Position numbers and translations under genes: made by a program. From an uncultured archaeon (GTDB lineage Archaea > Thermoproteota > Bathyarchaeia > Bathyarchaeales > Bathycorpusculaceae), in NCBI GenBank assembly GCA_963782915.1, contig CAWALK010000012.1, forward strand, positions 96,001 through 160,000: a DNA stretch of 64,000 nt, read 5' to 3'. Below, in pieces: positions 1 to 64,000 of this stretch (positions are counted from its first letter, which is position 1; each line of letters begins with the position of its first letter). A model generated the notes under the pieces. It was given only the letters and a program-made list of their open reading frames with translations, made no database searches and was not told where the DNA came from.

Positions 1-87
1 TCTTCCAGCGGCTTGTAGTTTGCAGTCTATTTTTGTTTTTGCGTTTGGTGGGCGTTGCAGGTTGGTTGTGGAGACTTGTGCAAGTTG

Positions 88-2320
88 TTATCTTTTCATG
101 AAGACTTTTAGCAGGAGTACAGCCGCCAACAAAACGAGAATAACGATGACTATGATGACTGCGAAAACCCAGATAGGCCATGTTGTAGTCGGCGGCTGGG
201 TTTCAACTGCTGGACCGAAAGCGTAGATGATGTGGTCGTAGGAGCCGACGTATAGGGTGTCGTGGCTGAGGGCTGGAGAAGAAACCACTTTATCTCCCGT
301 TTGGTAACTCCAACGGAGCATCCCAGTTAGAGCGTTCACTGCGTAGACTTTGCCGTCGTAGGAACCAAATATCACCGCCCAATTCGTTACCACAGGTGAA
401 GACGCAACCTCACCATTCGTTGTATACTTCCAGACGAGTTCTCCGTTGGTAGCATTCAATGCGTAGAGGCTCCTGTCTGCTGAGCCCACATAGACATATC
501 CTTTGGCAAGGGCCCCTGTAGACGAAACAGCGCCGCCCGTAGTGTATTTCCAGAGTAATTCGCCGTTCTGTGTGTTTAGGGCGTAGATGTTGTGGTCGTA
601 TGAGCCAATGTAGAGTACGCTGTCTTGGATTGCTGGTGAACTGACAACGTAGCCGCCTGTCGTGTACTTCCATAGTAAGTCGCCGTTTGTGGCGTCTAGC
701 GCGTAGATGTTGCCGTCGTTTGAGCCTATGTAGACTGCGCCGTCTGCGTATGCTGGTGAGGAGAGGGTGATTTGGTCGTCTGTGGTGTACTTCCAGATTA
801 AGTCGCCGTTAGAAGCGTTTAGTGCGTAGATGCTGTTATCTTCTGATCCCACATAGACTACGCCGTTAACTACTGTAGGCGAGGAGACAACTGCATAGCC
901 TGTTTGGTAGCTCCACAGATAACTCCCCGTCATGGCGTTTAGGGCGTAGATTTTGCCGTTATATCCACCCACGTAAAGCCTGCCCTCCGTTACCGCGGCT
1001 GAAGAGAACATAATCATGTCGCCCGTATCATAGCTCCAGACGACAGTATTGTGCAGTTCCCAATCGTAGCCCACCATACCCGTGGAGGCGTTCAGGCAGT
1101 AGATTTTCCCATCATGCGACCCCACATACAGCAGCCCATACATGATTGTGGGCGAGGCGTCGATTTGGCCGCCTGTAGCAAAACTCCACAGCAACCTCCC
1201 ATCCGCAGCGTTGAGTGCGTAGAGTTTGCCATCCCACGACCCAACAAAAACCCTACCCGCTGAAACTTCGGGACGAGAAATAATTTGATCACCCGTAGTG
1301 TAACTCCAAATCTGGTTGCCGTCTTGGAGGCTAAGCGCGTAAACTTTCATATCATTAGAACCAATGAACACAACTCCATCGGCAATGTTGGGCGAAGAAG
1401 CTATGCCCGCGCCAGTTATGTAACTCCAAACTTTATCCCCTGACGAGGCATTCAATGCGTAAACCTGATTATCCAGAGAACCAAAAACCACCAAGCCCTC
1501 CGAAACCGCAGGAGAAGAATAAACCCCGTTGCCTGTTGTGTATTTCCATTTCAGAGCTGCCACTGGCTGTATCGAGTGCATAGAGGTTGCCGTCTGAGGA
1601 ACCAACATAAACAGTGCCGTCTGCTACGGCAGGGGTAGAGACGATCTCGTTACCCGTTGTGTAGCTCCATGCCAGTGAGCCTGTGGTTGCGTTTAGGGCG
1701 TAAAGTTTGTGGTCAAGTGACCCCACATAGACGTTGCCGCCGCTGACGGTTGTGGAGGAGAGCATAATTTTATCGCCTGTTTGGTAACTCCAGAGTACTG
1801 CACCTGTTTGGAGTGAGAGGGCGTAGACTTTGCTGTCCTCCGAACCGAAGTAAACCACGCCGTCAACTATTGTTGGGTCGGAGTCAACATAGTAACCCGT
1901 GGCGAAACTCCAAAGTTTGGCGCCCGTTGCAGCATTAAACGCATAGAGGTTGCGATCTTCAGAACCGACGCAGACAATGCCATCTGAGACTGCGGGTTTT
2001 GAGATTATTATGCCGCCTGTTTCTGAAGTCCAGAATATACTGCCTGTTTGGGCATAAAATGCATAGAGCTTATGGTCATAAGAGCCAACATAAATTATCC
2101 CACCGACCGCTGTTGGCGAGCCAACTTGTCCGCCCGTATTGAATCTCCACAGCGTTTGATTTGTCATCGGCGCAACCGCATCCGTGTTGCCTGTATGTGT
2201 GGCGTCTCGGTGGAACATTGGCCACTCATCGTTAGAACTAGGCTGCCCAAACACCACTGAAGGCACCAGAAACAGCAACATAAGTGCGAAGCAGACTATT
2301 GCCTTGTTAACTTTGTCCAC
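88..2320 (-). CDS. Secreted PQQ-like (BamB-type) beta-propeller repeat protein with C-terminal TM anchor; split by one frameshift near 1555
   Basis: ORF 1469..2320 has a signal peptide and a WPMF motif. ORF 88..1608 continues the same ~40-aa repeat (SSPAVxxGxVYVGSxDxxLYALNAxxGxxxWxYxTG). The frames join at ...DTASG/LKWKYTTG. Hydrophobic C-terminus followed by KR. Confidence 0.9.
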
Positions 2321-2407
2321 CCAGAATAGAATGGTGTTTCAACACTAAAGATTTTTTCGCTAAAACAAAAAAAATATTTAAAAGAAGAATTACTAGGAAA
2401 AAGTAGT

Positions 2408-3508
2408 TTACTTCTTCTCTTTCTTTTGCATCTCAGCCCAAGCCTTAGGAATATAGCCACAGGCTGGGTCAGCCTCAGTAATGTCGCCAGTGTAGGCGTA
2501 CGCTCGGTTTCTGCATCCACCACAAACATCAAGATATTCGCAGACTCCGCATTTGCCTTTGACGACTTTGCGGTCTTGGAATCTGTTGTAGTATTTTGAG
2601 GCTTTGACTTCTTCCCATGCTTGGGTTAAGGGTTTGCTGCGGATGTTGCCTAGCATCATGGGTTCGTTGGGTTGGAGGTCAGTGTAGAAGCAGGGGATTA
2701 AGTCGCCGTTTTCGGTTACGCTTAGGTAGCCGCCGAATGCGAAGTAAGTGCATTTGCCGTGGAACTCTTTCTCGTACCATTCGTTGAATTCTTTTTCTGG
2801 AAGGCGCTGTTTGACGACGCGTGCGAAGAATGGGCAGTGTACGTGGACTTCGAATTTGCCTCTGTATTTCTCGGTGATGTCCCAGATGTGGTTGAGTACC
2901 TCTTCGTACTGTTCGGGGGTGGGTTCTAGTTCCATGGTGGTTTTGGCTCTGCCGCTGGGCACAAGCGCGTTGTACCAGACAAAGTTAGCGTGGTACTTTT
3001 CTGCGAGTTCGGCGACGTGGTCGAGGTGTTTTAGGTTAACTGTTGTTATGGCGCAGGCTAAGCCGTTTAGGATTTTGCCTTCGGCGAGTTTTTCGATGGC
3101 TGCAAGGGCTTTTTTGTAGCTGCCTTTGCCGCGGAGTTCATCGTTGATTTCTTCAGGGCCATCAATGCTTACTGATGACCAAATTTGGTTCTTGACTAAG
3201 TTATCGTAGATTTTGCCGTCAACAAATGCGCCGTTGGTTAAAATGCACACGTTGAGGCCTTTACTTTTTGCGTAGGTGGCGATTTCAAAGATGTCTGGTC
3301 GTGTGAGGGGTTCGCCGCCTTTTAAGCCGAACCATTTTACACCGAATTTGTGCACTTCATCAACGAGGTGGAAGGCTTCTTGCGTTGTCATTTCTCTTGG
3401 GGCATGCTGTCCTGTGGCGTCTACGTTGCAGTATTTGCATCGTGCGTTACAGGCGCCGGTGGCACGCCAAGAAGTCATAAGAAGTGGACCTTTATGTTCA
3501 TCAGTCAA
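2408..3508 (-). CDS. Radical SAM/SPASM-domain protein (PqqE/AhbC-D-like superfamily)
   Basis: CNARCKYC radical SAM motif and GGEP. SPASM cysteines: C..GDLIPC and GKCGVCEYLDVCGGCR..C. Confidence 0.9.
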   Translation of the reverse strand: MTDEHKGPLLMTSWRATGACNARCKYCNVDATGQHAPREMTTQEAFHLVDEVHKFGVKWFGLKGGEPLTRPDIFEIATYAKSKGLNVCILTNGAFVDGKIYDNLVKNQIWSSVSIDGPEEINDELRGKGSYKKALAAIEKLAEGKILNGLACAITTVNLKHLDHVAELAEKYHANFVWYNALVPSGRAKTTMELEPTPEQYEEVLNHIWDITEKYRGKFEVHVHCPFFARVVKQRLPEKEFNEWYEKEFHGKCTYFAFGGYLSVTENGDLIPCFYTDLQPNEPMMLGNIRSKPLTQAWEEVKASKYYNRFQDRKVVKGKCGVCEYLDVCGGCRNRAYAYTGDITEADPACGYIPKAWAEMQKKEKK

Positions 3509-3812
3509 ACTAGAATCCTCTCTCGGTTCCGTTTTTCATTGTTGACTTTAAGGGTTGTTTTCGCCCTAAAATAGTTTACTTGTTGCTTGGCTGTTTTGGT
3601 TTTCTCTTCTTTTTCGCAAGTTTCGCCATCAAGAATTAGAAAAATCTGTGTTTTGTTAGGTTTTGAGTAAACTTTATAGTACAATATGGGTCTGTGTATG
3701 ACTTGGGGCAAGGAATCGACGTATCTCTTGATCAGAATCCAAACTTCGCCCAAAACCTCTGGGGGTAATTATAATTAACAAAAAAATCCTGGTAACCATT
3801 GCTTTAGTTTTC

Positions 3813-6299
3813 TTGATGTTTTCTTCAGTATTTGCTTCTCTTTCTGTCCATGTATTTGCTCAAGCCGCTGGCAGCGAGAATGAGTATGAGTGGACGCAGC
3901 TTCAAGGCGACTCTTCCACTACTCGCTTCTCCGCGGGGCCTGCTCCAGATACTTCTAACGTACTGTGGAAAGCGAACATAACAGGCATACAGCCCTACCT
4001 ATCGGCGTTTAACGGCAAAATATACGTCGCCAGCACCACCACCGTCTATGCGCTGAACCAAAACGGCAATATTGTTTGGCAAACAAACTTCCCAAACGCC
4101 ACAACCTGGCCAATCGCATACAAAATCGACAATTCTCATATGATTATAGAAAATTATTGCTTTGACCCCGAGACTGGTGCTCTGCTCTGGTTAAGCCCCG
4201 TTTTTAACGCTTACACGGGAATCTTCAACTCTAACGTTTACAGCCCAGAAGAGCAAATGTTCTACGTTAAAGTTGATAGCTACATTGAAGCTTGGAGCTT
4301 CGCCAATCCCAGCCAGCCACCTACAATGATCTGGCGCACCTACATCAGAGGCGGCGGAATAACAGGCATCGGAACAACCTATGGCGACGGAAAAGTCTTC
4401 ACAGGCTCATTCGAGAACATCCAATATGCATTAGACGCCAAAACCGGCAAAACCCTCTGGACAACCAACACCAAAGGCCCCATGGTTTTCACAGGCGCCT
4501 ACGCAGACGGCCTCTACTTCAAAGGCGGAAGCGACGACAACACCATGTACGCTTTTAACGCATCGACAGGCAAAATCGTCTGGACCTACACCCCCGAAAC
4601 AAACGGTTACTTCGTCACGGGCTGTGCAGTCGCCTACGGCATGGTTTACGAGATGAACAAAGACGGTTACCTCTACGCTTTCAACATGTATACCGGCGAC
4701 TTGATGTGGAAATACAAGGGTCCCAACGACTCGTTAATGTGGCCTGGAATGCCCACGGTTGCAGACGGCAAAATCTACTTAACTACAGGCGAATCCGCAC
4801 AATACAACGGACCGGCCGGCACCTCAGAATTTTCTTGCCTAAACGCTTACACCGGACAACAAATTTGGAAACTATCAGACATGGAAGCCCTGCCTCCACG
4901 GGAATCAGCTATCGTGGCTTATGGCACCCTATACATTATCCCCGGCGACGTCACAACCTCAGTCGACACCATTTCAGGCAACGAATACGCCACTGACCAG
5001 CAAGTCTTGGCGATAAAGGATATATCCCCTGATGGAACTCCGACCAAAGTCTCCACTAACTGGAAACAGTGGCGAAATGACCCAACCCACTCCTCAACCG
5101 CATCTGTTGGGCCCGCAAGTTTGAACGTTGCATGGAAGTTTGAAACGGGTGGCTCTGTTATTTCTTCGCCGAGTGTCTCTGATGACATAGTCTATGTGGG
5201 TTCAACGGATGGCTACATCTATGCGTTAGGTGCTTGGGGCGGTAACTTGATTTGGAAATTTAAGACCGATGCACCGGTCGAATCCTCCGTTGCAGTTGCT
5301 AATGGTTATGTGTATACGGGCGGCGATGACGGTTACGTGTACTGCCTCAACCCCTGCACAGGCGCGCAGGTGTGGAAGACGTTTGTTAACGGTAACCAGG
5401 AGTTCACTTTCGGGAACTTGGTTCTGAAATCTTCCCCAGCTGTTGTGGATAAAACAGTTTACATCGGCTCCCTCGATGGCTACCTTTACGCTTTAGATGC
5501 GGATACTGGGAACATTAAATGGAAAACCCCAGCACAAGGACCCATCGAATCATCCCCCGCCGTAGCAGATGGCGCAGTATATTTCACGGCAGAAGAACCT
5601 ACCACTGGTGTTGTCTATAAGCTCGATGCAGCAACTGGCCAAGTGCTCTGGAACTTCAGCATCGCCTATCGCCCATCATTCACGGGCGGAAACCAAATGC
5701 TCGGTTCACCCAGCGTTGCGGAGGGTAAAGTGTTTGCGTCCTCAAACTGGGGCGACTACTACGCTCTTGACACCCAAACAGGCGCAGAAATATGGCACTT
5801 CTACGACACCACCGCCACCGAATTCATCGTATCCTCCCCAATTTGGGTTGACGGCAAAGTCTACTTAATCGACAAATTCGACTTAGCATGCGTAGACGGC
5901 ACCACAGGCAGCGCCATATGGAGCAAATACACAGGCGACGAACTCTACGTTTCACCCTCCTACGCAGACGGCAAAGTCTACATGGTTACCAGTCAACGCC
6001 ACATATTCGTACTCGACGTAGCCAACGGCGGAGTCATAATCGCCAACGCCACCACCGACTCAAGCAGCTGGTCTTCACCCACCATCGCTAACGACAGATT
6101 ATACATCGGCTGCAACGACTGGAACGTCTACTGCTTCGCAGAAACAATCACTCCCCAAACCACCACCACAACAGCAACTCCCGCCCCAACCAGCGGCTCC
6201 GAAGCACCATCAATAATCTACCTTATCGTAATGATAATCGCTATAGTCGCAGTCGCAGCAGTATTGACTTACAGAATAAAAACAGCTAAATTGCAATAG
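3813..6299 (+). CDS. Secreted double PQQ-like beta-propeller protein with Thr/Pro linker and C-terminal TM anchor (true start probably ~3771-3774)
   Basis: Two propeller modules opened by EWTQLQGD and NWKQWRND. Repeated SSPxVxxGxVY/LYALDAxTG motifs. TTTTTATPAP linker and hydrophobic tail. Confidence 0.88.
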   Translation: MMFSSVFASLSVHVFAQAAGSENEYEWTQLQGDSSTTRFSAGPAPDTSNVLWKANITGIQPYLSAFNGKIYVASTTTVYALNQNGNIVWQTNFPNATTWPIAYKIDNSHMIIENYCFDPETGALLWLSPVFNAYTGIFNSNVYSPEEQMFYVKVDSYIEAWSFANPSQPPTMIWRTYIRGGGITGIGTTYGDGKVFTGSFENIQYALDAKTGKTLWTTNTKGPMVFTGAYADGLYFKGGSDDNTMYAFNASTGKIVWTYTPETNGYFVTGCAVAYGMVYEMNKDGYLYAFNMYTGDLMWKYKGPNDSLMWPGMPTVADGKIYLTTGESAQYNGPAGTSEFSCLNAYTGQQIWKLSDMEALPPRESAIVAYGTLYIIPGDVTTSVDTISGNEYATDQQVLAIKDISPDGTPTKVSTNWKQWRNDPTHSSTASVGPASLNVAWKFETGGSVISSPSVSDDIVYVGSTDGYIYALGAWGGNLIWKFKTDAPVESSVAVANGYVYTGGDDGYVYCLNPCTGAQVWKTFVNGNQEFTFGNLVLKSSPAVVDKTVYIGSLDGYLYALDADTGNIKWKTPAQGPIESSPAVADGAVYFTAEEPTTGVVYKLDAATGQVLWNFSIAYRPSFTGGNQMLGSPSVAEGKVFASSNWGDYYALDTQTGAEIWHFYDTTATEFIVSSPIWVDGKVYLIDKFDLACVDGTTGSAIWSKYTGDELYVSPSYADGKVYMVTSQRHIFVLDVANGGVIIANATTDSSSWSSPTIANDRLYIGCNDWNVYCFAETITPQTTTTTATPAPTSGSEAPSIIYLIVMIIAIVAVAAVLTYRIKTAKLQ

Positions 6300-6300
6300 C

Positions 6301-7776
6301 TTAAGCTTGGGCTTCCTGCTCTTTAGTGGAAGTACTATAGCCGCCGGCGCTCTTCTTTGCGCCCCTCACTTTACTTAATCTTCTAAAAGTCCACATGGCT
6401 GCTTTATTATTCCAAACCAGATGGTTCAGCGCTGCCCGTGCCATGATTTGGCTGTAGAAATCTCCTTTGAGTTTTTTGCGCAGGAAATAGCCTGTGGTGA
6501 AGTAGTGGTCGAAGAATTCCTTCTTGACCTCTTCGAGTCTCTCGAGTGGGAGGAGTGTGTTTGTGAAGATTTGGGTTTCTTCGCGGTACTGGTTCCAAGT
6601 CGAGGGTACTTCTAAGCCGAGTTCTTTGATGAAGCTGGCTAATTCGGTGCCTGGGTATGGGACTGCTTCGCACATGTAGACGTAGTCGGGTTTGGTTTTG
6701 TGGAGGAAATCGATGGTTTGCTGCAGCATCTCGGGGGTTTCAGTGGGGTAACCGATGACCAGTGAGACGGCGACGGATAAGCCTGCTTCTTTAGCCCATT
6801 TGATGGCTTGCGCGTTTAATTCGACGGTGGTGCCTTTGCGCATGAGTTTGAGCATTTCTGGGCTGCCTGATTCGACGCCGAAATGGATAAGCTGGCAGTT
6901 AGTAGCCTTCAACTTCGCCAAAAGCTCTTTTGAGACGCGGTCGACTCTGGTTCTGCAATCCCATGGAAGGTCTACTTTGCGTTTCTGCATCTCATCACAG
7001 ATAGCAAAAGCACGCTTCAAATCAAAAGTAAACGTATCATCATAGAAAGCAAACGCGCCCGCATGGTACTCATCCCTTAACCATTCCAGTTCATCCACAA
7101 CTTTACTTGGGCTCCGTCCGCGGAAGCCGTGACCGCACATTTTCCTTGCTAAACAGAACGTGCATGCGGATGGGCAGCCTCGGCTGGTGATGATGGGCAT
7201 GTAGTTTACGCCGAAGAGTTTGTACATGTTTGTGTCGAAGTGGTGATGGGCTGGGTGGGGTAGTGAGTCGATGTCTGTCATGAAGGGGCGGTCGGGTGTT
7301 TGGATGATTTGGTTGTTGTTTTTGTATGTGATGCCTTGGACTTGGCTGAGGTTTTTGAGGTTACCCTCCGAAACCATTTTTGCCAATTCGAGCATGGTTT
7401 GTTCGCCTTCACCGCGAACTACGATGTCAAGGTTGCCGCTTTCATTGATTGCTTCTTGGTCAAGCACGGTTACGTGGGGTCCACCCATCAGCGTCAAAGC
7501 TTTGGGCACTGCGGCTTTGGCTGTTTTCAAAACATCAAGTGCTGGCAGATAAGTAACAGTAGCCGAGGTAACGCCGATAATGTCGGGGTTTAAACTTCGG
7601 AATTTCTCTTCCAACGTTTTCTGGTCTGGCTTGGTGATTTGGCAATCAACCACATCAACCTTGTAACCTTCCTGTTCGAGAACTGCTGCCAAGTAGCCGA
7701 TGCCAAGCGGCAGAAAGATAGATTGTGAAGCTTCTGGCGGATATGGTGGATTTACAAGTGCTACGTGGGCTTTCAC
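6301..7776 (-). CDS. B12-binding-domain radical SAM protein (class B methylase / Grs-Gmm-like superfamily), paralog 1
   Basis: N-terminal LVNPP..PLGIGYLAA, GGPH and RGEGE; SRGCPSACTFC; FGVESG. Likely GTG start at 7776. Confidence 0.92.
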   Translation of the reverse strand: MKAHVALVNPPYPPEASQSIFLPLGIGYLAAVLEQEGYKVDVVDCQITKPDQKTLEEKFRSLNPDIIGVTSATVTYLPALDVLKTAKAAVPKALTLMGGPHVTVLDQEAINESGNLDIVVRGEGEQTMLELAKMVSEGNLKNLSQVQGITYKNNNQIIQTPDRPFMTDIDSLPHPAHHHFDTNMYKLFGVNYMPIITSRGCPSACTFCLARKMCGHGFRGRSPSKVVDELEWLRDEYHAGAFAFYDDTFTFDLKRAFAICDEMQKRKVDLPWDCRTRVDRVSKELLAKLKATNCQLIHFGVESGSPEMLKLMRKGTTVELNAQAIKWAKEAGLSVAVSLVIGYPTETPEMLQQTIDFLHKTKPDYVYMCEAVPYPGTELASFIKELGLEVPSTWNQYREETQIFTNTLLPLERLEEVKKEFFDHYFTTGYFLRKKLKGDFYSQIMARAALNHLVWNNKAAMWTFRRLSKVRGAKKSAGGYSTSTKEQEAQA

Positions 7777-7935
7777 GTTGGTACCCCAAGATTTACTGAA
7801 AAACACGGTCTGCGAAGCTATTATGTTTTACGTAAATTGCCATCGGTATGCGCTTTGTGGTTGCAAAAACGGAAGGTTTTTTATTTTAACCACCCAACTA
7901 GCGATCTATCTATCATTGTCTTGGAGTAAAGTGGC

Positions 7936-9483
7936 TTGTCAGCGGACTTAGCAATCATAAATGCAAACATAAAAACCATGAACCCCAACCAACCCACCGC
8001 ACAAGCAGTAGCCATAACCAAAAACAGAATCACCAAAGTCGGCTCCAACCAAGACATAGAACCCCTAATCGGCGAGTCCACCACGGTCATGGACCTAGAA
8101 GGTAAAACTGTTCTGCCTGGATTAATTGATACCCACATCCACGTCGCCGATTATGGGCGATGTCTCATGTGGCTCGACCTTTCGAGCGCAAAATCCATCG
8201 CAGAACTCCAACAACTCATCAAAGAAAAAGCAAAAACCCTGTTTTCTGGTCAATGGATTATTGGGCAAGGCTGGAACGAAACCCGCTTCAAAGAACAGCG
8301 AGTGCCCTCAGCCGAGGATTTGGATGAGGCTTCACCCAACAACCCAGTTATCCTCTACCGCGAAGCAGCCATGATTTGCGCAGCCAACACAAAAGCAATC
8401 GAGCTAGCAAAAGTAACTGAACAAACCTCTGCACCCCAAGGCGGCGCAATAGACAAAACCGCAAGCGGCAAACCCATGGGCATTTTCCGCGACACCGCCG
8501 CCAATCTCATTTGGCAAGCCGTGCCCGAACCCACCGAGGACGAGTTGCTGGCGGCAACGGCGCAGGCATGCCAAAAAATCTTCCAAGCAGGCATAACCAG
8601 CCTCAACTGGCTCGTTATCTCGGAGGGCGAACTCTCGATAATCCAGCGGCTGCACGAGCAGGACAGGTTGCTTTTCAGAGTTAACGTGGTGGTTCCAGAG
8701 GCGTTGCTGGAGAAAGTCGTTGCTTTAAAGTCAAAAGACCGTGACGTGCTGCGGGTTGGGGGCGCCTTCATCGTCGTCGACGGCTACTTAGACTCCAAAG
8801 AAGCCGCATTGCAGAAACCCTACAGTGACGACCCAAGCAACTGCGGCAAAATGCTTCTCACACAAGAGGCATTGGCTAATTCGGTTCAGAGAGCAATTGC
8901 CTTTGGTGTTCAACCAGTCATCCACGCTATGGGCGACAAAGCCATCGATACAACACTAACAGTGATCGAGCAAACCAAAAAAACGGACATTCGCTTCCGA
9001 ATCGAACAGGCTGCAGTCCTAGATAAATTATTAATCAAGCGCCTCAAAAAACAAGATGTCGTCGTTTCCATCCAGCCTAAAGTTATTTCAACGGAATTCA
9101 CGGTTTGGTCAGCTAATCAGCGCCTTGGCAACCGCGCACGACTGCTACATCCACTCAAAACCCTCCTTGATGAAGGCGTTAGGGTTGCGGCTGGTTCAGA
9201 TTGTCCTATGGAGCCGTTGAGTGCACTGTTGGGTGTTCAGGAAATGGTGACAAGGCAAAGCTATCCCGAGCAACGACTCAGTGTTGACGAAGCAATTCGT
9301 CTGTACACTTTGGATGCCGCTTACTGTTCGGGTGAAGAGAACATTAAGGGTTCCATTGAAGAGGGCAAACTAGCCGACCTAACAATCCTTTCTAAGGACC
9401 TTGCATCGGTTGAGCCTGGAAAAATCAGTCAAGTAGCCGTAGATTTTGTTGTATTAAACGGCAAAGTGCTAGTCGTTACCTAG
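7936..9483 (+). CDS. Amidohydrolase 3 (YtcJ-like) metal-dependent hydrolase
   Basis: PGLIDTHIH, HAMGD, AGSDCP and GSIEEGKLADL motifs. Confidence 0.9.
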   Translation: MSADLAIINANIKTMNPNQPTAQAVAITKNRITKVGSNQDIEPLIGESTTVMDLEGKTVLPGLIDTHIHVADYGRCLMWLDLSSAKSIAELQQLIKEKAKTLFSGQWIIGQGWNETRFKEQRVPSAEDLDEASPNNPVILYREAAMICAANTKAIELAKVTEQTSAPQGGAIDKTASGKPMGIFRDTAANLIWQAVPEPTEDELLAATAQACQKIFQAGITSLNWLVISEGELSIIQRLHEQDRLLFRVNVVVPEALLEKVVALKSKDRDVLRVGGAFIVVDGYLDSKEAALQKPYSDDPSNCGKMLLTQEALANSVQRAIAFGVQPVIHAMGDKAIDTTLTVIEQTKKTDIRFRIEQAAVLDKLLIKRLKKQDVVVSIQPKVISTEFTVWSANQRLGNRARLLHPLKTLLDEGVRVAAGSDCPMEPLSALLGVQEMVTRQSYPEQRLSVDEAIRLYTLDAAYCSGEENIKGSIEEGKLADLTILSKDLASVEPGKISQVAVDFVVLNGKVLVVT

Positions 9484-9646
9484 ATAGCAAAGTGGCAGTA
9501 AGTCTATTGCTGGGCTTGATTTGGGAAGAGTGTGTTATCGCCAAACCCTTGAACAATGGGCGTACCTGTGAGGTTGGGTTAAGCTGCAAAAATATTTAGT
9601 CACTATACCCAAACTGAAATCTGACTTATGAGTCCGACTGGATGCT

Positions 9647-9684
9647 TATTATAGGGGATAGGGGGTAGCTGGCAGAGCAACAAA
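9647..9684 (+). repeat. G-box intergenic repeat unit A
   Basis: TATTATAGGGGATAGGGGGTAGCTGGCAGAGCAACAAA matches the consensus of the other copies. Confidence 0.75.
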
Positions 9685-9877
9685 TCCCCGACTCAAGTAA
9701 AGGTGGGAAATCGGTCTTCTCTGCTGAGAAGTCGTTTGGTTCCAACATAATTTTTGCTAACCAGTCTGCGGCAAATGCGCACTCAAAACAAGCTACACCC
9801 AACAATCCTCAAAACAAACAGCTACCACTCCAACGAATGCAGCTTCTTAAGCTTTCCTGACCAGCACTTGTGCAGCC

Positions 9878-9914
9878 TATAAATAAGGGAGGGGGTAGGT
9901 CACAGAGAGCAAAC
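9878..9914 (+). repeat. G-box intergenic repeat unit B
   Basis: TATAAATAAGGGAGGGGGTAGGTCACAGAGAGCAAAC. The first 20 nt are identical to 30221-30240. Confidence 0.85.
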
Positions 9915-9927
9915 CTGTCTTTTGGTG

Positions 9928-9973
9928 TGTTCCAGTTGAGGAACACTTTGTTCCATGGGGAGAGCTAAAGGTC
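9928..9973 (+). promoter_or_regulatory. Candidate operator TGTTCC-N6-GGAACA plus extra TGTTCC half-site
   Basis: TGTTCCAGTTGAGGAACACTTTGTTCC..CTAAAGGTC. The same architecture occurs at 51807-51852. Confidence 0.6.
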
Positions 9974-10004
9974 ATCATGGCAAGATGTTATATGTGGTTA
10001 AACG

Positions 10005-10688
10005 GTGAACCAAAAAATTGTAGCCTCTATCCTCTTCGTTATTCTTGTGGCCTTAACTGTTTCAGTGGGAACCCAAAATGTCGCTGCTCAATCAGGCGGA
10101 ATCCCCTATTCAAGTGGGCTGTATCTAATCTCGCCATTAAACACCACCTACACCTCTAACATGTTAACACTCAATGTTTACTTCGATATGGGCATACAAA
10201 CCAAACTAAACTACAGCCTTGACGGCGGCGAACACAGCGGCGACATTCCCTTAACGTACCTTAACAACAGCGAAATAATGTATATCTCAAACTATCAGGG
10301 CATAGTGCCACTCTCACAGCTCTCCGATGGCTCACACGCCCTAACAATAACCGTGGATGCGGAACTCAACGATTTCCATGGAGCAAACCCGCCTGGTGCA
10401 CCATTCAAAGCAACTAACGCTGAAGGCACCAACTTTTCAGCGATTTGGATTCATACAATCTATTTCACGATAGATACATCAAAAGCAACTCAGAATCCAA
10501 CGGTTTCAGCTACTCCAACTCCAACTTTGATAGAGTCGACAAACCAAACCACCACAACACCAACGATGCAGGCGCCTGCAGAGGAACCCCAACAGTTAAC
10601 CTCATTATTACCCATCATAGCGGTTGCCGCAGTCGTTGCCTACATAGCCGTAATCGCTGTACTCATTACAAGAAAAAAATGGAACTAA
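10005..10688 (+). CDS. Secreted/surface protein with Ig-like domain, Thr-rich linker and C-terminal TM
   Basis: Signal peptide; ISPLNTTY..YSLDG..LSDGSHALTI motif; TM followed by RKK. Confidence 0.8.
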   Translation: MNQKIVASILFVILVALTVSVGTQNVAAQSGGIPYSSGLYLISPLNTTYTSNMLTLNVYFDMGIQTKLNYSLDGGEHSGDIPLTYLNNSEIMYISNYQGIVPLSQLSDGSHALTITVDAELNDFHGANPPGAPFKATNAEGTNFSAIWIHTIYFTIDTSKATQNPTVSATPTPTLIESTNQTTTTPTMQAPAEEPQQLTSLLPIIAVAAVVAYIAVIAVLITRKKWN

Positions 10689-10702
10689 TAAAAGTTTGAA
10701 CT

Positions 10703-12160
10703 TTACTTTTTTAGAAGCATACCAAGCATCCGTACCGTTCTACGCGGATTACGAATAGCCCTACCAACCTTATGCCTCGTCAACGTACGATTAATCGCGT
10801 TAGCCCTCATACATAACTCGCTTATTTCTTGGGCGGAGAACTCAGGCGTCTCAACCAACGGCTCCGTAGCAGCCAACGCATAATCACAAAAACCCTCACG
10901 TATGTATCCGCCTGCTTTTGCCTGTTCATAGAATGCGGTGCCATAAAGCGGCATAGCGATGCTAAACACAAAGCTTTCAGCCCCTAAACTTTTGAGTTTG
11001 TATGCGTAACGGATGGTTTCTTCGATGTCAGCTTTAGTTTCGCCGATTAAACCCATGACAAAGAAGCAACCGACTTTAATGCCGACTTTCTTGGCGGCTA
11101 CAATTGCTTCTTCAACCTTTTTCAAATCCAGATTCTTTTTAGCTACATCACTGACAATCCGCTGAACGCCCGATTCTGGGGCAACACGGATTTTTTTGCA
11201 ACCCGACCGCTTCATTTTCCATAACAGTTCCTCATCCAACGTGTCTGCTCTGACTCCGTTAGGAGTAAACCAATCAAAATGCAGGTCCCTCTCAACGATT
11301 AAGTCACAGATTTGCGCCATCCGCTGCTTATCCCATGTCATGTTATCGTCTGCGAAATCGATTTGTTTTATGCCATAGGTTTTGATGACGTGCTCAACTT
11401 CGTCAACCACATTCTTGGGGCTTCTGGGACGCCACTGTTTCCCCCAGACAATGCAATGTGTGCAGAAAACGCAGTTGAAGGGGCAGCCTCTGCTTGTGAT
11501 GACGATGGTGTAGGGTTTGGTTATTTCGCCACGGAGCGGGTTCTGTTTGACTGCTTCTGCATAAACCGTCATTGGTAACAGGTGCCGAGCCGGAAGAGGC
11601 AAGGTATCTAAGTCCTGAATAACTGCACGTTTGCCCGTGAGGATTACTTTGCCGTTTTCCCAGAAACCTAACCCGTCGATACCAAGGAAACTGGTTTTTT
11701 TCTGCTCCAAGACCTCAACTAATTCGGCAATGGTGTTTTCAGGTTCGCCGACAACCACAAAATCCGCCTCAGAATCTTCAAGGCAACTCTCTGGTCTTGA
11801 GGATGGATGCAGCCCAAACAGCACCACAACAATGTCTTTGTTAACCTTTTTTGCTATGGATACCACTTCAAACGCTGTTTTAGACCATCCTGAAAACGGA
11901 ATCTCCACCACAACAACTTCAGGTTTCCAATCCGTGATTCGCTGTGCAATCACGTCTGCGCTTAACCCCACTCGATACTTGGTTGCATCGAGCTCGAGGA
12001 GGTTTTCCCAGCCTTCTGTCGGAGAATCAATTATGGTAACTTGATGCGCTTTTTTCTCTAGAACCGCTGCGACTGATGCCATTGCGATTGGCGGAAAAAC
12101 GTTGGGTTTTCCCCATGCTTTAGGTTGAATTCGTGGTGGATTGATGAGGCAAACACGCAT
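10703..12160 (-). CDS. B12-binding radical SAM protein, paralog 2
   Basis: LINPP, GLHP, GEPE, SRGCPFNCVFC, APESG. Confidence 0.92.
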   Translation of the reverse strand: MRVCLINPPRIQPKAWGKPNVFPPIAMASVAAVLEKKAHQVTIIDSPTEGWENLLELDATKYRVGLSADVIAQRITDWKPEVVVVEIPFSGWSKTAFEVVSIAKKVNKDIVVVLFGLHPSSRPESCLEDSEADFVVVGEPENTIAELVEVLEQKKTSFLGIDGLGFWENGKVILTGKRAVIQDLDTLPLPARHLLPMTVYAEAVKQNPLRGEITKPYTIVITSRGCPFNCVFCTHCIVWGKQWRPRSPKNVVDEVEHVIKTYGIKQIDFADDNMTWDKQRMAQICDLIVERDLHFDWFTPNGVRADTLDEELLWKMKRSGCKKIRVAPESGVQRIVSDVAKKNLDLKKVEEAIVAAKKVGIKVGCFFVMGLIGETKADIEETIRYAYKLKSLGAESFVFSIAMPLYGTAFYEQAKAGGYIREGFCDYALAATEPLVETPEFSAQEISELCMRANAINRTLTRHKVGRAIRNPRRTVRMLGMLLKK

Positions 12161-12211
12161 GCAACGCACTTCTCTGCACAACTACGCTGATTCTTTGATT
12201 AATACTTTGCA

Positions 12212-13270
12212 CTAAATCGGTATAAACCAGAATACCCGTACCAAGACGAGAACGGCAACACAGAGAAGCCCCCACAAAATGATGGTTACGTCGCGTATCC
12301 GCAGCGCCCCTACTATTTTGTCGCCAGTTAACGGTTCCTGAGCATCTCCGAGGATATACTGGCCGGGTTTCTCTAGTTGGATGCGCAATGCGCCGGCGAC
12401 GGCTGCCATGGGCCAACCGTGGTTGCGGCTTGGGGTTTTTTTGTGGTCCCGTCGTGCCATTTTCCAAGCATTCTTTGCGTCCATTCGAAGGATTGCTGCT
12501 GCAACAATCATTAGCAAAGCCGTTAATCTTGTCGGAATAAAATTTACAAAGTTGTCCAGGTTAGCGCTGAACCAACCTGTGTTGATGTGTTCTTTTGTTT
12601 TGAACCCCACCATGCCGTCCAAGGTGTTGATGGCTCGGAAGGCGATTGCTCCTGTGACGCCAAACAGGGCAAAAGACATCATGGGTGAGAGTTTGAAGTC
12701 GATGAGGTTCTCGGACATGGATTCGATTACTGCACTGCCCATTTGTGCTCCGTTAAGGTTTCTTGAGTCTCGCCGTGAGAAATGAGCGTACTTTTTTGCT
12801 TCGGCGACATCTTGGGCGTCGATGGCTTTTGCTACAGATTTAGCCCAGTCTGTTTCAAGTTTGATGCAGATGGTCATTTTGAGCAGTATGATGCCGATGA
12901 CCGCGTAGATGAGTATGTTGAGGGCAAATGGCAGATAGGTGTAGATTGCCCATAACCCAAAGAATGTTGGCAACGCAAAGGCTGCAATCACCGTTAAACC
13001 AAGCAATACCCCGAGGAACTTTTCGATTCTGGAGTTTGGATTCTTGAAATAGGGCTCGATTTTTTTGGTAAAATTCCCCATGACCACGGTTGGATGCAGC
13101 TTAAACACCCATCTGTCAGGATAATTCGGTGAAGGATCGCCTAAAATTAAGTCCAACACTATAGCAAGAACAAGCATCGCTATTGCGACTGCTATGTTTA
13201 GGGTGTTTTGTCCCAGCCAAGAGTACAGGTCGAGCATTGCTTCGATACTTGGATGCTCACTTAATATCAA
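12212..13270 (-). CDS. cbiB: Adenosylcobinamide-phosphate synthase CbiB
   Basis: DLILGDP, HP, ESMSEN..D, RAINTLDGMVG, LDNFVNFIPTRL, SRNHGWPMAAVAGAL. Confidence 0.9.
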   Translation of the reverse strand: MILSEHPSIEAMLDLYSWLGQNTLNIAVAIAMLVLAIVLDLILGDPSPNYPDRWVFKLHPTVVMGNFTKKIEPYFKNPNSRIEKFLGVLLGLTVIAAFALPTFFGLWAIYTYLPFALNILIYAVIGIILLKMTICIKLETDWAKSVAKAIDAQDVAEAKKYAHFSRRDSRNLNGAQMGSAVIESMSENLIDFKLSPMMSFALFGVTGAIAFRAINTLDGMVGFKTKEHINTGWFSANLDNFVNFIPTRLTALLMIVAAAILRMDAKNAWKMARRDHKKTPSRNHGWPMAAVAGALRIQLEKPGQYILGDAQEPLTGDKIVGALRIRDVTIILWGLLCVAVLVLVRVFWFIPI

Positions 13271-13298
13271 TTACGGTTAACACGTTAAAAGAAGCCGC

Positions 13299-13396
13299 TT
13301 GTGTGTCACCGACCTATCCCCCATCTATTTATAGTGACATGGAGGCGTCGTTTGCTGCTTTGCCAACCTATCCCCTCCCTTATATATAGATTCAAG
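13299..13396 (-). repeat. Tandem pair of G-box repeat units (C1, C2)
   Basis: GTTTGCTGCTTTGCCAACCTATCCCCTCCCTTATATATAGATTCAAG is nearly identical to 42960-43005. A second unit, GACCTATCCCCCATCTATTTATAG, precedes it. Confidence 0.85.
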
Positions 13397-13490
13397 GGCA
13401 GGTTCAACCCGCTTAACCCAAACAAAACTTTGCTCTACACACGGATTTTCGGTTTGTTTTTTAAGCTCAAACACCGCTATACCTCAATAG

Positions 13491-13937
13491 GTGCCAAGCT
13501 TGGAGCAACAAGAAGAACTCAACGCTACACTATTCCACACATACCTCTACCTAGTTAAAGCAGGCAAACCCGTCGGACCAAGAGACCTAATGCGTGGTGC
13601 TAACCTGAGCAGCCCAAGCGTTGCATACCGCAACCTACAGCGGCTTATTGACTTGGGCTATGTAGCTAAGGACGACTATGGCAACTACTTCGTCAAAAAG
13701 AAAGTTAACTTACGTGGCTACGTTTGGATTGGTAAAACGCTTGTTCCACGCTTCGCAATCTTCGGCTTAGTTTTCATCGGTGTGCTGTTGGCTGAAATCG
13801 CAGTTTTGATTCCCCATCTACTCGCAAATTCCCCTGTTGAGGAATCATTTTGGCTACTGACCATAGTAACGATTGTTGCAGCGGCAATTTTTCTAGTTGA
13901 AGGCTTAAGATTTAGAAAGAAAACAAAAATTAGCTGA
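13491..13937 (+). CDS. Winged-helix DNA-binding protein with two C-terminal TM helices
   Basis: VGPRDLMRGANLSSPSVAYRNLQRLIDLGYV wHTH, followed by two hydrophobic segments. Confidence 0.8.
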   Translation: MPSLEQQEELNATLFHTYLYLVKAGKPVGPRDLMRGANLSSPSVAYRNLQRLIDLGYVAKDDYGNYFVKKKVNLRGYVWIGKTLVPRFAIFGLVFIGVLLAEIAVLIPHLLANSPVEESFWLLTIVTIVAAAIFLVEGLRFRKKTKIS

Positions 13938-13944
13938 GAGGCCT

Positions 13945-15330
13945 TTAGTTTCTTCTCAGCTTCAGTTTAATGGTAGCGATCAAGTTTACGCCGACAACCA
14001 ACGCCGTGGATATTTTGAAGCGTCTACGTTTATCCATAAAGTATGCTCTGCGGAGGTAGTAGTGGTGGAATGCGCCTTCTCGAAGTTTGCCAAGGTCCTT
14101 CATGCTTAGTTGGGGTGTTTCAAAGATGGGCCGTGTCGTGTCGTATTTGTCGAAGTCGGTGACTCGCAGCCAACCATTAGCCTTCACCTGATCATACAGC
14201 GGCGTTCCCGGAAAAGGTGTTGCGACATTGTAGAATCCGATGGCGTCAGGAGCAACTTTCTCAATGAACTTGATTGTATCCCACGCGCTCTTTTTGGTTT
14301 CTCCCGGGAAACCTAAGATGACGTTTGGAACAGGCTTCAAACCTACCTCGCGAACTAACCCGAGGGTTTTAGCGGTTAATTCTGGTGTGATGCCTTTTTT
14401 CATTGCTTCCAACACTTCTTTGGTGCCTGATTCAACGCCAAACCAAACTGAGACGCAACCGGCATCCTTCATGGTTATGAGTAGGTCTTTGGTTAGCATG
14501 TCTACGCGTGTGCCGCAGTTCCATTCGATTTTTAAGCCGCGTTTTTTGATTTCTCTGCAGACTTCTTCAACTCGGGGTTTGTCAACTGTGAAGGCGTCGT
14601 CGCAGAAGGTGAATTTTGTTTTGCCGTAGGTTTTGTATAGAAATTCTAGTTCGTCAACTACGTTTTGGGCGCTTCGCATACGGTATTGGCGTCCATGCAT
14701 GCGAACTGTGCAGCAGAATTCACACCAGTACACGCAGCCTCGACTCATGGCAAGGTAGAGTACGTCTTCGTATTGGGTGAATTTCTCCATAGGCCAAAGA
14801 TGCCTTGCTGGAAATGGTAGGCTGTCGAGGTCTTCGATGTATGGGCTGTCCTCGTTGCGGACGATTTTGCCATCCAATCGGTAAGTGATGCCTAAAACGT
14901 CTTTGCAGCTTTTTTCAGCTTCAATACGCTGCACCAACTCCAAAATTGTGGCTTCGCCTTCTCTTCGAACAACAATATCCAGTTCGGGGCACTCTTCAAG
15001 GGCATGATCATCCCAGAAGGTAACGTGTGGGCCACCCGCGAAAGTTATGCAGTTAGGAAGGATTTCTCGTGCAGCTTTGATTAATTTTAAGCCTGATTTG
15101 TAAGTAAGCGTGGAGGAAGTAACCCCAACGATGTCGGGTTTGCGTTTTTCTATTTCTTTTTTGTAATCTTCAACACTCAGTTGGGATACTTGGCAGTCGA
15201 TGACGTCAACTTGATAGTTGTTTTTTTCTAAAACGGCAGCTAAATACCCTAATCCTAGCAGTGCAAAGGGCCAGTGCATGACGGCGCCGGCTGGTGCGGC
15301 TGGGTTAACTAAGGTTATGTGGGGTTTCAT
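13945..15330 (-). CDS. B12-binding radical SAM protein, paralog 3
   Basis: LVNP..LGLGYLAA, GGPH, REGE, SRGCVYWCEFC, FGVESG. Likely ATG at 15330. Confidence 0.92.
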   Translation of the reverse strand: MKPHITLVNPAAPAGAVMHWPFALLGLGYLAAVLEKNNYQVDVIDCQVSQLSVEDYKKEIEKRKPDIVGVTSSTLTYKSGLKLIKAAREILPNCITFAGGPHVTFWDDHALEECPELDIVVRREGEATILELVQRIEAEKSCKDVLGITYRLDGKIVRNEDSPYIEDLDSLPFPARHLWPMEKFTQYEDVLYLAMSRGCVYWCEFCCTVRMHGRQYRMRSAQNVVDELEFLYKTYGKTKFTFCDDAFTVDKPRVEEVCREIKKRGLKIEWNCGTRVDMLTKDLLITMKDAGCVSVWFGVESGTKEVLEAMKKGITPELTAKTLGLVREVGLKPVPNVILGFPGETKKSAWDTIKFIEKVAPDAIGFYNVATPFPGTPLYDQVKANGWLRVTDFDKYDTTRPIFETPQLSMKDLGKLREGAFHHYYLRRAYFMDKRRRFKISTALVVGVNLIATIKLKLRRN

Positions 15331-15478
15331 TTCTGCTTCACGCTTTGAGGTTTTGTCTGTTTGAAGGGATTTGAGGCTTAAAACGTTTCGCATTTTCCCA
15401 TATCTGCCCCATTCAGGGAATTGTTTGATGGTTAGTCCTCGCATTGGACGGCTGAGTGTTTTTCTCAAAACTATTTAA

Positions 15479-16336
15479 ATGGATAAAAGCAGTTTAATGC
15501 AATGCAACTTCGGAGGATACGAGGCATTGATAGATCAAACACTCAAAGACCAAATTCATAAAGCCAACATAGAAGTCCATCGAAGCGAAGCAAAATACTA
15601 CGAAGCCATACACCCCGAAGTCTACAGCAGAAAAGAGCAAAAAAGGGTTTGGCGTCAACTCAAAGCCATAGACCAGCAAATAACAGATAATCAGAAAATT
15701 GCCCTTGACGTCGGAGCAGGCACCGGCAACCTCACGGGCAAACTCCTCGAAATGGGTTACCACGTTACTGCGACGGATATTTCGCCTGAAATGTGTGCCG
15801 TACTCAAAAAGAAATATGCCGCATACATCCCGGACAAGCTGAAGATAATTAATTCCCCAATAGAAGACTTAACTTTTAGCAAAGGCAAATTCGATTTAAT
15901 AACCAGCTATTCTGTGCTTCATCATTTACCCGATTATGTGTCTGCATTGCATACGCTCTGTGGTTTCCTCAAGAAGGGCGGAGTAGTATACATAGATCAT
16001 GAGGCTTCACCTTACTATTGGGTGAGCGAGAGGGGTATGCTTGCAAGCTTAATCAAAGGTTTCACGTTCCACTCAAACCCCCTATTGAACAGTTTATATT
16101 TCCAAATCATAGGCCTAAGAATCCCAACAATCGATTATACCCTGTCTGATTATTGGTTTAAAAAAGAACACGCCCTAAACCACCAAGCGTTAAGCCAAGT
16201 TTTCAAGCAAGAAGGTTTCCAAACCTACAAAAGAACCGACCATTACTTAACGGGCAGTTGGCTTCCAAATCCGCTATCATACATTTATCGGCTTGTGTGT
16301 AGGCCAGAAATGAGTTTATGGGTAGCAAAAAAGTAG
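15479..16336 (+). CDS. Class I SAM-dependent methyltransferase
   Basis: ALDVGAGTG motif I; FDLI..VLHH; LKKGG. Confidence 0.9.
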   Translation: MDKSSLMQCNFGGYEALIDQTLKDQIHKANIEVHRSEAKYYEAIHPEVYSRKEQKRVWRQLKAIDQQITDNQKIALDVGAGTGNLTGKLLEMGYHVTATDISPEMCAVLKKKYAAYIPDKLKIINSPIEDLTFSKGKFDLITSYSVLHHLPDYVSALHTLCGFLKKGGVVYIDHEASPYYWVSERGMLASLIKGFTFHSNPLLNSLYFQIIGLRIPTIDYTLSDYWFKKEHALNHQALSQVFKQEGFQTYKRTDHYLTGSWLPNPLSYIYRLVCRPEMSLWVAKK

Positions 16337-17377
16337 CTATGCGTCTAAAGTTTTCTTTACTGGATTGCCCAGCCAATATTTAGGCATAGATTGATGCTCC
16401 AGCAATGAAGGGAACAAGTTTAGCGGCCAAGAAGGTATCATCGGTGATAAGAAAAGGTAAGGTTTCTCCATGCCGTTGATTTTGCTGATTTGCTCCGAAA
16501 CCTCAAACATTTTACTGAAATCTTCCAATGCAACAGCCACATACAAATCGTAATCGCCGAGTAATCTTATGATTACGATTAAGTTGGGTATTCGGAGTAG
16601 TTGCGTATAAATTTCTGTTAGTTTGCTTCGGTTTGAAACTTTAATGTATAAATCCGCCAGGGCTGTATAGCCGAGCTTGTTTAAATCCAAAGTTATCGTA
16701 GAACGTGTCAAGAGGGTTTGTCGTAATTTTCTGTATCTTTGAATAACCGTTTTTGTGGACAAACCGAGTTGTTCGGCTACTTGCCTAAAGGGTATTCGCG
16801 AGTTCTGGGAAACGATTATAGCTATTTTCCTATCAAACTCGTCGAGTTCCATGGGCGATTGATCTATATTGCTTAAGGCTGGTCTGTGGTTTTTGTTTTT
16901 ACTTGGGGGAAGGGGTTTTATGACTAAGTTTGTTGGGAATTCTACGTTTACTGCCTCTGCCCAAATCAGGGTATCTACGTGCTTAATTTCTGTGTTTGAT
17001 TCCAGATCCTCAACGATTTCGGAGAGCTTATTCAAATCGCTCAACGCCACTTTGGCATAAAAATTGTATTTTCCCAAATGTGTAACAACTTGAGCAACCT
17101 GTTGCTTGCTCTCGAGGTATTCAGCTACTGCTTTCTCGTTTTCGCTCTCAGTTATTATACCTAAATCGATGATATGGCGGTAGCCCAAACGGTGAGGATT
17201 AACGATTGTGACTTCGCCGTTTATTACTCCCTCTCGCCATAATTTTTTGTAGCGCATCCTAACTGCGCCAACAGTTATTTTGCATTCTTTGGCTATATCT
17301 GTAAAGCTGGTTCGAGATTCCTCTAAGAGCATACGTATGATGGTGGCGTCGATTTCGTCGATTTTTGGTGTATTCAC
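16337..17377 (-). CDS. Double-domain Lrp/AsnC family regulator, paralog A
   Basis: Two HTH_AsnC+RAM units (IDEIDATIIRMLLEESRTSFTDIAK; LDEFDRKIAIIVSQNSRIPFRQVA). Confidence 0.9.
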   Translation of the reverse strand: MNTPKIDEIDATIIRMLLEESRTSFTDIAKECKITVGAVRMRYKKLWREGVINGEVTIVNPHRLGYRHIIDLGIITESENEKAVAEYLESKQQVAQVVTHLGKYNFYAKVALSDLNKLSEIVEDLESNTEIKHVDTLIWAEAVNVEFPTNLVIKPLPPSKNKNHRPALSNIDQSPMELDEFDRKIAIIVSQNSRIPFRQVAEQLGLSTKTVIQRYRKLRQTLLTRSTITLDLNKLGYTALADLYIKVSNRSKLTEIYTQLLRIPNLIVIIRLLGDYDLYVAVALEDFSKMFEVSEQISKINGMEKPYLFLSPMIPSWPLNLFPSLLEHQSMPKYWLGNPVKKTLDA

Positions 17378-17627
17378 TGGTTATCCTTGAGCCTGAATTT
17401 TTGTATTTGCTAGTAGATGCTTGCTAATTAAGCTTCTGAGTAATAATTTGAATATTACTATCATTATTTTTACTGTTTTTGCATAATTGATTGATAAAAA
17501 AAGCGAAATGTTGCGTCACAAAAAATTCCTTTTGTATTTCACTTCAAATTTTACTTTAATTGAATTTGTTGTAATTTTGAAGTTTCTTCTATGAGCAGTT
17601 TCTTCTTGTGCTGCTAGGGGAAAAAAT

Positions 17628-18650
17628 TTATGTTTCTCCAAATACAGGTTGCTCTGCAGCATCTGTAAGGAGCATTTCTGAAAACAGGTTCAAGGGCCAA
17701 GCAGGAAACATCGGAGTTAAAATCGTCTCAGGTTTCTCTATCCCGTCTATTCTATTAATTTGAGTTGCTACCTCAAACATTTTAGTGAAATCTTCCAGTG
17801 CAATTGCAACGTATAGATCATAGACGCTAAGCAACCTCAAAATCACGATGATGTTGGGGATTTCAAGCAGTTGATTGTAGATTTCAGTCATTTTTCCCCG
17901 GTTTGAAACTTTTATGTAAAGATTCGCTAAAGCAGAGTAACCTAATCTGTTTAGATCTAATGTTATGCATGAATATGTTAGTAGTGGGCCTCTTAGTTTC
18001 TTGTATCTTTGAATAACTGTTTTTGTGGAGACACCGACTTGTTGAGCTATTTGTCTGAATGGTGTTCTGGAATTCTTTGAGACTATATGCGCAATTTTTC
18101 TGTCTATTTCGTCGATACGTATTGGCGATTGGTCTATATTGGCTAGGGCGGGGCGTTGGTTTTTAGTAAAGCCGTCATCCATTAGCGGTTTAATAGTTAA
18201 GTTCGTTGGGAACTCCACATTGACTCCTTCGGCCCAAATTATTGCGTCAACATGCTTAATTTTCTGATTTGATTCCAAGTCCTCAATAATCTGTGCTAAC
18301 CTGTTTAGGTCACGGAGAGCAACTCTCGTGTAGAACGTATAACTCCCTATATGAGTAAGCAAACAGGATAGGTATGGTTTAGTTTTAAGGTAATCTGCGG
18401 CTTCTTTTTCATTTTCACTATCTGCCGTAATTCCTAAGTCTATGATATGTCGGTAGCCTAGACAATGCGGATTAACGATGGTGACTTCGCCGTTTATGAT
18501 GCCTTGTCGCCATAGGCGTTTATAGCGCATCCTGACTGCACCGACGGTAATATGACATTGCTTAGAAATTTCCGTGAAGCTTGTTCTGGATTCAGCTAAA
18601 AGCATTTTCAAAATTTTTGCGTCAGTGCTGTCTATCTTAATGGTATCCAC
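17628..18650 (-). CDS. Double-domain Lrp/AsnC family regulator, paralog B
   Basis: Colinear with and strongly similar to 16337..17377 (shared ITVGAVRMRYK, VNVEFPTNL, WPLNLF). Confidence 0.9.
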   Translation of the reverse strand: MDTIKIDSTDAKILKMLLAESRTSFTEISKQCHITVGAVRMRYKRLWRQGIINGEVTIVNPHCLGYRHIIDLGITADSENEKEAADYLKTKPYLSCLLTHIGSYTFYTRVALRDLNRLAQIIEDLESNQKIKHVDAIIWAEGVNVEFPTNLTIKPLMDDGFTKNQRPALANIDQSPIRIDEIDRKIAHIVSKNSRTPFRQIAQQVGVSTKTVIQRYKKLRGPLLTYSCITLDLNRLGYSALANLYIKVSNRGKMTEIYNQLLEIPNIIVILRLLSVYDLYVAIALEDFTKMFEVATQINRIDGIEKPETILTPMFPAWPLNLFSEMLLTDAAEQPVFGET

Positions 18651-18903
18651 GTTAACCCTGCCTTGAAAGAATGTATGTTCAACTGAACAGTTATTTATTA
18701 AGTTTCGTTGAGAGCAGTATTACAATTATTAATAATGCCCACGCTTACCTAATAAAATTGAACGGCGACCTCTGGACGCTTATCAACTTGAGGAATACTG
18801 TCTGGCTAGTTTTCACAAAACCCTCTTATGAGCACGTATTCCGTTAAAGCTATAAAGCTCGCATGTCATCAAACCCTAAAACAAGCATCAGAGGCAACCC
18901 GCC

Positions 18904-20334
18904 ATGCCCACAAAACCCAAAAACAAACCTTCTGAGCCCAAAGTCGCCAAATCCAACACCATCCTACTAATGACTACTGCACCGCCCGAGAAGGACACAT
19001 GGTACCATGGCAAACGTTTGCCTCCCATCGGATTAATGTACGTTGCCTCAGCGCTTGAAAAAGCCGGGTTCACGGTACAAATGCTTGACAATTACCTCAT
19101 GAACAAACCAGCCCAAGAAGTAAAACAGTTAATTGCAAACCTCAACCCAATGATGGTCGGCATAACCTGCGGTTCAGCGACTTTTGCACGCTGTGTAGAA
19201 ACCGCCAAAACCATCAAAGAAACCAAACCCGACTGCACCGTAGTAGTGGGCGGTTGGCATGCATCCTATTTACCCGAAACGCTCCTGGCACATCCAGAGA
19301 TCGATTATGTTGTAATGGGTGAAGGTGAACGGGCAATCACTCAGCTGGCAAAGGCACTGGTAAACGACGACTTAACCCAAGCCTCAGCTGTCGCGGGCGT
19401 CGCCTGCAGAGGCAACAGCGGCAACATCATAAATCCGCCTGTGTTCATCGAGAACATGGATGAAATCCCCTATCCAGCAAGACACCTCTTACCTCTTGAA
19501 CAGTACGACCGAACAATCGAATTCCTAAACGCCAAACCCGCAGACGTAATGAGCATCTCACGCGGCTGCGTTTTCAACTGCGGCTTCTGCGAAACCCGCA
19601 AACTCTGGGGTAACATCTGCCGTGGCTTCACTCCACAACGAGTTATAGGTGAAATAGAAGACCTCATGAGCCGCTTTGGCACCAAAGGCATCTACTTCAT
19701 CAACGACAACTTTACACTCCGAAAAGAGAAAACCAAAGAACTCTGCAACCTCATGATTGAGAAAAACCTCAACTTAGAATGGGTCTGCGACACACGTGTT
19801 GACTTAGTCGATGACGAGTTGCTGGCTTTGATGAGTAAAGCTGGCTGCAAAGTAATCTGGTTCGGCGTCGAATCCGGCTCAGAAAAGGTTTTGGCACGTA
19901 TCGGCAGAAACACTAAACCTGAACAGGTCGAAACAGCATTCAAACTTTGCGAGAAACACGGCATAAAAACCGCCTGCTCCTTCATGCTCGGCTTACCAGA
20001 CGAAACACTCGCCGACATGGAAATCTCTTTAAAATTCGCCAAAAAACTCAACCCAGACTACTGCATGTTCAACATATTCATCGCATACCCAGACAGCAAA
20101 CTCTACAACGAAATGTTACAATCAGGCAAATACACCCAACTCGACGATTATCTTCTCAGCGTCAAAACCGATGAGTACGATTTTGAATCCCTAAAAGCAG
20201 TCCAATGGCGCTTCTTCAAAAGCTTCCACATGACGCCACGCCAAATCATCAAGCGCGCCAAACGTGAAGGTGTACTGACTTTTGCCAAACGCAGACTCAC
20301 GGGCGGTGTTCGTAAAGCAAACGGAACGGCTTAG
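18904..20334 (+). CDS. B12-binding radical SAM protein, paralog 4
   Basis: PPIGLMYVA, GGWH, GEGE, SRGCVFNCGFC, FGVESG. Confidence 0.92.
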   Translation: MPTKPKNKPSEPKVAKSNTILLMTTAPPEKDTWYHGKRLPPIGLMYVASALEKAGFTVQMLDNYLMNKPAQEVKQLIANLNPMMVGITCGSATFARCVETAKTIKETKPDCTVVVGGWHASYLPETLLAHPEIDYVVMGEGERAITQLAKALVNDDLTQASAVAGVACRGNSGNIINPPVFIENMDEIPYPARHLLPLEQYDRTIEFLNAKPADVMSISRGCVFNCGFCETRKLWGNICRGFTPQRVIGEIEDLMSRFGTKGIYFINDNFTLRKEKTKELCNLMIEKNLNLEWVCDTRVDLVDDELLALMSKAGCKVIWFGVESGSEKVLARIGRNTKPEQVETAFKLCEKHGIKTACSFMLGLPDETLADMEISLKFAKKLNPDYCMFNIFIAYPDSKLYNEMLQSGKYTQLDDYLLSVKTDEYDFESLKAVQWRFFKSFHMTPRQIIKRAKREGVLTFAKRRLTGGVRKANGTA

Positions 20335-20344
20335 GTGAAGCGGT

Positions 20345-21433
20345 TTGGATAAGCGGAGGCTTGGAAGAACAAACCTTCAAGTCTCACAGGTAGGTTTTGG
20401 CGGTACATGGATTTCTGAGTTGCAGCCGGATTTGGCGATTGCCGTTGTTCGGCTTGCTTTTGAATTGGGGATTACCTATTTTGACACTGCTCCACTGGAT
20501 GGCGATAGTGAAGTTAAAATCGGGGTAGCTTTGGAGGATGTTAGGGATGAATGTGTTTTTGCGACTAAGACTGGGTCGAGGACTAAGCGGGAGTCGCTTG
20601 TAGATGTTCAAAACAGTTTAAAACGGTTGCGAACCGACCATTTGGATATCATTCAGTTGCATGGGATCGATGACGAGAAGACTCTGGCCAAAGCTATGGG
20701 TGCTGATGGGTCATTGCAGACGTGTAAGGAAGCCCGAAAAGAAGGTTTAGCAGATTTTGTGGGTATCACTGGGCATAAACCTCGGGTTTTAGCAAAAGCC
20801 ATCCAGACAGGCGAATTTGACACAGTATTGGTTCCACTCAACCTTGTTACCCGTCAAGCCCTCGAAGAACTACTGCCTGTTGCTAAATCGCTCGATGTGG
20901 GTGTAGTTGCCATGAAACCATTGTCTGCAAAGACTTCCAACTTGATAACCTGCCTCTATCAACCATCCCTCTCGTTGGTTTCACAAGAGCCTGAACTTAA
21001 AGCGCTCCTCGGAGAAACAAGCGACGAACAAGTTACCAATGCCCTGCGATACGTACTTGGACAGGATGTAGCTGCTGTGATTCCCGGCTTGCGGGCTATT
21101 CATGAAGTGGAAGTGGCAGCTAACATCGGCGACGAATACAGAGGATTCACAGCCCAAGAGCAGCAGCGTTTCACCTTTGACTTAGGCAGCACTTATTGCC
21201 GTGATTGCGGTGAATGCAAGGGGTGCCCAGAAAACGTTAACATCGCAGCGATCCTGCGTTTTTCTTGTTTCTATGAAAGCTTTGGGCTCAAAGAATGGGC
21301 AAAAAAACTCTACAGTGGACTTGAGGTTAAAGCTGACAAATGCAGTGGGTGTAGAGAATGCGAATCCAAATGTCCCTATAAACTGCCAATCACAGAGCTG
21401 CTACAGAAATCCCAGATGAATCTTGCGCGTTAG
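20345..21433 (+). CDS. Aldo/keto reductase with C-terminal 4Fe-4S domain
   Basis: RRLGRT..VGFGG, YFDTA, SLKRLRTDHLD. Ferredoxin motifs CRDCGECKGCP and CSGCRECESKCP. Confidence 0.9.
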   Translation: MDKRRLGRTNLQVSQVGFGGTWISELQPDLAIAVVRLAFELGITYFDTAPLDGDSEVKIGVALEDVRDECVFATKTGSRTKRESLVDVQNSLKRLRTDHLDIIQLHGIDDEKTLAKAMGADGSLQTCKEARKEGLADFVGITGHKPRVLAKAIQTGEFDTVLVPLNLVTRQALEELLPVAKSLDVGVVAMKPLSAKTSNLITCLYQPSLSLVSQEPELKALLGETSDEQVTNALRYVLGQDVAAVIPGLRAIHEVEVAANIGDEYRGFTAQEQQRFTFDLGSTYCRDCGECKGCPENVNIAAILRFSCFYESFGLKEWAKKLYSGLEVKADKCSGCRECESKCPYKLPITELLQKSQMNLAR

Positions 21434-21471
21434 TTCTTACTAAAATTTAAGGCTAAAACTGTTTTGTGCCT

Positions 21472-21503
21472 TTAAATAAGGGAGGGGAGGTAGTTGCTGA
21501 GCT
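21472..21503 (+). repeat. G-box repeat unit D (degenerate), between convergent genes
   Basis: TTAAATAAGGGAGGGGAGGTAGTTGCTGAGC. Confidence 0.7.
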
Positions 21504-21518
21504 GGTCATGTGGTTTGC

Positions 21519-22640
21519 TTATTGAAGCTGCTTAGCCATCACTTTCTTAATTGTTTCGACAAGTGTTTTGTTGTCTTTGGCTGAGCGGACGGTTATGCGG
21601 ATGTAGCTGTCATCCATGCCCATAAAGGTGCAGCAGTCGCGGACTAAGATGCGTTCTTTGGCGAGTAGTTCTTTGAGCATGGTTGAGGTTAATTTGCGGT
21701 TTAAGATTTTTACGAGCAGGAAGTTGGTTGTTGATGGATAAACTTGGAAGCCTTCGATTGTGGCTAAGTCTTTGGCGAGTTCTGCTCGGTTTTTGGTGAT
21801 TGTTTCTTTTGTGCTAGCTATGAATTCGGTGTCGCTAAACGCTGCTAATGTGGTGGTGTTTACTAAGCCGTTGATGCTCCATGGTTGACGCACCGTCTCC
21901 AGCTTATCAATCAAGTTAGTCGCAGCAATAGCGTAGCCAAAGCGTAAGCCTGCTAAACCGTAGAATTTGGTAACTGACCGGATAACAAAGAGGTTCTCGT
22001 AGTCTTTGACCATGCCGGCAACGGTGTTTTTGTCACCTTCCTCTGCAAATTCGATGTAGTTTTCGTCTATGCTAAAGATGATGTCGCGTTTTTGGCAGAA
22101 CTCCACGAGGTCCATGACTTCTTCTTTGGTGTATAGTCTGCCTGAGGGGCTGTGTGGGTTGCAGATGCACATGATTTTTGTGTCATCGGTTACTGCAGCC
22201 TTGATTTTCTCGTGATCCATCGAGAAATCTGGTGGTAGCTGGACGAAAGTGACTTCTCCGCCGACTCGCAGTGACGCTTTCTCGTATTCGGAGAAGGATG
22301 GCACTGGAATTACTGCTTTGAAAACTTGAGGCAATGCCTCAGTTATCATGTAGATGAGTTCGATTGAGCCGTTGCCGAGCAGAATGTTTTCTGCTTTCAC
22401 GCCGTGACCAACGTATTTGGCTATGGCTGATTTGAATTCAACTGGGTTTGGGTCAGGATAGAATTTGATTAATCGGGCATTTTGTTTGACGGATTCCACG
22501 GCTTTCGGTGGAGGTCCCATGAAGTTGATGGGTCCGCTGAATTCAAGCACTTCTTCAAGTGGAATGCTATGTTTTCTGCTGAAACCCCAAATATCGCCAC
22601 CATGACTAACGAATCTGCGTTTTTTACATGTGCTTGACAT
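21519..22640 (-). CDS. cobD: L-threonine-O-3-phosphate decarboxylase (PLP class I/II, CobD)
   Basis: N-terminal HGG, YPDP, GNGS, CNP, RSVTKFYGLAGLRFG. Cobamide gene context. HisC cannot be fully excluded. Confidence 0.75.
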   Translation of the reverse strand: MSSTCKKRRFVSHGGDIWGFSRKHSIPLEEVLEFSGPINFMGPPPKAVESVKQNARLIKFYPDPNPVEFKSAIAKYVGHGVKAENILLGNGSIELIYMITEALPQVFKAVIPVPSFSEYEKASLRVGGEVTFVQLPPDFSMDHEKIKAAVTDDTKIMCICNPHSPSGRLYTKEEVMDLVEFCQKRDIIFSIDENYIEFAEEGDKNTVAGMVKDYENLFVIRSVTKFYGLAGLRFGYAIAATNLIDKLETVRQPWSINGLVNTTTLAAFSDTEFIASTKETITKNRAELAKDLATIEGFQVYPSTTNFLLVKILNRKLTSTMLKELLAKERILVRDCCTFMGMDDSYIRITVRSAKDNKTLVETIKKVMAKQLQ

Positions 22641-23187
22641 TTCCCTCTTCCTCCATCAACCGTGCAATTTCTTTTTCTACTTGCAAGTCAGCCTTATAGT
22701 GTGCATTATACAAGTTGACGACTTTGTATAACCAGTACACTCCGCCGACACCTAACGTCACAATTGTAATCAGTACATATGTTGTTTGCGGTATTGTTTG
22801 GGTCATGAAGACTCGCTCGGGCAGGGCAGCGGCGAGATAAGCGTCTTCCGCTTTCTCATGTGTGGCTAGGTCTTTGGTTATGAGGTAGATGATGATGAAT
22901 GCTGGGATGATTAGGATGACGCTTGCAGCCCATAATTTGGCATTGCGTTGCTTGAAAGGCTGGTTCGGTGCTGGTGGCTCTTTGCCCTTACTTCTCATAT
23001 ACTCAGCCAGTTTCCGCTCAATTTCCGCCTCTTTCTGAAGATGCCTGTTTCTACCGTCAACCAATCGGTGAAACATCGGAAAAAAAGCCAAACCAAAAGT
23101 AACGATGGCGCCAAGAAACCACATGGAAAACCATATTTTACGGTCAACAGATGCCTTGGTGTTCATTGTGGTTTGCATTAAGTTCAA
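22624..23187 (-). CDS. Membrane protein with repeated 'IVTxG' hairpins (DUF4234-like)
   Basis: Three hydrophobic segments; AIVTFGL and ITIVTLGVGGVYWLYK. Overlaps the cobD start. Confidence 0.6.
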   Translation of the reverse strand: MNLMQTTMNTKASVDRKIWFSMWFLGAIVTFGLAFFPMFHRLVDGRNRHLQKEAEIERKLAEYMRSKGKEPPAPNQPFKQRNAKLWAASVILIIPAFIIIYLITKDLATHEKAEDAYLAAALPERVFMTQTIPQTTYVLITIVTLGVGGVYWLYKVVNLYNAHYKADLQVEKEIARLMEEEGNVKHM

Positions 23188-23261
23188 ACTTTCCCGTTCA
23201 ATTGCTTACAAGGTTGGGGGAGCCAAACTTTATAAGGTCTTCCATTGGAGGTTTACATAAA

Positions 23262-23960
23262 ATGAGCCGACGTCAAATGGTGCTATCCATTATAATTCCC
23301 GTCTATAACGAGGAATTGACGATAGGCAACATTATCGACCGCACCACAGTGGCGGCGAAAAAACTTGGTTTGCCCTTTGAGATTATTGTGGTTAATGACT
23401 TATCTTATGACAAGTCCCTTGAGGTTGCTTGCCGACGCAAGGTTAGGGTGTTGAGTTTAAAGGAGCATTTGGGCAAAGGCTATGCGTTGCGGGCGGGGTT
23501 TGCTCAGGTCAGAGGCGACATAGTCGTCACGATTGACTCGGATGGGTCGCATTGGCCAGAAGAACTCAACGAAGTTTTAGCGCCCGTACTCTCAGGCAAA
23601 GCCGACATGGTCATCGGTTCACGATACATGAACCATAAACGGGTGGAAGCACGTAAACTAAACAAATTCGGCGTTCGCATATTCAACTACCTCATCCAAA
23701 TGTTCACGGGCGTCGCCATAACCGATTCCCAATCAGGCTACAGAGCCATGAAACGCGAAGTCCTATCCAAGCAAAAGCTAAAGTCAGGCGAGTACGAGAT
23801 AGAATCTGAAATGCTCGTTAAAACCGCTAAAGCTGGCTTCCGAGTAGCTGAGGTTCCCATCACATTTGAGCAACGCACCTACGGCCATTCAGGCGTAGAC
23901 CCAATGGTTGATGGCTCAAAAATTTTGCTATCGATAGTCATGGCGTACTTGAAGGCGTAA
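23262..23960 (+). CDS. GT2 glycosyltransferase (polyprenol-phosphate mannosyltransferase-like)
   Basis: SIIIPVYNEE, GKGYA, DSDG, GSR, DSQSGYRA, EVPI. Confidence 0.92.
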   Translation: MSRRQMVLSIIIPVYNEELTIGNIIDRTTVAAKKLGLPFEIIVVNDLSYDKSLEVACRRKVRVLSLKEHLGKGYALRAGFAQVRGDIVVTIDSDGSHWPEELNEVLAPVLSGKADMVIGSRYMNHKRVEARKLNKFGVRIFNYLIQMFTGVAITDSQSGYRAMKREVLSKQKLKSGEYEIESEMLVKTAKAGFRVAEVPITFEQRTYGHSGVDPMVDGSKILLSIVMAYLKA

Positions 23961-23964
23961 AGCG

Positions 23965-24954
23965 ATGGCCCTCGACGCTTGTCCCAAAGTCTCAATCATA
24001 GTAGCGTCCTATAACAGCGCTGACACCATCGGGGAATGCCTCAAATCTATTCTGGCCTTGGATTACCCAGCGGGTTACATTGAAGTTATCGTTATGGACG
24101 GCGTCAGTAAGGATGCCACAGTTAAAATCGCTGGGCAGTTCCCCATCAAAGTTGTTTCTATCCAGCTTAATGCGCCAGCCGCTTACAATTATGCCCAGAA
24201 AATCGCTGTTCACCCTATCTTAGGTTTTATCGATGCAGACGCCAAAGTGGAACGGGATTGGCTAAAGAAGCTTGTACCTCATCTCAGCGAACCCCAAGTG
24301 GCAGGCGTCAGCGGCAGCATCGAAACCTGGAACCAAGATAATCAGTGGGCTCGGAGCATCGGTTATGAACTAAAAAACCGATACCGCCGAATCGGCAAAT
24401 ACACCGGGCGCATCGCCACCATGAATTTGTTGCTAAAGAAAGCGGTGGTTGAAGAGGCGGGTGGTTGGGATGAAAAGCTGCCCAGCCAATACGACACGGA
24501 TTTTGGGTTCCGAATGGCGTCCAAAGGCTATAAAATCGCCTATGAACCATCAGCGGTTTGTTACCATTTCAATCGCCCAACTTTGAAGGCGTATTATCGC
24601 CAGCAACTGCAGTATGGCAAGAACACGCTCAAGCTGTACTTTAAGCATGGGCACTTGGCTAAGGGCGACGAGATTACCGATGTGGGTATGAATATTCAGC
24701 CCTTATTGCTGTTGACGGTTGTTGGGTTGTTTATTGTGGGCATTATTCCTTTGTTGAGGCTGCTTTGGGTCGGTTCAGCGCTGATTTTATTGGGAATGTT
24801 TGTTTACTTTGTCTATTCCGCAGCTAAAATATCCGCCAAATTCCGTGACTGGTCCGCAATGCGACTGGTCGTACTCTATTATGTGCGCTCTGCCGCATGG
24901 TTCGTCGGCGCAGTCACCACCACGTTGCGTTATCTAACAAGGAGAAACAACTGA
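23965..24954 (+). CDS. GT2 glycosyltransferase with C-terminal TM helices
   Basis: VSIIV..YN, FIDAD, GGWDE, RQQLQY; hydrophobic C-terminus. Confidence 0.9.
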   Translation: MALDACPKVSIIVASYNSADTIGECLKSILALDYPAGYIEVIVMDGVSKDATVKIAGQFPIKVVSIQLNAPAAYNYAQKIAVHPILGFIDADAKVERDWLKKLVPHLSEPQVAGVSGSIETWNQDNQWARSIGYELKNRYRRIGKYTGRIATMNLLLKKAVVEEAGGWDEKLPSQYDTDFGFRMASKGYKIAYEPSAVCYHFNRPTLKAYYRQQLQYGKNTLKLYFKHGHLAKGDEITDVGMNIQPLLLLTVVGLFIVGIIPLLRLLWVGSALILLGMFVYFVYSAAKISAKFRDWSAMRLVVLYYVRSAAWFVGAVTTTLRYLTRRNN

Positions 24955-26147
24955 TGACCAAAGTCTGCTTCGTCTCACCCGAATACTGGCCGCTAACAGG
25001 CGGCACAGGCAGCTACGTCTACTACCTCAGCAACGAACTCCTCAAAAACGGCTACAACATCCACGTTGTAACCGGCAGCAACCAAACCCAAGACATCCAC
25101 GTAAACCCCCAACTCGACGTCTCCTTCCTAAAAAGCCCCAAAATGCCCGCCGTCAAATCATTCATCCTCGCAGGCAACAGCAACCGTAAACTCCAAAGTA
25201 TCAAAAAAACCGCCAAAATAGACATCATGCATCCCCAGTTGCCGCTTACACCTAACTTTGCGGTTCCCCCCAACTACGGCAAAACGCTTGTCTGCACCGT
25301 CCACTCCACATGGAAGGGCGAAGCAGAAGCCATCAGAGGCGAACCCTTTATGCGGTTAAACGCTAATGAGAAAGTCCTCGTCAGCTTAAACCCGATGCTG
25401 CGTTTCTTTGAGGAAAGCATGATTCATCGAGCCCGAAAAGTTATAGCTGTTAGCGAATTCACCAAGTACGAACTCACAAAATACTACAAAATCCCCGCTC
25501 GCAAAATCAAGGTTATTCACAACGGCGTCGATATCCACAAATTCCAGCCCGCCGCTGACAAACGTAAAATCAAAGCAGAATTGGGCTTCAACCCTGACGA
25601 CATCGCCATAGTTTCTGTTGGGCGACTCTATGCACGCAAGGGCCTCTTTACGTTGATCGAGAGCATGCCTGCCGTCGTCAAGCGATTCCCCAACGCCAAA
25701 TTCATCATATCCGGCAAGGGGCAGAGCGACGAAATGAATAAACTTATCGCTCACGCCACAAAACTGGGCGTAATTAACAACATAGTCTTCACTGGCTATT
25801 ACCCCGACAAGAAACTGCCCAAACTCTACCAAGCTGCCGACGTATTTGCCTTCTCAACCTTCTATGAGCATCATCCCTTTGCCGTATTGGAGGCGCTCTC
25901 AACAGGGTTGCCCGTGGTGACGACCACCGTTGGGGGGATTCCAGAGACGATTGAGAGTGGCAAGAACGGATTCTTGGTCAAGCCTTTCGATGAGAAAGCC
26001 TTCGCGGACAGAATCCTCTACTTACTAGAGCACAGAGCCTTTGCATCTGAGATGGGTGCAGCCGCAAGGAAAACCGTTGTTGAGCAACTGGACTGGCGCA
26101 TAGTAGTTAAGGATGCAATGAAAGTCTACGATCAAGCTCTCAGTTAA
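24954..26147 (+). CDS. GT4 glycosyltransferase
   Basis: HNGVD, VGRLYARKG, E..PFAVLEALSTGLPVV..GGIPE. Confidence 0.92.
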   Translation: MTKVCFVSPEYWPLTGGTGSYVYYLSNELLKNGYNIHVVTGSNQTQDIHVNPQLDVSFLKSPKMPAVKSFILAGNSNRKLQSIKKTAKIDIMHPQLPLTPNFAVPPNYGKTLVCTVHSTWKGEAEAIRGEPFMRLNANEKVLVSLNPMLRFFEESMIHRARKVIAVSEFTKYELTKYYKIPARKIKVIHNGVDIHKFQPAADKRKIKAELGFNPDDIAIVSVGRLYARKGLFTLIESMPAVVKRFPNAKFIISGKGQSDEMNKLIAHATKLGVINNIVFTGYYPDKKLPKLYQAADVFAFSTFYEHHPFAVLEALSTGLPVVTTTVGGIPETIESGKNGFLVKPFDEKAFADRILYLLEHRAFASEMGAAARKTVVEQLDWRIVVKDAMKVYDQALS

Positions 26148-26202
26148 CCAACGATACTCACCTGTTTGTCAATCTTTAAAAGAGAAACCACCTACCTTTA
26201 CT

Positions 26203-26505
26203 TTGATTAAAATGCAGACCATAGAGAAGCTAAAAGCGACTTTGGCTTCACATAAAGAGGAACTAGAAAATAACTATAAAGTAAAAGAAATTGGAATCTT
26301 CGGTTCCTACGTCAGACATGAACAGAACAAAAACAGCGACGTAGACGTTTTAGTTACCTTTACTGAAACACCCGACCTCTTCCAGTTTGTAGAACTTGAA
26401 AATTACTTAAGTGACCTTTTAGGGGTTAAAGTTGACCTCGTCATGAAGGAAGGAATTAAACCTCGCCTCAAAGAGAGGATTCTTAGCGAGGCAGTCTACG
26501 TTTGA
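26203..26505 (+). CDS. Minimal nucleotidyltransferase (MNT/MntA) antitoxin
   Basis: FGSYVRHEQNKNSDVD (GS-x10-DxD) and VDLV. Confidence 0.9.
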   Translation: MIKMQTIEKLKATLASHKEELENNYKVKEIGIFGSYVRHEQNKNSDVDVLVTFTETPDLFQFVELENYLSDLLGVKVDLVMKEGIKPRLKERILSEAVYV

Positions 26506-26843
26506 GGGACTTCCAAGTCTACATAGAAGACATAATCGACGCCATCGACAGTATCGAAACCTACACTAAAGACTTAACCTACACTGACTTTGTCAGCGAT
26601 AAAAAAACCGTTGATGCGGTAATTAGGAATTTTGAGATCATCGGTGAAGCAACAAAGCAATTACCGCTGTCAGCAAGGCAAGGGTGCCCTAATGTACCTT
26701 GGAGAGAGATGGCGGGGATGCGCGACAAATTAATCCATGGATACTTTGGCGTTCAACTAGATGTTGTTTGGAAAACCATTAAAGAGCGCCTGCCTACAGT
26801 GCGACTTTTGATGGTTGAAGTTTTGGCAAAAATGAAAGAGTAG
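26502..26843 (+). CDS. HEPN/DUF86 (HepT-like) RNase toxin
   Basis: IIGEA and MRDKLIHGY (R-x4-H). Overlaps the MNT stop. Confidence 0.9.
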   Translation: MRDFQVYIEDIIDAIDSIETYTKDLTYTDFVSDKKTVDAVIRNFEIIGEATKQLPLSARQGCPNVPWREMAGMRDKLIHGYFGVQLDVVWKTIKERLPTVRLLMVEVLAKMKE

Positions 26844-26850
26844 CAAATCT

Positions 26851-27804
26851 CTAAGCTATCTGCGTTGGTTCTTTTCGGTAGGTTTGAGTTACCCTCTGGA
26901 ACAGGTGCACGATGTCAAGCGAGCAGAAGAAGAATTTTGTCAGGTATTCGTGTTGGTAGATCATCATTTGGGCTTTTACGGGTAGGTCGATTCTGGGTGG
27001 TTCAAAGCGGTGCTCGACTTCTTTGACGGGTAAGCCTTCGACTTGGATTGCGTCGCCTTCGAATCCGGTTTTGTCTGCGATATATTTGAGGTAAGTCTGT
27101 TTCCAATCCAGCATCATTACTTTGGCGGCGGTGATGTCTACTGCAAGGGCGTCGTTGCCTGTTAGGAACAGGTCCATTTTGACGGGTTTGCCCTTTGTGG
27201 GTCCGTTGCCTTCGATGCCTATGCGTGCATCCATGATTGTGAGCGCCGGTTTGAAAAGAGTGTATAAGCGGTAGAAGACTTCTGGCAGGTAAGGATGTAG
27301 GTAGATGCGTCGGTTGCTGGGTATGCATCCGAACAAGTTTTTGATGGCGCCGCTGTAAGCCATGAATTCATGCGTCTTCATCAAAGGCAGGTCGACGACG
27401 GCGTCGGCGTCTATGATGGTTTTGGGTAGGTATAGCCGTTTTAGTGGCGAATTGGTTTGGAATTTGACTTCGACCACTTTGTCTTCAGAGAGGTTGATGA
27501 CTTCTCCGCCTGCCGCTTTAACAGCATCCTGAACGCCAGTTTTCTCAAACGCTGTCCAGCAGGGATAGTTAAAACCGTTAGATTCGCCCACGACGACTTC
27601 GCTGTTGCCATCGCGGAGTAACTCGACGACTTGGCGCATGACTTCGGGACAGGTAACTACACCCGGTAAGTATTCGGGATGGCTGAGGTTGGGTTTAATG
27701 TAAATCCGCTTTTTCCCACGAAGCCCCGCTTTAGCAACCGCCTCTTTAATGATGCCGCTAATGTCCTCTTCGGCACGATAAATCTTAACCGCATTAGCTG
27801 CCAT
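26851..27804 (-). CDS. DUF362-family protein
   Basis: IKPN, VVGES, KTH..SGAIKNLFG, D...GIEGNGP, AVD. Confidence 0.85.
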   Translation of the reverse strand: MAANAVKIYRAEEDISGIIKEAVAKAGLRGKKRIYIKPNLSHPEYLPGVVTCPEVMRQVVELLRDGNSEVVVGESNGFNYPCWTAFEKTGVQDAVKAAGGEVINLSEDKVVEVKFQTNSPLKRLYLPKTIIDADAVVDLPLMKTHEFMAYSGAIKNLFGCIPSNRRIYLHPYLPEVFYRLYTLFKPALTIMDARIGIEGNGPTKGKPVKMDLFLTGNDALAVDITAAKVMMLDWKQTYLKYIADKTGFEGDAIQVEGLPVKEVEHRFEPPRIDLPVKAQMMIYQHEYLTKFFFCSLDIVHLFQRVTQTYRKEPTQIA

Positions 27805-29236
27805 TGGCGATTTTCACTCCATTAAGACAGCCGGGATCACCGTTTAAGGTGTCACCGTTATGGTAAGCAGCAGAGCGTGCTCGGCATCCGCCGCAAATGA
27901 ACTTGTAATCGCATTTACTGCAGGAGCCTTTGAGGTTGGCTCGGTTGCGGAAAGCATTGAAAAGTGGCGCATTAAGCCAGATGTCTTTGAATGTACGTTC
28001 TTTGAGGCTGCCCACATTTTCGGGTAAGAAAACGCAGGGGCGAACGTCGCCTTGTGGTGAAATTGCGCAGTAGAGTCTGCCTGCTCCGCATCCGCCGATG
28101 AATTCGCCTAGTGGGACGGCTTTTTTGGTGACTTTGACTGTTTGCATGTGGGCTAATGCCATGGTGACTTCGCCGGTACCTGAATCACCCTGACATTGAG
28201 CTGCTACACGCGCCAATTGGGGTGCCGTGGCGAGGATGGTGGTTTTGCACCCCGACGACATACGGTTAAGGAGGTACCTCATGACTTCCTCTCGTTCCTG
28301 TGGTGAGAGGTCTTGGTCCGCGTGGGCTTTGCCGCGTCCAGCGGGGATGAAGTTGAAGTAGGTGAAGCGTTCAACGTGGAGCTGCTCAGCCAAATCGATG
28401 ATTGCCGGGAGTTCCGCCATGTTGTTTTTGCCCACGGTGGTGGCTATGCAGGCGCATATGTCTGCGTCAATGCAGTTTTTCAGCCCTGCCACAGCTTTGT
28501 CATATGCTCCGGGAACGCCTCGGAACTCATCATGGGTTTTAGCTGTTGCCCCATCGATGCTGATGTCAACATAGTTAACGCCTGATTCTTTGAGTTTAAC
28601 TGCGTTTTCTTTGGTTAGTAGGGTGCCGTTTGAGGCTAGTGAAATGTAGAGACCTTTGTCTGAGGCATACCGTGCGACTTGGAAGAAGTCCTTTCGGGTA
28701 ATGGGTTCGCCTCCGCTAAACGCCAACGCCGTAACGTGAGCCTCCGCTAGTTGGTCAACGACTGCTAACGCTTGTTCGGTGGTTAACTCGTCGGCATCTG
28801 GTTCGCCGCTGTTGGAGTAGCAGTGTTTGCAGCGGAGATTGCATTTGTGTGTGAAATCCCAAACTATAAGAAACGGCGCTACAAGTGACATGGGTTTTTT
28901 GATGCCATAATGCTCGAAAGATTCAACTAAGTTGAGGACCGCATTGCGTGCATATCGGTCTGTAAGTAGCTTCTCGACTTTTGCCCGCTTGAAACCCAAC
29001 GCTCGCCGTAGGAACTCGATCCAGAAGGCGATGATCTGCGAGTACAAACCGCTGCATTTATCGCAGTGCCGATCGGTTTTGCCGCCATAGTCATCCAACG
29101 CAGCCTCCAACACAGTTCGGCCGCAAGCAGGACACTTTTTGAGGGAAAGCTGGAGCATCTTTTTGGTCATTGGCATAGAGACGATGCTGTTCCAGAATGT
29201 ATCGTAGCTGAGGATGCTCATTGCGGGTTTCTCCAA
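27794..29236 (-). CDS. Radical SAM/SPASM protein with ~120-aa N-terminal extension (candidate GMGT-synthase-like)
   Basis: APFLIVWDFTHKCNLRCKHC, SGGEP, GGCGAGRLYC..PCVF, CSKCDYKFICGGCRAR. N-terminal CPAC and CDKC. The Gms assignment rests on recall only. Confidence 0.85.
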   Translation of the reverse strand: MEKPAMSILSYDTFWNSIVSMPMTKKMLQLSLKKCPACGRTVLEAALDDYGGKTDRHCDKCSGLYSQIIAFWIEFLRRALGFKRAKVEKLLTDRYARNAVLNLVESFEHYGIKKPMSLVAPFLIVWDFTHKCNLRCKHCYSNSGEPDADELTTEQALAVVDQLAEAHVTALAFSGGEPITRKDFFQVARYASDKGLYISLASNGTLLTKENAVKLKESGVNYVDISIDGATAKTHDEFRGVPGAYDKAVAGLKNCIDADICACIATTVGKNNMAELPAIIDLAEQLHVERFTYFNFIPAGRGKAHADQDLSPQEREEVMRYLLNRMSSGCKTTILATAPQLARVAAQCQGDSGTGEVTMALAHMQTVKVTKKAVPLGEFIGGCGAGRLYCAISPQGDVRPCVFLPENVGSLKERTFKDIWLNAPLFNAFRNRANLKGSCSKCDYKFICGGCRARSAAYHNGDTLNGDPGCLNGVKIANGS

Positions 29237-29332
29237 GCGGTCTGATACCTAAATGGAGATGTGCCCGATGTAAAGATTTCTCTAAACGCTTGGAGTCTGC
29301 TTGATGTTTTGAAAAGTGCTGGCTTGATATTT

Positions 29333-29764
29333 TTAGCCTATTCCAAGCTGCCTCATCATACCTACAGCATCGTAGAATAATCGTTCTTCTTGGATTTCGC
29401 CGCCTTTCCAATGCGCTACCGTGCAGAACTCTAACTTAGCAGTTTTATGTGTCGGTTGGATGGTTTGACCATTGGGCATCTTCATAGGTCCAATCATTGT
29501 TGCGGTCCAATCCGCCACCGAACAGGTGTAGTCGCCTTGCCCAAACAAGATTTTGTAGGGGTTGTTGACGAGTTTGTTGTCGAAGGTTTTGAAGAATTCG
29601 ACTGATTCTTTAAAATGGGCTTCGCGGCCTCTGGTGGGTTCCGGTTGTCCGGGCCAGTAGACGGCGACGTTTTCTGCATGGCGTTTCTTGAAGGTATCCC
29701 ATTCTTGGTCGTTCCATGAGTCGTCAAGAGTTTTCATTAATTCGAGGTTTGGATTTGTGCTCAT
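29333..29764 (-). CDS. SnoaL-like / NTF2 ester-cyclase family protein
   Basis: DDSWN..W, PTRGREAH, PTHK..EFCTVAHWKGGEIQEERLFYD. Confidence 0.85.
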   Translation of the reverse strand: MSTNPNLELMKTLDDSWNDQEWDTFKKRHAENVAVYWPGQPEPTRGREAHFKESVEFFKTFDNKLVNNPYKILFGQGDYTCSVADWTATMIGPMKMPNGQTIQPTHKTAKLEFCTVAHWKGGEIQEERLFYDAVGMMRQLGIG

Positions 29765-29888
29765 AAAAATCACTGGCAAAGCTGAGACTGGGGAAGCTAT
29801 AAAAAAGTATGCTGGTATCCAGTTGCAGATACGATTTTACGATGGCAGTCTTGAATATTGGATTGGCGTTTTGTTGGTTGTCTTGTTT

Positions 29889-29938
29889 TTCTACAGTATG
29901 TTGTTGCTGAAAACCGCCTATACACAACAACAACCAGC
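29889..29938. repeat. Hairpin element copy 1 (GTTGTTG..CAACAAC)
   Basis: TTCTACAGTATGTTGTTGCTGAAAACCGCCTATACACAACAACAACCAGC. Similar to 48297-48345 and, inverted, 62119-62165. Confidence 0.8.
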
Positions 29939-30220
29939 AGACGTTGCAGGCGTTTGCGTTTTAGCTTCAGCCTCTGGGTTGGGTTGCGGGTTGTTGAGGC
30001 GTTTTCTAGAAGCAGGGCAGGCGGAAATTTTTAATCTACTGATAGAGCGGGCTGTAAGCGGTTGAGAGGTAGCGTGTCCCAAGGTAGCCTGAAGTTGAAA
30101 ACCAAACCGCTGCAAACGTGCAATAAGAATAAGCTACACTTAACAAGCGTTGTTTATTCACGGCAAATACTCAATGAATGCAAACAGCCCCAACAACGCT
30201 AAGACCACAAGCGTCTATCC

Positions 30221-30258
30221 TATAAATAAGGGAGGGGGTACCTCGGCAGAGCAGCAAA
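30221..30258 (+). repeat. G-box repeat unit E
   Basis: TATAAATAAGGGAGGGGGTACCTCGGCAGAGCAGCAAA. Confidence 0.85.
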
Positions 30259-30322
30259 GAGCCACTTCAACATATGCACAGACTACCGTAAACCCATAAG
30301 CGCTTCTGGTTAGCAAATGCCT

Positions 30323-30616
30323 CTATTCAGTGTTCTCTACAGGTTGAGCTTCAGCCGCTGTATTCAAAACCTGCTCAATCAGGTATTCACTGAGGTCAGT
30401 GACGCATTGACCGAAGTTTTTGGCGTGTTTAGTCAAGCGGCAATTAAAAACATGCAGTTCTATGGCTTTTCCCATGGCTGATGCATCTGGGATAACTAAA
30501 ATTTCGGTTCCGCATCGGCAATGGATAACTGGTAGAGTCTGGGTTTTGGTGTCATGGCTCGGTGGGTTATGCGTTTTGTGGTTTGGTTCTTTAAAATTTT
30601 GTTCTACTTCAACCAA
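30323..30616 (-). CDS. Small putative metal-binding protein (CxC..H..C), paralog A
   Basis: LPVIHCRCGTEILVIPDASAMGKAIELHVFNC; paralog immediately upstream. Confidence 0.75.
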   Translation of the reverse strand: MVEVEQNFKEPNHKTHNPPSHDTKTQTLPVIHCRCGTEILVIPDASAMGKAIELHVFNCRLTKHAKNFGQCVTDLSEYLIEQVLNTAAEAQPVENTE

Positions 30617-30725
30617 GCTCCTACTAGACTAGTCGCTTAATGCTTGATTGGATATACGGTTTTGTTGTAGGTGCATGGCAGCAACAATGCTATATTAATG
30701 GGTGCAAGAAATTGATGGTTTCTTT

Positions 30726-30968
30726 CTAAAGTTCAGTTTCGGCACTGAAATCTAGAACTTGCCTAATTAAAAACTCACTCAAACTCGCGATGCATTTTGT
30801 AACGTTTTTTGAGTGTTTAGTTATGCGGCAGCCTTCAACATGGGCATCTATAGCTTTACCCATAGCTTTAGCGTCAGGAAGAACAAGAATTTCAGCTCCA
30901 CACCTGCAATGGATAACTGGCAAACTCGAGGACTCAACAACAAATTGATACGGGTCTTGAGTTACCAT
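30726..30968 (-). CDS. Small putative metal-binding protein (CxC..H..C), paralog B
   Basis: LPVIHCRCGAEILVLPDAKAMGKAIDAHVEGC. The protein sequence is conserved with paralog A while synonymous codons differ. Confidence 0.75.
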   Translation of the reverse strand: MVTQDPYQFVVESSSLPVIHCRCGAEILVLPDAKAMGKAIDAHVEGCRITKHSKNVTKCIASLSEFLIRQVLDFSAETEL

Positions 30969-31133
30969 TTTAGAATGACTTTTAATTCAATCACGCTCCT
31001 TAACAAGGACGTTGCTTTCTTGAATATTAATATAGGGTATGACTGCTCAGTATGATAAGTCTGTACAACAGTACCACTATTTAGAAAGGTGTAAAGGTCC
31101 TCTCAAACGGCAAGTATGCAAGCCGCTAAATGT

Positions 31134-31754
31134 TTAACGCTTCACTGTCTTCATGAAATCTTCTGCGACTTCAAAATCCTTCGTCGTATTCACGTTTAAT
31201 ACAACTTGGGTTTCCTCGGTGATTATCGCTGCTGTCTCAATCTTGCCCTCACCCAAAACTTTGGCGCCATTAATAACGTTCACACCTGAAACCGCGTACC
31301 AGACACCCTTATACTCATCCGTGGAGGAAATGGATAAGCCTAAATCTTGTCTGGTCTTAATCGGTACAAACACCGCCAAAAAATCTTTTCCGCAAACCTC
31401 AAACTCGCCAACTACCCGATCCAAAATCGGACCTGTAATGGCGGGAACATCAGATGGCATCGTTAAAACTGGACCCATCCAACCCAATTTAGTAATCGCC
31501 TGCTTCAAATCGTCATGGTAACCTTTAGCGTCTGTACGCACAAAATTCCAACCCATGCTTCTGCAATGCTCTTCCGTTTTGGGTGTATTGGAGCTGGTGA
31601 TGACGTAGAATTCGCTGACTTTTTTGGCGTTCAACACGGCTTCTGCTACCCAATCCAGCAGGGGCTTCCCTAGAAACGGCAACATCGGCTTCTCGGTGGG
31701 CAAACCCATTCGGCTGCCTCTGCCGCCAGCCATAATCAAAGCGGGAACCATCAT
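31134..31754 (-). CDS. cobY: CobY-like NTP transferase (GTP:adenosylcobinamide-phosphate guanylyltransferase), copy 1
   Basis: ALIMAGGRGSRM..EKP, GYHDDL, SDVP, GVNV, NVNT..D. Coupled to cobS. Confidence 0.8.
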   Translation of the reverse strand: MMVPALIMAGGRGSRMGLPTEKPMLPFLGKPLLDWVAEAVLNAKKVSEFYVITSSNTPKTEEHCRSMGWNFVRTDAKGYHDDLKQAITKLGWMGPVLTMPSDVPAITGPILDRVVGEFEVCGKDFLAVFVPIKTRQDLGLSISSTDEYKGVWYAVSGVNVINGAKVLGEGKIETAAIITEETQVVLNVNTTKDFEVAEDFMKTVKR

Positions 31755-32603
31755 AGCGCCATCACCATCAACACCACTGCAAACAGGATTAGTGCAACAG
31801 CTCTTGCAACTTCGTTGGTTGCCCCAATCATATCTCCGCTAACTCCACCGAACACTTTGTTTGAGACATTATTCATCACAAACGCCACTGGAATACTAAC
31901 AAACACCAAAGCTACTGCAACCAGAGCCAAGAGTGGGGAAGCAGTGAAATAAACCACTGGGAAAACAATCAACGCAGAAAGCACATACGCCACATAATTT
32001 AGCTTCTTTTTGGCTTTCGCGAGGAAAATTGAGTCCAAGCCCCTTATGCGAAGGCTTGCCAACCCAAACAATCGTTACCATCGCCAACTTTGCCGAAACC
32101 TCCGCTACAAACACTGCTAAAAACGCAAACAGCGGATTAAATGAGCCACGAACAACCCAGAATAAACCATAAAACGCTAAACCCTCAACAGCCAACGCCA
32201 AAACTGCGCCGCCATAAGTTACTGTCCATTCGTGAGCCTTCATTTTGCGGTCATGTAGGTTGCGGATGCCGATTGCGTTGCCAAGGTCGATTAATCCGTC
32301 GAAATGCTGCAATCCAGTCATGACCAGCAGGAAAGCCACGGTCATCGCCGCTGGAATCAAAGCGCCTAAAACCGCAGTTGGCAAAGCAATGTAAACGTTG
32401 ACTAAACCCAGCAGGAAACCGACAATTGCGCTGGAAGCAACGAAGTACAGTCCTGCCAGCAACCCAATTAAGCCTCCGATTATTGGGAAAAGATACATGT
32501 TAGAGGCGGTTGTGAAGATGAAGTCTTCTTTTCCTCCAACTGGGATTATGGTTAGGAAAGACAGCAAATCCTTGAAAACTTTTATAGCTTTCATCGCCGA
32601 CAT
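31751..32603 (-). CDS. cobS: CobS-like cobamide synthase, divergent copy 1; frameshift near 32033
   Basis: SFLTIIP, FPIIG and GLQHFDGLID in ORF 31896..32714. FGGVSGDMIGATNE in ORF 31751..32071. Confidence 0.8.
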
Positions 32604-32660
32604 ATACCTACCAACTTGCCTGTATATAATATAGGCTTTATCGTCTTTGGGGGATGCAAA

Positions 32661-33587
32661 ATGGAAGGGAAAAAGATACTGGTTACTGGCGGCGCAGGCT
32701 TCATAGGCTATCACCTGTGCACGAAACTGTCAAAATTAACAGATAACTTGACTATTTATGATGATTTATCCAGCGGCAAAATGGAAAACGTCAAAGATGT
32801 ACCATCCGCCAAATTCGTCAAAGGCGACATCTTAGACCAAAAAAACCTCATGGCTCTACCCAAACAGGACTTAATCTATCACCTAGCCGCCCAAGTCGTT
32901 GTGCCATATTCGATGGAGAATCCCCTTATCGACTTTGAAACCAACGCCAAAGGCACAGTATGCGTTCTGGAGAAAGCACGTAAAGACGACGCAAAATTGG
33001 TGTTCGCCTCAAGCGCAGCAGTCTACGGCAACCCCACCCAACTACCAACCACCGAAGACTATGGTTTCCACCCATTCTCATGTTACGGATTATCCAAAGT
33101 TGTCGGCGAAGAATACTGCCAAATGTACCGTGAACAATACGGCCTAGACATAGTCGTTACACGCTTCGCCAACGTCTATGGCTTAAGATGCCATGGCGTC
33201 ATCCATGACTTCCTAGATAAACTAGCCAAAAACCCCGATAAACTAGAAATTATCGGCACAGGGCAACAATCAAGAGACTTAGTCCACGTTTCCGATGTGA
33301 CGGATTTGCTGGTTACCGTGGGTCAACTGGATAAAGCCAACGGCGAAACATACAACGTCGGCTATGGCACAACCATAAAAATAATTGATTTAGCAAAAAT
33401 GATGCTCCAAATCCTTGGCTTGCAGAAACGAACAGTTGTTACTACAACAGGTGTTTCTTGGCAAGGTGACATCAACACCATCTGGTTTAACAACCAAAAA
33501 GCCCGCAAGGAACTGGGCTGGAACCCCAAAGTTACGCTTGAAGAGAGCATTAAGGAAGTCATCGCTGACAGGAAAATAAAAATATGA
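32661..33587 (+). CDS. NAD-dependent NDP-sugar epimerase/dehydratase
   Basis: VTGGAGFIG, HLAA, SSAAVYG, YGLSK. Confidence 0.93.
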   Translation: MEGKKILVTGGAGFIGYHLCTKLSKLTDNLTIYDDLSSGKMENVKDVPSAKFVKGDILDQKNLMALPKQDLIYHLAAQVVVPYSMENPLIDFETNAKGTVCVLEKARKDDAKLVFASSAAVYGNPTQLPTTEDYGFHPFSCYGLSKVVGEEYCQMYREQYGLDIVVTRFANVYGLRCHGVIHDFLDKLAKNPDKLEIIGTGQQSRDLVHVSDVTDLLVTVGQLDKANGETYNVGYGTTIKIIDLAKMMLQILGLQKRTVVTTTGVSWQGDINTIWFNNQKARKELGWNPKVTLEESIKEVIADRKIKI

Positions 33588-34468
33588 ATGCTTCCTCGCC
33601 CGCACGAGGATTAATTGCACTCTTAAGGCTTCCATATTGGCTCATGACAGGCGGCTTATCGCTATTAACAGCGTTCGCCATCCAAAAAGACCCATTGAGC
33701 ATGAGCATACAAACCGCTTTACTGATTTTCTTCTCTATGGCATTCATCACTTCAGCGGGGTTCGCCATAAACGATTATTTTGACCGCGAAAGCGACGCAG
33801 TAATCAAACCCAAACGCCCAATCCCAGCAGGCGCATTATCACTCAAACAAGTCATAGCCGTTTCTGGTGTGCTCTTTGCTGTTGGTTTGGTGATGTCTGC
33901 TTTCATTAACTGGCTTAGCTTCGCAATCATCGCCGCTGATTCAGTGGTGCTTCTGCTATACTCATTTTTAGTTAAACGGAAATCAGGTTTCGTTGCTAAC
34001 GTTGTCGTGGGCATACTAACAGGAACAGCTTTTCTGTATGGACAAGCCACAGTCAGTGTACCACCCACAATAAGCTTGATTTCTCTAAGTCTATACCCGA
34101 TTGCGTTTGGCACCATCGGCGGCAACGTCCTACGTGACATCCTCAGTGTAGAAGGCGACTCAAAAGTTGGGTATCCAACGTTGCCCCAAAAAATCGGCAA
34201 CTACAACGCAGCCAAAGTTGGCGCAGTCTTTTTCCTTTTAACTGGGTTGCTTGCTCCATTGCCGTTTTTCATCGGTGACTTCACCGTTTACTATTTGCCC
34301 TTGATTCTCCTCTGGAGCGTACTGCTAATTTACTCATCTATATGTTTGATAACTTCAGGCACAACGGTGCAGAACATACGTAAATATGAGCGCATCGTAA
34401 CCATGTCCATGATGCTGCTACCCTTAGCGTTGATAGTGGAAGCAATCGTTGGAGGCTTAATCCTTTGA
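33584..34468 (+). CDS. UbiA-family prenyltransferase, digeranylgeranylglyceryl-phosphate synthase-like
   Basis: INDYFDRESD..KPKRPIPAG and RDILSVEGD...TLP; multi-TM. Confidence 0.85.
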   Translation: MNASSPARGLIALLRLPYWLMTGGLSLLTAFAIQKDPLSMSIQTALLIFFSMAFITSAGFAINDYFDRESDAVIKPKRPIPAGALSLKQVIAVSGVLFAVGLVMSAFINWLSFAIIAADSVVLLLYSFLVKRKSGFVANVVVGILTGTAFLYGQATVSVPPTISLISLSLYPIAFGTIGGNVLRDILSVEGDSKVGYPTLPQKIGNYNAAKVGAVFFLLTGLLAPLPFFIGDFTVYYLPLILLWSVLLIYSSICLITSGTTVQNIRKYERIVTMSMMLLPLALIVEAIVGGLIL

Positions 34469-35937
34469 GTGAAACCAAAAGCATCTGTCCCGAATGCCAG
34501 AAAAAAATAGACGCCCAACTAGCCAACCAAAATGGCAAAATCCAAATTACCAAACAATGCCCCGAACACGGCGAATTCAAAGCCACACATTGGCAAAGCC
34601 AACCCATCTTTGACCACATGAAAAAGTACGATCAATTCCAGTACCTCGGCGACTTAAACGCACCAAAAAACCCAGAAGGTTGCCCATACGTCTGTGAAAC
34701 CTGCCATAATCATGCGTCAGGAACAGTCATCGGAGTAATCGACGTAACAAAGCGCTGTAACTTCCGCTGTGCAGTATGCTTCTCAACTTTCCCAAATCAA
34801 GAATCCACCGATTACGAACCCACCAAAGAAGCACTCATAGATATGCTAGAGTTCGCGGCGAAAGCTAACCCTAAACCGCCAGCAATCTTGTTCAGCGGCG
34901 GTGAACCGCTTGAACGGGAAGACATGCCTGAAATCATCGCTGCCGCACATCGCCTAAAGTTCATGACGATTTTAGCGACCAACGGCACTCACTTGATTAC
35001 TGATGAAGGTTTAGCTAAGCGGCTAAAAGATAACGGTTTAAACATTGTTTACTTGTCGTTTGATAGTTTCCATGAAGAGTTCAACAAGAAGATTCGTGGG
35101 CGTCCTTTGGTGGATATGAAGCTTAAGGCTCTTGATGTTTGCCGCAAGCACGACATGGAAGTCATCTTGGTTAATACTCTGATGAAGAGCCTTAACGATG
35201 AGGAAGTCGGTGACATGATTCGGTTCGCCGCTAAAAACACCGATATCGTCAGAGGCTTAATTTTCCAGCCCATAGCTTTCACAGGGCGGGCAACAGAGAA
35301 TCCTTTCCGCGAGAACTTCCGTGAATGGAGCTTCGCCGAAGACGTCGAACGGCAAACTAATGGCGAAATCAAAAGCACAGACCTCTACCCAATGTCGGTT
35401 ATGACTTCGCCGATTAAAATCATGCGCCAATTCATGCAGAAACCTTGGCCACTATTCAGCTGCAGCCCACAATGCGGTATCGTGAACTGGGTTTATGTTT
35501 CGCCCCATACGGGCAAAATGTATCCGATTAACCGCTTCGTAAACTTCGACCGCTTCTTCAACAGTATCCGCAAAACCGCTGAACATGCAGAATCTAAAAA
35601 CAAAATCCAACTGCTGGCTCCACTGTTCATGGGCGCAATGATTTCAATGAACATGCTGCTGGTAACCAGAGAAGTCGGCACCTTCACCTTGATGAAGAGC
35701 ATCCTGTCAATGCATATGGACCCAACATACAAGTCACTGGGCAAAATCCGCAGACGCATCTTCCTATTGGGCTGCATGGCGTTTATGGACAGCTACAACT
35801 TCGACGTTAATCGCGTTCGCAGATGCGTTGTCCACTACATCACACCAGACAAGAAGATTATTCCATTCTGCGCCTACAACAACGTGCATAGAGTGGCGAT
35901 TGAGAAGGATTATGCAACTAGGCAAAAGAAAGCCTAA
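34465..35937 (+). CDS. tes: Tetraether lipid synthase (Tes/GDGT-MAS, MJ0619 family) radical SAM enzyme
   Basis: N-terminal TKSICPEC..CPEHG; CPYVCETCHNH; IDVTKRCNFRCAVC; FQPI..TGR; CSPQCG; MAFMD.YNFD..RVRRCVVHY.TPD..IIPFCAYN. Confidence 0.82.
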   Translation: MSETKSICPECQKKIDAQLANQNGKIQITKQCPEHGEFKATHWQSQPIFDHMKKYDQFQYLGDLNAPKNPEGCPYVCETCHNHASGTVIGVIDVTKRCNFRCAVCFSTFPNQESTDYEPTKEALIDMLEFAAKANPKPPAILFSGGEPLEREDMPEIIAAAHRLKFMTILATNGTHLITDEGLAKRLKDNGLNIVYLSFDSFHEEFNKKIRGRPLVDMKLKALDVCRKHDMEVILVNTLMKSLNDEEVGDMIRFAAKNTDIVRGLIFQPIAFTGRATENPFRENFREWSFAEDVERQTNGEIKSTDLYPMSVMTSPIKIMRQFMQKPWPLFSCSPQCGIVNWVYVSPHTGKMYPINRFVNFDRFFNSIRKTAEHAESKNKIQLLAPLFMGAMISMNMLLVTREVGTFTLMKSILSMHMDPTYKSLGKIRRRIFLLGCMAFMDSYNFDVNRVRRCVVHYITPDKKIIPFCAYNNVHRVAIEKDYATRQKKA

Positions 35938-36027
35938 GCTCTTTTCGTTTTTCTCTTCTATTTCCAACTTTTTACCTTTTCAGGAGTAGATAGTTTGGTT
36001 CTTAAGTGTACTACCTACCTCAAGTGT

Positions 36028-36104
36028 ATACCCCCTCCCCTCTTCTTCAAAGAGTATAGCAGAAGAGGTTTGTTGCTCTCCAGAGACTCCCCTCCCCCTA
36101 TTTG
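36028..36104 (-). repeat. Tandem G-box units F1 (partial) and F2
   Basis: ATACCCCCTCCCC ... GTTTGTTGCTCTCCAGAGACTCCCCTCCCCCTATTTG, between convergent genes. Confidence 0.75.
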
Positions 36105-36114
36105 AAGGGTAAAA

Positions 36115-36615
36115 TTAGTTTATGACTTTAATGTTAAGCACGCAGTAATCCTGCGTAAACACGTAAGCAGAGCCGTCGCGTTGCCAGAGTTCAAAGACGA
36201 CAGTGTAGGTTCCGACAGTGTTCTCTGTTATGGTAACTGACTTCTCGTATGTATCGCCGTTTTTCAGGTTGAAGTCATAGGTGTTGACTGGAGCAACTGC
36301 AACTCCTTCATTTGGGGTTACGATAAAGCTTGTTGTAATCTTGGTTCTTACTTGATAGCCTTGGGTTCCGTTCATATGGCTTGTTACATCAACGTAGACA
36401 CTAAAGGTGCTGTTCTGGTTGGCAACCAAGACTTCTGGAAAATTGTTAGCTTGCTTTTGATTATCAAGCAAATAAATAGTATTATATTCTTCCGCTGGAG
36501 GTCTCAACCAAACATAGTAACCTGCAAAAACGCATCCCACAACGACTAAGGCAATAAAAACGGCAACTGCAACGCCTTTCTCATCGTCTAAGCCGATTCT
36601 TCTTCCAATGCCCAT
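36115..36615 (-). CDS. Membrane-anchored DUF1616-like protein
   Basis: N-terminal TM, EEYNTIYLL...ANNFP, beta-rich C-terminus. This family is typical of archaeal glycosylation loci. Confidence 0.65.
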   Translation of the reverse strand: MGIGRRIGLDDEKGVAVAVFIALVVVGCVFAGYYVWLRPPAEEYNTIYLLDNQKQANNFPEVLVANQNSTFSVYVDVTSHMNGTQGYQVRTKITTSFIVTPNEGVAVAPVNTYDFNLKNGDTYEKSVTITENTVGTYTVVFELWQRDGSAYVFTQDYCVLNIKVIN

Positions 36616-37318
36616 AACAGACCCTAAACGTTTTCGCATCCAAGAATCCCCTAAATAATGTGCTAAATATCTGAATCCCCGATTTAAATGGTTTAAGCTT
36701 CGTTTCCCCATAAGTACGAGGCTTATACGTGGTTGGAATCTCAACCATATTGTAGCCTTCCCTGGCAAATTTGATAAGCATCTCAGTGGCAAACGCCATG
36801 TCAGTTTCCTTAAACTTTACACTGTCGTATTTGTCGCGAGAGATTGCGCGGAAACCCGATTGGGTGTCGCTTAAAAATTGGCTGTAGAAGAAGTCGTAAG
36901 TGTAAGTTATGACTTTGTTGCCTAGGAAGTTTAGGAAGCCCATGGCTTTGTTTGGGTCATACATGCGGGTGGCTAAAACCATGTCTGCATCTTTTTCGAG
37001 CAGGCGGTTCACGAGGCGGTCGATGTGTTTGAATTCATAGGTGCCGTCTGCGTCAACCATGATTAAGACATTGCCCTTCGCAGCTTTCATACCAGTTCTT
37101 AAGGCGACTCCATAGCCGCGCCTTGGTTCAATGATGAGCCTGCAGCGGTTTGTGTCTTTAACGATTTCGATGGTGCCATCAGTCGAGTTACTATCAACAA
37201 TAATAATTTCCTTTGGATAACTCGTGTACCTATCGATTGTGTTGATAGCTTCTAGTATGGTGCCAGCTTCGTTAAGCGTTGGAATGACAACTGAGACCAA
37301 TTCGACTTTTGACGTCAT
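36581..37318 (-). CDS. GT2 glycosyltransferase (DPM-synthase-like)
   Basis: SVVIPTLNE, STDGT, RGYG, DADGTY, DTQSGFRA. Confidence 0.92.
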   Translation of the reverse strand: MTSKVELVSVVIPTLNEAGTILEAINTIDRYTSYPKEIIIVDSNSTDGTIEIVKDTNRCRLIIEPRRGYGVALRTGMKAAKGNVLIMVDADGTYEFKHIDRLVNRLLEKDADMVLATRMYDPNKAMGFLNFLGNKVITYTYDFFYSQFLSDTQSGFRAISRDKYDSVKFKETDMAFATEMLIKFAREGYNMVEIPTTYKPRTYGETKLKPFKSGIQIFSTLFRGFLDAKTFRVCYGHWKKNRLRR

Positions 37319-37363
37319 CAGCTAACTTCCACTTCAAAGGGTTATATTGTTTCCGTCACGATG

Positions 37364-38530
37364 TTAAATAAGCTCTTCGTATATCTCCGCAAGCCTTTCA
37401 ACGTTTACATCCCAGCTAAACTGTGTTTCGACCATTGCTCTGAGTTCAGCTTTGCGTGGGCCAAAATCTATGTCTGCAAAATCAAAGATTGCCTGCGCGA
37501 GCAGTTCGGGTTGATTGGGCGGCACCAGTTTGCCGTATTGGTCGAGTAGGATTTCTTTTATGCCTCCAACATCGGTGGCTACTACTGGTAATCCGCATGC
37601 CATGGCTTCCATAGCAACCAACGGCAAACCCTCACCAGATTTAGAGGGCAACACAAACAAGTCCGCTGCATTATAGTATGATGGCAAATCTGCGTCACTA
37701 ACAAAGCCTGCGAGCTTAAAATTAGCGGCGATTCCCAACTGGGCAACCTGCAACCTCACATTTTCCATGTCTGGACCCTTGCCGACTACTAAGAACATGA
37801 TTTTGCGGTTCTTTTTGATGGCGATGTTTGCACAATCAAGCAATGTGTCGACGCCGTTCTTGTACACCAGCCGCCTAACAGTAAAAACAACGATGGCGTC
37901 GTGTGGGATGCCAAGTTTTTTGCGCATCTCTTCACGTTTTCCCGGAATCGTTTTAAAGCGTGCAATGTCAACGCCGTTGTAGACGACTTTTATTTTGCTC
38001 GGTTTAGCGCCTAATCTTAGGACGTAGTCTTTGGTGGCGCTGCTTATTGCTATGATCTTGTCTGCGGTTCTTAAGTTCTGTTTTCCCACAGACAAGTCGT
38101 TTACCAATTCAACTTGGTCGAAAATGTTGTTGTAATCGATGAAAGTGTTGTGTTGGGTGAGGACAAACGGTTTTTCATAGAATTTTGCCAGTTTTCCGGC
38201 TGCAAGAGAGGTTAGGTATGGGTGTCCGTGGGCGTGGATGATCTGGTTATTTTTGATTGATTTGGTAAAGGTTGGGAAACTGCCCACGGTCGGAATCGAG
38301 TATGGAATGCCTAATCGGAAGCCTGTGTTGAGGGATTCATAGCATTCAACAGGTACTCCATCAACCTTGTAGTGGCTGGGTGTGCCGATTCTGTTAGTTA
38401 CAACCATGGGCTGGTAGTTTTTGTGTTGCAGTCGCTTGCTCTGCTCGTTAACGACCTTTTCTATTCCGCCGACATGTGGCAGAAAAGTGTGGGTGACAAT
38501 GCAGAGGCGAGTTTTAGCCATGGAAGCCAA
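37364..38530 (-). CDS. GT4 glycosyltransferase
   Basis: PHVGG, YNGVD, RLVYKNG, EGLPLVAMEAMACGLPVV. Confidence 0.92.
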   Translation of the reverse strand: MASMAKTRLCIVTHTFLPHVGGIEKVVNEQSKRLQHKNYQPMVVTNRIGTPSHYKVDGVPVECYESLNTGFRLGIPYSIPTVGSFPTFTKSIKNNQIIHAHGHPYLTSLAAGKLAKFYEKPFVLTQHNTFIDYNNIFDQVELVNDLSVGKQNLRTADKIIAISSATKDYVLRLGAKPSKIKVVYNGVDIARFKTIPGKREEMRKKLGIPHDAIVVFTVRRLVYKNGVDTLLDCANIAIKKNRKIMFLVVGKGPDMENVRLQVAQLGIAANFKLAGFVSDADLPSYYNAADLFVLPSKSGEGLPLVAMEAMACGLPVVATDVGGIKEILLDQYGKLVPPNQPELLAQAIFDFADIDFGPRKAELRAMVETQFSWDVNVERLAEIYEELI

Positions 38531-38581
38531 CGACTTAACCGTCAGCCCACAGTGTATTAAAATTTACGGAAAAGAAAGAGT

Positions 38582-39064
38582 TTAGCAGGTTGTGCCTGTG
38601 GCTTTGAGGGCTTTGGTGTACATGTTGGATGAGGCACCTGCAACTAACGCGCCGATGGCGTCGTTGGTTAATGGTGGTAGCTCTTTTAGGATGCCGGGTT
38701 TGGCTTGGTCGAAGCGTACGAATTCGAACATGCCTTTGGAGCCGCCGATGTAAGTGGCGATGGCTATGCCGATGAGTTCATCCGCAACTAAGCCGGGTCT
38801 GCCCATAAAGCGTTCTATTGTTAAGCCTGGGATTCGGCCGTTTTGTGCTTCTTCTTGGGCGTGGAAGGCTGCGACGATGAGGGTTGAGACGTTTACGTCT
38901 GTTAGGATGTCGAGGAATTCTTCTTTGAGAAGTTCAGTGGCTTTTTGGGGGGTTTCGATGCCAGGGTGCGGTACGTACATTTCAAGGGCGCTGTCAATAA
39001 GACTTTGGAGTGAGATGCCTCTGGCTTCGAGGTAGGTTAATAGTGGCGGTATCTGGTCTTTCAT
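38582..39064 (-). CDS. cobZ: Alpha-ribazole phosphatase CobZ (PgpA-like archaeal type)
   Basis: DVNV..L, LVADELIG.AIA.YIGG.KG.FEF.RFD..KPGIL..LPP..DAIG. Confidence 0.8.
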   Translation of the reverse strand: MKDQIPPLLTYLEARGISLQSLIDSALEMYVPHPGIETPQKATELLKEEFLDILTDVNVSTLIVAAFHAQEEAQNGRIPGLTIERFMGRPGLVADELIGIAIATYIGGSKGMFEFVRFDQAKPGILKELPPLTNDAIGALVAGASSNMYTKALKATGTTC

Positions 39065-39216
39065 GGGGTTCAGCCTTAGCGTTATTTGGAGTTGTTTGTT
39101 TTAAGTGTTGTGAAGAGGTTCACCGTAATACTTAGCATTCAACATAGCCAACGCTGCCTTTTTGAAGCTATATTTTAAACTACAATTTTAAGCTAAACCG
39201 ATTGGTGAACAGGGTG

Positions 39217-39381
39217 CTAACTTGAAGCAGCTAGCTCTTCTCTCGTTGGATATTTAACGCGAGCCACCTTGAAAATGAGTGTACAATTCTCGCATCGATA
39301 GTATTTTAGCGAGAAGTATGGGTTTTCATTTTGCTGATCTAGCTTGGCATTCTCTTTTCGACATCTAGGACATTTGACCAT
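39217..39381 (-). CDS. Small zinc-ribbon protein
   Basis: MVKCPRC...YRCENC (two CxxC motifs), 54 aa. Confidence 0.6.
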   Translation of the reverse strand: MVKCPRCRKENAKLDQQNENPYFSLKYYRCENCTLIFKVARVKYPTREELAASS

Positions 39382-39733
39382 TTTGCTAAGCCTTTTCGAG
39401 AACTTTGACGTAATTGCTACGATAAAAGGATTTTGTGCATTATTGGAGGAATTTCCCTGTTGAGCCATTATTATTTTGCGGTTCATTTTTTGGACCCTAA
39501 GGAACTCGCCGTTTAGTTGCGTTAGCTGTGTGCTATTCCTAGGAATCGAAATGCTTATATGAAAACGTTGGATAAACCAACCAGCAGTCCGTGTGGTAAT
39601 TTGCTAAACATAAAGAAAAACTCGATTGTATCAGCCAAAGATTTAGCTTTAGTTGAGTGTTCTGGCTGTTTGGCAAGTAAAACCTTATTTTCCTGTTTAA
39701 CTGTTTCTAACCAACCAGGAGGAAAAAAACTAG

Positions 39734-40404
39734 ATGAAAGTTGTAGCTTCATGGAGCGGCGGCAAAGACAGCTGCTACGCATACTACCTTGCCAAAGCGC
39801 AAGGCCACCAAATCCTATCATTATTAACTATGATGATGAGCGAGGACAAATCAAACTTCCACATGATACCCTCAGGCATCCTCGACGCACAGGCAGAAGC
39901 CATGGGCGTGTCCACTTAATTAAAAAGACCACTTCAGCAGCCACCTATGAGGCTGACTTCAAAGCGGTACTATCCGAATGCAAAGCCAAAGGCGCAGAAG
40001 GATTAGTCACAGGCGACATCTACGAAGTCGCAGGCCACGAAGAAGGTTGGCTTGAGCGTGTATGCAAAGAAATCGGTTTAGTAACCGTCAAACCGCTTTG
40101 GATGGGAGACACCAAACAAATCTATCTTGATTACCTCAAAACCGGTTTCAAAGCAACCGTCGTACGCACCAACAAAACCCTCAGCTTAGACTGGCTCGGA
40201 CGCGTATTAGACCGCAAATTCTACGACGACATCTTGGCACTCGGCGACGTTGACCCATGTGGCGAAGGCGGCGAATACCACACCGTAATCACCGACGGAC
40301 CCAACTTCAAACAAAAAATCGAGTTCCTAGAAACCGAAAAGAAAAGATTAGAGAATGGCTTTGGATACTTAGATATCAAGAAATGGAAAGTAACTCCAAA
40401 ATAA
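39734..40404 (+). CDS. Diphthine-ammonia ligase family (PP-loop, DUF71) ATP-binding protein; frameshift near 39910
   Basis: SWSGGKDS in ORF 39734..39919. GDI, PLW and DPCGEGGEYHT in ORF 39559..40404. Confidence 0.85.
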
Positions 40405-40415
40405 GGTAGAATCCC

Positions 40416-41505
40416 ATGGATGTCTTAATCGCCAACAACGAACTCAAAGCAAAAGCCTTCCTTGATGAGATTGAAGGCAAAAAACCCCTATTCATCGCAA
40501 CAATCGCCACAACAGAAACCGGCAAAATCCCCGGTTTATCTGCAGCTGGCGCAAACCCAGACTTCACTGACTTCACTCCTCCGGCAGATGCCGAGTTGTT
40601 GCTGCTTGGAAAATGCAGATCCATCCAAGGCGTCCCCATTACTCCCGACGGAATTCCGACACCGGCCCTGATTACGACTTCTGCGTTGCATTTAGCCGAC
40701 ATTCCAGTGCTGATTGTTAACGGTGGAGTTAAGGTTAAACCTCAAATTCCCTACATTGACGTTAACGGCAGCCCAGGACGCGACATCAGAACAGGCGATT
40801 CAGTGGATAATGTCGAAGAAGTCATTGAACGTGCTAAAGTTGTCGGTGAACAGTTGGCTAAAGTGTCGGATTACCTGGTTATCGGCGAAAGCATCCCCGG
40901 CGGAACGACGACAGCGTTGGGTGTTTTGACGGCGTTGGGTGTCGATGCAATGGGCAAAGTCAGCAGCACCTTACCATTAAATCCGCATAATTTGAAGGCA
41001 GAAGTAGTTACGGCAGGTTTGAAAGCCGCTGGCGAGAAATTCGGTAGCTTCAAAGGTGACCCAATCAAGGCAGTTTCCGCAGTCGGTGACCCTATGATGG
41101 CTGCGGTTGCCGGTTTAGTTATCGGCGGAAGCAGGCAGGGGCCTGTTTTGATGGCTGGCGGAACCCAAATGACCGCAGTCCTCGCAGTAATCAATGCATT
41201 AGAGCCTAAAGCGCTCTGTAACGTTGCAGTCGGCACCACACGATGGGTAGCAAAAGACAAGACCTCCGACATCTGCGGCATCACCAAGCAATTCTGCGAA
41301 GTCCCCGTCTTAGCTGCTGACCTTAGATTTTGGTCCTTCCCAATATCCGGGCTTACAAATCTACGAAACAGGGCTCGTAAAAGAAGGCGTCGGCGCAGGC
41401 GGAGCCTCAATCGCAGCCATGGCAAAGACCGGCGGAGCAGTTACCAAGCAAATTCTTCTTAAGGAGATAGAGCGTAACTATGCCTCACTGATGAACCTAA
41501 AGTGA
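40416..41505 (+). CDS. cobT: Archaeal CobT (nicotinate-nucleotide:lower-base phosphoribosyltransferase); frameshift near 41327
   Basis: TETGKIPGLSAAG, TPPADAE, PTPALIT, GESIPGGTTTA, GGTQM. The alternate frame gives YETGLVKEGVGAGG to TGA at 41505. Confidence 0.88.
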
Positions 41506-41512
41506 GACACGC

Positions 41513-42292
41513 TTGGTCGTTAAACAGCTAAAAAACCTCTTATCTTTCTTAACCGTTTTTCCAGTCCAAATGGATAAGGACTTGCTTACTGACTGCGCCA
41601 AAAACATGTGGGCTTTCCCATTAATCGGCGCATTCTTAGGCTTGCTCGCTGGCTTGTTTGGTTGGGTTGCAACCATATTTTTGCCCAGCTTAGTCGTAGG
41701 CGCATTGGCTCTGGCGTTGCTGCTTTGGATGACTGGGCTGCATCACACTGATGGTTTGCTGGATTTCGGCGACGGCGTCATGGTACATGGCACCCCCGAA
41801 AAGAAAATCGAGGTTATGCATGACCAACTCACAGGTGCAGGCGCAATCGGCTTAGCACTCATGACCTACATCGTCACTGCGTTTGCGTTTGCTTCCCTCG
41901 GCGGAAACCAGAATATCTTTGGTTTTAGGGTGCCCTTGATTCTTCCTGCGTTAATCGTTATCGAGTTATGCGCCAAGTTGGGTATGGTTGTGGCTGCCCG
42001 TGCAGGCCGATCAGTGCATCAGGGCATGAACTCATCTTTTCTCCAAGCAATGCATGGAAGCGGCGGAAACTGGCGTCTCGCGTTAGCGTTGGTGATTTCG
42101 TTTGCAGTTGCGTTACCTTTGCTGGGTTTAGGCGGCATCTACGTCGTCTTAGCCGCTGTCGTTACTGGGTTAGTGATGGTTGGGGTTGCACATAGGAACT
42201 TTAACGGCGTCACAGGCGACGTGTTCGGCTCAACCAACGAGTTAACACGCATGGTTTGCGCTGTGGTGTTATTGGCGGTGGTTGCATGGTAA
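41513..42292 (+). CDS. cobS: Adenosylcobinamide-GDP ribazoletransferase CobS, copy 2 (canonical motifs)
   Basis: SFLT, FPLIG, GLHHTDGLLDFGDG, MHD..TGAG, GVTGDVFG..NE. Confidence 0.9.
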   Translation: MVVKQLKNLLSFLTVFPVQMDKDLLTDCAKNMWAFPLIGAFLGLLAGLFGWVATIFLPSLVVGALALALLLWMTGLHHTDGLLDFGDGVMVHGTPEKKIEVMHDQLTGAGAIGLALMTYIVTAFAFASLGGNQNIFGFRVPLILPALIVIELCAKLGMVVAARAGRSVHQGMNSSFLQAMHGSGGNWRLALALVISFAVALPLLGLGGIYVVLAAVVTGLVMVGVAHRNFNGVTGDVFGSTNELTRMVCAVVLLAVVAW

Positions 42293-42907
42293 CTGCGTTG
42301 GTTATGGCTGGTGGCAAAGGCACCCGCATGAAGCTCGCTGAAGAGAAGCCGCTTATCAAAGTCTGTGGCAAACCCGTGATTGAGTATGTGCTTGCTGCAT
42401 TGAAGAGACGCTAAAAAAATTGATCAACATAATCGTGGCTACATCCACTACTACGCCAAAAACTACGGCGTTGATGAAGCACTCGGCGTCCAAGTTATCC
42501 AAACTCCAGGTAAAGACTATGTTTCCGACATGGGCTACACGGTCCAAACGCTCAAGTTCGGCGTTTTCTTAGCAATCGCGGCTGATTTGCCATTGGTGAA
42601 GCCTGAAATGATTGATGCAGTGGTGGAACGTTATGAGCAATGCGGCAAACCTGCGCTAACGGTTGCGGTGCCGCTTGAAGTTAAAGCCAAGTTGGGCATG
42701 AGCATCGAATACAGCTTCAAAACCGACGACAACTGTGACGTGGTTCCAGTCGGCATAAACGTCATAGACGGCAGCAAACGTTACGGCGACGAATGGCTCG
42801 ACCAAGACATCTACATCCTAAACCACGAAGAACTCGCCGTTAACATCAACACAGTGCAGGAACTACAGCTGGCAGAACGCATGTTGGCTGAGAAACTTAA
42901 GAAATAG
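42286..42907 (+). CDS. cobY: CobY guanylyltransferase, copy 2; several indels in 42400-42490
   Basis: ATG at 42286 gives MVTALVMAGGKGTRMK..EKP. The downstream frame has ADLP, GINV and NINT. Confidence 0.8.
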
Positions 42908-42909
42908 TC

Positions 42910-43005
42910 TTTTGCTCTCCAGAGCCTATCACACTCTATTTACAGCAACATAGAGGAGCGTTTGCTGCTCTGCGGACCTACCCCTCCCTTATATATAGAT
43001 TCAAG
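42910..43005 (-). repeat. Tandem G-box units G1/G2
   Basis: TTTGCTCTCCAGAGCCTATC..CTATTTACAG followed by GTTTGCTGCTCTGCGGACCTACCCCTCCCTTATATATAGATTCAAG. Confidence 0.85.
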
Positions 43006-43017
43006 CAGTAAGTGCCT

Positions 43018-43900
43018 TTAAGGTTCAACTTTCCGTTGCTTCTCAGCTGTAGCTTGCTGTAGAGTCTCCTTCATCTTCCTTGCATCCACATCCAGAATCG
43101 GCGATTCACAAATCATCGTTGGATGCATCCCAAAATCCAAAATCACCTCAGCCAACCACCGAAAATCAGGTCCATACTCTTTCTCATCGAGGGTATGGTG
43201 GCATTTTTCGCCTTGACTGCTAAATTCAATCGCTGAAAAGTGACAATGCATACTGCGAAGCACCTGTGTGCCAAGTTGCTCCTCAACTTTCTCGGCGATT
43301 TTACGCATGTCATCTGATGATTTGAAGGTGCCCTGATGCAGCGCATGCAGATGCCCCCAGTCAATTACCAATTGGGTGTTTTCGACTTCGCGGTTTATTG
43401 CTATGATTTCGTCTATGGTGCCAACTTGGGATTTTTTGCCCATCGTTTCAGGTCCAAGCTTCGCCTTTAATCCCCATAGACTTCATCCGTGACGACACGT
43501 CTTTGAGTTCAGATATGCAGGTTTTTAGAGCGTAGTCTTTGTCGAATTTGCCATAGAAACCCGTGTGGAACACCACTACGTAGGCGTTCATCCAGTCCGC
43601 TGCGGTTACGGCTCCGAGTATGCGTTCTTTGCTGGCTTCAACGACTTCTTTTTTTCCTGAGAGGTTGATGAAGTAGCTGCCATGCATGCTGAGTTTAACG
43701 TCGTTTTTAGCGGCTTCTTCTCCGAGTTTTTGGGCATCTGCCTGTTTTATCTGCGGCTTAGCACCCCAACGGGAAGCCTGATACTCAAAAGCGTCCAGTC
43801 CCTCCTCATGAAGTAGCCTTGGAACGTCGAATGTGGTTGCGCCCATTAATCGGAACATGGGTGGTACGCCTGCGGGTCCAAAACGGGTATGCTCAGACAA
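43018..43900 (-). CDS. nfo: Endonuclease IV (AP endonuclease family 2); frameshift near 43465
   Basis: RFGPAG, H..YFINL, VFHTG, (LGPE)TMGK..Q.G, IDWGH, HCHFS, ICESP. Confidence 0.85.
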
Positions 43901-43950
43901 TTATAATCCCTTGCAATTTAGGTTGCCAAATCAATCATTAAGGTTTTCTC

Positions 43951-44733
43951 TTACAACAAGCTCACAATTGTTGGGATTGCGATGAAGAAGTGCATGTAAA
44001 CCGCTATCGCCAAAATCGCAATTGTAATTGCCAGCAGGGCGTAGTCGCCTTTGTGCAGTTTTAGCAAATAGAGGTTGGTGCGTTTTTTGCTTGCACCCCA
44101 TGCACGGGACTCCATGGCTTCGGCTAATTCGAGGCTTCTGCGGATGGCGCTGACGATCAATGGGATGAGTACGGGTATGTAGTTGCGGATGCGTTTCATT
44201 AAGCCGCCTTTCTCGAGTTCGAGTCCTCGGGCTTTTTGGGCATCCATGATGGTTTGGGCTTCCTCAGCCAAAACTGGCACAAAGCGGACGGCTGTGGTAA
44301 AGGCGAACGCGAATTCATATGGCACCCGTGACTGCTCAAGTGCTAAGCCTAAGTGGTCGGGTGAGGTGGTTAGGAAGAAGACTGAGAAGGACTCGACCAG
44401 GACGACGAATCGCAGAGTCATCGCTGCAGCAGATTCCACAGCAGCTGGAGTAAGGGTGTAACCTTGGGTGAAGAAGGTTGTGCCAATGTTTATGAAAAAG
44501 ATAAATGCTGCCAAAAAGGCTGCTCCACGCAGCGAACGCAACCACTGCTTCTGAACCCTTGCCAGAAACACAAACGGCAACTGCATCAAAAACAGGGCAA
44601 GCAACGGGATGATTTGGGTGAAGATGATGGCTACTATGAAGATGGCGATGACATAGACGAATTTTATTCGTGGGTCCAAGTTGTGGATTGGGCTGGATAC
44701 TTTGCGGAATTTTAAGCCGTCAAAAACGCTCAT
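43951..44733 (-). CDS. ecfT: ECF transporter transmembrane component T
   Basis: LDPRIK, RFVP, AQKARG, AMESR. Confidence 0.92.
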   Translation of the reverse strand: MSVFDGLKFRKVSSPIHNLDPRIKFVYVIAIFIVAIIFTQIIPLLALFLMQLPFVFLARVQKQWLRSLRGAAFLAAFIFFINIGTTFFTQGYTLTPAAVESAAAMTLRFVVLVESFSVFFLTTSPDHLGLALEQSRVPYEFAFAFTTAVRFVPVLAEEAQTIMDAQKARGLELEKGGLMKRIRNYIPVLIPLIVSAIRRSLELAEAMESRAWGASKKRTNLYLLKLHKGDYALLAITIAILAIAVYMHFFIAIPTIVSLL

Positions 44734-45554
44734 CTGCCCAATCGCTCCTTAGTTTTAAGCAGTAGTGCTTTAGCTTCGTAAATGTCAATGATGTCTTTTG
44801 GCAAACCCAACGATTCCAGTTTGGTGAATACCTGCGCTATCTGAGGCAGCACAATCGAGGACAACTCTAGCATGGCTGGGTCGGTTAGGATTTCTTTTCC
44901 TTCGCCGTCCGCAACGATTTTGCCCTCTTTCATTAGGATGACACGGGGATTGCATTCCGCTACAAACTCCACGTCGTGGGTGACTGCAACTACGGTTTTC
45001 TTCTGTGTCTGCAGCTGCATGATGAATTGGCGAAGTATCTCTTTCTGCTCATGGTCCTGCCCGATGGTGGGTTCATCCAAAATCAACGTTTTCGGATCCC
45101 AAGCCAGCACTGATGCTAAGGCTACACGTTTGCGTTCTCCGCCGCTGAGTAGGAACGGCGAGGTTTTGCGGTACTGAGCAATCGAGAGTAATTCAAGCGC
45201 CCATGTAACCTGCTGTTCGATTACTTTAGGTTCGAACCCGAAGTTTTTGAGTGCAAAAGAGATTTCTTCTTCAACGGTTTCGCTGAACAGTTGATGGTCT
45301 GGATTTTGGAAGACGAAGCCGACGTTTCTTGCTAATGCTGCAACGCTGGATTTGGTGGTTGGTACCCCATCTATCTTAACTGTGCCCATCGAGGGTTTCA
45401 GTAAGCCGTTGAAGTGTTTGACAAAGGTGGATTTGCCTGCGCCGTTCTGCCCCATGATGGCGACGAATTCGCCGTCTTTAATGGTTAATGAGACGCCTTT
45501 TAGGGCTTCAACTTTGCTGGCGTAGGAGTAATGGACGTTTTCGGCTTCAATCAT
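44730..45554 (-). CDS. ecfA2: ECF transporter ATPase
   Basis: GQNGAGKST, FQNPDHQ, LSGGE, LDEPT.GQD. Confidence 0.92.
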   Translation of the reverse strand: MIEAENVHYSYASKVEALKGVSLTIKDGEFVAIMGQNGAGKSTFVKHFNGLLKPSMGTVKIDGVPTTKSSVAALARNVGFVFQNPDHQLFSETVEEEISFALKNFGFEPKVIEQQVTWALELLSIAQYRKTSPFLLSGGERKRVALASVLAWDPKTLILDEPTIGQDHEQKEILRQFIMQLQTQKKTVVAVTHDVEFVAECNPRVILMKEGKIVADGEGKEILTDPAMLELSSIVLPQIAQVFTKLESLGLPKDIIDIYEAKALLLKTKERLGR

Positions 45555-46402
45555 TTCGGCGAGAGTGCCTCCAGTAGTTGTTCTGCCAGCTCTTCGGATG
45601 AGAGTGGGGTTTTGTCGCCTAAGTTGAAGCCTTCTTTTTTAGCATCTGATAGAGCAAAGTTGCCTTGGGGATGCCGACGCCGATTAAACGGGTTTCCTCA
45701 TTGTTCAGTATCTGGCGTGGGTCGCCTTCTAAGCCGAACTGTGCCCTGATCCATAACGATTAGGTGGTCAGTGTATTTGGCGGTTAAGTCCAATCGGTGC
45801 TCGACGAGGATAACGGTGATGCCCTGTTCTTTGTTTAATCGATAGATGACTTCGAAGATTTTCTGTGCACTAAGGGGGTCCAGAAAAGATGTTGGTTCAT
45901 CGAGCACAATGATGTCGGGTTCCATCGCCAACACAGATGCAATCGCCACCCGCTGCTGCTGTCCACCGCTGATTTCGTGGGGGGAGCGTTCGCGGATGTC
46001 GTAGATGCCTGTTTGGTTAAGTGCCCAATCGACTTTTTTGCGCATTTCCGTTCTGGCTACGCCGACGTTTTCTAAGCCGAAAGCAACATCTTTCTCGATG
46101 GATAGCGCAAAAAGCTGGTTTTCGGGGTTCTGGAACACTAAGCCAACATGCTTCGCCATCTCATACGTGTGATGCTCAAGCGCGTTAATGCCAGCCACCG
46201 TGACTTCGCCTTTAACTTCGCCCTGATAAAAATGCGGAACCAAACCGTTAAAGCAACGGCACAAAGTTGTTTTGCCACAGCCACTTGGACCCGTAATCAA
46301 AACAAACTCGCCCTTCTCTATCTTTATGTTCACATCATGGATTGATGGTTTTGATGCGCCAGGATAGGTGTAGGTGAGGTTTTTGATTTCTATTATAGCC
46401 AA
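45551..46402 (-). CDS. ecfA1: ECF transporter ATPase; indels near 45730 and 45640
   Basis: GPSGCGKTT, FQNPENQ, SGGQQQR, LDEPTS.LD. The tail (EGDPRQIL..LIGVGIP) continues in shifted frames to a stop overlapping the next ATG. Confidence 0.9.
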
Positions 46403-46561
46403 AGTTTTGTGCCTGCTACCTTAAGCGTGAAGGTTTGCTCATTTAAGCGTAACTACCCAATTTTGGATATTTTTCTGTTCTAAACCGTTTGACGTAATTA
46501 AGAATTTCCATTGAACAGTCTATACAGGTCTAAAACCTCTCAACACCTCTAAACAGGGGTG

Positions 46562-47557
46562 CTACTCGGTTTTAGCTATTTTCTGCTGCAACAACTTGAG
46601 GCACTGTTTGAGGGCATCCTGAATTTCGCCTTTACCGCTCACACCAGAAGCCATCGCGTGACCACCGCCAACTCCACCCAAATATTCGCCTAGTGGCGCC
46701 GCTATGTCGGTTCCTAAGTGGATTTTTGCGCCTTCGTTGAATTGGCGTACGCTTCGTAGGCTGATTTCAATTTTACCGTTTTTCTTGCCTGCAACCGCGG
46801 ACATATGTGCGCCTAAATCTACGAGTGCTTTTGCTGCGGGAGCTTGGAAAGCACTGACATGTGATAGGGCGATTATCCAGCCATCGACTTTAACGATTTT
46901 AGCACGTTTACATGCTTTGAGTTTGGCAACCCGTTCAGAGGGGTCAATTGGCAATGCATACTGTGCCAGCGTCTGCTGAGCATCAATCCCTTCAACCACC
47001 AACTTCGCAACAATCTCAAAAGTTGGCGAATTAGCCAACGCAAAATGGCGTGTATCAAAAGCTATACCAACAAACAATGCTTTTGCCTCGTTGAGGGTTG
47101 GTCTTACCTCTGCTTCGGCATAGAGGCGATAGATTAATTCACAGTTCGCTGCTGCTTTATCGTCGACAAAGCAGAGTTTGCAGATTTGCATGGTTTCTGC
47201 GTTTGGTGCGTGGTGGTCGATGATGATTTTTGGGGCAGGCGACTTTTTGATGGCATCGGCAACTTCGTCAAGCTGCTCAATAGTGTTCATGTCGAGTAGT
47301 ATGATGGCTTCTGCTGAGTCAATGTTAGGCTTCAAATTAACAGTTATAGGCAAATTATCAAGAAGCGTCTTAGACGGTTTATTGATGCCTTGTGGGCAAC
47401 CAATCTCCACTACCATGTTGGGTAGAAACCGCTTTAGCAATCCCTGCAAACCATAAGCTGAACAAATCGCATCCGCATCTGCACTACGGTGACAAAGCAG
47501 TAGAACAAAAGAAGCCTGCTGCTTCTCCAAAAGCGCAATTAATTCTTTGAAACTCAT
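46562..47557 (-). CDS. DHH/DHHA1 phosphoesterase
   Basis: H..ADADA, IIDHH, DT..F, SLRS, GGGH. Confidence 0.9.
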   Translation of the reverse strand: MSFKELIALLEKQQASFVLLLCHRSADADAICSAYGLQGLLKRFLPNMVVEIGCPQGINKPSKTLLDNLPITVNLKPNIDSAEAIILLDMNTIEQLDEVADAIKKSPAPKIIIDHHAPNAETMQICKLCFVDDKAAANCELIYRLYAEAEVRPTLNEAKALFVGIAFDTRHFALANSPTFEIVAKLVVEGIDAQQTLAQYALPIDPSERVAKLKACKRAKIVKVDGWIIALSHVSAFQAPAAKALVDLGAHMSAVAGKKNGKIEISLRSVRQFNEGAKIHLGTDIAAPLGEYLGGVGGGHAMASGVSGKGEIQDALKQCLKLLQQKIAKTE

Positions 47558-47844
47558 TTTAGTTTGCTCAAAAAGTTTTCAGTAGCCCGATGCGCTTCAG
47601 AAACCGCTGCTTTAACCAAAGCCTCCACATCCACCTCTTTAGTTGTCTTAAGCAAAAGAAGATTGATTTCGACTGTGACGCTGACGGGTTTGGTTCCTTC
47701 AACTTCAACAGAGATTTCTAAACGGTCAATATCTTTGCTGGAGACTTTGGATAGGATATGTTTGCGGGCTGCATCCTCGGTGGTTTGGCATAAAAGTTCG
47801 ATTTGCTCGGTGGATAGCTCTGGAAAGCCGAGCTCACCCATCAA
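47554..47844 (-). CDS. DUF3194-family archaeal protein
   Basis: Small acidic protein (GFPELS.EQIE) in the usual prefoldin beta-DUF3194-DHH gene order. Confidence 0.7.
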   Translation of the reverse strand: MMGELGFPELSTEQIELLCQTTEDAARKHILSKVSSKDIDRLEISVEVEGTKPVSVTVEINLLLLKTTKEVDVEALVKAAVSEAHRATENFLSKLK

Positions 47845-47860
47845 GCATCAAGTCCCCTGT

Positions 47861-48235
47861 TTAAGAGAGGGGTTGACCCGAGACTGGGCTTAGGTCTTCT
47901 TGTAGTTTAGTCTGTGATTCTTTGACTTGGCTGCGTATGCGTTCTTCTTGGCGTGCGATGACTGTGCTGCGTGTTTCAAGCAGGGATTTGCGTTCGGTTA
48001 AGCTTTCGATAACCTTTGCTTTCTCTGCTTTTACGAGTAGTGAACCGGCGGCGCTGTAGATGACTGCGTCGTCTGCGGTTTTTGCCAATTCAGCGAGGGT
48101 TTGGTCTACCTCAGATTTTTCCATGTCAACTTGTTGTTTCTGTGCTAGGATGGATTGTAGTGTCTGTTGTAACTGTTGGAGACGGAGAAGCCTTTCTTGA
48201 ACGTTAGGCGGTAACTTGGATAATTCGTCACTCAT
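47861..48235 (-). CDS. pfdB: Prefoldin beta subunit
   Basis: LPPNVQ..LQQLQQ coiled coil, IYSAAGSLLVK hairpin, second coiled coil. Confidence 0.92.
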   Translation of the reverse strand: MSDELSKLPPNVQERLLRLQQLQQTLQSILAQKQQVDMEKSEVDQTLAELAKTADDAVIYSAAGSLLVKAEKAKVIESLTERKSLLETRSTVIARQEERIRSQVKESQTKLQEDLSPVSGQPLS

Positions 48236-48296
48236 GTTTTATTCCTTCCGTACCAGAAATGGGATGTGCTCTTAATTAAGGATTTCCAACTCTTTT

Positions 48297-48345
48297 TTCT
48301 ATAGTAGTTGTTGGCGAAAAGTTGCTATACACAACAACAACCAGC
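48297..48345. repeat. Hairpin element copy 2
   Basis: TTCTATAGTAGTTGTTGGCGAAAAGTTGCTATACACAACAACAACCAGC. A GT-rich linker follows, then a degenerate G-box (AAATATGGAAGGGGGTGG) at ~48422. Confidence 0.8.
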
Positions 48346-48517
48346 TGGTTGTGCTGTGGTTTGCTTTTTTGGTTTTGGGTTTGGTTTGGGTTGCTGGTTG
48401 GTTGTGGCGTATTTTGCAGGCAAATATGGAAGGGGGTGGTGGCTTTTGAACATGTTTTTCTTTGCGAAAGAAAGCCTTATATGGATAAATATGTAACGCT
48501 TACAATGTAAGCTGTTA

Positions 48518-49024
48518 GTGGCTTACAAGAATTGCAAAATGACCCTAAGCTTCGGATACCTAACACCCAAACAAAAAGCCATCTGGGACCTAAAAAGCAG
48601 CGGACTCCAAGAAGCCCACATCGCCAAAAAACTAAACATCACCCGCCAAACCGTCCACAAATCCCTCGACATAGCCAACCTCAAAATCGAAGACACCCTC
48701 CAAGAAATCGCCAAAATCAACAAAATCGACATCGAAGCAATCAACGCTCACAGGGGATTCCTCAAAGGATACAGCAACCACTTCAAAACCTCAGCTTTTG
48801 TAACCTTCTCAGCCAAGAATGGTATCCAAGTATGGTACAAACATGAAGGCAACTGCGAAAAATGCAAAAAACAAGAAATATGCAGAAACACCCTGCTATC
48901 CGAAGCCAAAGACCGCAATTTCCTGCTACTAGATGAGTCAAGCAAAATTTTGCCATCCAAACTCGCCGAAGCACTATTCGCTAAAATAACAGGTGAAGAA
49001 AATGAGCATACGAAAAAGAATTAA
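48518..49024 (+). CDS. HTH (LuxR/sigma region-4-like) DNA-binding protein with C-terminal CxxC..C motif
   Basis: LTPKQKAIW..GLQEAHIAKKLNITRQTVHKSL; HEGNCEKC..C. Confidence 0.8.
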   Translation: MAYKNCKMTLSFGYLTPKQKAIWDLKSSGLQEAHIAKKLNITRQTVHKSLDIANLKIEDTLQEIAKINKIDIEAINAHRGFLKGYSNHFKTSAFVTFSAKNGIQVWYKHEGNCEKCKKQEICRNTLLSEAKDRNFLLLDESSKILPSKLAEALFAKITGEENEHTKKN

Positions 49025-49625
49025 ACATCTCATTGATTATTGCCCGCAACCCCAAATGCCCTTAACGACAAGACTGAAACGTCACTCTCTACCAATTGCT
49101 GCGGCAGTTACAGCCATGCTTGTTCTTTCAGTTACAGCCTCAATATTTTACTCAGGTCTTGCATCATACACATCTCCGCCTCCAATCATTAAAGAACCGA
49201 ATGCTTCTTTCTACGAGTTAGCATATGCCAAGGCAACAAACGAGCAAAAAGAAGAATTAGACAAAATTATTGCTGACAAGAGCATTGGTTTGCCAGGCGA
49301 ATGGAGACGAGCCGTTCTTATCGTCATCGGAGACCTGCCAAAAGATCAGCCCAGATTAACTGCTGAACAGGCAGGGAAGTTATATGACAGTAAAGACGTG
49401 AGCGCCCTAGAAAGTGAATTCAACAAAATTGCAGGTGCACCAGACTTTATTGGCGGTAGCGGAATTGGGCGGTCTATTTACTATCTAAACGACAATAGAA
49501 CAGAAGCCATCTATGTAATGGAAGGCGATGCATTTCACGTAGTATTTAATGACGATGGAACTCAAACAAGATTACCATTAGGCACTCAGACGCTTCCTTT
49601 TGGTCCAAGTCCTTATCAAAAATGA
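49002..49625 (+). CDS. Single-pass membrane protein with extracellular domain
   Basis: Basic N-terminus and TM IAAAVTAMLVLSVTASIF. Overlaps the HTH gene. Confidence 0.7.
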   Translation: MSIRKRIKHLIDYCPQPQMPLTTRLKRHSLPIAAAVTAMLVLSVTASIFYSGLASYTSPPPIIKEPNASFYELAYAKATNEQKEELDKIIADKSIGLPGEWRRAVLIVIGDLPKDQPRLTAEQAGKLYDSKDVSALESEFNKIAGAPDFIGGSGIGRSIYYLNDNRTEAIYVMEGDAFHVVFNDDGTQTRLPLGTQTLPFGPSPYQK

Positions 49626-49758
49626 CTACGTATTGCTGAAGGTGCAATTGTTCTGAATAGCGTTGGGTTGCTTTGTAAAGTGTAACTGCTATTGTAAATA
49701 AATTTTAGCGGTAGTTATTTCAAGAAGTATGTATACATAATGTATAGGTGCACGGGCA

Positions 49759-49995
49759 ATGGCGAGACAAATTTCCGTATCAAACGAAGTGTACGAGCTC
49801 CTCCTAGAACGAAAAGGCAACAAGAGTTTTTCGCAAGTAATCAAAGAAAGCATTCGCGCAACAAAGAAAAAAAATGATATTATGAAATTCGCGGGCGCCA
49901 TGAAAGAAGAAAAAGAAAAAATGCAGCTACTAAAAAAACAGGTTGCCGCTGAAAGAGAAGCCAACTACGGTCGAACATTCGATATGGAACAATGA
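49759..49995 (+). CDS. vapB: VapB-type antitoxin (DUF217-like)
   Basis: ISVSNEVYELL..K..KSFSQVI and FAGA. Coupled to a PIN gene. Confidence 0.85.
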   Translation: MARQISVSNEVYELLLERKGNKSFSQVIKESIRATKKKNDIMKFAGAMKEEKEKMQLLKKQVAAEREANYGRTFDMEQ

Positions 49996-50366
49996 CGTTA
50001 CTTGACACAAGCGTTATCATAGACTTCCTCGCTGGCGACCAAAAAATAGTTCCCATAGTACAGAAACTCGCCGACCAAGACAGCATAAAAACCACCAGCA
50101 TTACAGAATATGAACTGCTAAAACATAAAACAAAATTGAAAAAGCAACTCGCAGAAGAATTCCTCTCTGAGATAACCGTTTACCCCTTCGATTCAGCCGC
50201 CGCCAAAGAAGCAGCCAAACTCTTCGAAGAGCTACGCTATTCCGGAAGAATGGTTAATGAGAACGATTTGCTCATTGCGGGAATCGCAATTGCCAACAAC
50301 GAAGTATTGCTAACCAGAGACCAAAAACTCGGTAACGTCGGCAAAAAGAACATAATAATCGTGTAA
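49992..50366 (+). CDS. vapC: VapC PIN-domain toxin
   Basis: LLDTSVIIDF, EYEL, NDLLIAGIA, LLTRD. Confidence 0.92.
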   Translation: MTLLDTSVIIDFLAGDQKIVPIVQKLADQDSIKTTSITEYELLKHKTKLKKQLAEEFLSEITVYPFDSAAAKEAAKLFEELRYSGRMVNENDLLIAGIAIANNEVLLTRDQKLGNVGKKNIIIV

Positions 50367-50423
50367 CTGCTAAAATTCTACTTTTGAAAAGGTTGTTGTA
50401 GTGGTTTTAACCTGCCTTTTGTT

Positions 50424-51714
50424 TTAGATGGTTTGGTTCCAGTAATAAACCGCTTTATATCCCGCTGTTGCCACTGGGTACGCTGGGTCCTCGTAGACAA
50501 TGTCAAGTTTAGTGCCGTATTGCACAAGCAGCTTGTACATGTTGTTGGCGATTTGGTCTGTTTTGTCGTCGGTATGCCAGAATCCCCAGATGGTATCGTT
50601 GGGGTTACGCATGCCCCAGCCGTAGTTATGCGGGTAAAACTAACGCTGCTTCTGCCTTGCTGTTGTCTTCATACTGTTTGCTATGCGTGTCCTGCCAGAA
50701 TTGATACAACGCCATGAAATGCTCATCAGTCATGGCTTGTGCGGTGTTGGTAGCGTTTTCGTCTTTGGCGTAATTAAATATCATTATGTATTTGGCGCCA
50801 GCTTGGTAAGACGCCAACATTTGGTCATAAATTTCTTTTGCGCCATCTAAGAAGGGCACATCATCATACTTCCATGTAATCATGGCACCCCACTCCTTGT
50901 CCTGCAATCGAGCGGCGCCTTTCACTTGAGCTATTTGCTGGGCGACACTGGCGTTCCAGCCAAGCTCAGTAAGCATGACATCATAACCGCCGAGGTAATC
51001 CCACCAGTATAAGCCATAATCAGACGTAAATGAGGTCACGTTGTTTCTGTTTAGCTCGCCTAGACCCAGGATACCAACTTAATACCTGATTAATGAAGAA
51101 ATTAGCTTCCATATCATAGTTATCAGGTGTCGAATTAGTATCCCTGTAAAACTTAAGCTTGGTTTCTATATCCTTAAGAGCTCTCATGGCGGGGAAATCA
51201 GAATTTGCGAGGTTATCGCTAGCGTTACTAAAAAATTGAGCCCATGAACCATCCAACTGAATACCGCCCACTTCGTCGTTGTAGTACATACCCAGAAATT
51301 TGTCGCCCCAGCGTTGGGTCCAGTTCCCTTTTATGTCAGTTAGGTTAGCATCCCAGAACCAAGTAGTAACATTCCTCTCACGATCACTATTAATTCCTAA
51401 ATTAACGATTATGTTAAACCGTTGGCGGTAGCATAATCACATATTTCATAGACAGCCGTTTCGTTCCTACTTAGTAGGCTTCTGCCTGTGTCTAGTACGA
51501 AGAGGTTGGTGTAGTTTTTTGTGCGGTCGATGAGAGCTTTGGCTTCGGCGGTGGTGTTTCCGCAGAAGGCTATGCCGACATAGGGGTTTGAATCTATGTA
51601 TGTTTGGCTTTCACTTCCGCTTAGAAGCAAATGGACGCCGAATACTGAAACCGTCAGGATTGCTATGAGGAGAATTGCGATCAAGAGCTTCCTGACATGT
51701 CGAAAGCCACTCAT
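50424..51714 (-). CDS. Secreted/anchored protein of unknown function, broken into four fragments by indels
   Basis: Co-directional fragments 51409..51714 (signal anchor), 51020..51289, 50626..51039 and 50424..50612 read as one aromatic/acidic-rich protein. Confidence 0.7.
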
Positions 51715-51806
51715 GACTTTTCCTTACACGTGACATCATAGTTTCCTCCGCTTATAGTTTTGCCAAGAACACCCCCAAATCAGAATTCTCCAAAACAAGG
51801 CAGGGT

Positions 51807-51852
51807 TGTTCCAGCGCTGGAACAGTTTGTTCCTTGTGTAGAACTAAAAGTC
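51807..51852 (+). promoter_or_regulatory. Candidate operator: perfect palindrome TGTTCCAGCGCTGGAACA plus half-site
   Basis: Same layout as 9928-9973, similarly placed before a surface-protein gene. Confidence 0.6.
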
Positions 51853-51884
51853 GCCTGTCAAATAGGATTGTGTGATGATGTATC

Positions 51885-53067
51885 ATGGGCAAGGTTGCAG
51901 CAGTATTCTTTGTCGCTTGTTTAGTGGTCTCATGTATGATTATGTTTCAACCAGCAAAGGCTGATGCACATGAAAATATTGTGATAATTGTTCCAGACGA
52001 TTTTCCCACAATTAACCAAGCAATTCAAAACGCCATTGACGGCGACACAGTTCTAGTTAGACAGGGCATGTACAACGAAACTTTAGTTATCGACAAAGCA
52101 ATCACTCTAAGAGGCGAAGATACAGACAGCACCATCATAAATGGCGACAAGGCAGGGTACAGTCATTCATATCACCCATGACAATGTCACCGTCACAGGC
52201 TTAACAATAATCTATTCACAAATCCACAACAAGCCGCATACCTATTTTACGCATGATTTCCCTGCCGACCCGCCGAATGGGGCGATTGGGGGCGCCTCAT
52301 TGGGTGGTCTAACAAAAAATTCAGTCTTTTTCTATCGAGGTACGGACTGGCGACTAGCAGGAATACACCTAAACAATGTCCATGACTGCAGCATAGTCGG
52401 GAACAGAATAACTGATTGTGGAGAAGGCATATGGCTCTACAGTGCAGTAAACAACAATATCTCAGGTAACCTTTTTGACAGAAACGATTACGGCTTACAA
52501 GTTCAGGTCTCATCTAACAATCTGGTTGTCGGGAACACCTTCCAAAACGGCGGCGGAGGCATATGGTTCTGGAACACCGATTATCGAACGGAAGACTGGC
52601 TAAAACCACTAAACTATACCGACGGCGTTCACTACCTGAACAATCGCTTCTACCAAAACAATTTTATCGATAACATAAAAGCCCTCGAAAAACAAACAAT
52701 GACAAAAGCCTACCAGAACATTTGGGACGACGGCGAAAACGGCAACTACTGGAGCGATTATAACGGCACAGACTCCAACGGTGATGGCATAGGCGACAGT
52801 TCGTACCCGATAATTGGTGAATATTGGACAGGCACGACTTGGATAAACGGCGTTTGGGTAGACCAAGTCTGTGGCGAAGACCGCTATCCGCTTATGGTGC
52901 CCTTTGACATAAGCAGCATAGTGTCCACAGCATCCCCCTCCCCTTCATCTATAGAGGAGCAGCCAACCCAGAATCCTGTTAGCCCCGCTACAATCGAGTA
53001 CATAGCTGCGATAGCGGGCATAGCAATCATCGCAACACTAATTATTTACTTCAAAAAGCACAGATAA
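51885..53067 (+). CDS. NosD/CASH parallel beta-helix surface protein with C-terminal TM; frameshift near 52157
   Basis: Signal peptide; VPDDFPTINQAI..GDT..G.YNE; GIWL..NNNISGN repeats; GNYWSDY..D.NGDGIGD; DRYPL. Confidence 0.88.
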
Positions 53068-53140
53068 TAAGCTCTAACCTTTTTTTGTGAAGTCTTTTTA
53101 AGCACCATAAACACTAAAGCAACCTCTGGGGAAGAAGGAT

Positions 53141-53512
53141 TTGGAACGAGCTAACGTCGTAAAAGAAGAAATTCAACAACAGGACACAAGATTCCTAGCA
53201 GTCTATGTTGAAGCAAAAAACAGTATCATGATTATGCTTAGTGAAAAAGAGGATAAACTGGGCACTATGGCTATTGCGGTTCCCAAACCCCGCGACATGA
53301 TGGGTTCAGTTACTTCTTCGGTCCTAATCGGCGACAAACACATCATTTCAGCGCGTATGTTTGCTGAGTATGTGGCGGCGAAGAAGGGGAAAATCGCTAT
53401 GGTCTCAGTTTATTTGGAGAATATCAGTGAGATTCAGGCTCAAGAATTTTTTATGCACCTAATCGATAAGGTGTTAAAGTCGGAAAGCAAAAAAGAGCCG
53501 ACAGCAACCTAA
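53141..53512 (+). CDS. Conserved archaeal protein, possibly proteasome assembly chaperone PAC4-like
   Basis: KLGTMAIAVP...SSVLIG and A..K.K..MVSV pattern; family call from recall. Confidence 0.5.
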   Translation: MERANVVKEEIQQQDTRFLAVYVEAKNSIMIMLSEKEDKLGTMAIAVPKPRDMMGSVTSSVLIGDKHIISARMFAEYVAAKKGKIAMVSVYLENISEIQAQEFFMHLIDKVLKSESKKEPTAT

Positions 53513-53524
53513 TTTTGCTGCGCA

Positions 53525-54025
53525 GTGAACGGAATGATTCGAAAGCTTTCAAACGCTGACTTCCCAACTATTTTTGAAATCGTAAACGACGCCGCAGTAG
53601 CTTACAGGGGCAAAATCCCCGCTGACTGCTATAAAACCCCCTATATGCCCCAAGAGGAGCTCGAAGAAGAAATCGAGGAGGGCGTACAATTCTATGGCAT
53701 CACTGTAAACGGCGTCTTAGCGGCAGTTATGGGCATTCAATCCGTCGGCGATGTCACCCTCATCCGGCATGCCTACACCCTCACCAGCTACCAACGACAA
53801 GGCCTCGGCGAACAACTACTCAACCACCTGCTTGGATTAGCCAAAACACCGCGGATTCTGGTCGGCACATGGGAAACAGCGCCCTGGGCAATCCGTTTCT
53901 ACCAAAAACACGGCTTCGTACTACTTTCAAGGGAAGAAACAAATAAGCTCCTAAAGAAATACTGGCACATCACAGAGCGCCAAATTGAAACTTCCGTTGT
54001 GCTTGAACATAAAAAGGGCAATTAA
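53525..54025 (+). CDS. GNAT N-acetyltransferase
   Basis: YQRQGLG and AIRFYQKHGF. Confidence 0.9.
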   Translation: MNGMIRKLSNADFPTIFEIVNDAAVAYRGKIPADCYKTPYMPQEELEEEIEEGVQFYGITVNGVLAAVMGIQSVGDVTLIRHAYTLTSYQRQGLGEQLLNHLLGLAKTPRILVGTWETAPWAIRFYQKHGFVLLSREETNKLLKKYWHITERQIETSVVLEHKKGN

Positions 54026-54034
54026 AAAAAGGGC

Positions 54035-54592
54035 TTATTTTGCGTATGTTCCGAACAGTTCTGCCATAGCCAACACATGATTATCCATTGCCCGCAGCAC
54101 TTGACCCTTAGCTGCGCTTGAATCCAAGTTTAACATTGTATCCAATGCATAAACTTTGAAGTAGTATGTGTGGGCACCACCAAGTGGGTCAGGTGCGCCG
54201 TATTCGTTTCTGCCCCAACCGTTTCTCCCCTGCACACCTACCGCAGAATCTTGGCTAATCGAAGCGTTAGGCGCTATATTCCACATTACCCAATGATTCC
54301 AAGACATCATAGGCATCGGATCATCCACAATCACCACTAAGCTTTGGGTTTCCTCAGGGACACCTTGAATATCTAGGGGCGGGTTGATGGCGTCGCCTTG
54401 GGAAGTGTAGATTTTGGGGATTGCTGTGCCGTTTTCGAAAGCTGGGCTGGTTACTTCCATTGAAGCTGTCGGGTAACCGTTCTTAAAAGCTGGCTCCAAG
54501 TTGCTAAAATAGTTTAGAGCTGCAAAAGCCGCTATCCCAACAATAAGCACTGTTGGAATGGTGACTAAGAGAATTTTAATCCATTTCTTCAT
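54035..54592 (-). CDS. YbhB/YbcL (PEBP) family protein, membrane-anchored
   Basis: SPAF..G..IP, NPPL, DDP, HWV.WNI, H.YYFKVYALD. Confidence 0.9.
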   Translation of the reverse strand: MKKWIKILLVTIPTVLIVGIAAFAALNYFSNLEPAFKNGYPTASMEVTSPAFENGTAIPKIYTSQGDAINPPLDIQGVPEETQSLVVIVDDPMPMMSWNHWVMWNIAPNASISQDSAVGVQGRNGWGRNEYGAPDPLGGAHTYYFKVYALDTMLNLDSSAAKGQVLRAMDNHVLAMAELFGTYAK

Positions 54593-54712
54593 GTTCTCTT
54601 TTCCTTCAAGCAACAAAGCATTCGACGCAAAAAGATAACTTTTTTGGCAAAAACTCGGGCAACCGCCTCATTCTTTAAAAATGCCCAACGCCATTCACAC
54701 TTGAGTGCAGGC

Positions 54713-55771
54713 ATGAAGCAAACCCTCCTCATCAAAGTGGACCCCCAAAACCCAGATGCCCAAAAAATAGCGGCAGCCGCAGAAATAATTAGGTCTGGCG
54801 GGCTAGTTGCTTTTCCAACCGAGACCGTTTACGGATTAGGCGCAGATGCACTCAACGGCGACGCAATACTGAGGCTATTTGAGGCTAAGAAGCGTCCGCT
54901 GGATAATCCGCCGATTGTGCATATTGCTGATGTTTCTGAGGTTTATCCGCTTGTAGCCGAGGTTCCCGCAAACGCTGAATTGTTGATGAAGCAGTTCTGG
55001 CCTGGACCCTTAACGATGGTTTTCAAGCACTCAAGCAACGTGCCAAAAGAGACAACGGCAGGTTTAGATACCATCGCCATCCGCATGCCTAAACACAAAG
55101 TAGCCCTCGAATTAATCAAACAAAGCAGACGCCCCATTGCGGCACCAAGCGCAAACCTCTCAGGCAAACCCAGCCCAACCACCGCCCAGCATGTCTACGA
55201 AGACCTAAACGGGCGCATAGACGCCATAATCGACGGCGGAGCCGCAAACATCGGCGTAGAATCCACCGTCGTCGACTTAAGCAGTGACCCACCCATGCTG
55301 CTAAGACCCGGCGGTACACCCTTTGAGGCGCTAAAGGCGGTGCTTGGTGATTTGCGGTTGCATCCGTTTGTGCAATCTGAGGTGGAGTTGTCGTTGGAAG
55401 AAATTCGCTCACCTGGCATGAAGCATAAGCATTATGCGCCCAAAGCACAGGTTATCCTCGTTGAAGGCAGCGTTGCAGCCATTGAAGGCAAAATCGAGGA
55501 ATTAGTTGCAAGTTACAAGTTAAAGGGCTTAAAAATTGGCGTGTTAGCAACCGATGAAACCATAGCTGCCTACAAAGCTGATGTTGTCAAATCAATGGGC
55601 AGCCGCCACAACCTCTCCACAGTCGCCCAGAGCCTATTTCGCCTCTTGCGTGAAGTTGATGCCGAAGGCGTCGATGTCATATTAGCCGAATCTGTGCCGT
55701 CCGAAGGCTTAGGCTTAGCGGTAATGAATCGGTTACGTAAAGCTTCAGGTTACCACATCGTCAAAGCGTAA
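54713..55771 (+). CDS. sua5: Sua5 L-threonylcarbamoyladenylate synthase
   Basis: FPTETVYGLGA, KKRP.DNP.IVH, WPGPLT, APSAN.SG, SPGM..KHYAP, NRLRKA. Confidence 0.95.
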   Translation: MKQTLLIKVDPQNPDAQKIAAAAEIIRSGGLVAFPTETVYGLGADALNGDAILRLFEAKKRPLDNPPIVHIADVSEVYPLVAEVPANAELLMKQFWPGPLTMVFKHSSNVPKETTAGLDTIAIRMPKHKVALELIKQSRRPIAAPSANLSGKPSPTTAQHVYEDLNGRIDAIIDGGAANIGVESTVVDLSSDPPMLLRPGGTPFEALKAVLGDLRLHPFVQSEVELSLEEIRSPGMKHKHYAPKAQVILVEGSVAAIEGKIEELVASYKLKGLKIGVLATDETIAAYKADVVKSMGSRHNLSTVAQSLFRLLREVDAEGVDVILAESVPSEGLGLAVMNRLRKASGYHIVKA

Positions 55772-55772
55772 T

Positions 55773-56672
55773 TTATCTGCGGATAAACGACAGCAGTTGA
55801 TTTAACTCAACAGTGGCGACGCAGACTACGCTGTCGGCAGCCCCGTAATAGAGAAAAACCTTATCGCCAATCATCACGTTGCCACAGCTAAAAACCACAT
55901 TGGGCACTTTGCCAAACCGTTCATAATCCTCTTTAGGAGACAAAATCGGTGTTTTCGAGCGATAAAGCACCCGCTCTGGGTGATCACTATCAAGCAGCAC
56001 AATCCCCAACGAATACAGCCGCTCAACGCTAACGCCATGATAAATTACAAGCCAGCCTTCATTGATTTTCATCGGTGTACCAGCAACGCCGACTTTCCAG
56101 TTATCCCAACCTTCAGCCGCTGGAGTCATAACCGACATTAAATCGCACCAATGCGCTAGGTCTTCGGAGTATGCTATGGTTAGGTCTGGTTCAATTCGGT
56201 TTAGCATGACGTAGCGGCCGTTGACTTTTTGGGGAAAAATTACTCCATCCTTGTTTCTGATGCCTGGAAAGGGAAGATGGCGGTTGGTCCAGTTCCATTT
56301 TCTTTCAGCAAAATCATTCTGGGAAATGGTTGTTAGGGCGATCTGGTAGACTTGCAAGTGGCTGTATTCGCGCAGCGCCGTGTAAGCCATGATTAATTCG
56401 TCGTCTATCTGGGTTATTCGGGGGTCTTCGCAGCCGTCTTTTTCGCATTCAGCTCTGGGTTCATAGATTGGATTTGGTAAACGTTCATCGATGTTTAAGC
56501 CGTCGGTGGATGATGCATATCCGATTCTTGAAATATTGTCGTTACCCATAGCGCGGTAGAGTAGGTGTACTTTGCCGTTTAGGTAGACGGCGGCTGTGTT
56601 GAAGACTTCCCTTGATTCCCACGGGTGCTCTTCTATGGGGCGAAGAATCGGGTTACCTCTAAAGCGTTCCAT
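55773..56672 (-). CDS. GH130 glycoside phosphorylase/hydrolase, copy 1
   Basis: NPIL, FN, LYRA, EDPR, NKD..FP, YHGV, NVVFSCG, YYGAAD. Confidence 0.9.
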   Translation of the reverse strand: MERFRGNPILRPIEEHPWESREVFNTAAVYLNGKVHLLYRAMGNDNISRIGYASSTDGLNIDERLPNPIYEPRAECEKDGCEDPRITQIDDELIMAYTALREYSHLQVYQIALTTISQNDFAERKWNWTNRHLPFPGIRNKDGVIFPQKVNGRYVMLNRIEPDLTIAYSEDLAHWCDLMSVMTPAAEGWDNWKVGVAGTPMKINEGWLVIYHGVSVERLYSLGIVLLDSDHPERVLYRSKTPILSPKEDYERFGKVPNVVFSCGNVMIGDKVFLYYGAADSVVCVATVELNQLLSFIRR

Positions 56673-56681
56673 GGGCTATTC

Positions 56682-57095
56682 CTATATTGCGTTTGCTGAC
56701 GGAGTTTTAATCCCGAGTAACTCGTCTAAAAATGCTCTAATCGAGAAGAGCCCGATGAGTTTTCCAGTTTGGTCTGTTACTGGTAGATGGCGTACGTTAT
56801 GTGACATTATTAGGCGTTTAACTTCATCGAAGGAAGCTTCCAGCGAAATCGTGACAACATGGCGGCTCATCACTTTGCCCAGGGTTTGGTCTAAAGCGAA
56901 CTTGTTTGCTATCAATCGAATTGCATCTCGCTCGGTGAATATGCCGATGCATTTTTCTTCATCATCAACCACAACAATTGAGCCCACATGCCTGTCATTT
57001 AAGAGCTGTACTGCATCCTGTATTGACAAGTCTTCTTTTGCAGTGATGACTTTTTTACACATAATGTCTTTTACTCTGAGCATAGGCTCACACAT
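56682..57095 (-). CDS. Stand-alone CBS-pair protein
   Basis: VKDIM, GSIVVVD..IGIFTERD, RHLPV. Confidence 0.9.
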   Translation of the reverse strand: MCEPMLRVKDIMCKKVITAKEDLSIQDAVQLLNDRHVGSIVVVDDEEKCIGIFTERDAIRLIANKFALDQTLGKVMSRHVVTISLEASFDEVKRLIMSHNVRHLPVTDQTGKLIGLFSIRAFLDELLGIKTPSANAI

Positions 57096-57126
57096 ACTAA
57101 GCCTCCAAAAAACGATTGATTATTCT

Positions 57127-59403
57127 CTACTTTAATTGAGGCGGTTTCTTGTTTAAATCTTCTTCTGAAGCCAAAAGCCCCTGATTTATCTCCTCTATCT
57201 TTAGCCGTGCAAGCAGATACGATACGGAGGATTCGCCACCTTGATTTCTGTTCACAAAATCCTTCGCTAAACCATCATAGCAGCCTCCAGTTTCAGCGTT
57301 ATACATGGCGATTTTGCGGCTGTTTTTACCAATAAACCACCCGAACACCGCGTTGGCGGCATCAAGGTACTGTTTGTCTTCGGTGGCGTAGTATCCATCC
57401 ACTGCCGCTTCAACCATCGCTGCTGCTTCAAGCGGCTGCTGATCATACAACGGGCGATTTCCACCACGCTTATACCAGCCATCATTGCCGATAGGCACAA
57501 ACACACCATCGATCATCTGCGTTTTAAGCAGAAACTCCATAGAATCCTCTGCCACATCGAGGAACTCCTGTTTCCTAACCATTGAGTAAGCCAAAAATAA
57601 CGCCTGTGGCAATCTGGCGTTATCGTAGATTAGGTGTGATTCAAACCATCGCCAATCCTCCTTTGATGTGTCTTTGAATTGCTGAACCAAACAATCGCCA
57701 AGTTTTTCAGCGCTGACTTTAAGGCTACCGTCGGGGATGGCTTGATAGTACTCATATAATCCTGCTAAAGCGGCTGAGTAGAAACGAAGCGACGTGGATT
57801 TGAAAACCCATGGTAATCCCCGGTCAAAGATGTCTTTGGCAACCAATCGCATATCATTAAGTATTGAGGAGTTAATTGTGCAGCCGCATGCCCAAAGCGT
57901 TCGCCCAGCAGAATCCGGTGAACCATCAATGTCAAGGTAAGTTCGTCCATAGCTTAGGTAATTGTGGAAGTTGCCGTCAGGTTTTTGCATATGATTAAGA
58001 AACGCCAAATAGACATGTACCAACGAATTCATGTCGGAGTCATTTGTGAGTCTATGATATTTTATTGCTGCAACTAAGGCTCGGGCGTTATCGTCAGTTG
58101 TGTAGCCTTCTCCACGTTTAGGAATGCAGAATTTGGCATGTTGAAAAAGTCCTGTATCATCGGTGAAAGCTTTCAAGTAATCAATTTTTAGAGGGGGTAG
58201 TCTGGATGGCCAATTCATCTCCGATTGCTTGGTTAATTCATCAAAAAGTTTAAGGTACTTTTTGGCGACTAGGGGCCAAATGAATTTTCTACTATAAATG
58301 TAGGCTTTCTGTTCGAGAGAGCGACGTAGCTTCTGGTTCTCGATGATTTCTGTTACTTGCTCCGCGATGGAGTCTGAATCGTTGAATTTGCAGAAAACTC
58401 CCCGTCCTTCACCTAAGGCTTCTTTTGCGTGAAGATAAGGTGTGGATACCACGGCTTTTCCAGCTGCCAACGCATATGACAATGCGCCGCTGCTTACCTG
58501 ATTGGGCGACACATAGGGTGTAACGTAGACGTCGGTTGCTTGAAGATACTTGTATAATTCAGGTTTTGAGAGGAAACGGTTTAGGAACCGTACGTGACCT
58601 TGCACTCCAAGGTTTTTCGCCATTCGCAGAAGTGAGTTTCGATAGGCTTCTCCTTCGTTCTTCTTTACCTGTGGATGCGTTACACCCAACACGTAATAGA
58701 TTAGTCGGGGTTCTTTTTTAACGATTTTTGGAAGTGCCTCAATGACGTGTTCGATTCCTTTGCCCTTGCTTAGTAAACCAAAAGTTGAGAGTACTACTCG
58801 GTTCTTTAAGCCCAAATCAGGCTTTACTTTGTCGCTTGATACCAATTGTAAATCAGGGCAGCCATGCGGAATCAGCCTTACTTTTTTGGCTGGAACACCA
58901 TATTGCCTGACCAACGTGCGGGTAGTTTCATTTAAAACGACGATGGCTGCGCTCTTGTCCACCACATCAGTGAAAACTTCTTTGGTTTTATCTTCAAAAT
59001 TAGGCAGAACAGTGTGAAGGGTTGTTGCAACGGGCCTCTTTAGTTTGTCGAGAAATGAGCAGATGTATTCTCCTGATTCTCCGCCGAAAATGCCGAATTC
59101 ATGCTGTATATTGACTACGTTTACGGGTGATTGGTTGAGGAAATCCGCCATTAACACGTAGTCTTCAACGAAGTCTCGACCGATTTTATGTTCAAAACCC
59201 TCATAAGCTGGCTTAAAGAGGCGTCGTCCATCGATAGAAATTACCCTTTGGTCCTTTAACGTATTGAGTTGACTTATGGAGTTGACCAAATCCGAAGTAA
59301 ATGTTGCTATGCCACATTTTCTTGGCGGAAAGGTGCTCACATAGGCAACTTCTTTGACGCTAGTCAGCGTAGGGGTGCCTAGAACATAATTTGCCAATAA
59401 CAA
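57127..59403 (-). CDS. GT4 glycosyltransferase fused to a six-hairpin glycosidase-like domain
   Basis: N-terminal PPRKCGIATF, QHEFGIFG, TFGLL..KG, SG.L..A. C-terminal DDTGLFQHA, GYTTDDNARAL, YDNARL, DQQP, GGCYDGL, NQGGES. Confidence 0.9.
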   Translation of the reverse strand: MLLANYVLGTPTLTSVKEVAYVSTFPPRKCGIATFTSDLVNSISQLNTLKDQRVISIDGRRLFKPAYEGFEHKIGRDFVEDYVLMADFLNQSPVNVVNIQHEFGIFGGESGEYICSFLDKLKRPVATTLHTVLPNFEDKTKEVFTDVVDKSAAIVVLNETTRTLVRQYGVPAKKVRLIPHGCPDLQLVSSDKVKPDLGLKNRVVLSTFGLLSKGKGIEHVIEALPKIVKKEPRLIYYVLGVTHPQVKKNEGEAYRNSLLRMAKNLGVQGHVRFLNRFLSKPELYKYLQATDVYVTPYVSPNQVSSGALSYALAAGKAVVSTPYLHAKEALGEGRGVFCKFNDSDSIAEQVTEIIENQKLRRSLEQKAYIYSRKFIWPLVAKKYLKLFDELTKQSEMNWPSRLPPLKIDYLKAFTDDTGLFQHAKFCIPKRGEGYTTDDNARALVAAIKYHRLTNDSDMNSLVHVYLAFLNHMQKPDGNFHNYLSYGRTYLDIDGSPDSAGRTLWACGCTINSSILNDMRLVAKDIFDRGLPWVFKSTSLRFYSAALAGLYEYYQAIPDGSLKVSAEKLGDCLVQQFKDTSKEDWRWFESHLIYDNARLPQALFLAYSMVRKQEFLDVAEDSMEFLLKTQMIDGVFVPIGNDGWYKRGGNRPLYDQQPLEAAAMVEAAVDGYYATEDKQYLDAANAVFGWFIGKNSRKIAMYNAETGGCYDGLAKDFVNRNQGGESSVSYLLARLKIEEINQGLLASEEDLNKKPPQLK

Positions 59404-59549
59404 ATCACGTCATAAATAGGAGTTCTGGCTGTCTTTAAGCGATTGTGATTGTACTTTGACTAGTCACAAAGGCATTTTTGGAAGCTTTTTTGCATGAGGT
59501 TTATATTTTTCGATGCCTAGTGAAGTGGTTCAAGAAGGGAGAGGGGTTT

Positions 59550-60443
59550 ATGAAACGTTTTGAGCATAATCCCATATTAGAACCAATCAGGTCTAACTCT
59601 TGGGAAAATAGGTCCGTATTTAATGCGGCGGCAGTCTACTATGATGGTTTAGTCCACATTGTCTATCGTGCACAAGGTACAGACATGGTCTCGAGACTGG
59701 GCTTAGCAACATCCAACGACGGATTCACCATAAAAGAACGATTTGACACACCAATTTTTACGCCACTCAACCATGCGGAACGCGACGGCACTGAAGACCC
59801 ACGCTTAACCGTAATCGGCGACCAAGCCATCATGGCTTACACGGCATATCGAAACCACGATTTTCCAGTAATCTTCCAAATCTCATTAACATCTATAGAT
59901 ATCAAAGACTTTGCCAAACAAAACTGGAACTGGAAAGAACGAACTCTACCATTCCCAGGCGTACGCAACAAAGACGCAGTAATATTACCGGGAAAAGTCG
60001 ACGGCAAATACGTAATGTTCCACAGAATCGAACCCAGCATATGTGTTTCTTATTCAGAGGATCTTAAAAGATGGCACGACTTCAAATCCATCATGGAACC
60101 ACGGGACAAGATGTGGGACAGTGTTAAAATCGGTGCCGCTGGAACACCCATTGAATTAAACGAAGGCTACCTATTCATCTATCACGGTGTGGACGAAAAG
60201 AAGCATTACTCACTCGGCGTAGCTCTACTAGACAAAAGTAACCCAGAAAAGATACTTTACCGCTCAGACAAACCAATCTTGACACCCAGTGAAGGCTATG
60301 AATGCGTAGGCGACGTACCCAACGTGGTATTCAGCTGCGGCAACGTACAACTCGACGACCAAGTCATCGTTTACTATGGCGGAGCAGACAGCGTACTTTG
60401 CGGTGCAAGCTACGAATTAAACGAATTACTTCCCAAAAAATAG
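59550..60443 (+). CDS. GH130 glycoside phosphorylase/hydrolase, copy 2
   Basis: Colinear paralog of 55773..56672 (LPFPG.RNKD, RIEP, NVVFSCGNV). Confidence 0.9.
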   Translation: MKRFEHNPILEPIRSNSWENRSVFNAAAVYYDGLVHIVYRAQGTDMVSRLGLATSNDGFTIKERFDTPIFTPLNHAERDGTEDPRLTVIGDQAIMAYTAYRNHDFPVIFQISLTSIDIKDFAKQNWNWKERTLPFPGVRNKDAVILPGKVDGKYVMFHRIEPSICVSYSEDLKRWHDFKSIMEPRDKMWDSVKIGAAGTPIELNEGYLFIYHGVDEKKHYSLGVALLDKSNPEKILYRSDKPILTPSEGYECVGDVPNVVFSCGNVQLDDQVIVYYGGADSVLCGASYELNELLPKK

Positions 60444-60698
60444 GTTAGTAATCGATAACTGCTTAAGATGTTGGTTCTCTTAAGCAACCACTTTTTTGCC
60501 TAAATATTTTGTTTTTGTATAGTTTTGCTGTTGGCGTAGAATTGCAGTCACATATTTTTAAATCACAGCCGCCTAGTCAGTTATGTTGTAAACCTATCAT
60601 AAGTCACTGCTTAACTCCTAAGCGATGACCAAAGGCCTCAAAATACGGCTAACTCAATTTTTCCTCATTCAATGGCTGATTGATAGGGAGGTGAAGAT

Positions 60699-61274
60699 AT
60701 GTCAAAAGTTTACAAACACGAAACCGAAGACGAAACAAAAAAACAACCTGACTACATCGAAGACTTAACTTCAACTTCAAGAGACATGAGAAGCGTAGAT
60801 GAACGCAACTACTCGGAAGAGACCTTGCAGGATGAAGCAGCACAAGAAAGCGATGATGATTGGGTAGAGAAGAATCAATCGCCATTGACAGGGCATATAT
60901 CTGGAACGATGGAGGAGCTTGAACGAATCCAAAGCTCACAAACGATGACCAGCGATGAAGTCCGTGAATGCCTAAAAGATTCACTTGATTGCTATCAAAG
61001 CTGCACAGAAACAACCATGCGTTGCCTATCTATGGGCGGCAAACATGCAGAACCCGAGCATATCAACCTGCTCATGGACTGCGCAAGAATCTGCAGTACC
61101 AACGCCGATTTCATGCAAAGGAACTCAACATATTATCCCCAAACATGCGGCATAACCGCTGACATATGTGATGAATGCGGAGACAACTGTGACAGGTTTG
61201 ATGAGGACTTCATGAAGGAATGCGCCAGCGTTTGCCGACGTTGTGCGGAGTCATGCCGTGAAATGGCAAGATAA
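60699..61274 (+). CDS. Four-helix-bundle copper storage protein (Csp3/DUF326-like) with long acidic N-terminal extension
   Basis: 14 Cys in CxxxC/CxxC spacing (DCARIC, CDECGDNC, CASVCRRCAESC). RBS GGAGGTG. Confidence 0.85.
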   Translation: MSKVYKHETEDETKKQPDYIEDLTSTSRDMRSVDERNYSEETLQDEAAQESDDDWVEKNQSPLTGHISGTMEELERIQSSQTMTSDEVRECLKDSLDCYQSCTETTMRCLSMGGKHAEPEHINLLMDCARICSTNADFMQRNSTYYPQTCGITADICDECGDNCDRFDEDFMKECASVCRRCAESCREMAR

Positions 61275-61330
61275 ACCAGTTTTCTACTTACCACTATTTT
61301 CTTGAGTGGTTTGGAGGTGAAGTATTTTTT

Positions 61331-61807
61331 ATGCAGGAAGAGATGAGAAAAGAACAAGACAAGTTAAGGGATAACGCAACAATCTATGATATACTAAAGA
61401 TTGAACATAAAGACGTCAAGAAACTGTTTAAGCAAATCATCGATGAACAGCGTTTCCAAGAAAATATTTACACTCAGATTAAAACTGCGCTGACGCTTCA
61501 TTTGGCTGGAGAAGAAAAATTTTTGTATCCACGCTTAGAAAACAACGCGGAAACCAGAGTGCTTGCCCTAGAATCCTATGAAGAGCATGATTTAGGAAGA
61601 AAAATCATCAATGACATTGACAATACCTCCGACATGGATGCCAAATATGCTAAAGTCAAAGTGTTAAGTGAAGCCATCAACATGCACGTGAAAGAGGAAG
61701 AAGATGAGCTTTTCAAGAAGGCCAAACGTGTGCTGTCTGATGAGGACGAACGGATGATTGCCAGTCAGTTCTTGAATGAGAAAATGGCGAATATGCCCAA
61801 GATGTAA
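61331..61807 (+). CDS. Hemerythrin/HHE domain protein
   Basis: EHKDV, HLAGEEKFLYP, EEH, HVKEEE. Confidence 0.88.
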   Translation: MQEEMRKEQDKLRDNATIYDILKIEHKDVKKLFKQIIDEQRFQENIYTQIKTALTLHLAGEEKFLYPRLENNAETRVLALESYEEHDLGRKIINDIDNTSDMDAKYAKVKVLSEAINMHVKEEEDELFKKAKRVLSDEDERMIASQFLNEKMANMPKM

Positions 61808-61876
61808 CCTTGCGTTGCCCAGGTTCCCTTTATTTTGAACTTTTCCAATCATTTTTTCATAAGGAAGGTGATATTT

Positions 61877-62035
61877 TTGCCTCCAAGAGGCGTTGAAAAC
61901 CCAAAACGCGAAAGACAATATGAACACATCAAAGAATCTGAGCTTAAGCGCGGCGTATCTGAAGAGGATGCCAAGCGTATAGCTGCAGCGACAGTGAATA
62001 AGACCCGTCGAGAAAAAGGTGAAACTAAAAGCTAA
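61877..62035 (+). CDS. Small KRERQYEHIKES-family protein (ChaB-like, common in bacteria)
   Basis: PKRERQYEHIKES..RG.S...AKRIAAATVNK. RBS GAAGGTG before a TTG start. Confidence 0.75.
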   Translation: MPPRGVENPKRERQYEHIKESELKRGVSEEDAKRIAAATVNKTRREKGETKS

Positions 62036-62118
62036 CCTGAGGCTTATCTGCTTGTGGATTATGCCCCAACCAAACTACAACTTAAAACCAGTTTAGAAAA
62101 GTCATTAGTATAATGCAT

Positions 62119-62165
62119 TGGTTGTTGTTGAGTAAAGGGCTACCTTGGCAACAACTACTATAGAA
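62119..62165. repeat. Hairpin element copy 3 (inverted relative to copies 1 and 2)
   Basis: Reverse complement is TTCTATAGTAGTTGTTGCCAAGGTAGCCCTTTACTCAACAACAACCA. Its first 17 nt are identical to copy 2. Confidence 0.8.
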
Positions 62166-62312
62166 TTAACCACAAAATCAAACGCTTTTTTCCCTAATTG
62201 ACCGTACCTTGTTGGCTGATTATTACCCAGAGCGCTGGGAAAAACTTATATCTACTGTTAGGATTGTTCAATTCCAGTTTATACTCAAAAAAATCAAATT
62301 GGTGAAGATGTT

Positions 62313-63992
62313 ATGTCACAAGGTGGAGGAAACATCCCCGTTCTAGTATTAAAAGAAGGCACAGGTAGAAGTACTGGCCGCGAAGCTCAAAGAAGTAACA
62401 TTATGGCTGCAAAAATCGTTGCTGAATCAGTAAAATCAACGCTTGGACCATGCGGCATGGACAAGATGCTCGTTAACAGCATGGGCGACGTTGCAATAAC
62501 CAACGACGGCGCAACCATCATGAAGGAACTTGATGTACAGCATCCAGCGGCAAAGATGCTTGTTGAAGTCGCAAAGGCACAAGATAACGAAGTCGGCGAC
62601 GGAACAACAACCGCAGTCATTCTTGCAGGTGAATTACTCGCAAAAGCCGAAGGCTTACTCGATAAGAATATTCACCCAACCGTCATCATAGAAGGCTACA
62701 AGAAGGCAAGCGAAAAAGCACAAGAAATCCTACAAACCATCGCTATGCCAGTTGCATTCGAAGACGAAAAAACACTCAAAGAAATCGCAATCACATCCAT
62801 ATCAAGCAAAAGCATCAACGTAGCTGAAGATCACTTCGCAAAAATCATCGTTGACTCAGTCAAACAAGTTTCCGAAAAAGTCGACAACAAATATGTTGCA
62901 GACATCGATTTAATCAAAATCGTTAAGAAACACGGCAAAAGCCTCGACGAAACCGAACTAGTCAAAGGCATGGTTCTTGACAAAGAAATCGCAAGCAGCG
63001 GCATGCCCAAATTGGTTGACGGCGCAAAAATCGCATTACTCAACGCTAAACTCGAAATCGAAAAAACCGAGTTCGACGCAAAAATCAACATTGAAAGCCC
63101 AGACCAAATGAAAATGTTCCTTGACGAAGAAGAACGTATGCTAAAAGAAATGGTTACCTCAGTCACCAAATCGGGTGCAAACGTTATCTTCTGCGAGAAA
63201 GGCATCGACGACATGGCACTTCACTTCCTTGGAAAAGCTGGCGTTATCGCAGTTAAAAGCGTCAGCAGCAGCGACATGGAAAAACTCAGCAAAGCAACAG
63301 GCGCAATGATTGTTGCATCTGTTAAAGAGTTAGCTCCAGCCGCGTTGGGTCAAGCTAAACGTGTTGAAGAGGTAAAAATCGGCGACGACAAACTCCTCTA
63401 CATCCGCGACTGCAAGAACCCCAAAGCCGTAACCATCGTTATCCGCGGTGCATCAAACCACGTCATCGACGAAGCAGAACGCAGCCTACACGACGGCTTA
63501 TGCGTTGTCCGCAACGTAATCGAAGACGGCAAAATCGTTGCAGGCGGCGGCTCACCCGAAGCTGAACTCTCAAAAGCCCTCAAAGCCTTCGCAGTACAAG
63601 TCGGCGGCAGAGAACAACTCGCAGTCGAAGCTTTCGCTGAAGCAGTCGAAGAAATCCCCTTGACCCTCGCAGAAAACGCAGGCTTAGACCCCATAGACAT
63701 CATGGTTGCACTCCGCGCTCAACACGAGAAAGCAGACAGCAAAACCTTTGGCATCGATGTCAACACAGGCAAAATCGTTGACATGCGCACCAAAATGGTT
63801 GTTGAACCCCTTCGCGTGAAGCAGCAAGCCATTAAATCAGCCACAGAAGCCACCAACATGATACTGAAGATCGATGATTTAATCAGCATCAAAGGCGGCA
63901 AAGGCCCCTCAATGCCTCCAGGAATGGGTGGCATGGGCGGTATGGGTGGCATGCCTCCAGGAATGGGCGGTATGGGCGGAATGCCCTACTAA
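62313..63992 (+). CDS. ths: Thermosome (group II chaperonin) subunit
   Basis: TLGP.GMDKML, TNDGATI, GDGTTT, GGG..E; GGM-repeat tail. Confidence 0.97.
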
Positions 63993-64000
63993 GCCAAAAA

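Follow-up and report, generated by a model that had tools for sequence, protein, structure and literature searches.

Across Bathyarchaeia of the Bathy-6 type, a second tetraether-synthase homologue recurs next to diverged cobamide genes and radical SAM (rSAM) genes, and one copy of this arrangement lies between positions 2408 and 46402 of the DNA analysed here (the window, 64,000 nucleotides). The cluster is real, conserved and uncharacterised, with a putative role in lipid tailoring. We see roughly even chances that the stretch is one instance of a conserved supercluster of accessory genes, specialised in lipid tailoring, and that the whole of the following mechanism applies to it. The prenyltransferase UbiA2 and the synthase Tes2 would draw on the common GGGP pool to make a specialised ether lipid that spans the membrane, the Gms-type protein SPASM2 would cross-link the chains of this lipid, B12-binding rSAMs would methylate it or otherwise modify it by radical chemistry, and glycosyltransferases would attach sugar head groups. 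The co-located loop-assembly genes would finish the cobamide needed by the B12-rSAMs, the corrin ring of which would be made de novo, via genes on another contig and without salvage.

Gene content was scanned with Pfam and NCBIfam profiles, which bore out the content described in an earlier note on this DNA, including four B12-binding rSAM genes and two rSAM/SPASM genes. The genome, that of a soil Bathyarchaeon, is 93.5% complete. Distribution was assessed in a class sample of 301 Bathyarchaeia genomes and an order sample of 101 genomes, and synteny in five genomes of the genus plus ten genomes fetched from seven other genera. The organism's own family and genus are labelled f1 and g1, and the sister family, with its Tes2-bearing genus g16, is labelled f7. 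Bathy-6-type relatives have been named Ca. Bathycorpusculum and Bathy6 cMAG. What we observe directly are the identities of the genes at family level, their paralogy, their conservation and their co-distribution.

Three genes on the plus strand have successive 4-nt overlaps and form an operon: an SDR epimerase/dehydratase (Epim, 32616-33587), a DGGGP-synthase-like UbiA prenyltransferase (UbiA2, 33584-34468) and a tetraether-synthase homologue (Tes2, 34465-35937). Judged by its sequence, this Tes-like gene has diverged and is the second copy of the genome. With 460 bits it barely exceeds the cut-off of the NCBIfam Tes model (450 bits), the canonical Tes is encoded on a separate contig (C22; 670.7 bits with the NCBIfam profile), and the two are just 38-40% identical. 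The alignment of Tes2 with GDGT-MAS 7TOL covers the entire protein (368.6 bits), and every Cys motif is retained. The earlier description of a DGGGP synthase overlapping a Tes-like gene stands as regards the overlap (4 nt), but UbiA2 remains below the DGGGP-synthase cut-off (171.9 < 269 bits). Its best solved relative is the DGGGP synthase 6M31 (115 bits), and a DGGGPS-like gene on contig C11 scores 243 bits vs about 172 for UbiA2. GGGPS is encoded by a single gene in the genome. Second Tes homologues are known from methanogens, where 22 of 322 genomes are reported to have two copies, and one such homologue, MA_1114, yielded mere traces of macrocyclic archaeol (Zeng et al. 2022, PMC8941075).

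SPASM2 (27794-29236, minus strand), an AhbD-like rSAM/SPASM protein, carries a Zn-ribbon extension of 122 aa at its N-terminus, and its gene overlaps that of a DUF362 partner (26851-27804, minus). Residues 123-471 match TIGR04545 with 301.6 bits, under the cut-off of 500, and the extension is kept in homologues down to 29% identity. An AhbD-like core with an N-terminal extension of roughly 100 aa is the reported hallmark of Gms (Garcia et al. 2024, PMC11214058); because SPASM2 carries such an extension on such a core, it is a candidate Gms-type enzyme (GMGT synthase). SPASM2-type proteins (at least 52% identity) are present in all 38 genomes with Tes2, on the same contig and at most 25 kb from Tes2 in 30 of them, and the homologue in the Bathy-6 cMAG is 87% identical. 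The other rSAM/SPASM gene, SPASM1 (2408..3508, minus; PF04055 and PF13186), is AhbD/NirJ/PqqE-like, has no N-terminal extension and scores 216 bits against TIGR04545 (cut-off 500). It is located among PQQ beta-propeller genes, which flank it (88-6299), and probably belongs to a separate module, outside the lipid one. A PqqE-like gene is also reported to occur with PQQ-domain proteins in the Bathy-6 paper (PMC11697101).

The four class-B (cobalamin-binding) rSAM genes are B12rS_1 (6301..7806, minus; PF02310 and PF04055), B12rS_2 (10703..12181, minus), B12rS_3 (13945..15468, minus), which has a basic hydrophobic C-terminal tail, and the divergent B12rS_4 (18904..20334, plus). All B12-rSAMs of the genome score below every curated NCBIfam cut-off, and their best matches are generic (BchE, HpnJ, ApyD, P-methyltransferase); the best match of B12rS_1 is BchE, with 217 bits vs 481. 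B12rS_1 is part of a five-gene paralogue family of the contig (38-44% identity to C12:94378, 53516, 55020 and 109945). Seven of the 11 full-length B12-rSAM genes of the genome are on this single contig (binomial p = 1.9e-4), and five of the 11 span at most 22 kb, which happened in 0 of 200,000 random placements. Several proteins of the window have basic, partly hydrophobic tails that are possibly amphipathic. Multi-copy, non-canonical "Gmm2" B12-rSAMs are reported to be many in Bathyarchaeota (PMC11214058), and Bathy-6 MAGs to carry 7-20 B12-rSAM genes each, PQQ-domain proteins and the complete B12 pathway, spread over three loci; the authors of the latter report propose that the B12-rSAMs act in lignin metabolism and have BzaCDE-like functions (PMC11697101).

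The neighbours of these genes are partly conserved with them. An Amidohydro_3 metallohydrolase (7936..9483, plus) is encoded next to B12rS_1 and CbiB2, and its adjacency to CbiB and B12rS_1 is retained in G200, a genome of genus g23 (45% identity). B12rS_3 is paired with a class I SAM-dependent methyltransferase, UbiE/COQ5-like (15479..16336, plus; Methyltransf_11, 75.8 bits), which reached no NCBIfam cut-off; both g16 genomes retain the pair, with 51-58% identity for the methyltransferase. B12rS_4 adjoins CobD in G197 (g21) and G200. Its other neighbour, the gene of an aldo/keto reductase (20345..21433, plus) with a Cys-rich Fe-S region at the C-terminus, is adjacent to it solely within the genus. 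Hyp148 (13491..13937, plus), with weak IclR/TrmB HTH matches under the cut-offs, is predicted to be a winged-helix regulator that ends in membrane helices, and has six paralogues in the genome. Two tandem fused double Lrp/AsnC proteins (16337..18650, minus; 70% mutually identical) are likely regulators. Their reading as NirDL/AhbAB-like proteins failed, with 49.2 bits against 140 for AhbA and 43.8 against 125 for AhbB.

The window was said to hold cbiB, cobD, cobT, cobZ, two cobS and two cobY, followed by an ECF module, and all were recovered, the second CobS as a weak match. For four of them (cbiB, cobD, CobS-like and CobY-like) the genome has more canonical counterparts, and the copies concerned are the second, diverged ones. 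The lower-scoring adenosylcobinamide-phosphate synthase paralogue, CbiB2 (12212..13270, minus; NF002281, 275.3 bits vs a cut-off of 273), is directly upstream of B12rS_2, on the same strand and with a 30-nt gap. The copy on contig C1 scores 332 bits and is 39% identical to it. Two CbiB copies are present in four of five relatives, and in three of these four the lower-scoring one is about 27 kb or less from Tes2. CobD2 (21519-22640, minus), threonine-phosphate decarboxylase-like (TIGR01140, 282.2 bits vs 290.55), forms a conserved pair with the overlapping hyp187, a 3-TM membrane protein (within 21519..23187, minus); the second CobD of the genome adjoins the canonical CbiB on C1. CobY-like (31134..31754, minus), a diverged second adenosylcobinamide-phosphate guanylyltransferase homologue (TIGR00454, 124.6 bits < 174.7), matches M. 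jannaschii CobY from end to end (3RSB, 65 bits) and adjoins CobS-like in nine of the ten genomes from other genera. CobS-like (31766..32714, minus; NCBIfam) has one frameshift in this assembly. It is divergent from the Epim-UbiA2-Tes2 operon, with overlapping ORF calls for CobS-like and the epimerase, and it shares 41 near-invariant CobS columns (at least 85% conserved in both groups) and differs from CobS by an insertion, an extended N-terminus and nine group-specific switches.

The canonical loop block (38582..42907) is kept in four of five genus genomes and includes cobZ (38582-39064, minus; 139.9 bits < 152.5), a Dph6-like PP-loop protein (39559-40404, plus), cobT (40416-41462, plus; 365.7 bits > 240), canonical cobS (41513-42292, plus; 152 bits > 110) and canonical cobY (42292-42907, plus; two frameshifts in this assembly). 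Canonical CobS is at most 40 kb away in all eight fetched f1 genomes outside g1 and in neither of the two g16 genomes. An AP_endonuc_2 TIM-barrel gene split into two ORFs (43018..43900, minus; PF01261), the position of which is conserved in four of five genus genomes, is a candidate CbiR-like cobamide-remodelling enzyme. The ECF transporter (43951..46402, minus; PF02361, PF00005) consists of a T component of the CbiQ family and two ATPases; NCBIfam ECF models score under their cut-offs on it, and no S component is adjacent. As the earlier note had stated, the Pfam and NCBIfam scans found no corrin-ring genes within the window. The notion that salvaged cobinamide is completed here lacks support, because the genome codes for de novo corrin synthesis elsewhere, on contig C23 (HemA-D/L, CobA, CbiA/C/D/E/F/G/H/L/T).

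The glycosyltransferases, three GT2 and two GT4, are encoded in two blocks. One, on the plus strand (23151..26147), contains an AglJ/Dol-P-hexose-transferase-like GT2 (23151-23960), another GT2 (23965-24954) and a GT4 (24897-26147), and is intact in four of five genus genomes and six of ten from other genera. A MNT/HepT toxin-antitoxin pair (26203..26843, plus) is an insertion in the cluster, found in G014 alone among the five genus genomes. The other block (36115..38530, minus) is convergent on Tes2 and contains a DUF1616 membrane protein, a Dol-P-hexose-transferase-like GT2 (36581-37318) and a GT4 (37364-38530). It is intact in all five genus genomes and, in other genera, complete in eight of ten and partial in two.

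Tes2 is present in 38 of the 301 class genomes, in eight genera of f1 and in g16. The very same 38 genomes, and no others of the class sample, contain a second CobS with a low score, at most 8 kb from Tes2 in 37 of them. Three of the four B12-rSAM types (B12rS_2, B12rS_3 and B12rS_4) were searched for and, like Tes2, CobS-like and SPASM2-type genes, were found in Tes2-bearing genera only. The B12rS_3 family (at least 50% identity) is in 37/301 class genomes, without exception in such genera, and B12rS_2 and B12rS_4 are each in 27/101 order genomes, the former in g1, g18, g21, g22 and g23 of f1 and g16 of f7 only, the latter in the lineages that have Tes2. Neither B12rS_2 nor B12rS_4 had a match in the 10 other families that the order sample covers, and none of the three types was found in the class sample's 50 further genomes with CobS. 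The synteny check proposed earlier held in all five genus genomes and in all ten from the other genera, which have a common gene set around Tes2, including the rearranged version of the sister family. There, the single contig of G040 (g16) has equal content in another order, with CbiB2, B12rS_4, B12rS_2, a B12rS_3-type gene, SPASM2, CobD, CobS-like and Tes2 within 27 kb. The co-location is thus conserved and looks functional. By our reading of the hits, only 18 of 38 Tes2 genomes have a B12-rSAM at a distance of about 35 kb or less from Tes2, and B12-rSAMs are inside the fetched stretch in only two of five genus genomes and four of ten others. Few independent events lie behind the co-distribution (two lineages and a loss in G182), which also follows larger genomes and the capacity to make cobamide at all; 16 of 17 sampled f1 genomes of Tes2-less genera have no CobS. 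The coupling of lipid and cobamide genes proposed in the earlier note gains from the conserved co-location and from the Gms architecture of SPASM2, but not in its salvage part, given the de novo corrin genes on C23.

The substrates and products, and the role of the cob paralogues in cofactor supply, we infer, and other readings have to be weighed. It is possible, though doubtful, that only Tes2, UbiA2, the Gms-type protein and the glycosyltransferases concern lipids, while the B12-rSAMs, the SAM methyltransferase, the amidohydrolase and the aldo/keto reductase act on non-lipids (lignin-derived compounds, a cofactor or a tetrapyrrole) and were placed here through a shared need for cobamide. This would fit the operon of B12rS_2 with CbiB2, the abutment of B12rS_4 on CobD, the best matches to BchE, HpnJ, ApyD and P-methyltransferases, all sub-cut-off, and three more paralogues on the contig that adjoin MtrH and a corrinoid protein, and a HutW/HemN-like rSAM, with no lipid genes. 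No B12-rSAM was near Tes2 in the examined genomes of g18, g21, g22, g28 and g31, and lignin metabolism was proposed for Bathy-6, with BzaCDE-like matches (PMC11697101). However, BzaD scores are 92-139 bits against a cut-off of 450, and the genome, at 93.5% completeness, yielded no gene of the ThiC/BzaF family. The three B12-rSAM types also follow the narrow distribution of Tes2, with no hits in the 50 other CobS-bearing genomes and 10 other families searched, and, rearrangement notwithstanding, the clusters of g1, g23 and g16 include B12-rSAMs. Bathyarchaeotal multi-copy B12-rSAMs are reported as a group in the Gmm2 clade of the lipid methylase (PMC11214058), a clade to which the genes of the window may belong.

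It is unlikely, in our view, that CobS-like and CobY-like, with CobD2 and perhaps CbiB2, have left cobamide synthesis for a lipid pathway in which CobY-like would make a GDP-activated phospho-alcohol (e.g., aminopropanol phosphate from CobD2) and the membrane enzyme CobS-like would move it to a hydroxyl of the Tes2-lipid or of a sugar, giving a new phosphodiester head group. CobS-like is confined to Tes2 genomes, close to Tes2 and facing its operon, and has its switches, insertion and extension despite catalytic-type motifs being kept; a full canonical CobD/CbiB/CobS/CobY/CobT/CobZ set is present besides the diverged copies. In g16, CobS-like is still beside Tes2 whereas canonical cobS is at least 47 kb off (G040, G229) or on another contig, which fits a lipid role of the paralogue at least as well as cofactor supply. 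On the other hand, the end-to-end alignment of CobY-like and the retained columns of CobS-like make unchanged corrinoid chemistry possible, the canonical loop genes of f1 are within the same cluster, and the sole high-scoring CobD of g16 genomes is the cluster copy, which must therefore serve cobamide synthesis there. Multiple cob gene copies are found beside genes of B12-dependent enzymes in Dehalococcoides. The CobS of V. cholerae is reported to remodel cobamides. We consider it very improbable that there is no functional coupling at all, the blocks being adjacent by descent in a slowly rearranging region and the common distribution resulting from wholesale loss of accessory genes in streamlined relatives. 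Cluster-less f1 genera are indeed mostly about 1.0-1.6 Mb, against 1.5-3.3 Mb with the cluster, G182 is without Tes2, both CobS, SPASM2 and the B12rS_3 and B12rS_4 types (as might follow from a single deletion or an absent contig), and the blocks separate within the genus, being 27 kb apart in two of five genomes. Yet g16, in another family, has equal content in a new order at 39-65% protein identity, 4-nt overlaps and short gaps make operons that mix classes (CbiB2 with B12rS_2; CobD2 with hyp187, divergent from glycosyltransferase genes), and random placement never yielded five of 11 B12-rSAMs in 22 kb.

The specialised lipid-tailoring reading provides concrete enzyme candidates for the lipid chemistry of uncultured Bathyarchaeia. 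The earlier suggestion that the cluster serves tetraethers with butanetriol or pentanetriol (BDGT/PDGT) is disfavoured, as its presence in only 38 of 301 sampled Bathyarchaeia argues against these lipids as a class-wide trait.

Among known systems, the gms-grs-gmm cluster of Thermococcus guaymasensis also brings together an extended AhbD-like rSAM/SPASM gene and B12-binding rSAM genes, the latter reported to act on tetraether lipids (PMC11214058). Beyond this, the present cluster contains second versions of Tes and of a DGGGPS-like UbiA, as well as five glycosyltransferases and genes for cobamide loop assembly. It has no recognisable Grs, and SPASM2 resembles Gms in its published architecture. 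The tetraether desaturase Ted (Ca. Bathyarchaeota B1_G15, with Hgs) and the GDGT methylases Cgm and Pgm are reported as Bathyarchaeal B12-rSAMs that modify GDGT tails, encoded beside lipid genes and predicted to be peripheral membrane proteins, to which the basic C-terminal tails seen here may be compared; Ted homologues are given as at least 500 aa, and the B12-rSAMs here have 476-507 aa (10.1101/2025.10.20.683597). A PF07143 search found no AttH/CrtC-family gene in the genome or in the 301 class genomes. The Bathy-6 MAGs are of the same lineage, the cMAG being a named relative, and what is accessible of their description mentions neither a Tes2/UbiA2/CobS-like module nor a lipid role (PMC11697101). 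Tes2 resembles the reported Tes/GDGT-MAS (PMC8941075; PDB 7TOL) in passing the Tes cut-off and in its full-length alignment; unlike these and MA_1114, it is confined to two lineages and is always in an operon with a UbiA paralogue, facing a CobS paralogue. Finally, all six functions of archaeal nucleotide-loop assembly (CbiB, CobD, CobY, CobS, CobT and CobZ; TIGR00380, TIGR01140, TIGR00454, TIGR00317, TIGR00303 and TIGR03161) are in the window, with CbiB, CobT and CobS passing their cut-offs and CobD and CobZ just under theirs. Unlike in usual loop assembly, four functions are duplicated, and it is the diverged copies, not the canonical ones, that are tied to Tes2.

Scans of the window's open reading frames (46 with Pfam, 41 with NCBIfam) bore out the gene list of the earlier note. 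Besides the radical SAM and prenyl-lipid genes, the window holds a SAM methyltransferase, three GT2 and two GT4 glycosyltransferases, an SDR epimerase, the cobamide genes cbiB, cobD, cobT and cobZ with two homologues each of CobS and CobY, and an ECF transporter module in the order T-A-A. We class the locus as a putative archaeal tetraether-tailoring gene cluster. Our leading reading, to which we give an even chance, is that it is an accessory lipid-tailoring cluster carrying the final synthesis steps of the cofactor required by its own B12-binding radical SAM enzymes (B12-rSAMs).

The assembly comprises 3.28 Mb in 25 contigs and is 93.5% complete. Several genes are frame-split in it and whole in relatives, so we suspect indel errors of the assembly and not pseudogenes. 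Two frame changes are required to read the canonical cobY (42292-42907) and one for the CobS-like gene (31766-32714), both with intact frames in relatives; further split genes encode CbiZ (contig C12, 70272-71304), CobD (C1, 64497-65631), CbiL (C23, 53149-53929) and a PF01261 protein (window 43018-43900).

The epimerase (32616-33587), a UbiA-family protein (UbiA2, 33584-34468) and a Tes-family protein (Tes2, 34465-35937) are encoded in one operon with 4-nt overlaps. Tes2 scores 460.0 bits on the Tes model NF045702, barely above the curated cut-off of 450; the other Tes copy of the genome (contig C22), about 38-40% identical to it, scores 670.7. Against the solved GDGT-MAS (7TOL), Tes2 aligns over its full length (368.6 bits, query residues 3-484) and keeps the Cys ribbon at its N-terminus, the CxxxCxxC motif of radical SAM proteins and the Cys motifs of the auxiliary clusters, features that make it a predicted member of the Tes family. 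The overlap of a UbiA-family with a Tes-family gene stands as first described, but the name DGGGP synthase given to the former does not reach curated standards. UbiA2 matches PF01040 (121.8 bits) and its best solved relative is the DGGGP synthase 6M31, but its scores fall below the DGGGP-synthase cut-offs of NF009521 (171.9 against 269), NF009522 (164.1 against 296) and NF009523 (119.4 against 353). A paralogue on contig C11 scores 243.1 bits on the DGGGP-synthase model, and a single GGGP synthase was found in the genome. Judged by these comparisons, the Tes and UbiA of the window are second copies of lipid genes.

The radical SAM/SPASM protein encoded at 27794-29236 (SPASM2) has a PF04055 and PF13186 core and matches the AhbD model TIGR04545 with 301.6 bits over residues 123-471 only, below the cut-off of 500, as expected of a protein that is not AhbD. 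The 122 residues before this match carry a Cys-x2-Cys...Cys-x2-Cys ribbon and can be aligned in 30 homologues with identities as low as 29%. According to PMC11214058, the GMGT synthase Gms is homologous to AhbD (36% identity to the M. barkeri enzyme) and extended at its N-terminus by 100 residues, assigned to COG4001, which line a hydrophobic lipid-binding pocket or tunnel. SPASM2 has this architecture, i.e., an AhbD-like core plus an extension of about 100 residues that AhbD lacks, and is a candidate of the Gms type. In Pfam, residues 1-125 gave only sub-threshold Zn-ribbon matches. A profile search of genome contigs with an alignment of eight SPASM2 homologues retrieved 80 loci, all from Bathyarchaeia and at 68-96% identity, with no characterised Gms among them; nor was there one among ten representatives of distant homologues, whose named sources were Promethearchaeota and Methanofastidiosum only. 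Close homologues of SPASM2 occur in "Candidatus Bathycorpusculum" spp. (79-85% identity), in "Bathy6-F90_cMAG_MillC" (87%) and in other Candidatus Bathyarchaeota/Bathyarchaeia. By this similarity the genome belongs to the Bathy-6 lineage of PMC11697101. An entire 12.7-kb contig (C13) carries a second copy of the block that runs from hyp187, a three-TM protein, through GT2 to DUF362 and SPASM2, with 66-83% protein identity; it could be a true duplication or, with contamination estimated at 2.35%, belong to another strain binned together with this one.

Of the two radical SAM/SPASM genes that the earlier note counted in the cluster, both are present, but we leave out SPASM1 (2408-3508): its AhbD match begins at residue 11, so that it lacks such an extension, its flanks (window 88-6299) encode three terminally membrane-anchored proteins of the PQQ-like beta-propeller type, and the pairing of PQQ-domain with PqqE-like proteins is described separately for Bathy-6 MAGs in PMC11697101. 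A heme (Ahb/NirDL) reading of the SPASM genes and of two double Lrp/AsnC genes was rejected, since the scores stay below the cut-offs. The double Lrp/AsnC genes, considered as the siroheme decarboxylase AhbA/AhbB (NirDL), gave 49.2/43.8 and 37.3/29.7 bits against cut-offs of 140/125. Lrp/AsnC regulator models outscore AhbA/AhbB on both, yet also remain below cut-off.

The synteny check proposed for the locus was borne out in Tes2-bearing Bathyarchaeia. We fetched 52-80 kb around Tes2 in five genomes of the same genus (g1) and 20-40 kb, limited by contig ends, in ten genomes of seven other genera. UbiA2 and Tes2 are adjacent in all 15, and the CobS-like gene, divergently transcribed in the window, lies next to them in all 5 and all 10. 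The epimerase itself accompanies the pair in 5/5 and 9/10, and the CobY-like gene lies beside the CobS-like one in 4/5 (the fifth has a canonical-type CobY there) and 9/10. The DUF1616/GT2/GT4 group is kept in 5/5 and, in the other genera, is complete in 8/10 and partial in 2/10. Conservation is lower for SPASM2 (4/5 and 7/10), for the block of GT4/GT2/GT2, hyp187 and CobD (4/5 and 6/10) and for any of the four B12-rSAM types (2/5 and 4/10). The canonical cobS is present in four of the five g1 genomes, in all eight genomes of the same family (f1) outside g1 and in neither of the two from g16, a genus of the sister family f7. In G040, a g16 genome assembled as a single contig, the order is altered and the content the same: CbiB2, i.e., the CbiB type of the window (454.6 kb), B12rS_4, B12rS_2, two genes of the B12rS_3 type, SPASM2, CobD, the CobS-like gene and Tes2 (481.2 kb), with the canonical cobS at 431 kb. 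The genes that lie between Tes2 and the CobS-like gene in g16 (pyridine-nucleotide disulfide oxidoreductase or hypothetical) are not conserved and were set aside.

Some further genes of the window deserve mention. An MNT/HepT toxin-antitoxin pair (26203-26843) sits between the glycosyltransferase block and DUF362/SPASM2, and was found in one of the five genus genomes (G014). At 55773-60443, a GT4/GH127-like fusion of 758 aa is encoded between two GH130 mannoside-phosphorylase genes. Two paralogous small Cys/His-rich ORFs on the reverse strand (30323-30616, 97 aa; 30726-30968, 80 aa) occupy a 1.3-kb gap and share a motif of the form LPVIHCRCG.EILV.PDA.AMGKAI; they have no family match, and no tblastn match in the regions fetched from relatives. 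The small protein encoded at 13491-13937 has six paralogues (e.g., C12:87886-88341 and C18:111590-112201), several of which adjoin radical SAM genes. With a winged-helix-like N-terminus and two to three C-terminal membrane helices, members of this family may be membrane-tethered regulators.

Tes2-type genes (matches of 43-92% identity, canonical Tes giving 36-42%) occur in 38 of the 301 sampled genomes of the class, our own included, from the genera g1, g18, g21, g22, g23, g24, g28 and g31 of f1 and g16 of f7. A second CobS (51-105 bits on PF02654, 82-105 when intact) was found in exactly these 38 genomes and lies at most 8 kb from Tes2 in 37 of them; of the 52 other genomes with CobS, 50 carry a single copy, another carries two of canonical score and the last a fragment. 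All 38 also encode a protein of the SPASM2 type (at least 52% identity); its gene shares the contig of Tes2 at a distance of up to 25 kb in 30 of them, and of up to 8 kb in 23. Full-length homologues in 84 further genomes reach only 35-47% identity, even in f1 genera that lack Tes2 and are taxonomically closer than g16, and we therefore regard SPASM2 as a type of its own that goes together with Tes2. Members of the B12rS_3 family (50% identity or more) are present in 37 of the 301 genomes, all from Tes2-bearing genera; one lies no more than 35 kb from Tes2 in 18 of the 38 genomes (g1, g23, g16), but none does so in g18, g21, g22, g28 or g31. In a sample of 101 genomes of the order, B12rS_4 was found in 27 and B12rS_2 likewise in 27, exclusively in g1, g18, g21, g22 and g23 of f1 and g16 of f7, and neither was found in the ten other families of this sample. 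The genomic association with tetraether genes that would mark lipid-type B12-rSAMs is thus observed. The g1 genome G182 is 90% complete and keeps B12rS_2, but has neither Tes2 nor SPASM2, neither CobS copy and no gene of the B12rS_3 or B12rS_4 type.

The earlier note had supposed that the cobamide genes of the window complete salvaged cobinamide. Contig C23 contradicts this: it encodes HemA, HemB, HemC, HemD, HemL, CobA and a small chelatase, as well as CbiC, CbiD, CbiE, CbiT, CbiL, CbiF, CbiG, CbiH, CbiA and CbiMQ, so that the corrin ring is made de novo and the lineage makes, rather than merely salvages, cobamide. De novo corrin synthesis agrees with the B12 pathway at three loci described for Bathy-6 in PMC11697101. 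CbiB, CobD, CobS and CobY are each encoded twice in the genome, CobT and CobZ once. A further CobD-CbiB pair lies on contig C1, with 332 bits for its CbiB against 275 for that of the window. The latter (CbiB2) passes its cut-off (234.8 against 165.9, TIGR00380), as do CobT (365.7 against 240, TIGR00303) and the canonical CobS at 41513-42292 (152 against 110, TIGR00317). The CobS-like protein, whose gene is frameshifted in this assembly, scores 71 against the same 110, and on PF02654 its intact relatives reach 82-105 bits, canonical copies 128-156. The CobY-like protein also stays below the cut-offs (124.6 against 174.7, TIGR00454; 96.1 against 250, NF045495) and can be aligned end to end with M. 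jannaschii CobY. Of the duplicated genes, cbiB, cobD and the CobS-like and CobY-like genes of the window form the more diverged set. CobS-like and canonical CobS are 34% identical and have 41 near-invariant columns in common (at least 85% conserved in both groups), including the motifs FLT..P, TGL[H/Q]H.DGL.D.G[D/N], AKL.MV and GD..GA.NE..R; the CobS-like group differs by nine group-specific switches as well as by an insertion and an extended N-terminus. Between cobZ and cobT, on the forward strand at 39559-40404, lies a gene for a Dph6-like PP-loop ATP pyrophosphatase domain preceded by a 120-aa part of no known family. It is found in four of the five genus genomes and in seven of the eight f1 genomes fetched outside g1; G288, G008 and both g16 genomes do not have it there. 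Its product could be a loop-assembly partner that has so far escaped recognition.

All four B12-rSAMs of the window combine PF02310 (B12-binding) with PF04055 and have the CxxxCxxC motif. Contig C12 carries seven of the eleven full-length B12-rSAM genes of the genome (binomial p = 1.9e-4), and five such genes within 22 kb did not occur once in 200,000 random placements. None of the eleven reaches a curated NCBIfam cut-off; their best scores (about 200-260 bits) are to BchE, HpnJ, ApyD or P-methyltransferase families, and no NCBIfam model of the Grs, Gmm, Cgm/Pgm or Ted families of lipid-modifying B12-rSAMs is among the matches. A protein-cluster search with B12rS_3 returned generically named B12-rSAM clusters only. 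PF07143, which we take to be the CrtC/AttH family, was used to locate Ted/Hgs by context and had no match in our own genome (0/1) or, at E <= 1e-10, in the class genomes (0/301), a result in which the choice of family or the threshold may be wrong. Several B12-rSAMs have basic, partly hydrophobic C-terminal tails, compatible with peripheral membrane binding. For Bathyarchaeota, PMC11214058 lists 188 homologues of Gms and 307 of Gmm, the latter mostly multi-copy and of a non-canonical "Gmm2" clade, and a 2025 preprint (10.1101/2025.10.20.683597) shows a bathyarchaeal B12-rSAM to be a tetraether desaturase. Further B12-rSAM paralogues lie upstream of the window on C12: two at 51682-56420, next to genes for MtrH, a small corrinoid protein and a fragment of DUF1616, and one directly before the window (93003-95832) beside a HutW/HemN-like radical SAM gene, with the split CbiZ and a bacterial-type SAM synthetase between these loci. 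An identity as BzaD/BzaE was rejected, with 92-139 bits on TIGR04385 against a cut-off of 450 and no PF01964 protein (ThiC family, BzaF/BzaAB) found in the 93.5%-complete genome.

The cluster could concern lipids only in its Tes2, Gms-type and glycosyltransferase part, with the B12-rSAMs working on other substrates. We consider this possible, if rather doubtful: CbiB2 and B12rS_2 form an operon, two of the upstream paralogues adjoin MtrH and a corrinoid protein, and a lignin hypothesis has been published (PMC11697101); the B12rS_3, B12rS_4 and B12rS_2 types are in turn confined to Tes2-bearing genera. The duplication of the loop-assembly enzymes allows a more specific proposal, which we hold to be unlikely, that the diverged CobS/CobY set (perhaps with CobD and CbiB) was recruited to the synthesis of lipid head groups. 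CobD2, the CobD of the window, would supply an amino-alcohol phosphate, the CobY-like protein would convert it to a GDP derivative and the polytopic CobS-like transferase would attach this to the tetraether that UbiA2 and Tes2 would build, the same tetraether being then tailored by the Gms-type and B12-rSAM enzymes. In its favour, 37 of the 38 genomes link Tes2 to the diverged rather than to the canonical set, also where the canonical cobS is distant; against it speak the motifs common to both CobS groups. If true, it would mean a head-group chemistry new to archaeal lipids and a new function of the CobS family.

Mere neighbourhood by descent is the reading to which we give least credence. The relatives in the co-distribution sample are not independent, the pattern amounting to about two lineages plus losses, and it also follows how large the genomes are and whether they can make cobamide. 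Of the 17 sampled f1 genomes whose genera lack Tes2, 16 gave no CobS (12 of 13 such genera; g36 has one copy), so that within f1 loop assembly and the Tes2 cluster are present or lost together. The content of the cluster is nevertheless the same under the altered order of G040. A lipid-tailoring cluster with its own cofactor steps remains our preferred reading, at the even chance stated.

Bathyarchaeia are abundant and have few laboratory cultures and, to our knowledge, their membrane lipids are known by inference alone. Tetraether modifications serve as biomarkers in sediments and soils. The BDGT/PDGT trait, for which the earlier note saw here a candidate home, is attributed to the class at large, and the presence of the cluster in no more than 38 of the 301 genomes sampled from that class speaks against its being the origin of this trait. 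The locus offers a defined gene set: Tes2, the DGGGPS-like UbiA2, the Gms-type candidate, four B12-rSAMs, five glycosyltransferases and the diverged CobS/CobY pair. Methanosarcina and Thermococcus already serve as hosts for assays of such genes. A lipid role, if true, would assign new tetraether modifications to one lineage of soil, peat and gut and would reveal the job of second Tes homologues; the set also bears on whether a CobS-family enzyme can act outside cobamide synthesis.

The abundance of B12-rSAMs and the B12 loci of Bathy-6 (PMC11697101) and the multi-copy Gmm2 of Bathyarchaeota (PMC11214058) are already in print; in the open-access literature we found no description of a Tes paralogue cluster, of bathyarchaeal Tes with cobalamin or of Bathycorpusculum lipids. 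According to PMC8941075, two Tes homologues occur in 22 of 322 methanogen genomes, and one such second homologue, MA_1114, gave merely trace macrocyclic archaeol. For the cobamide-remodelling enzyme CbiR, the defining paper reports one archaeal taxon only. The PF01261 gene of the window (AP endonuclease 2/xylose-isomerase-like, reverse strand) lies between cobY and the ECF module, a position kept in four of the five genus genomes, and this setting matches the way in which CbiR was defined.

What the first reader, a model, noticed from the sequence alone, without database searches (positions are those of the whole stretch)
9647..48442. Unannotated dispersed ~40-bp G-box repeat family (about 11 units at 7 loci)
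Seen: consensus TATA(A/T)ATAAGGGAGGGGGTAGGTnnGCAGAGCAGCAAAC at ~9647(+), 9878(+), 13299 and 13350(-), 21472(+), 30221(+), 36028 and 36068(-), 42910 and 42960(-), and 48422(+, degenerate). All copies are intergenic. Three loci hold head-to-tail doublets about 55 bp apart; the 13.3-kb and 42.9-kb doublets align over ~90 bp. Three loci lie between convergent genes, so the TATA-like part cannot be the promoter of a flanking CDS there. Inference: a REP/MITE-like element, a binding site for a chromosome-organising protein, or a family of TATA-driven small or antisense RNAs. The G-string loosely recalls ORB G-strings, but the ORB core is absent.
Basis: partly seen in the sequence, partly recalled or inferred. 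Interest (0 to 1): 0.7.

Follow-up and report, generated by a model that had tools for sequence, protein, structure and literature searches.

The report
Dispersed promoter-like G-box cassette family
A soil archaeon carries about 220 copies of a short unit between its genes, a TATA box followed by a run of G's and a fixed start-site motif, which most likely acts as a shared promoter for many small non-coding or antisense RNAs; no expression data exist yet.

Summary
The repeat is real and much larger than reported. A profile trained only on copies outside the window recovers 7 of the 11 claimed units. Three second units of doublets are degenerate variants. The 48422 copy is not supported. The genome holds 219 copies, against 0 in a shuffled genome, and all are intergenic.

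The anatomy is that of an archaeal core promoter: TATA box, invariant GGGAGGGGG box, then GAGC/GAGG at a fixed +18/+19 (153 of 217), where a start site is expected. It is not an mRNA promoter class. The next gene is co-oriented in 108 cases and opposed in 109. Ordinary, tRNA, SRP and RNase P promoters lack the box.

About a third of the units head a ~190-nt C/A-rich non-coding body that ends in a hairpin. Wobble pairs in that hairpin favour the G-box strand (29 vs 6).

No Y1 transposase gene, terminal inverted repeats or target duplication was found. Copies are gained, lost or replaced between close relatives. Within the genus the family is patchy: 38 of 120 genomes.

Best reading: a lineage-amplified promoter cassette for non-coding transcription, confidence about 0.5. 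Transcription is unshown. The scan has noted similar promoter-linked families in other Bathyarchaeia DNA.

The parts
9642..9688 (+). G-box unit of the subtype TATAGGGGATAGGGGG plus GGCAGAGCAACAAA. GAGC lies at 9675-9678, the predicted start region.
   Evidence: nhmmer E=4.2e-4; sequence. Close relative G093 has a variant unit in the same spacer.
9716..9741 (+). Small hairpin (CTTCTC-TGCT-GAGAAG) with a T-rich tail, about 40-65 nt after the predicted start of the 9647 unit. It may mark the end of a short RNA.
   Evidence: Terminator-like scan. Only 2 such sites were found against 0.6 expected, so this is weak.
9867..9917 (+). G-box unit with a canonical box and the tail CACAGAGAGCAAAC. Predicted start is near 9905. 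A hairpin follows at 9927-9946, then the ORF 10005-10688.
   Evidence: PWM 37.2 bits; nhmmer E=2.7e-6; hairpin. The unit and the ORF are absent from G093.
13350..13396 (-). First (A-type) unit of the doublet upstream of cobD.
   Evidence: nhmmer E=1.6e-10; PWM 34.7 bits.
13297..13334 (-). Second, degenerate unit of the doublet (CTATAAATAGATGGGGGATAGGTCGGTGAC). It ends about 30 nt before the cobD ORF start at 13270.
   Evidence: Sequence only; not returned by the profile. In G093 the whole doublet is replaced by about 50 nt of unrelated sequence.
21462..21503 (+). Single unit between convergent genes. Its predicted start near 21500 lies about 20 nt from the stop of the opposing aminotransferase gene (21519-22640, minus strand).
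   Evidence: nhmmer E=6.3e-6; PWM 26.2 bits. G093 has the orthologous unit with a variant TATA and box.
30085..30212 (+). Upstream module attached to the 30221 unit. It is one of about 18 related copies and is rich in TGCA dyads. No conserved RNA fold was found.
   Evidence: Clustering; alignment and alifold near 0 on both strands.
30213..30259 (+). A-type G-box unit; GAGC near 30249.
   Evidence: nhmmer E=1.6e-11; PWM 37.3 bits. It lies in a ~1.7-kb segment (about 29397-31106) that mostly lacks a counterpart in G093.
36065..36115 (-). First unit of the doublet between convergent genes (box GGGGGAGGGG, tail GGAGAGCAACAAACC).
   Evidence: nhmmer E=1.4e-7. G093 has a diverged sequence of similar length with a degenerate box.
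36011..36058 (-). Second unit, B-type tail (GGGGAGGGGGTATACACTTGAGGTAGGTAG) with a poor TATA.
   Evidence: Core match with 2 mismatches; sequence; not returned by the profile.
42957..43004 (-). First (A-type) unit of the doublet between convergent genes.
   Evidence: nhmmer E=2.4e-11; PWM 33.7 bits.
42909..42944 (-). Second, degenerate C-type unit (TGTAAATAGAGTGTGATAGG...GGAGAGCAAAAG). It abuts the stop codon of the opposing ORF 42530-42907.
   Evidence: Sequence. A 75-nt block spanning both boxes and tails is missing from G093 with clean junctions. The more distant G076 has an A+C doublet at the same site.
29885..30015 (-). Copy of the ~130-nt C/A-rich 'family-1' body with a terminal hairpin. 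It is a different module of the same mosaic; here it is not headed by a forward G-box.
   Evidence: Repeat D9; body census; upstream context.
48293..48423 (-). Second family-1 body. The claimed 'degenerate' 48422(+) unit is the complement of its 5' flank.
   Evidence: DNA match at C12:144293-144422, minus strand. The profile gives E=8.5 for 48422.

Best explanation
The G-box unit is a self-contained archaeal core-promoter cassette. It has a TATA box (C-TATAWATA), then directly an almost invariant G-rich box (GGGAGGGGG, usually followed by TAGGT), then an initiator-like GAGC/GAGG 18-19 nt after the box begins. That places the motif about 28-29 nt after the first T of the TATA box, where archaeal RNA polymerase is expected to start.

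The cassette has been copied to about 220 intergenic places. From these it would drive short non-coding transcripts. Some have a conserved ~190-nt C/A-rich body with a 3' hairpin. Many have unique sequence, including RNAs antisense to the 3' ends of convergent genes. A few may serve as leaders of downstream genes (9878 before ORF 10005; 13299 before cobD).

The box lies between the TATA box and the start site. This is where TFB and RNA polymerase, or a repressor, contact DNA. I infer that it is read by a protein and marks a separately controlled promoter class.

Shown: the anatomy, the copy number, the placement, and the turnover between species. Inferred: transcription itself, its direction, and the role of the box.
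For: (1) Copy number. 219 copies against 0 in a shuffled genome, all intergenic. PWM hits number 149-249 against 0-16 in shuffles.

(2) Geometry. GAGC/GAGG sits at +18/+19 from the box start in 153 of 217 units. The same TATA / G-rich box / GGCAGAGCAACA layout precedes 11 of 15 occurrences of that tail in four other species. It also appears in 28 of 30 loci from other public MAGs.

(3) The TATA part matches the genome's own TATA boxes, which peak 50-60 nt before start codons.

(4) Not an mRNA class. The next gene is co-oriented in 108 cases and opposed in 109. Only 3 of 108 same-strand gene starts lie within 95 nt, against 34 of 109 convergent gene ends (Fisher p=9e-9). Spacer classes are convergent 65, tandem 59+44, divergent 49.

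(5) 32 of 76 family-1 bodies have a forward unit within the 90 nt upstream that were scanned. A copy without the box keeps a TATA at the same distance (window 48.4k).

(6) Strand. In the body's hairpin, internal G.T pairs (valid only on the G-box strand) outnumber A.C pairs 29 to 6 in 69 distinct hairpins. A looser count gives 113 to 40. Alifold gives -10.3 forward against -4.5 reverse, and z-scores are -1.29 against -0.60. T5+ runs are scarce downstream on this strand: 78 against 197 A5+ runs at +100 to +250.

(7) The box carries 1.5-2.0 bits per position and the TATA 0.6-1.3. The box stays the same across subtypes whose flanks differ.
Against: No RNA evidence exists: no RNA run was listed.

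The units lack the BRE-like GAAAAC that precedes the TATA of this genome's tRNA genes, so orientation is not fixed by a known element.

Discrete forward terminators are not enriched. Terminator-like sites at +40 to +150 occur in 31 of 217 units on the forward strand and 57 of 217 on the reverse strand. The first forward T5 run lies at a median of 280 nt.

Raw folding energy favours the opposite, G/U-rich strand: -34.0 against -27.2, with the sense strand more stable in only 8 of 76.

In the scan, 4 of 76 family-1 bodies returned a reverse-oriented match (1 of them also a forward one). Reading the 41 'neither' contexts by eye, I count about ten reversed, degenerate 'CTGATA'-type units just upstream of a body. 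Modules also recur on both sides of the box. Both points fit a DNA-level mosaic as well as a promoter.

A G-rich stretch in the region that must melt is unusual for a promoter (from general knowledge of archaeal promoters, not tested here).

Copies are related, so the counts are not independent events.
Confidence: 0.5

Rival explanations
1. The units are non-transcribed DNA elements. They would be a mosaic intergenic repeat family (BIME-like) whose G-box is the site of a chromatin, nucleoid or boundary protein. The TATA-like part would be merely part of the repeat, or a TBP landing pad that acts as a roadblock at gene ends.
For: The box is better conserved than the TATA and is identical across subtypes. 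Modules recur on both sides and in both orientations. Units often abut stop codons on either side: downstream distances cluster at 25-47 nt, and upstream distances go down to 2-22 nt. 65 of 217 units sit between convergent genes. No forward terminators are enriched. The upstream module of the 30221 type has TGCA dyads and no RNA fold.
Against: The fixed TATA-to-GAGC spacing and the conserved start-region motif are unexplained by a simple binding site. The wobble asymmetry in the attached body argues for an RNA on the same strand. The box is asymmetric, unlike typical dimeric sites (sequence).
Confidence: 0.2
2. The cassette fires the other way. The C-rich complement (CCCCCTCCC) would act as an unusual G/C-rich BRE directly upstream of the quasi-symmetric TATA box. 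Transcription would then run into what is here called the upstream side, giving G/U-rich RNAs.
For: The box touches the TATA exactly where a BRE would lie on the other strand (sequence). In the body-upstream contexts printed, by my eye about ten family-1 bodies have a reversed, degenerate unit whose TATCAG element ends about 22 nt before the body's conserved 5' edge (the profile itself scored 4 of 76 as reverse-oriented). Repeated modules extend about 140 nt upstream in 25-80% of units depending on type. One upstream module type ends, on the reverse strand, in several short T runs. Reverse-strand terminator-like sites and folding energies are higher.
Against: The conserved GAGC at fixed spacing lies on the forward side. 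32 of 76 bodies lie downstream of forward units. Wobble asymmetry, alifold and z-scores favour the forward strand. The reverse-strand excess of GU-tolerant stems and T-rich tails is expected from its G/T-rich make-up alone. This genome's own BRE-like element is A-rich.
Confidence: 0.1
3. The units are ends or relics of a transposable element (MITE, IS200/IS605-type or REP/RAYT-type) that inserts into AT-rich targets.
For: High copy number, even dispersal, presence/absence between close relatives, and a patchy distribution in the genus. At the 42.9k site the extra DNA lies next to TATA-like sequences on both sides.
Against: No Y1 transposase gene was found in a genome 93.5% complete. There is only one weak TnpB-like match, 21.6 bits for the matched stretch (the tool's own column marks it over the family cut-off, 27.5 bits, once neighbouring stretches in the frame are added). 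The clean 75-nt indel has no terminal inverted repeats and no target-site duplication. Units are not palindromic. At 13.3k the unit replaces other sequence rather than inserting into it. G076 has a differently built doublet at the same 42.9k site. This points to turnover by recombination or to a hotspot rather than cut-and-paste.
Confidence: 0.08
4. The units are replication-origin (ORB-like) or other replication-linked elements.
Against: There are 219 copies at about 6-7 per 100 kb on all larger contigs, with no clustering. There is no dyad in the unit (sequence).
Confidence: 0.02

Closest known systems
Archaeal BRE/TATA core promoters of small non-coding RNA genes
   Same: A TATA box of the genome's own type and a conserved motif at the expected start distance. 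The units stand alone in intergenic DNA, and non-coding sequence follows.
   Different: There is no A-rich BRE like that before this genome's tRNA genes. Instead an almost invariant 9-nt G box fills the TATA-to-start interval. That box is absent from ordinary, tRNA, SRP, RNase P and rRNA promoters here. About 220 copies share one cassette.
Putative mobile promoters / promoter reuse in prokaryotes (Nijveen, Matus-Garcia, van Passel 2012, PMC3575422; I read the abstract and opening paragraph)
   Same: Highly similar promoter-type sequences occur at many unrelated intergenic sites without an obvious transposase, with gain and loss between relatives.
   Different: Those promoters were defined upstream of genes. 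These units show no preference for co-oriented genes (108 vs 109) and avoid the 95 nt before gene starts. The copy number in one genome is far higher than a typical reused promoter. No rewiring of a gene has been demonstrated.
Bacterial mosaic intergenic repeats that can carry promoters (BIME/REP, ERIC, Correia elements; named in PMC3575422, details recalled)
   Same: Short modules are combined in variable order, with doublets. They sit at gene ends and between convergent genes, and the repertoire is species-specific.
   Different: No palindromic hairpin core, no RAYT gene, no terminal inverted repeats or TA duplication at the empty site. The organism is an archaeon, and the core looks like an archaeal promoter.
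Eukaryotic downstream TFIIB recognition element (BREd), a G/T-rich element just after the TATA box (recalled; no paper read here)
   Same: Position directly downstream of the TATA box, and a G/T-rich make-up.
   Different: This is a functional analogy only. No TFB contact has been tested. The sequence is longer and far more rigid, and archaeal BREd-type elements are not something I could document with these tools.
Multi-copy, promoter-linked non-coding families noted earlier by this scan in Bathyarchaeia (e1-6523851 and e1-6417165 in this genome; e1-4162162 and e1-4242331 in others)
   Same: Clade-restricted non-coding units sit behind a conserved promoter-like block.
   Different: Sequence look-ups with a window unit and with a family-1 unit returned no earlier record. 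Identity with those families is therefore unverified. None of those summaries mentions a G box between the TATA and the start.

Membership tests
Archaeal core promoter | TATA box of the organism's own consensus | tested here: met
   Unit consensus is C-TATAAATA/TATATATA. The same octamers peak 50-60 nt before start codons of 1023 ordinary genes.
Archaeal core promoter | Purine-rich BRE directly upstream of the TATA | tested here: not met
   tRNA genes here show GAAAAC-like sequence before the TATA. Units have GAATC, GAGCC, TATTC or CAGTC, with less than 0.8 bit of information.
Archaeal core promoter | Start-site motif at fixed distance from the TATA | tested here: met
   GAGC/GAGG at +18/+19 from the box start in 153 of 217 units. 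The layout is kept in other species.
Archaeal core promoter | Transcripts that start there | not testable with these tools
   No RNA run was listed for this DNA.
REP/REPIN with RAYT | Palindromic repeat plus a Y1 (RAYT) transposase gene in the genome | tested here: not met
   PF01797 gives 0 matches in the 93.5%-complete genome. The unit is not palindromic (sequence).
MITE | Terminal inverted repeats and target-site duplication at insertion sites | tested here: not met
   The one clean empty site (G093 vs window 42.9k) shows neither. Only one site could be read cleanly.
IS200/IS605-TnpB associated element | Adjacent tnpA/tnpB genes | tested here: not met
   No Y1 gene. One PF07282 match in the whole genome, E=8.0e-4, 21.6 bits for the matched stretch; the tool marks it over the family cut-off (27.5 bits with its neighbours in the frame). 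I did not check whether it lies near a unit.
Known RNA families (Rfam 15) | Match at gathering score | tested here: not met
   0 matches in the window. In 8 loci with full units there are only two sub-threshold matches, E=0.36 and 0.75.
tRNA-linked promoter | tRNA gene downstream | tested here: not met
   1 of 41 tRNA genes has a unit within 400 nt upstream, at 274 nt.
ORB / origin elements | A few clustered copies at an origin | tested here: not met
   219 dispersed copies at about 6-7 per 100 kb. The ORB dyad core was not compared with a reference.
Putative mobile promoters | Near-identical promoter sequences upstream of unrelated genes | tested here: inconclusive
   Near-identical cassettes occur at unrelated loci, but with no bias towards co-oriented genes (108 vs 109).

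The most novel reading that the evidence does not exclude
The G box is a new, lineage-specific core-promoter element lying between the TATA box and the start site (a BREd-like position). It would be read by one of this archaeon's five TFB paralogues or by a dedicated regulator. It would then define a separate promoter class that switches a regulon of about 220 non-coding and antisense RNAs on or off together, and it would co-evolve with its reader, which would explain why the box differs between sister species.
Probability: 0.15. Interest if true: 0.85.

Novelty: new variant of a known kind. Interest (0 to 1): 0.6.

Why it matters
If these units are active promoters, this uncultured soil archaeon devotes roughly one site per 15 kb to non-coding or antisense transcription driven by a single cassette. 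That is a scale of coordinated RNA-based regulation not documented for archaea in the papers I could search.

The rigid G box in the TATA-to-start interval would be a handle for testing promoter-class selection by TFB paralogues. This is a long-standing question in archaeal transcription.

The cassette also marks fast-evolving intergenic DNA: gain, loss and replacement between species that share 83-90% identity in the flanking genes. That makes it useful for studying how promoters spread without transposases.

For annotation, these units explain long 'empty' spacers. They also predict antisense RNAs at the 3' ends of many genes.

Tried and rejected
RNA evidence: no RNA holder was listed for window:29800-39700, so read laying could not be used.

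tRNA promoter idea: rejected (1 of 41).

Rfam: nothing at gathering score.

RAYT/IS200: no gene found. TnpB: one weak match.

TFB copy number as a correlate of the box: G000 has 10 cyclin-repeat matches (5 genes). The box-rich G076, G058 and G050 have 8, 6 and 8. Box-poor genomes range from 2 to 14. No relation is visible. This is not a test of which paralogue might read the box.

RNA structure in the upstream module of the 30221 type: alifold is near 0 on both strands.

A fixed-register wobble count (G.T 92 vs A.C 4) was discarded. The regular expression mis-set the register at two stem positions. The strand-neutral counts are used instead.

Forward terminators: a hairpin-plus-T-tail scan does not support them.

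The 'extension to 700 nt' of some families came from doublets matching themselves and from a few duplicated regions, not from a long element.

Crude gene calling: my home-made caller covers only 69-70% of the genome. 'Intergenic' and distance figures therefore carry that error, although stop-codon positions are exact.

GC-skew strand bias could not be tested on 25 contigs.

Earlier-findings look-ups by sequence returned nothing.

Literature: no paper was found for 'Bathyarchaeia + non-coding RNA + promoter' (0 papers). 'Bathyarchaeota + TATA box' gave 4 unrelated papers. 'archaea / intergenic repeat / promoter / small RNA / multicopy' gave nothing relevant among the 10 listed. These searches cover only the held library.


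Full report
ORGANISM AND SETTING

The window is C12:96001-160000 of a 3.28-Mb, 25-contig assembly, 93.5% complete. It has an archaeal 16S gene. Earlier notes of this scan call it a soil Bathyarchaeia. The public MAGs that share the motif carry Bathyarchaeia/Bathyarchaeota titles.

The window encodes cobamide-related and radical-SAM genes. It has no tRNA gene and no Rfam match at gathering score.

Yes, in the main.
- The 13-nt core with up to 2 mismatches occurs 5 times against 0.57 expected.
- A PWM trained on 113 copies outside the window finds 5 window units at 26-37 bits. It gives 149-249 genome hits, depending on threshold, against 0-16 in three locally shuffled genomes.
- An nhmmer profile from the same 113 copies finds 7 of the 11 claimed units at E<1e-3. 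It scores 48422(+) at E=8.5.
- The 48422 site is the flank of a different repeat on the other strand, 48293-48423.
- The second units of the three doublets (13299, 36028, 42910) are not returned by the profile. They resemble degenerate subtypes seen elsewhere in the genome.
- The three convergent-gene settings are correct.
- The 13.3k and 42.9k doublets align over about 100 nt.

THE FAMILY IS GENOME-WIDE

The profile finds 219 copies at E<0.01: 111 on the + strand and 108 on the - strand. A shuffled genome gives 0. Density is about 6-7 per 100 kb on all larger contigs. All 219 midpoints fall outside my crude gene set, which leaves 31% of the genome as non-coding. The exact 13-mer ATARGGGAGGGGG occurs 108 times, against 2 for the reversed control.

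ANATOMY

The consensus is C-TATAAATA-A-GGGAGGGGG-TAGGT-(N~5)-GAGC... The box carries 1.5-2.0 bits per position and the TATA 0.6-1.3. GAGC or GAGG starts 18 or 19 nt after the box begins in 153 of 217 units. That is 28-29 nt after the first T of the TATA. This is where an archaeal start site is expected, given a TATA centred near -26/-27 (general knowledge).

Three tail types follow:
- A: GGCAGAGCAACAAA, 127 units.
- B: GCTCTGAGGTAGGTAGGTCC, 46 units.
- C: ..GAGAGCAAAAGACCTC, 20 units.
- 24 units fall in none of these.

Doublets are usually an A unit followed 44-55 nt later by a B-, C- or GGGGATAGGGGG-type unit.

IT IS NOT THE ORDINARY PROMOTER OF THIS GENOME

In 1023 upstream regions of ordinary genes, TATA-like octamers peak 50-60 nt before the start codon. 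They are followed by A/T-rich sequence with G at 13-23%. tRNA, SRP RNA, RNase P RNA and rRNA genes have ordinary promoters. In tRNAs these are often GAAAAC before the TATA, and none has the box. Only 1 of 41 tRNA genes has a unit within 400 nt.

PLACEMENT IGNORES GENES

- The next gene downstream is co-oriented in 108 units and opposed in 109.
- Spacer classes are convergent 65, tandem 59+44, divergent 49.
- Only 3 of 108 co-oriented gene starts lie within 95 nt of the box, against 34 of 109 convergent gene ends (Fisher p=9e-9).
- Distances to convergent stop codons cluster at 25-47 nt.

So many units, if active, would fire straight into the 3' end of an opposing gene. In the window this applies to 21472, 36028 and 42910.

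WHAT FOLLOWS THE UNITS

In a BLAST clustering of the +35 to +400 sequence, 137 of 217 units share a match of at least 50 nt with another unit; 65 are singletons. Repeated sequence extends to about +200 nt downstream and also to about -140 nt upstream. In 68 of 217 units the upstream module matches a downstream module of another unit on the same strand. This indicates tandem arrays and a mosaic of modules.

The best-defined module is 'family 1', with 76 copies. It runs CTGCTTGC, CCACAACCA, about 80 nt of C/A-rich sequence, a hairpin GGTTGTTGTTG-loop-CAACAAC, then an A run.
- 32 of 76 have a forward G-box unit within 90 nt upstream.
- 4 returned a reverse-oriented profile match, one of which also had a forward match.
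- By eye, about ten have a reversed degenerate 'CTGATA' unit.
- 41 have neither.

The body alone is multi-copy in other species of the genus (G005, G007, G008 and others), with other sequences upstream. No Rfam family matches.

WHICH STRAND?

Evidence for the G-box strand:
- The fixed GAGC spacing.
- In the family-1 hairpin, internal G.T pairs outnumber A.C pairs 29 to 6 in 69 distinct hairpins. A looser count gives 113 to 40.
- Alifold on 18 B-type units gives -10.3 forward against -4.5 reverse. Shuffle z-scores are -1.29 against -0.60.
- T5+ runs are rare and A5+ runs common at +100 to +250: 78 against 197.

Evidence against it:
- Raw MFE is lower on the G/U-rich opposite strand.
- Terminator-like sites are more frequent on the opposite strand: 57 against 31 of 217.
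- The reversed arrangement of some units.

I weigh this as favouring the forward direction, but it is not settled.

MOBILITY AND EVOLUTION

No Y1 transposase gene was found, and only one weak TnpB-like match.

Comparison with the nearest relative found, handle G093 (83-90% identity in flanking genes, 56% complete):
- The 42.9k doublet is a clean 75-nt presence/absence. There is no target duplication or inverted ends, and G093 keeps the TATA and its upstream flank.
- The more distant G076 has a differently built A+C doublet at the same site. G050 has yet other modules there.
- The 13.3k doublet is replaced in G093 by about 50 nt of unrelated sequence.
- The 36.0k doublet corresponds to a diverged stretch with a degenerate box.
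- The 21472 unit is orthologous but has a different TATA and a one-base-shorter box.
- The 9647-type unit is present as a variant. The 9878 unit and the ORF behind it are absent.
- The 30221 unit lies in a ~1.7-kb segment that mostly lacks a G093 counterpart.

Distribution in the genus:
- The strict 22-mer with up to 3 mismatches is found in 15 of 120 genomes. It is multi-copy only in G000 (62), G058 (16), G076 (13) and G050 (3).
- A sequence-only profile (R1) hits 38 of 120 genomes. They are 45-49 in G000, G076, G104, G065, G058 and G070; 29-30 in G091 and G050; 10-14 in G079, G135 and G093; 82 genomes have none.
- The A-type tail occurs 45 times in G000 and 0-5 times in five other species. 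There, 11 of 15 copies are preceded by a TATA and a G-rich box of different sequence.

The layout is therefore old in part of the genus. The box sequence is species-typical, and copy number has expanded in some lineages.

Outside the genus sample, the exact 18-mer occurs in 30 loci of public genomes. 28 of these have the full TATA/box/GAGC layout: 24 are titled Bathyarchaeia or Bathyarchaeota and four are titled Methanocella sp. The other two are bacterial hits without that context.

MECHANISM PROPOSED

A promoter cassette whose box is recognised by a protein. Its position between the TATA and the start is where TFB, RNA polymerase or repressors bind (general knowledge). The genome has five TFB genes, but TFB copy number does not track the box across 81 genomes. 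The 16S 3' end is ...GGATCACCTCCT. The box contains a GGAGG core, but under the forward model it is not transcribed.

RIVALS

A non-transcribed protein-binding mosaic repeat (0.2), a reversed promoter with the C-rich strand as BRE (0.1), a transposon relic (0.08) and an origin element (0.02). The evidence for and against each is set out in the Rival explanations section.

COMPARISON WITH THE KNOWN

The unit works like an archaeal sRNA promoter. It spreads like the 'putative mobile promoters' of Nijveen et al. (PMC3575422; abstract and opening paragraph read) and like mosaic intergenic repeats. It fails the defining features of REP/RAYT, MITE and ORB elements and matches no Rfam family.

My literature searches found no description of it, within the limits of the held library. 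The scan has earlier notes of promoter-linked non-coding families in Bathyarchaeia, two of them in this genome. Sequence look-ups did not link them to this family.

VERDICT

A real, large, clade-restricted family. It is most likely a promoter cassette for non-coding and antisense transcription with an unusual G-rich core element.

Noticed in passing
window 88-2320 and 3813-6299: Genes built from ~120-nt (40-aa) tandem repeats, with copies also inverted between the two gene sets (repeat families D1-D8, I4, I5, I7). They are probably repeat-domain proteins; I did not analyse them.
   Followed up: no
window 9484-10702: This spacer is about 1.2 kb here and about 158 nt in the close relative G093. 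The extra DNA holds the 9878 unit and an ORF of 227 aa (10005-10688) with no Pfam match.
   Followed up: partly
window 29397-31106: About 1.7 kb that mostly lacks a G093 counterpart. It holds a SnoaL-like gene (29333-29779), a reversed family-1 body, a degenerate 'CTACTGATA'-type box near 30030-30075, the TGCA-rich module, the 30221 unit and two small weak ORFs.
   Followed up: partly
window 39134-39547: About 413 nt present here but absent from G093 between otherwise collinear genes. It contains no G-box unit. Contents not examined.
   Followed up: no
window 16337-17377 and 17628-18650: Two adjacent minus-strand genes are paralogues, about 69-71% identical at the DNA level (repeats D3, D5).
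   Followed up: no
genome-wide; window 29885-30015(-) and 48293-48423(-): The ~130-nt C/A-rich 'family-1' body with its GTTGTTGTTG/CAACAAC hairpin has 76 copies here and is multi-copy in several congeners. Only 32 of 76 sit behind a G-box unit, so it is a module in its own right.
   Followed up: partly
L053 (G005) and L057 (G090): An A-type unit (CTCTTATAGGGGATCGGGCTCTGT + GGCAGAGCAACATAACCC...) is printed identically, apart from one base, over about 100 nt in these two species. It lies about 2 kb from a TFB gene in both. It may be an old founder copy.
   Followed up: no
L076 and L083 (another Bathyarchaeia MAG): Two units there point at sequence that I read, by eye only, as the complement of a tRNA 3' end. 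This echoes the convergent placement seen here.
   Followed up: no
G000 C22:43495-44043, C11:28953-29504, C18:238940-239491, C20:138984-139535, C20:143887-144438: Five TFB paralogues, two of them 5 kb apart on C20. Across 81 genus genomes (G000 included) the PF00382 repeat-match count ranges from 2 to 14.
   Followed up: partly
window 52956(-): A weak PWM hit (12.7 bits, GGGGAGGGGG preceded by CTATAGATGAA) at window 52956(-). I take it as chance.
   Followed up: no
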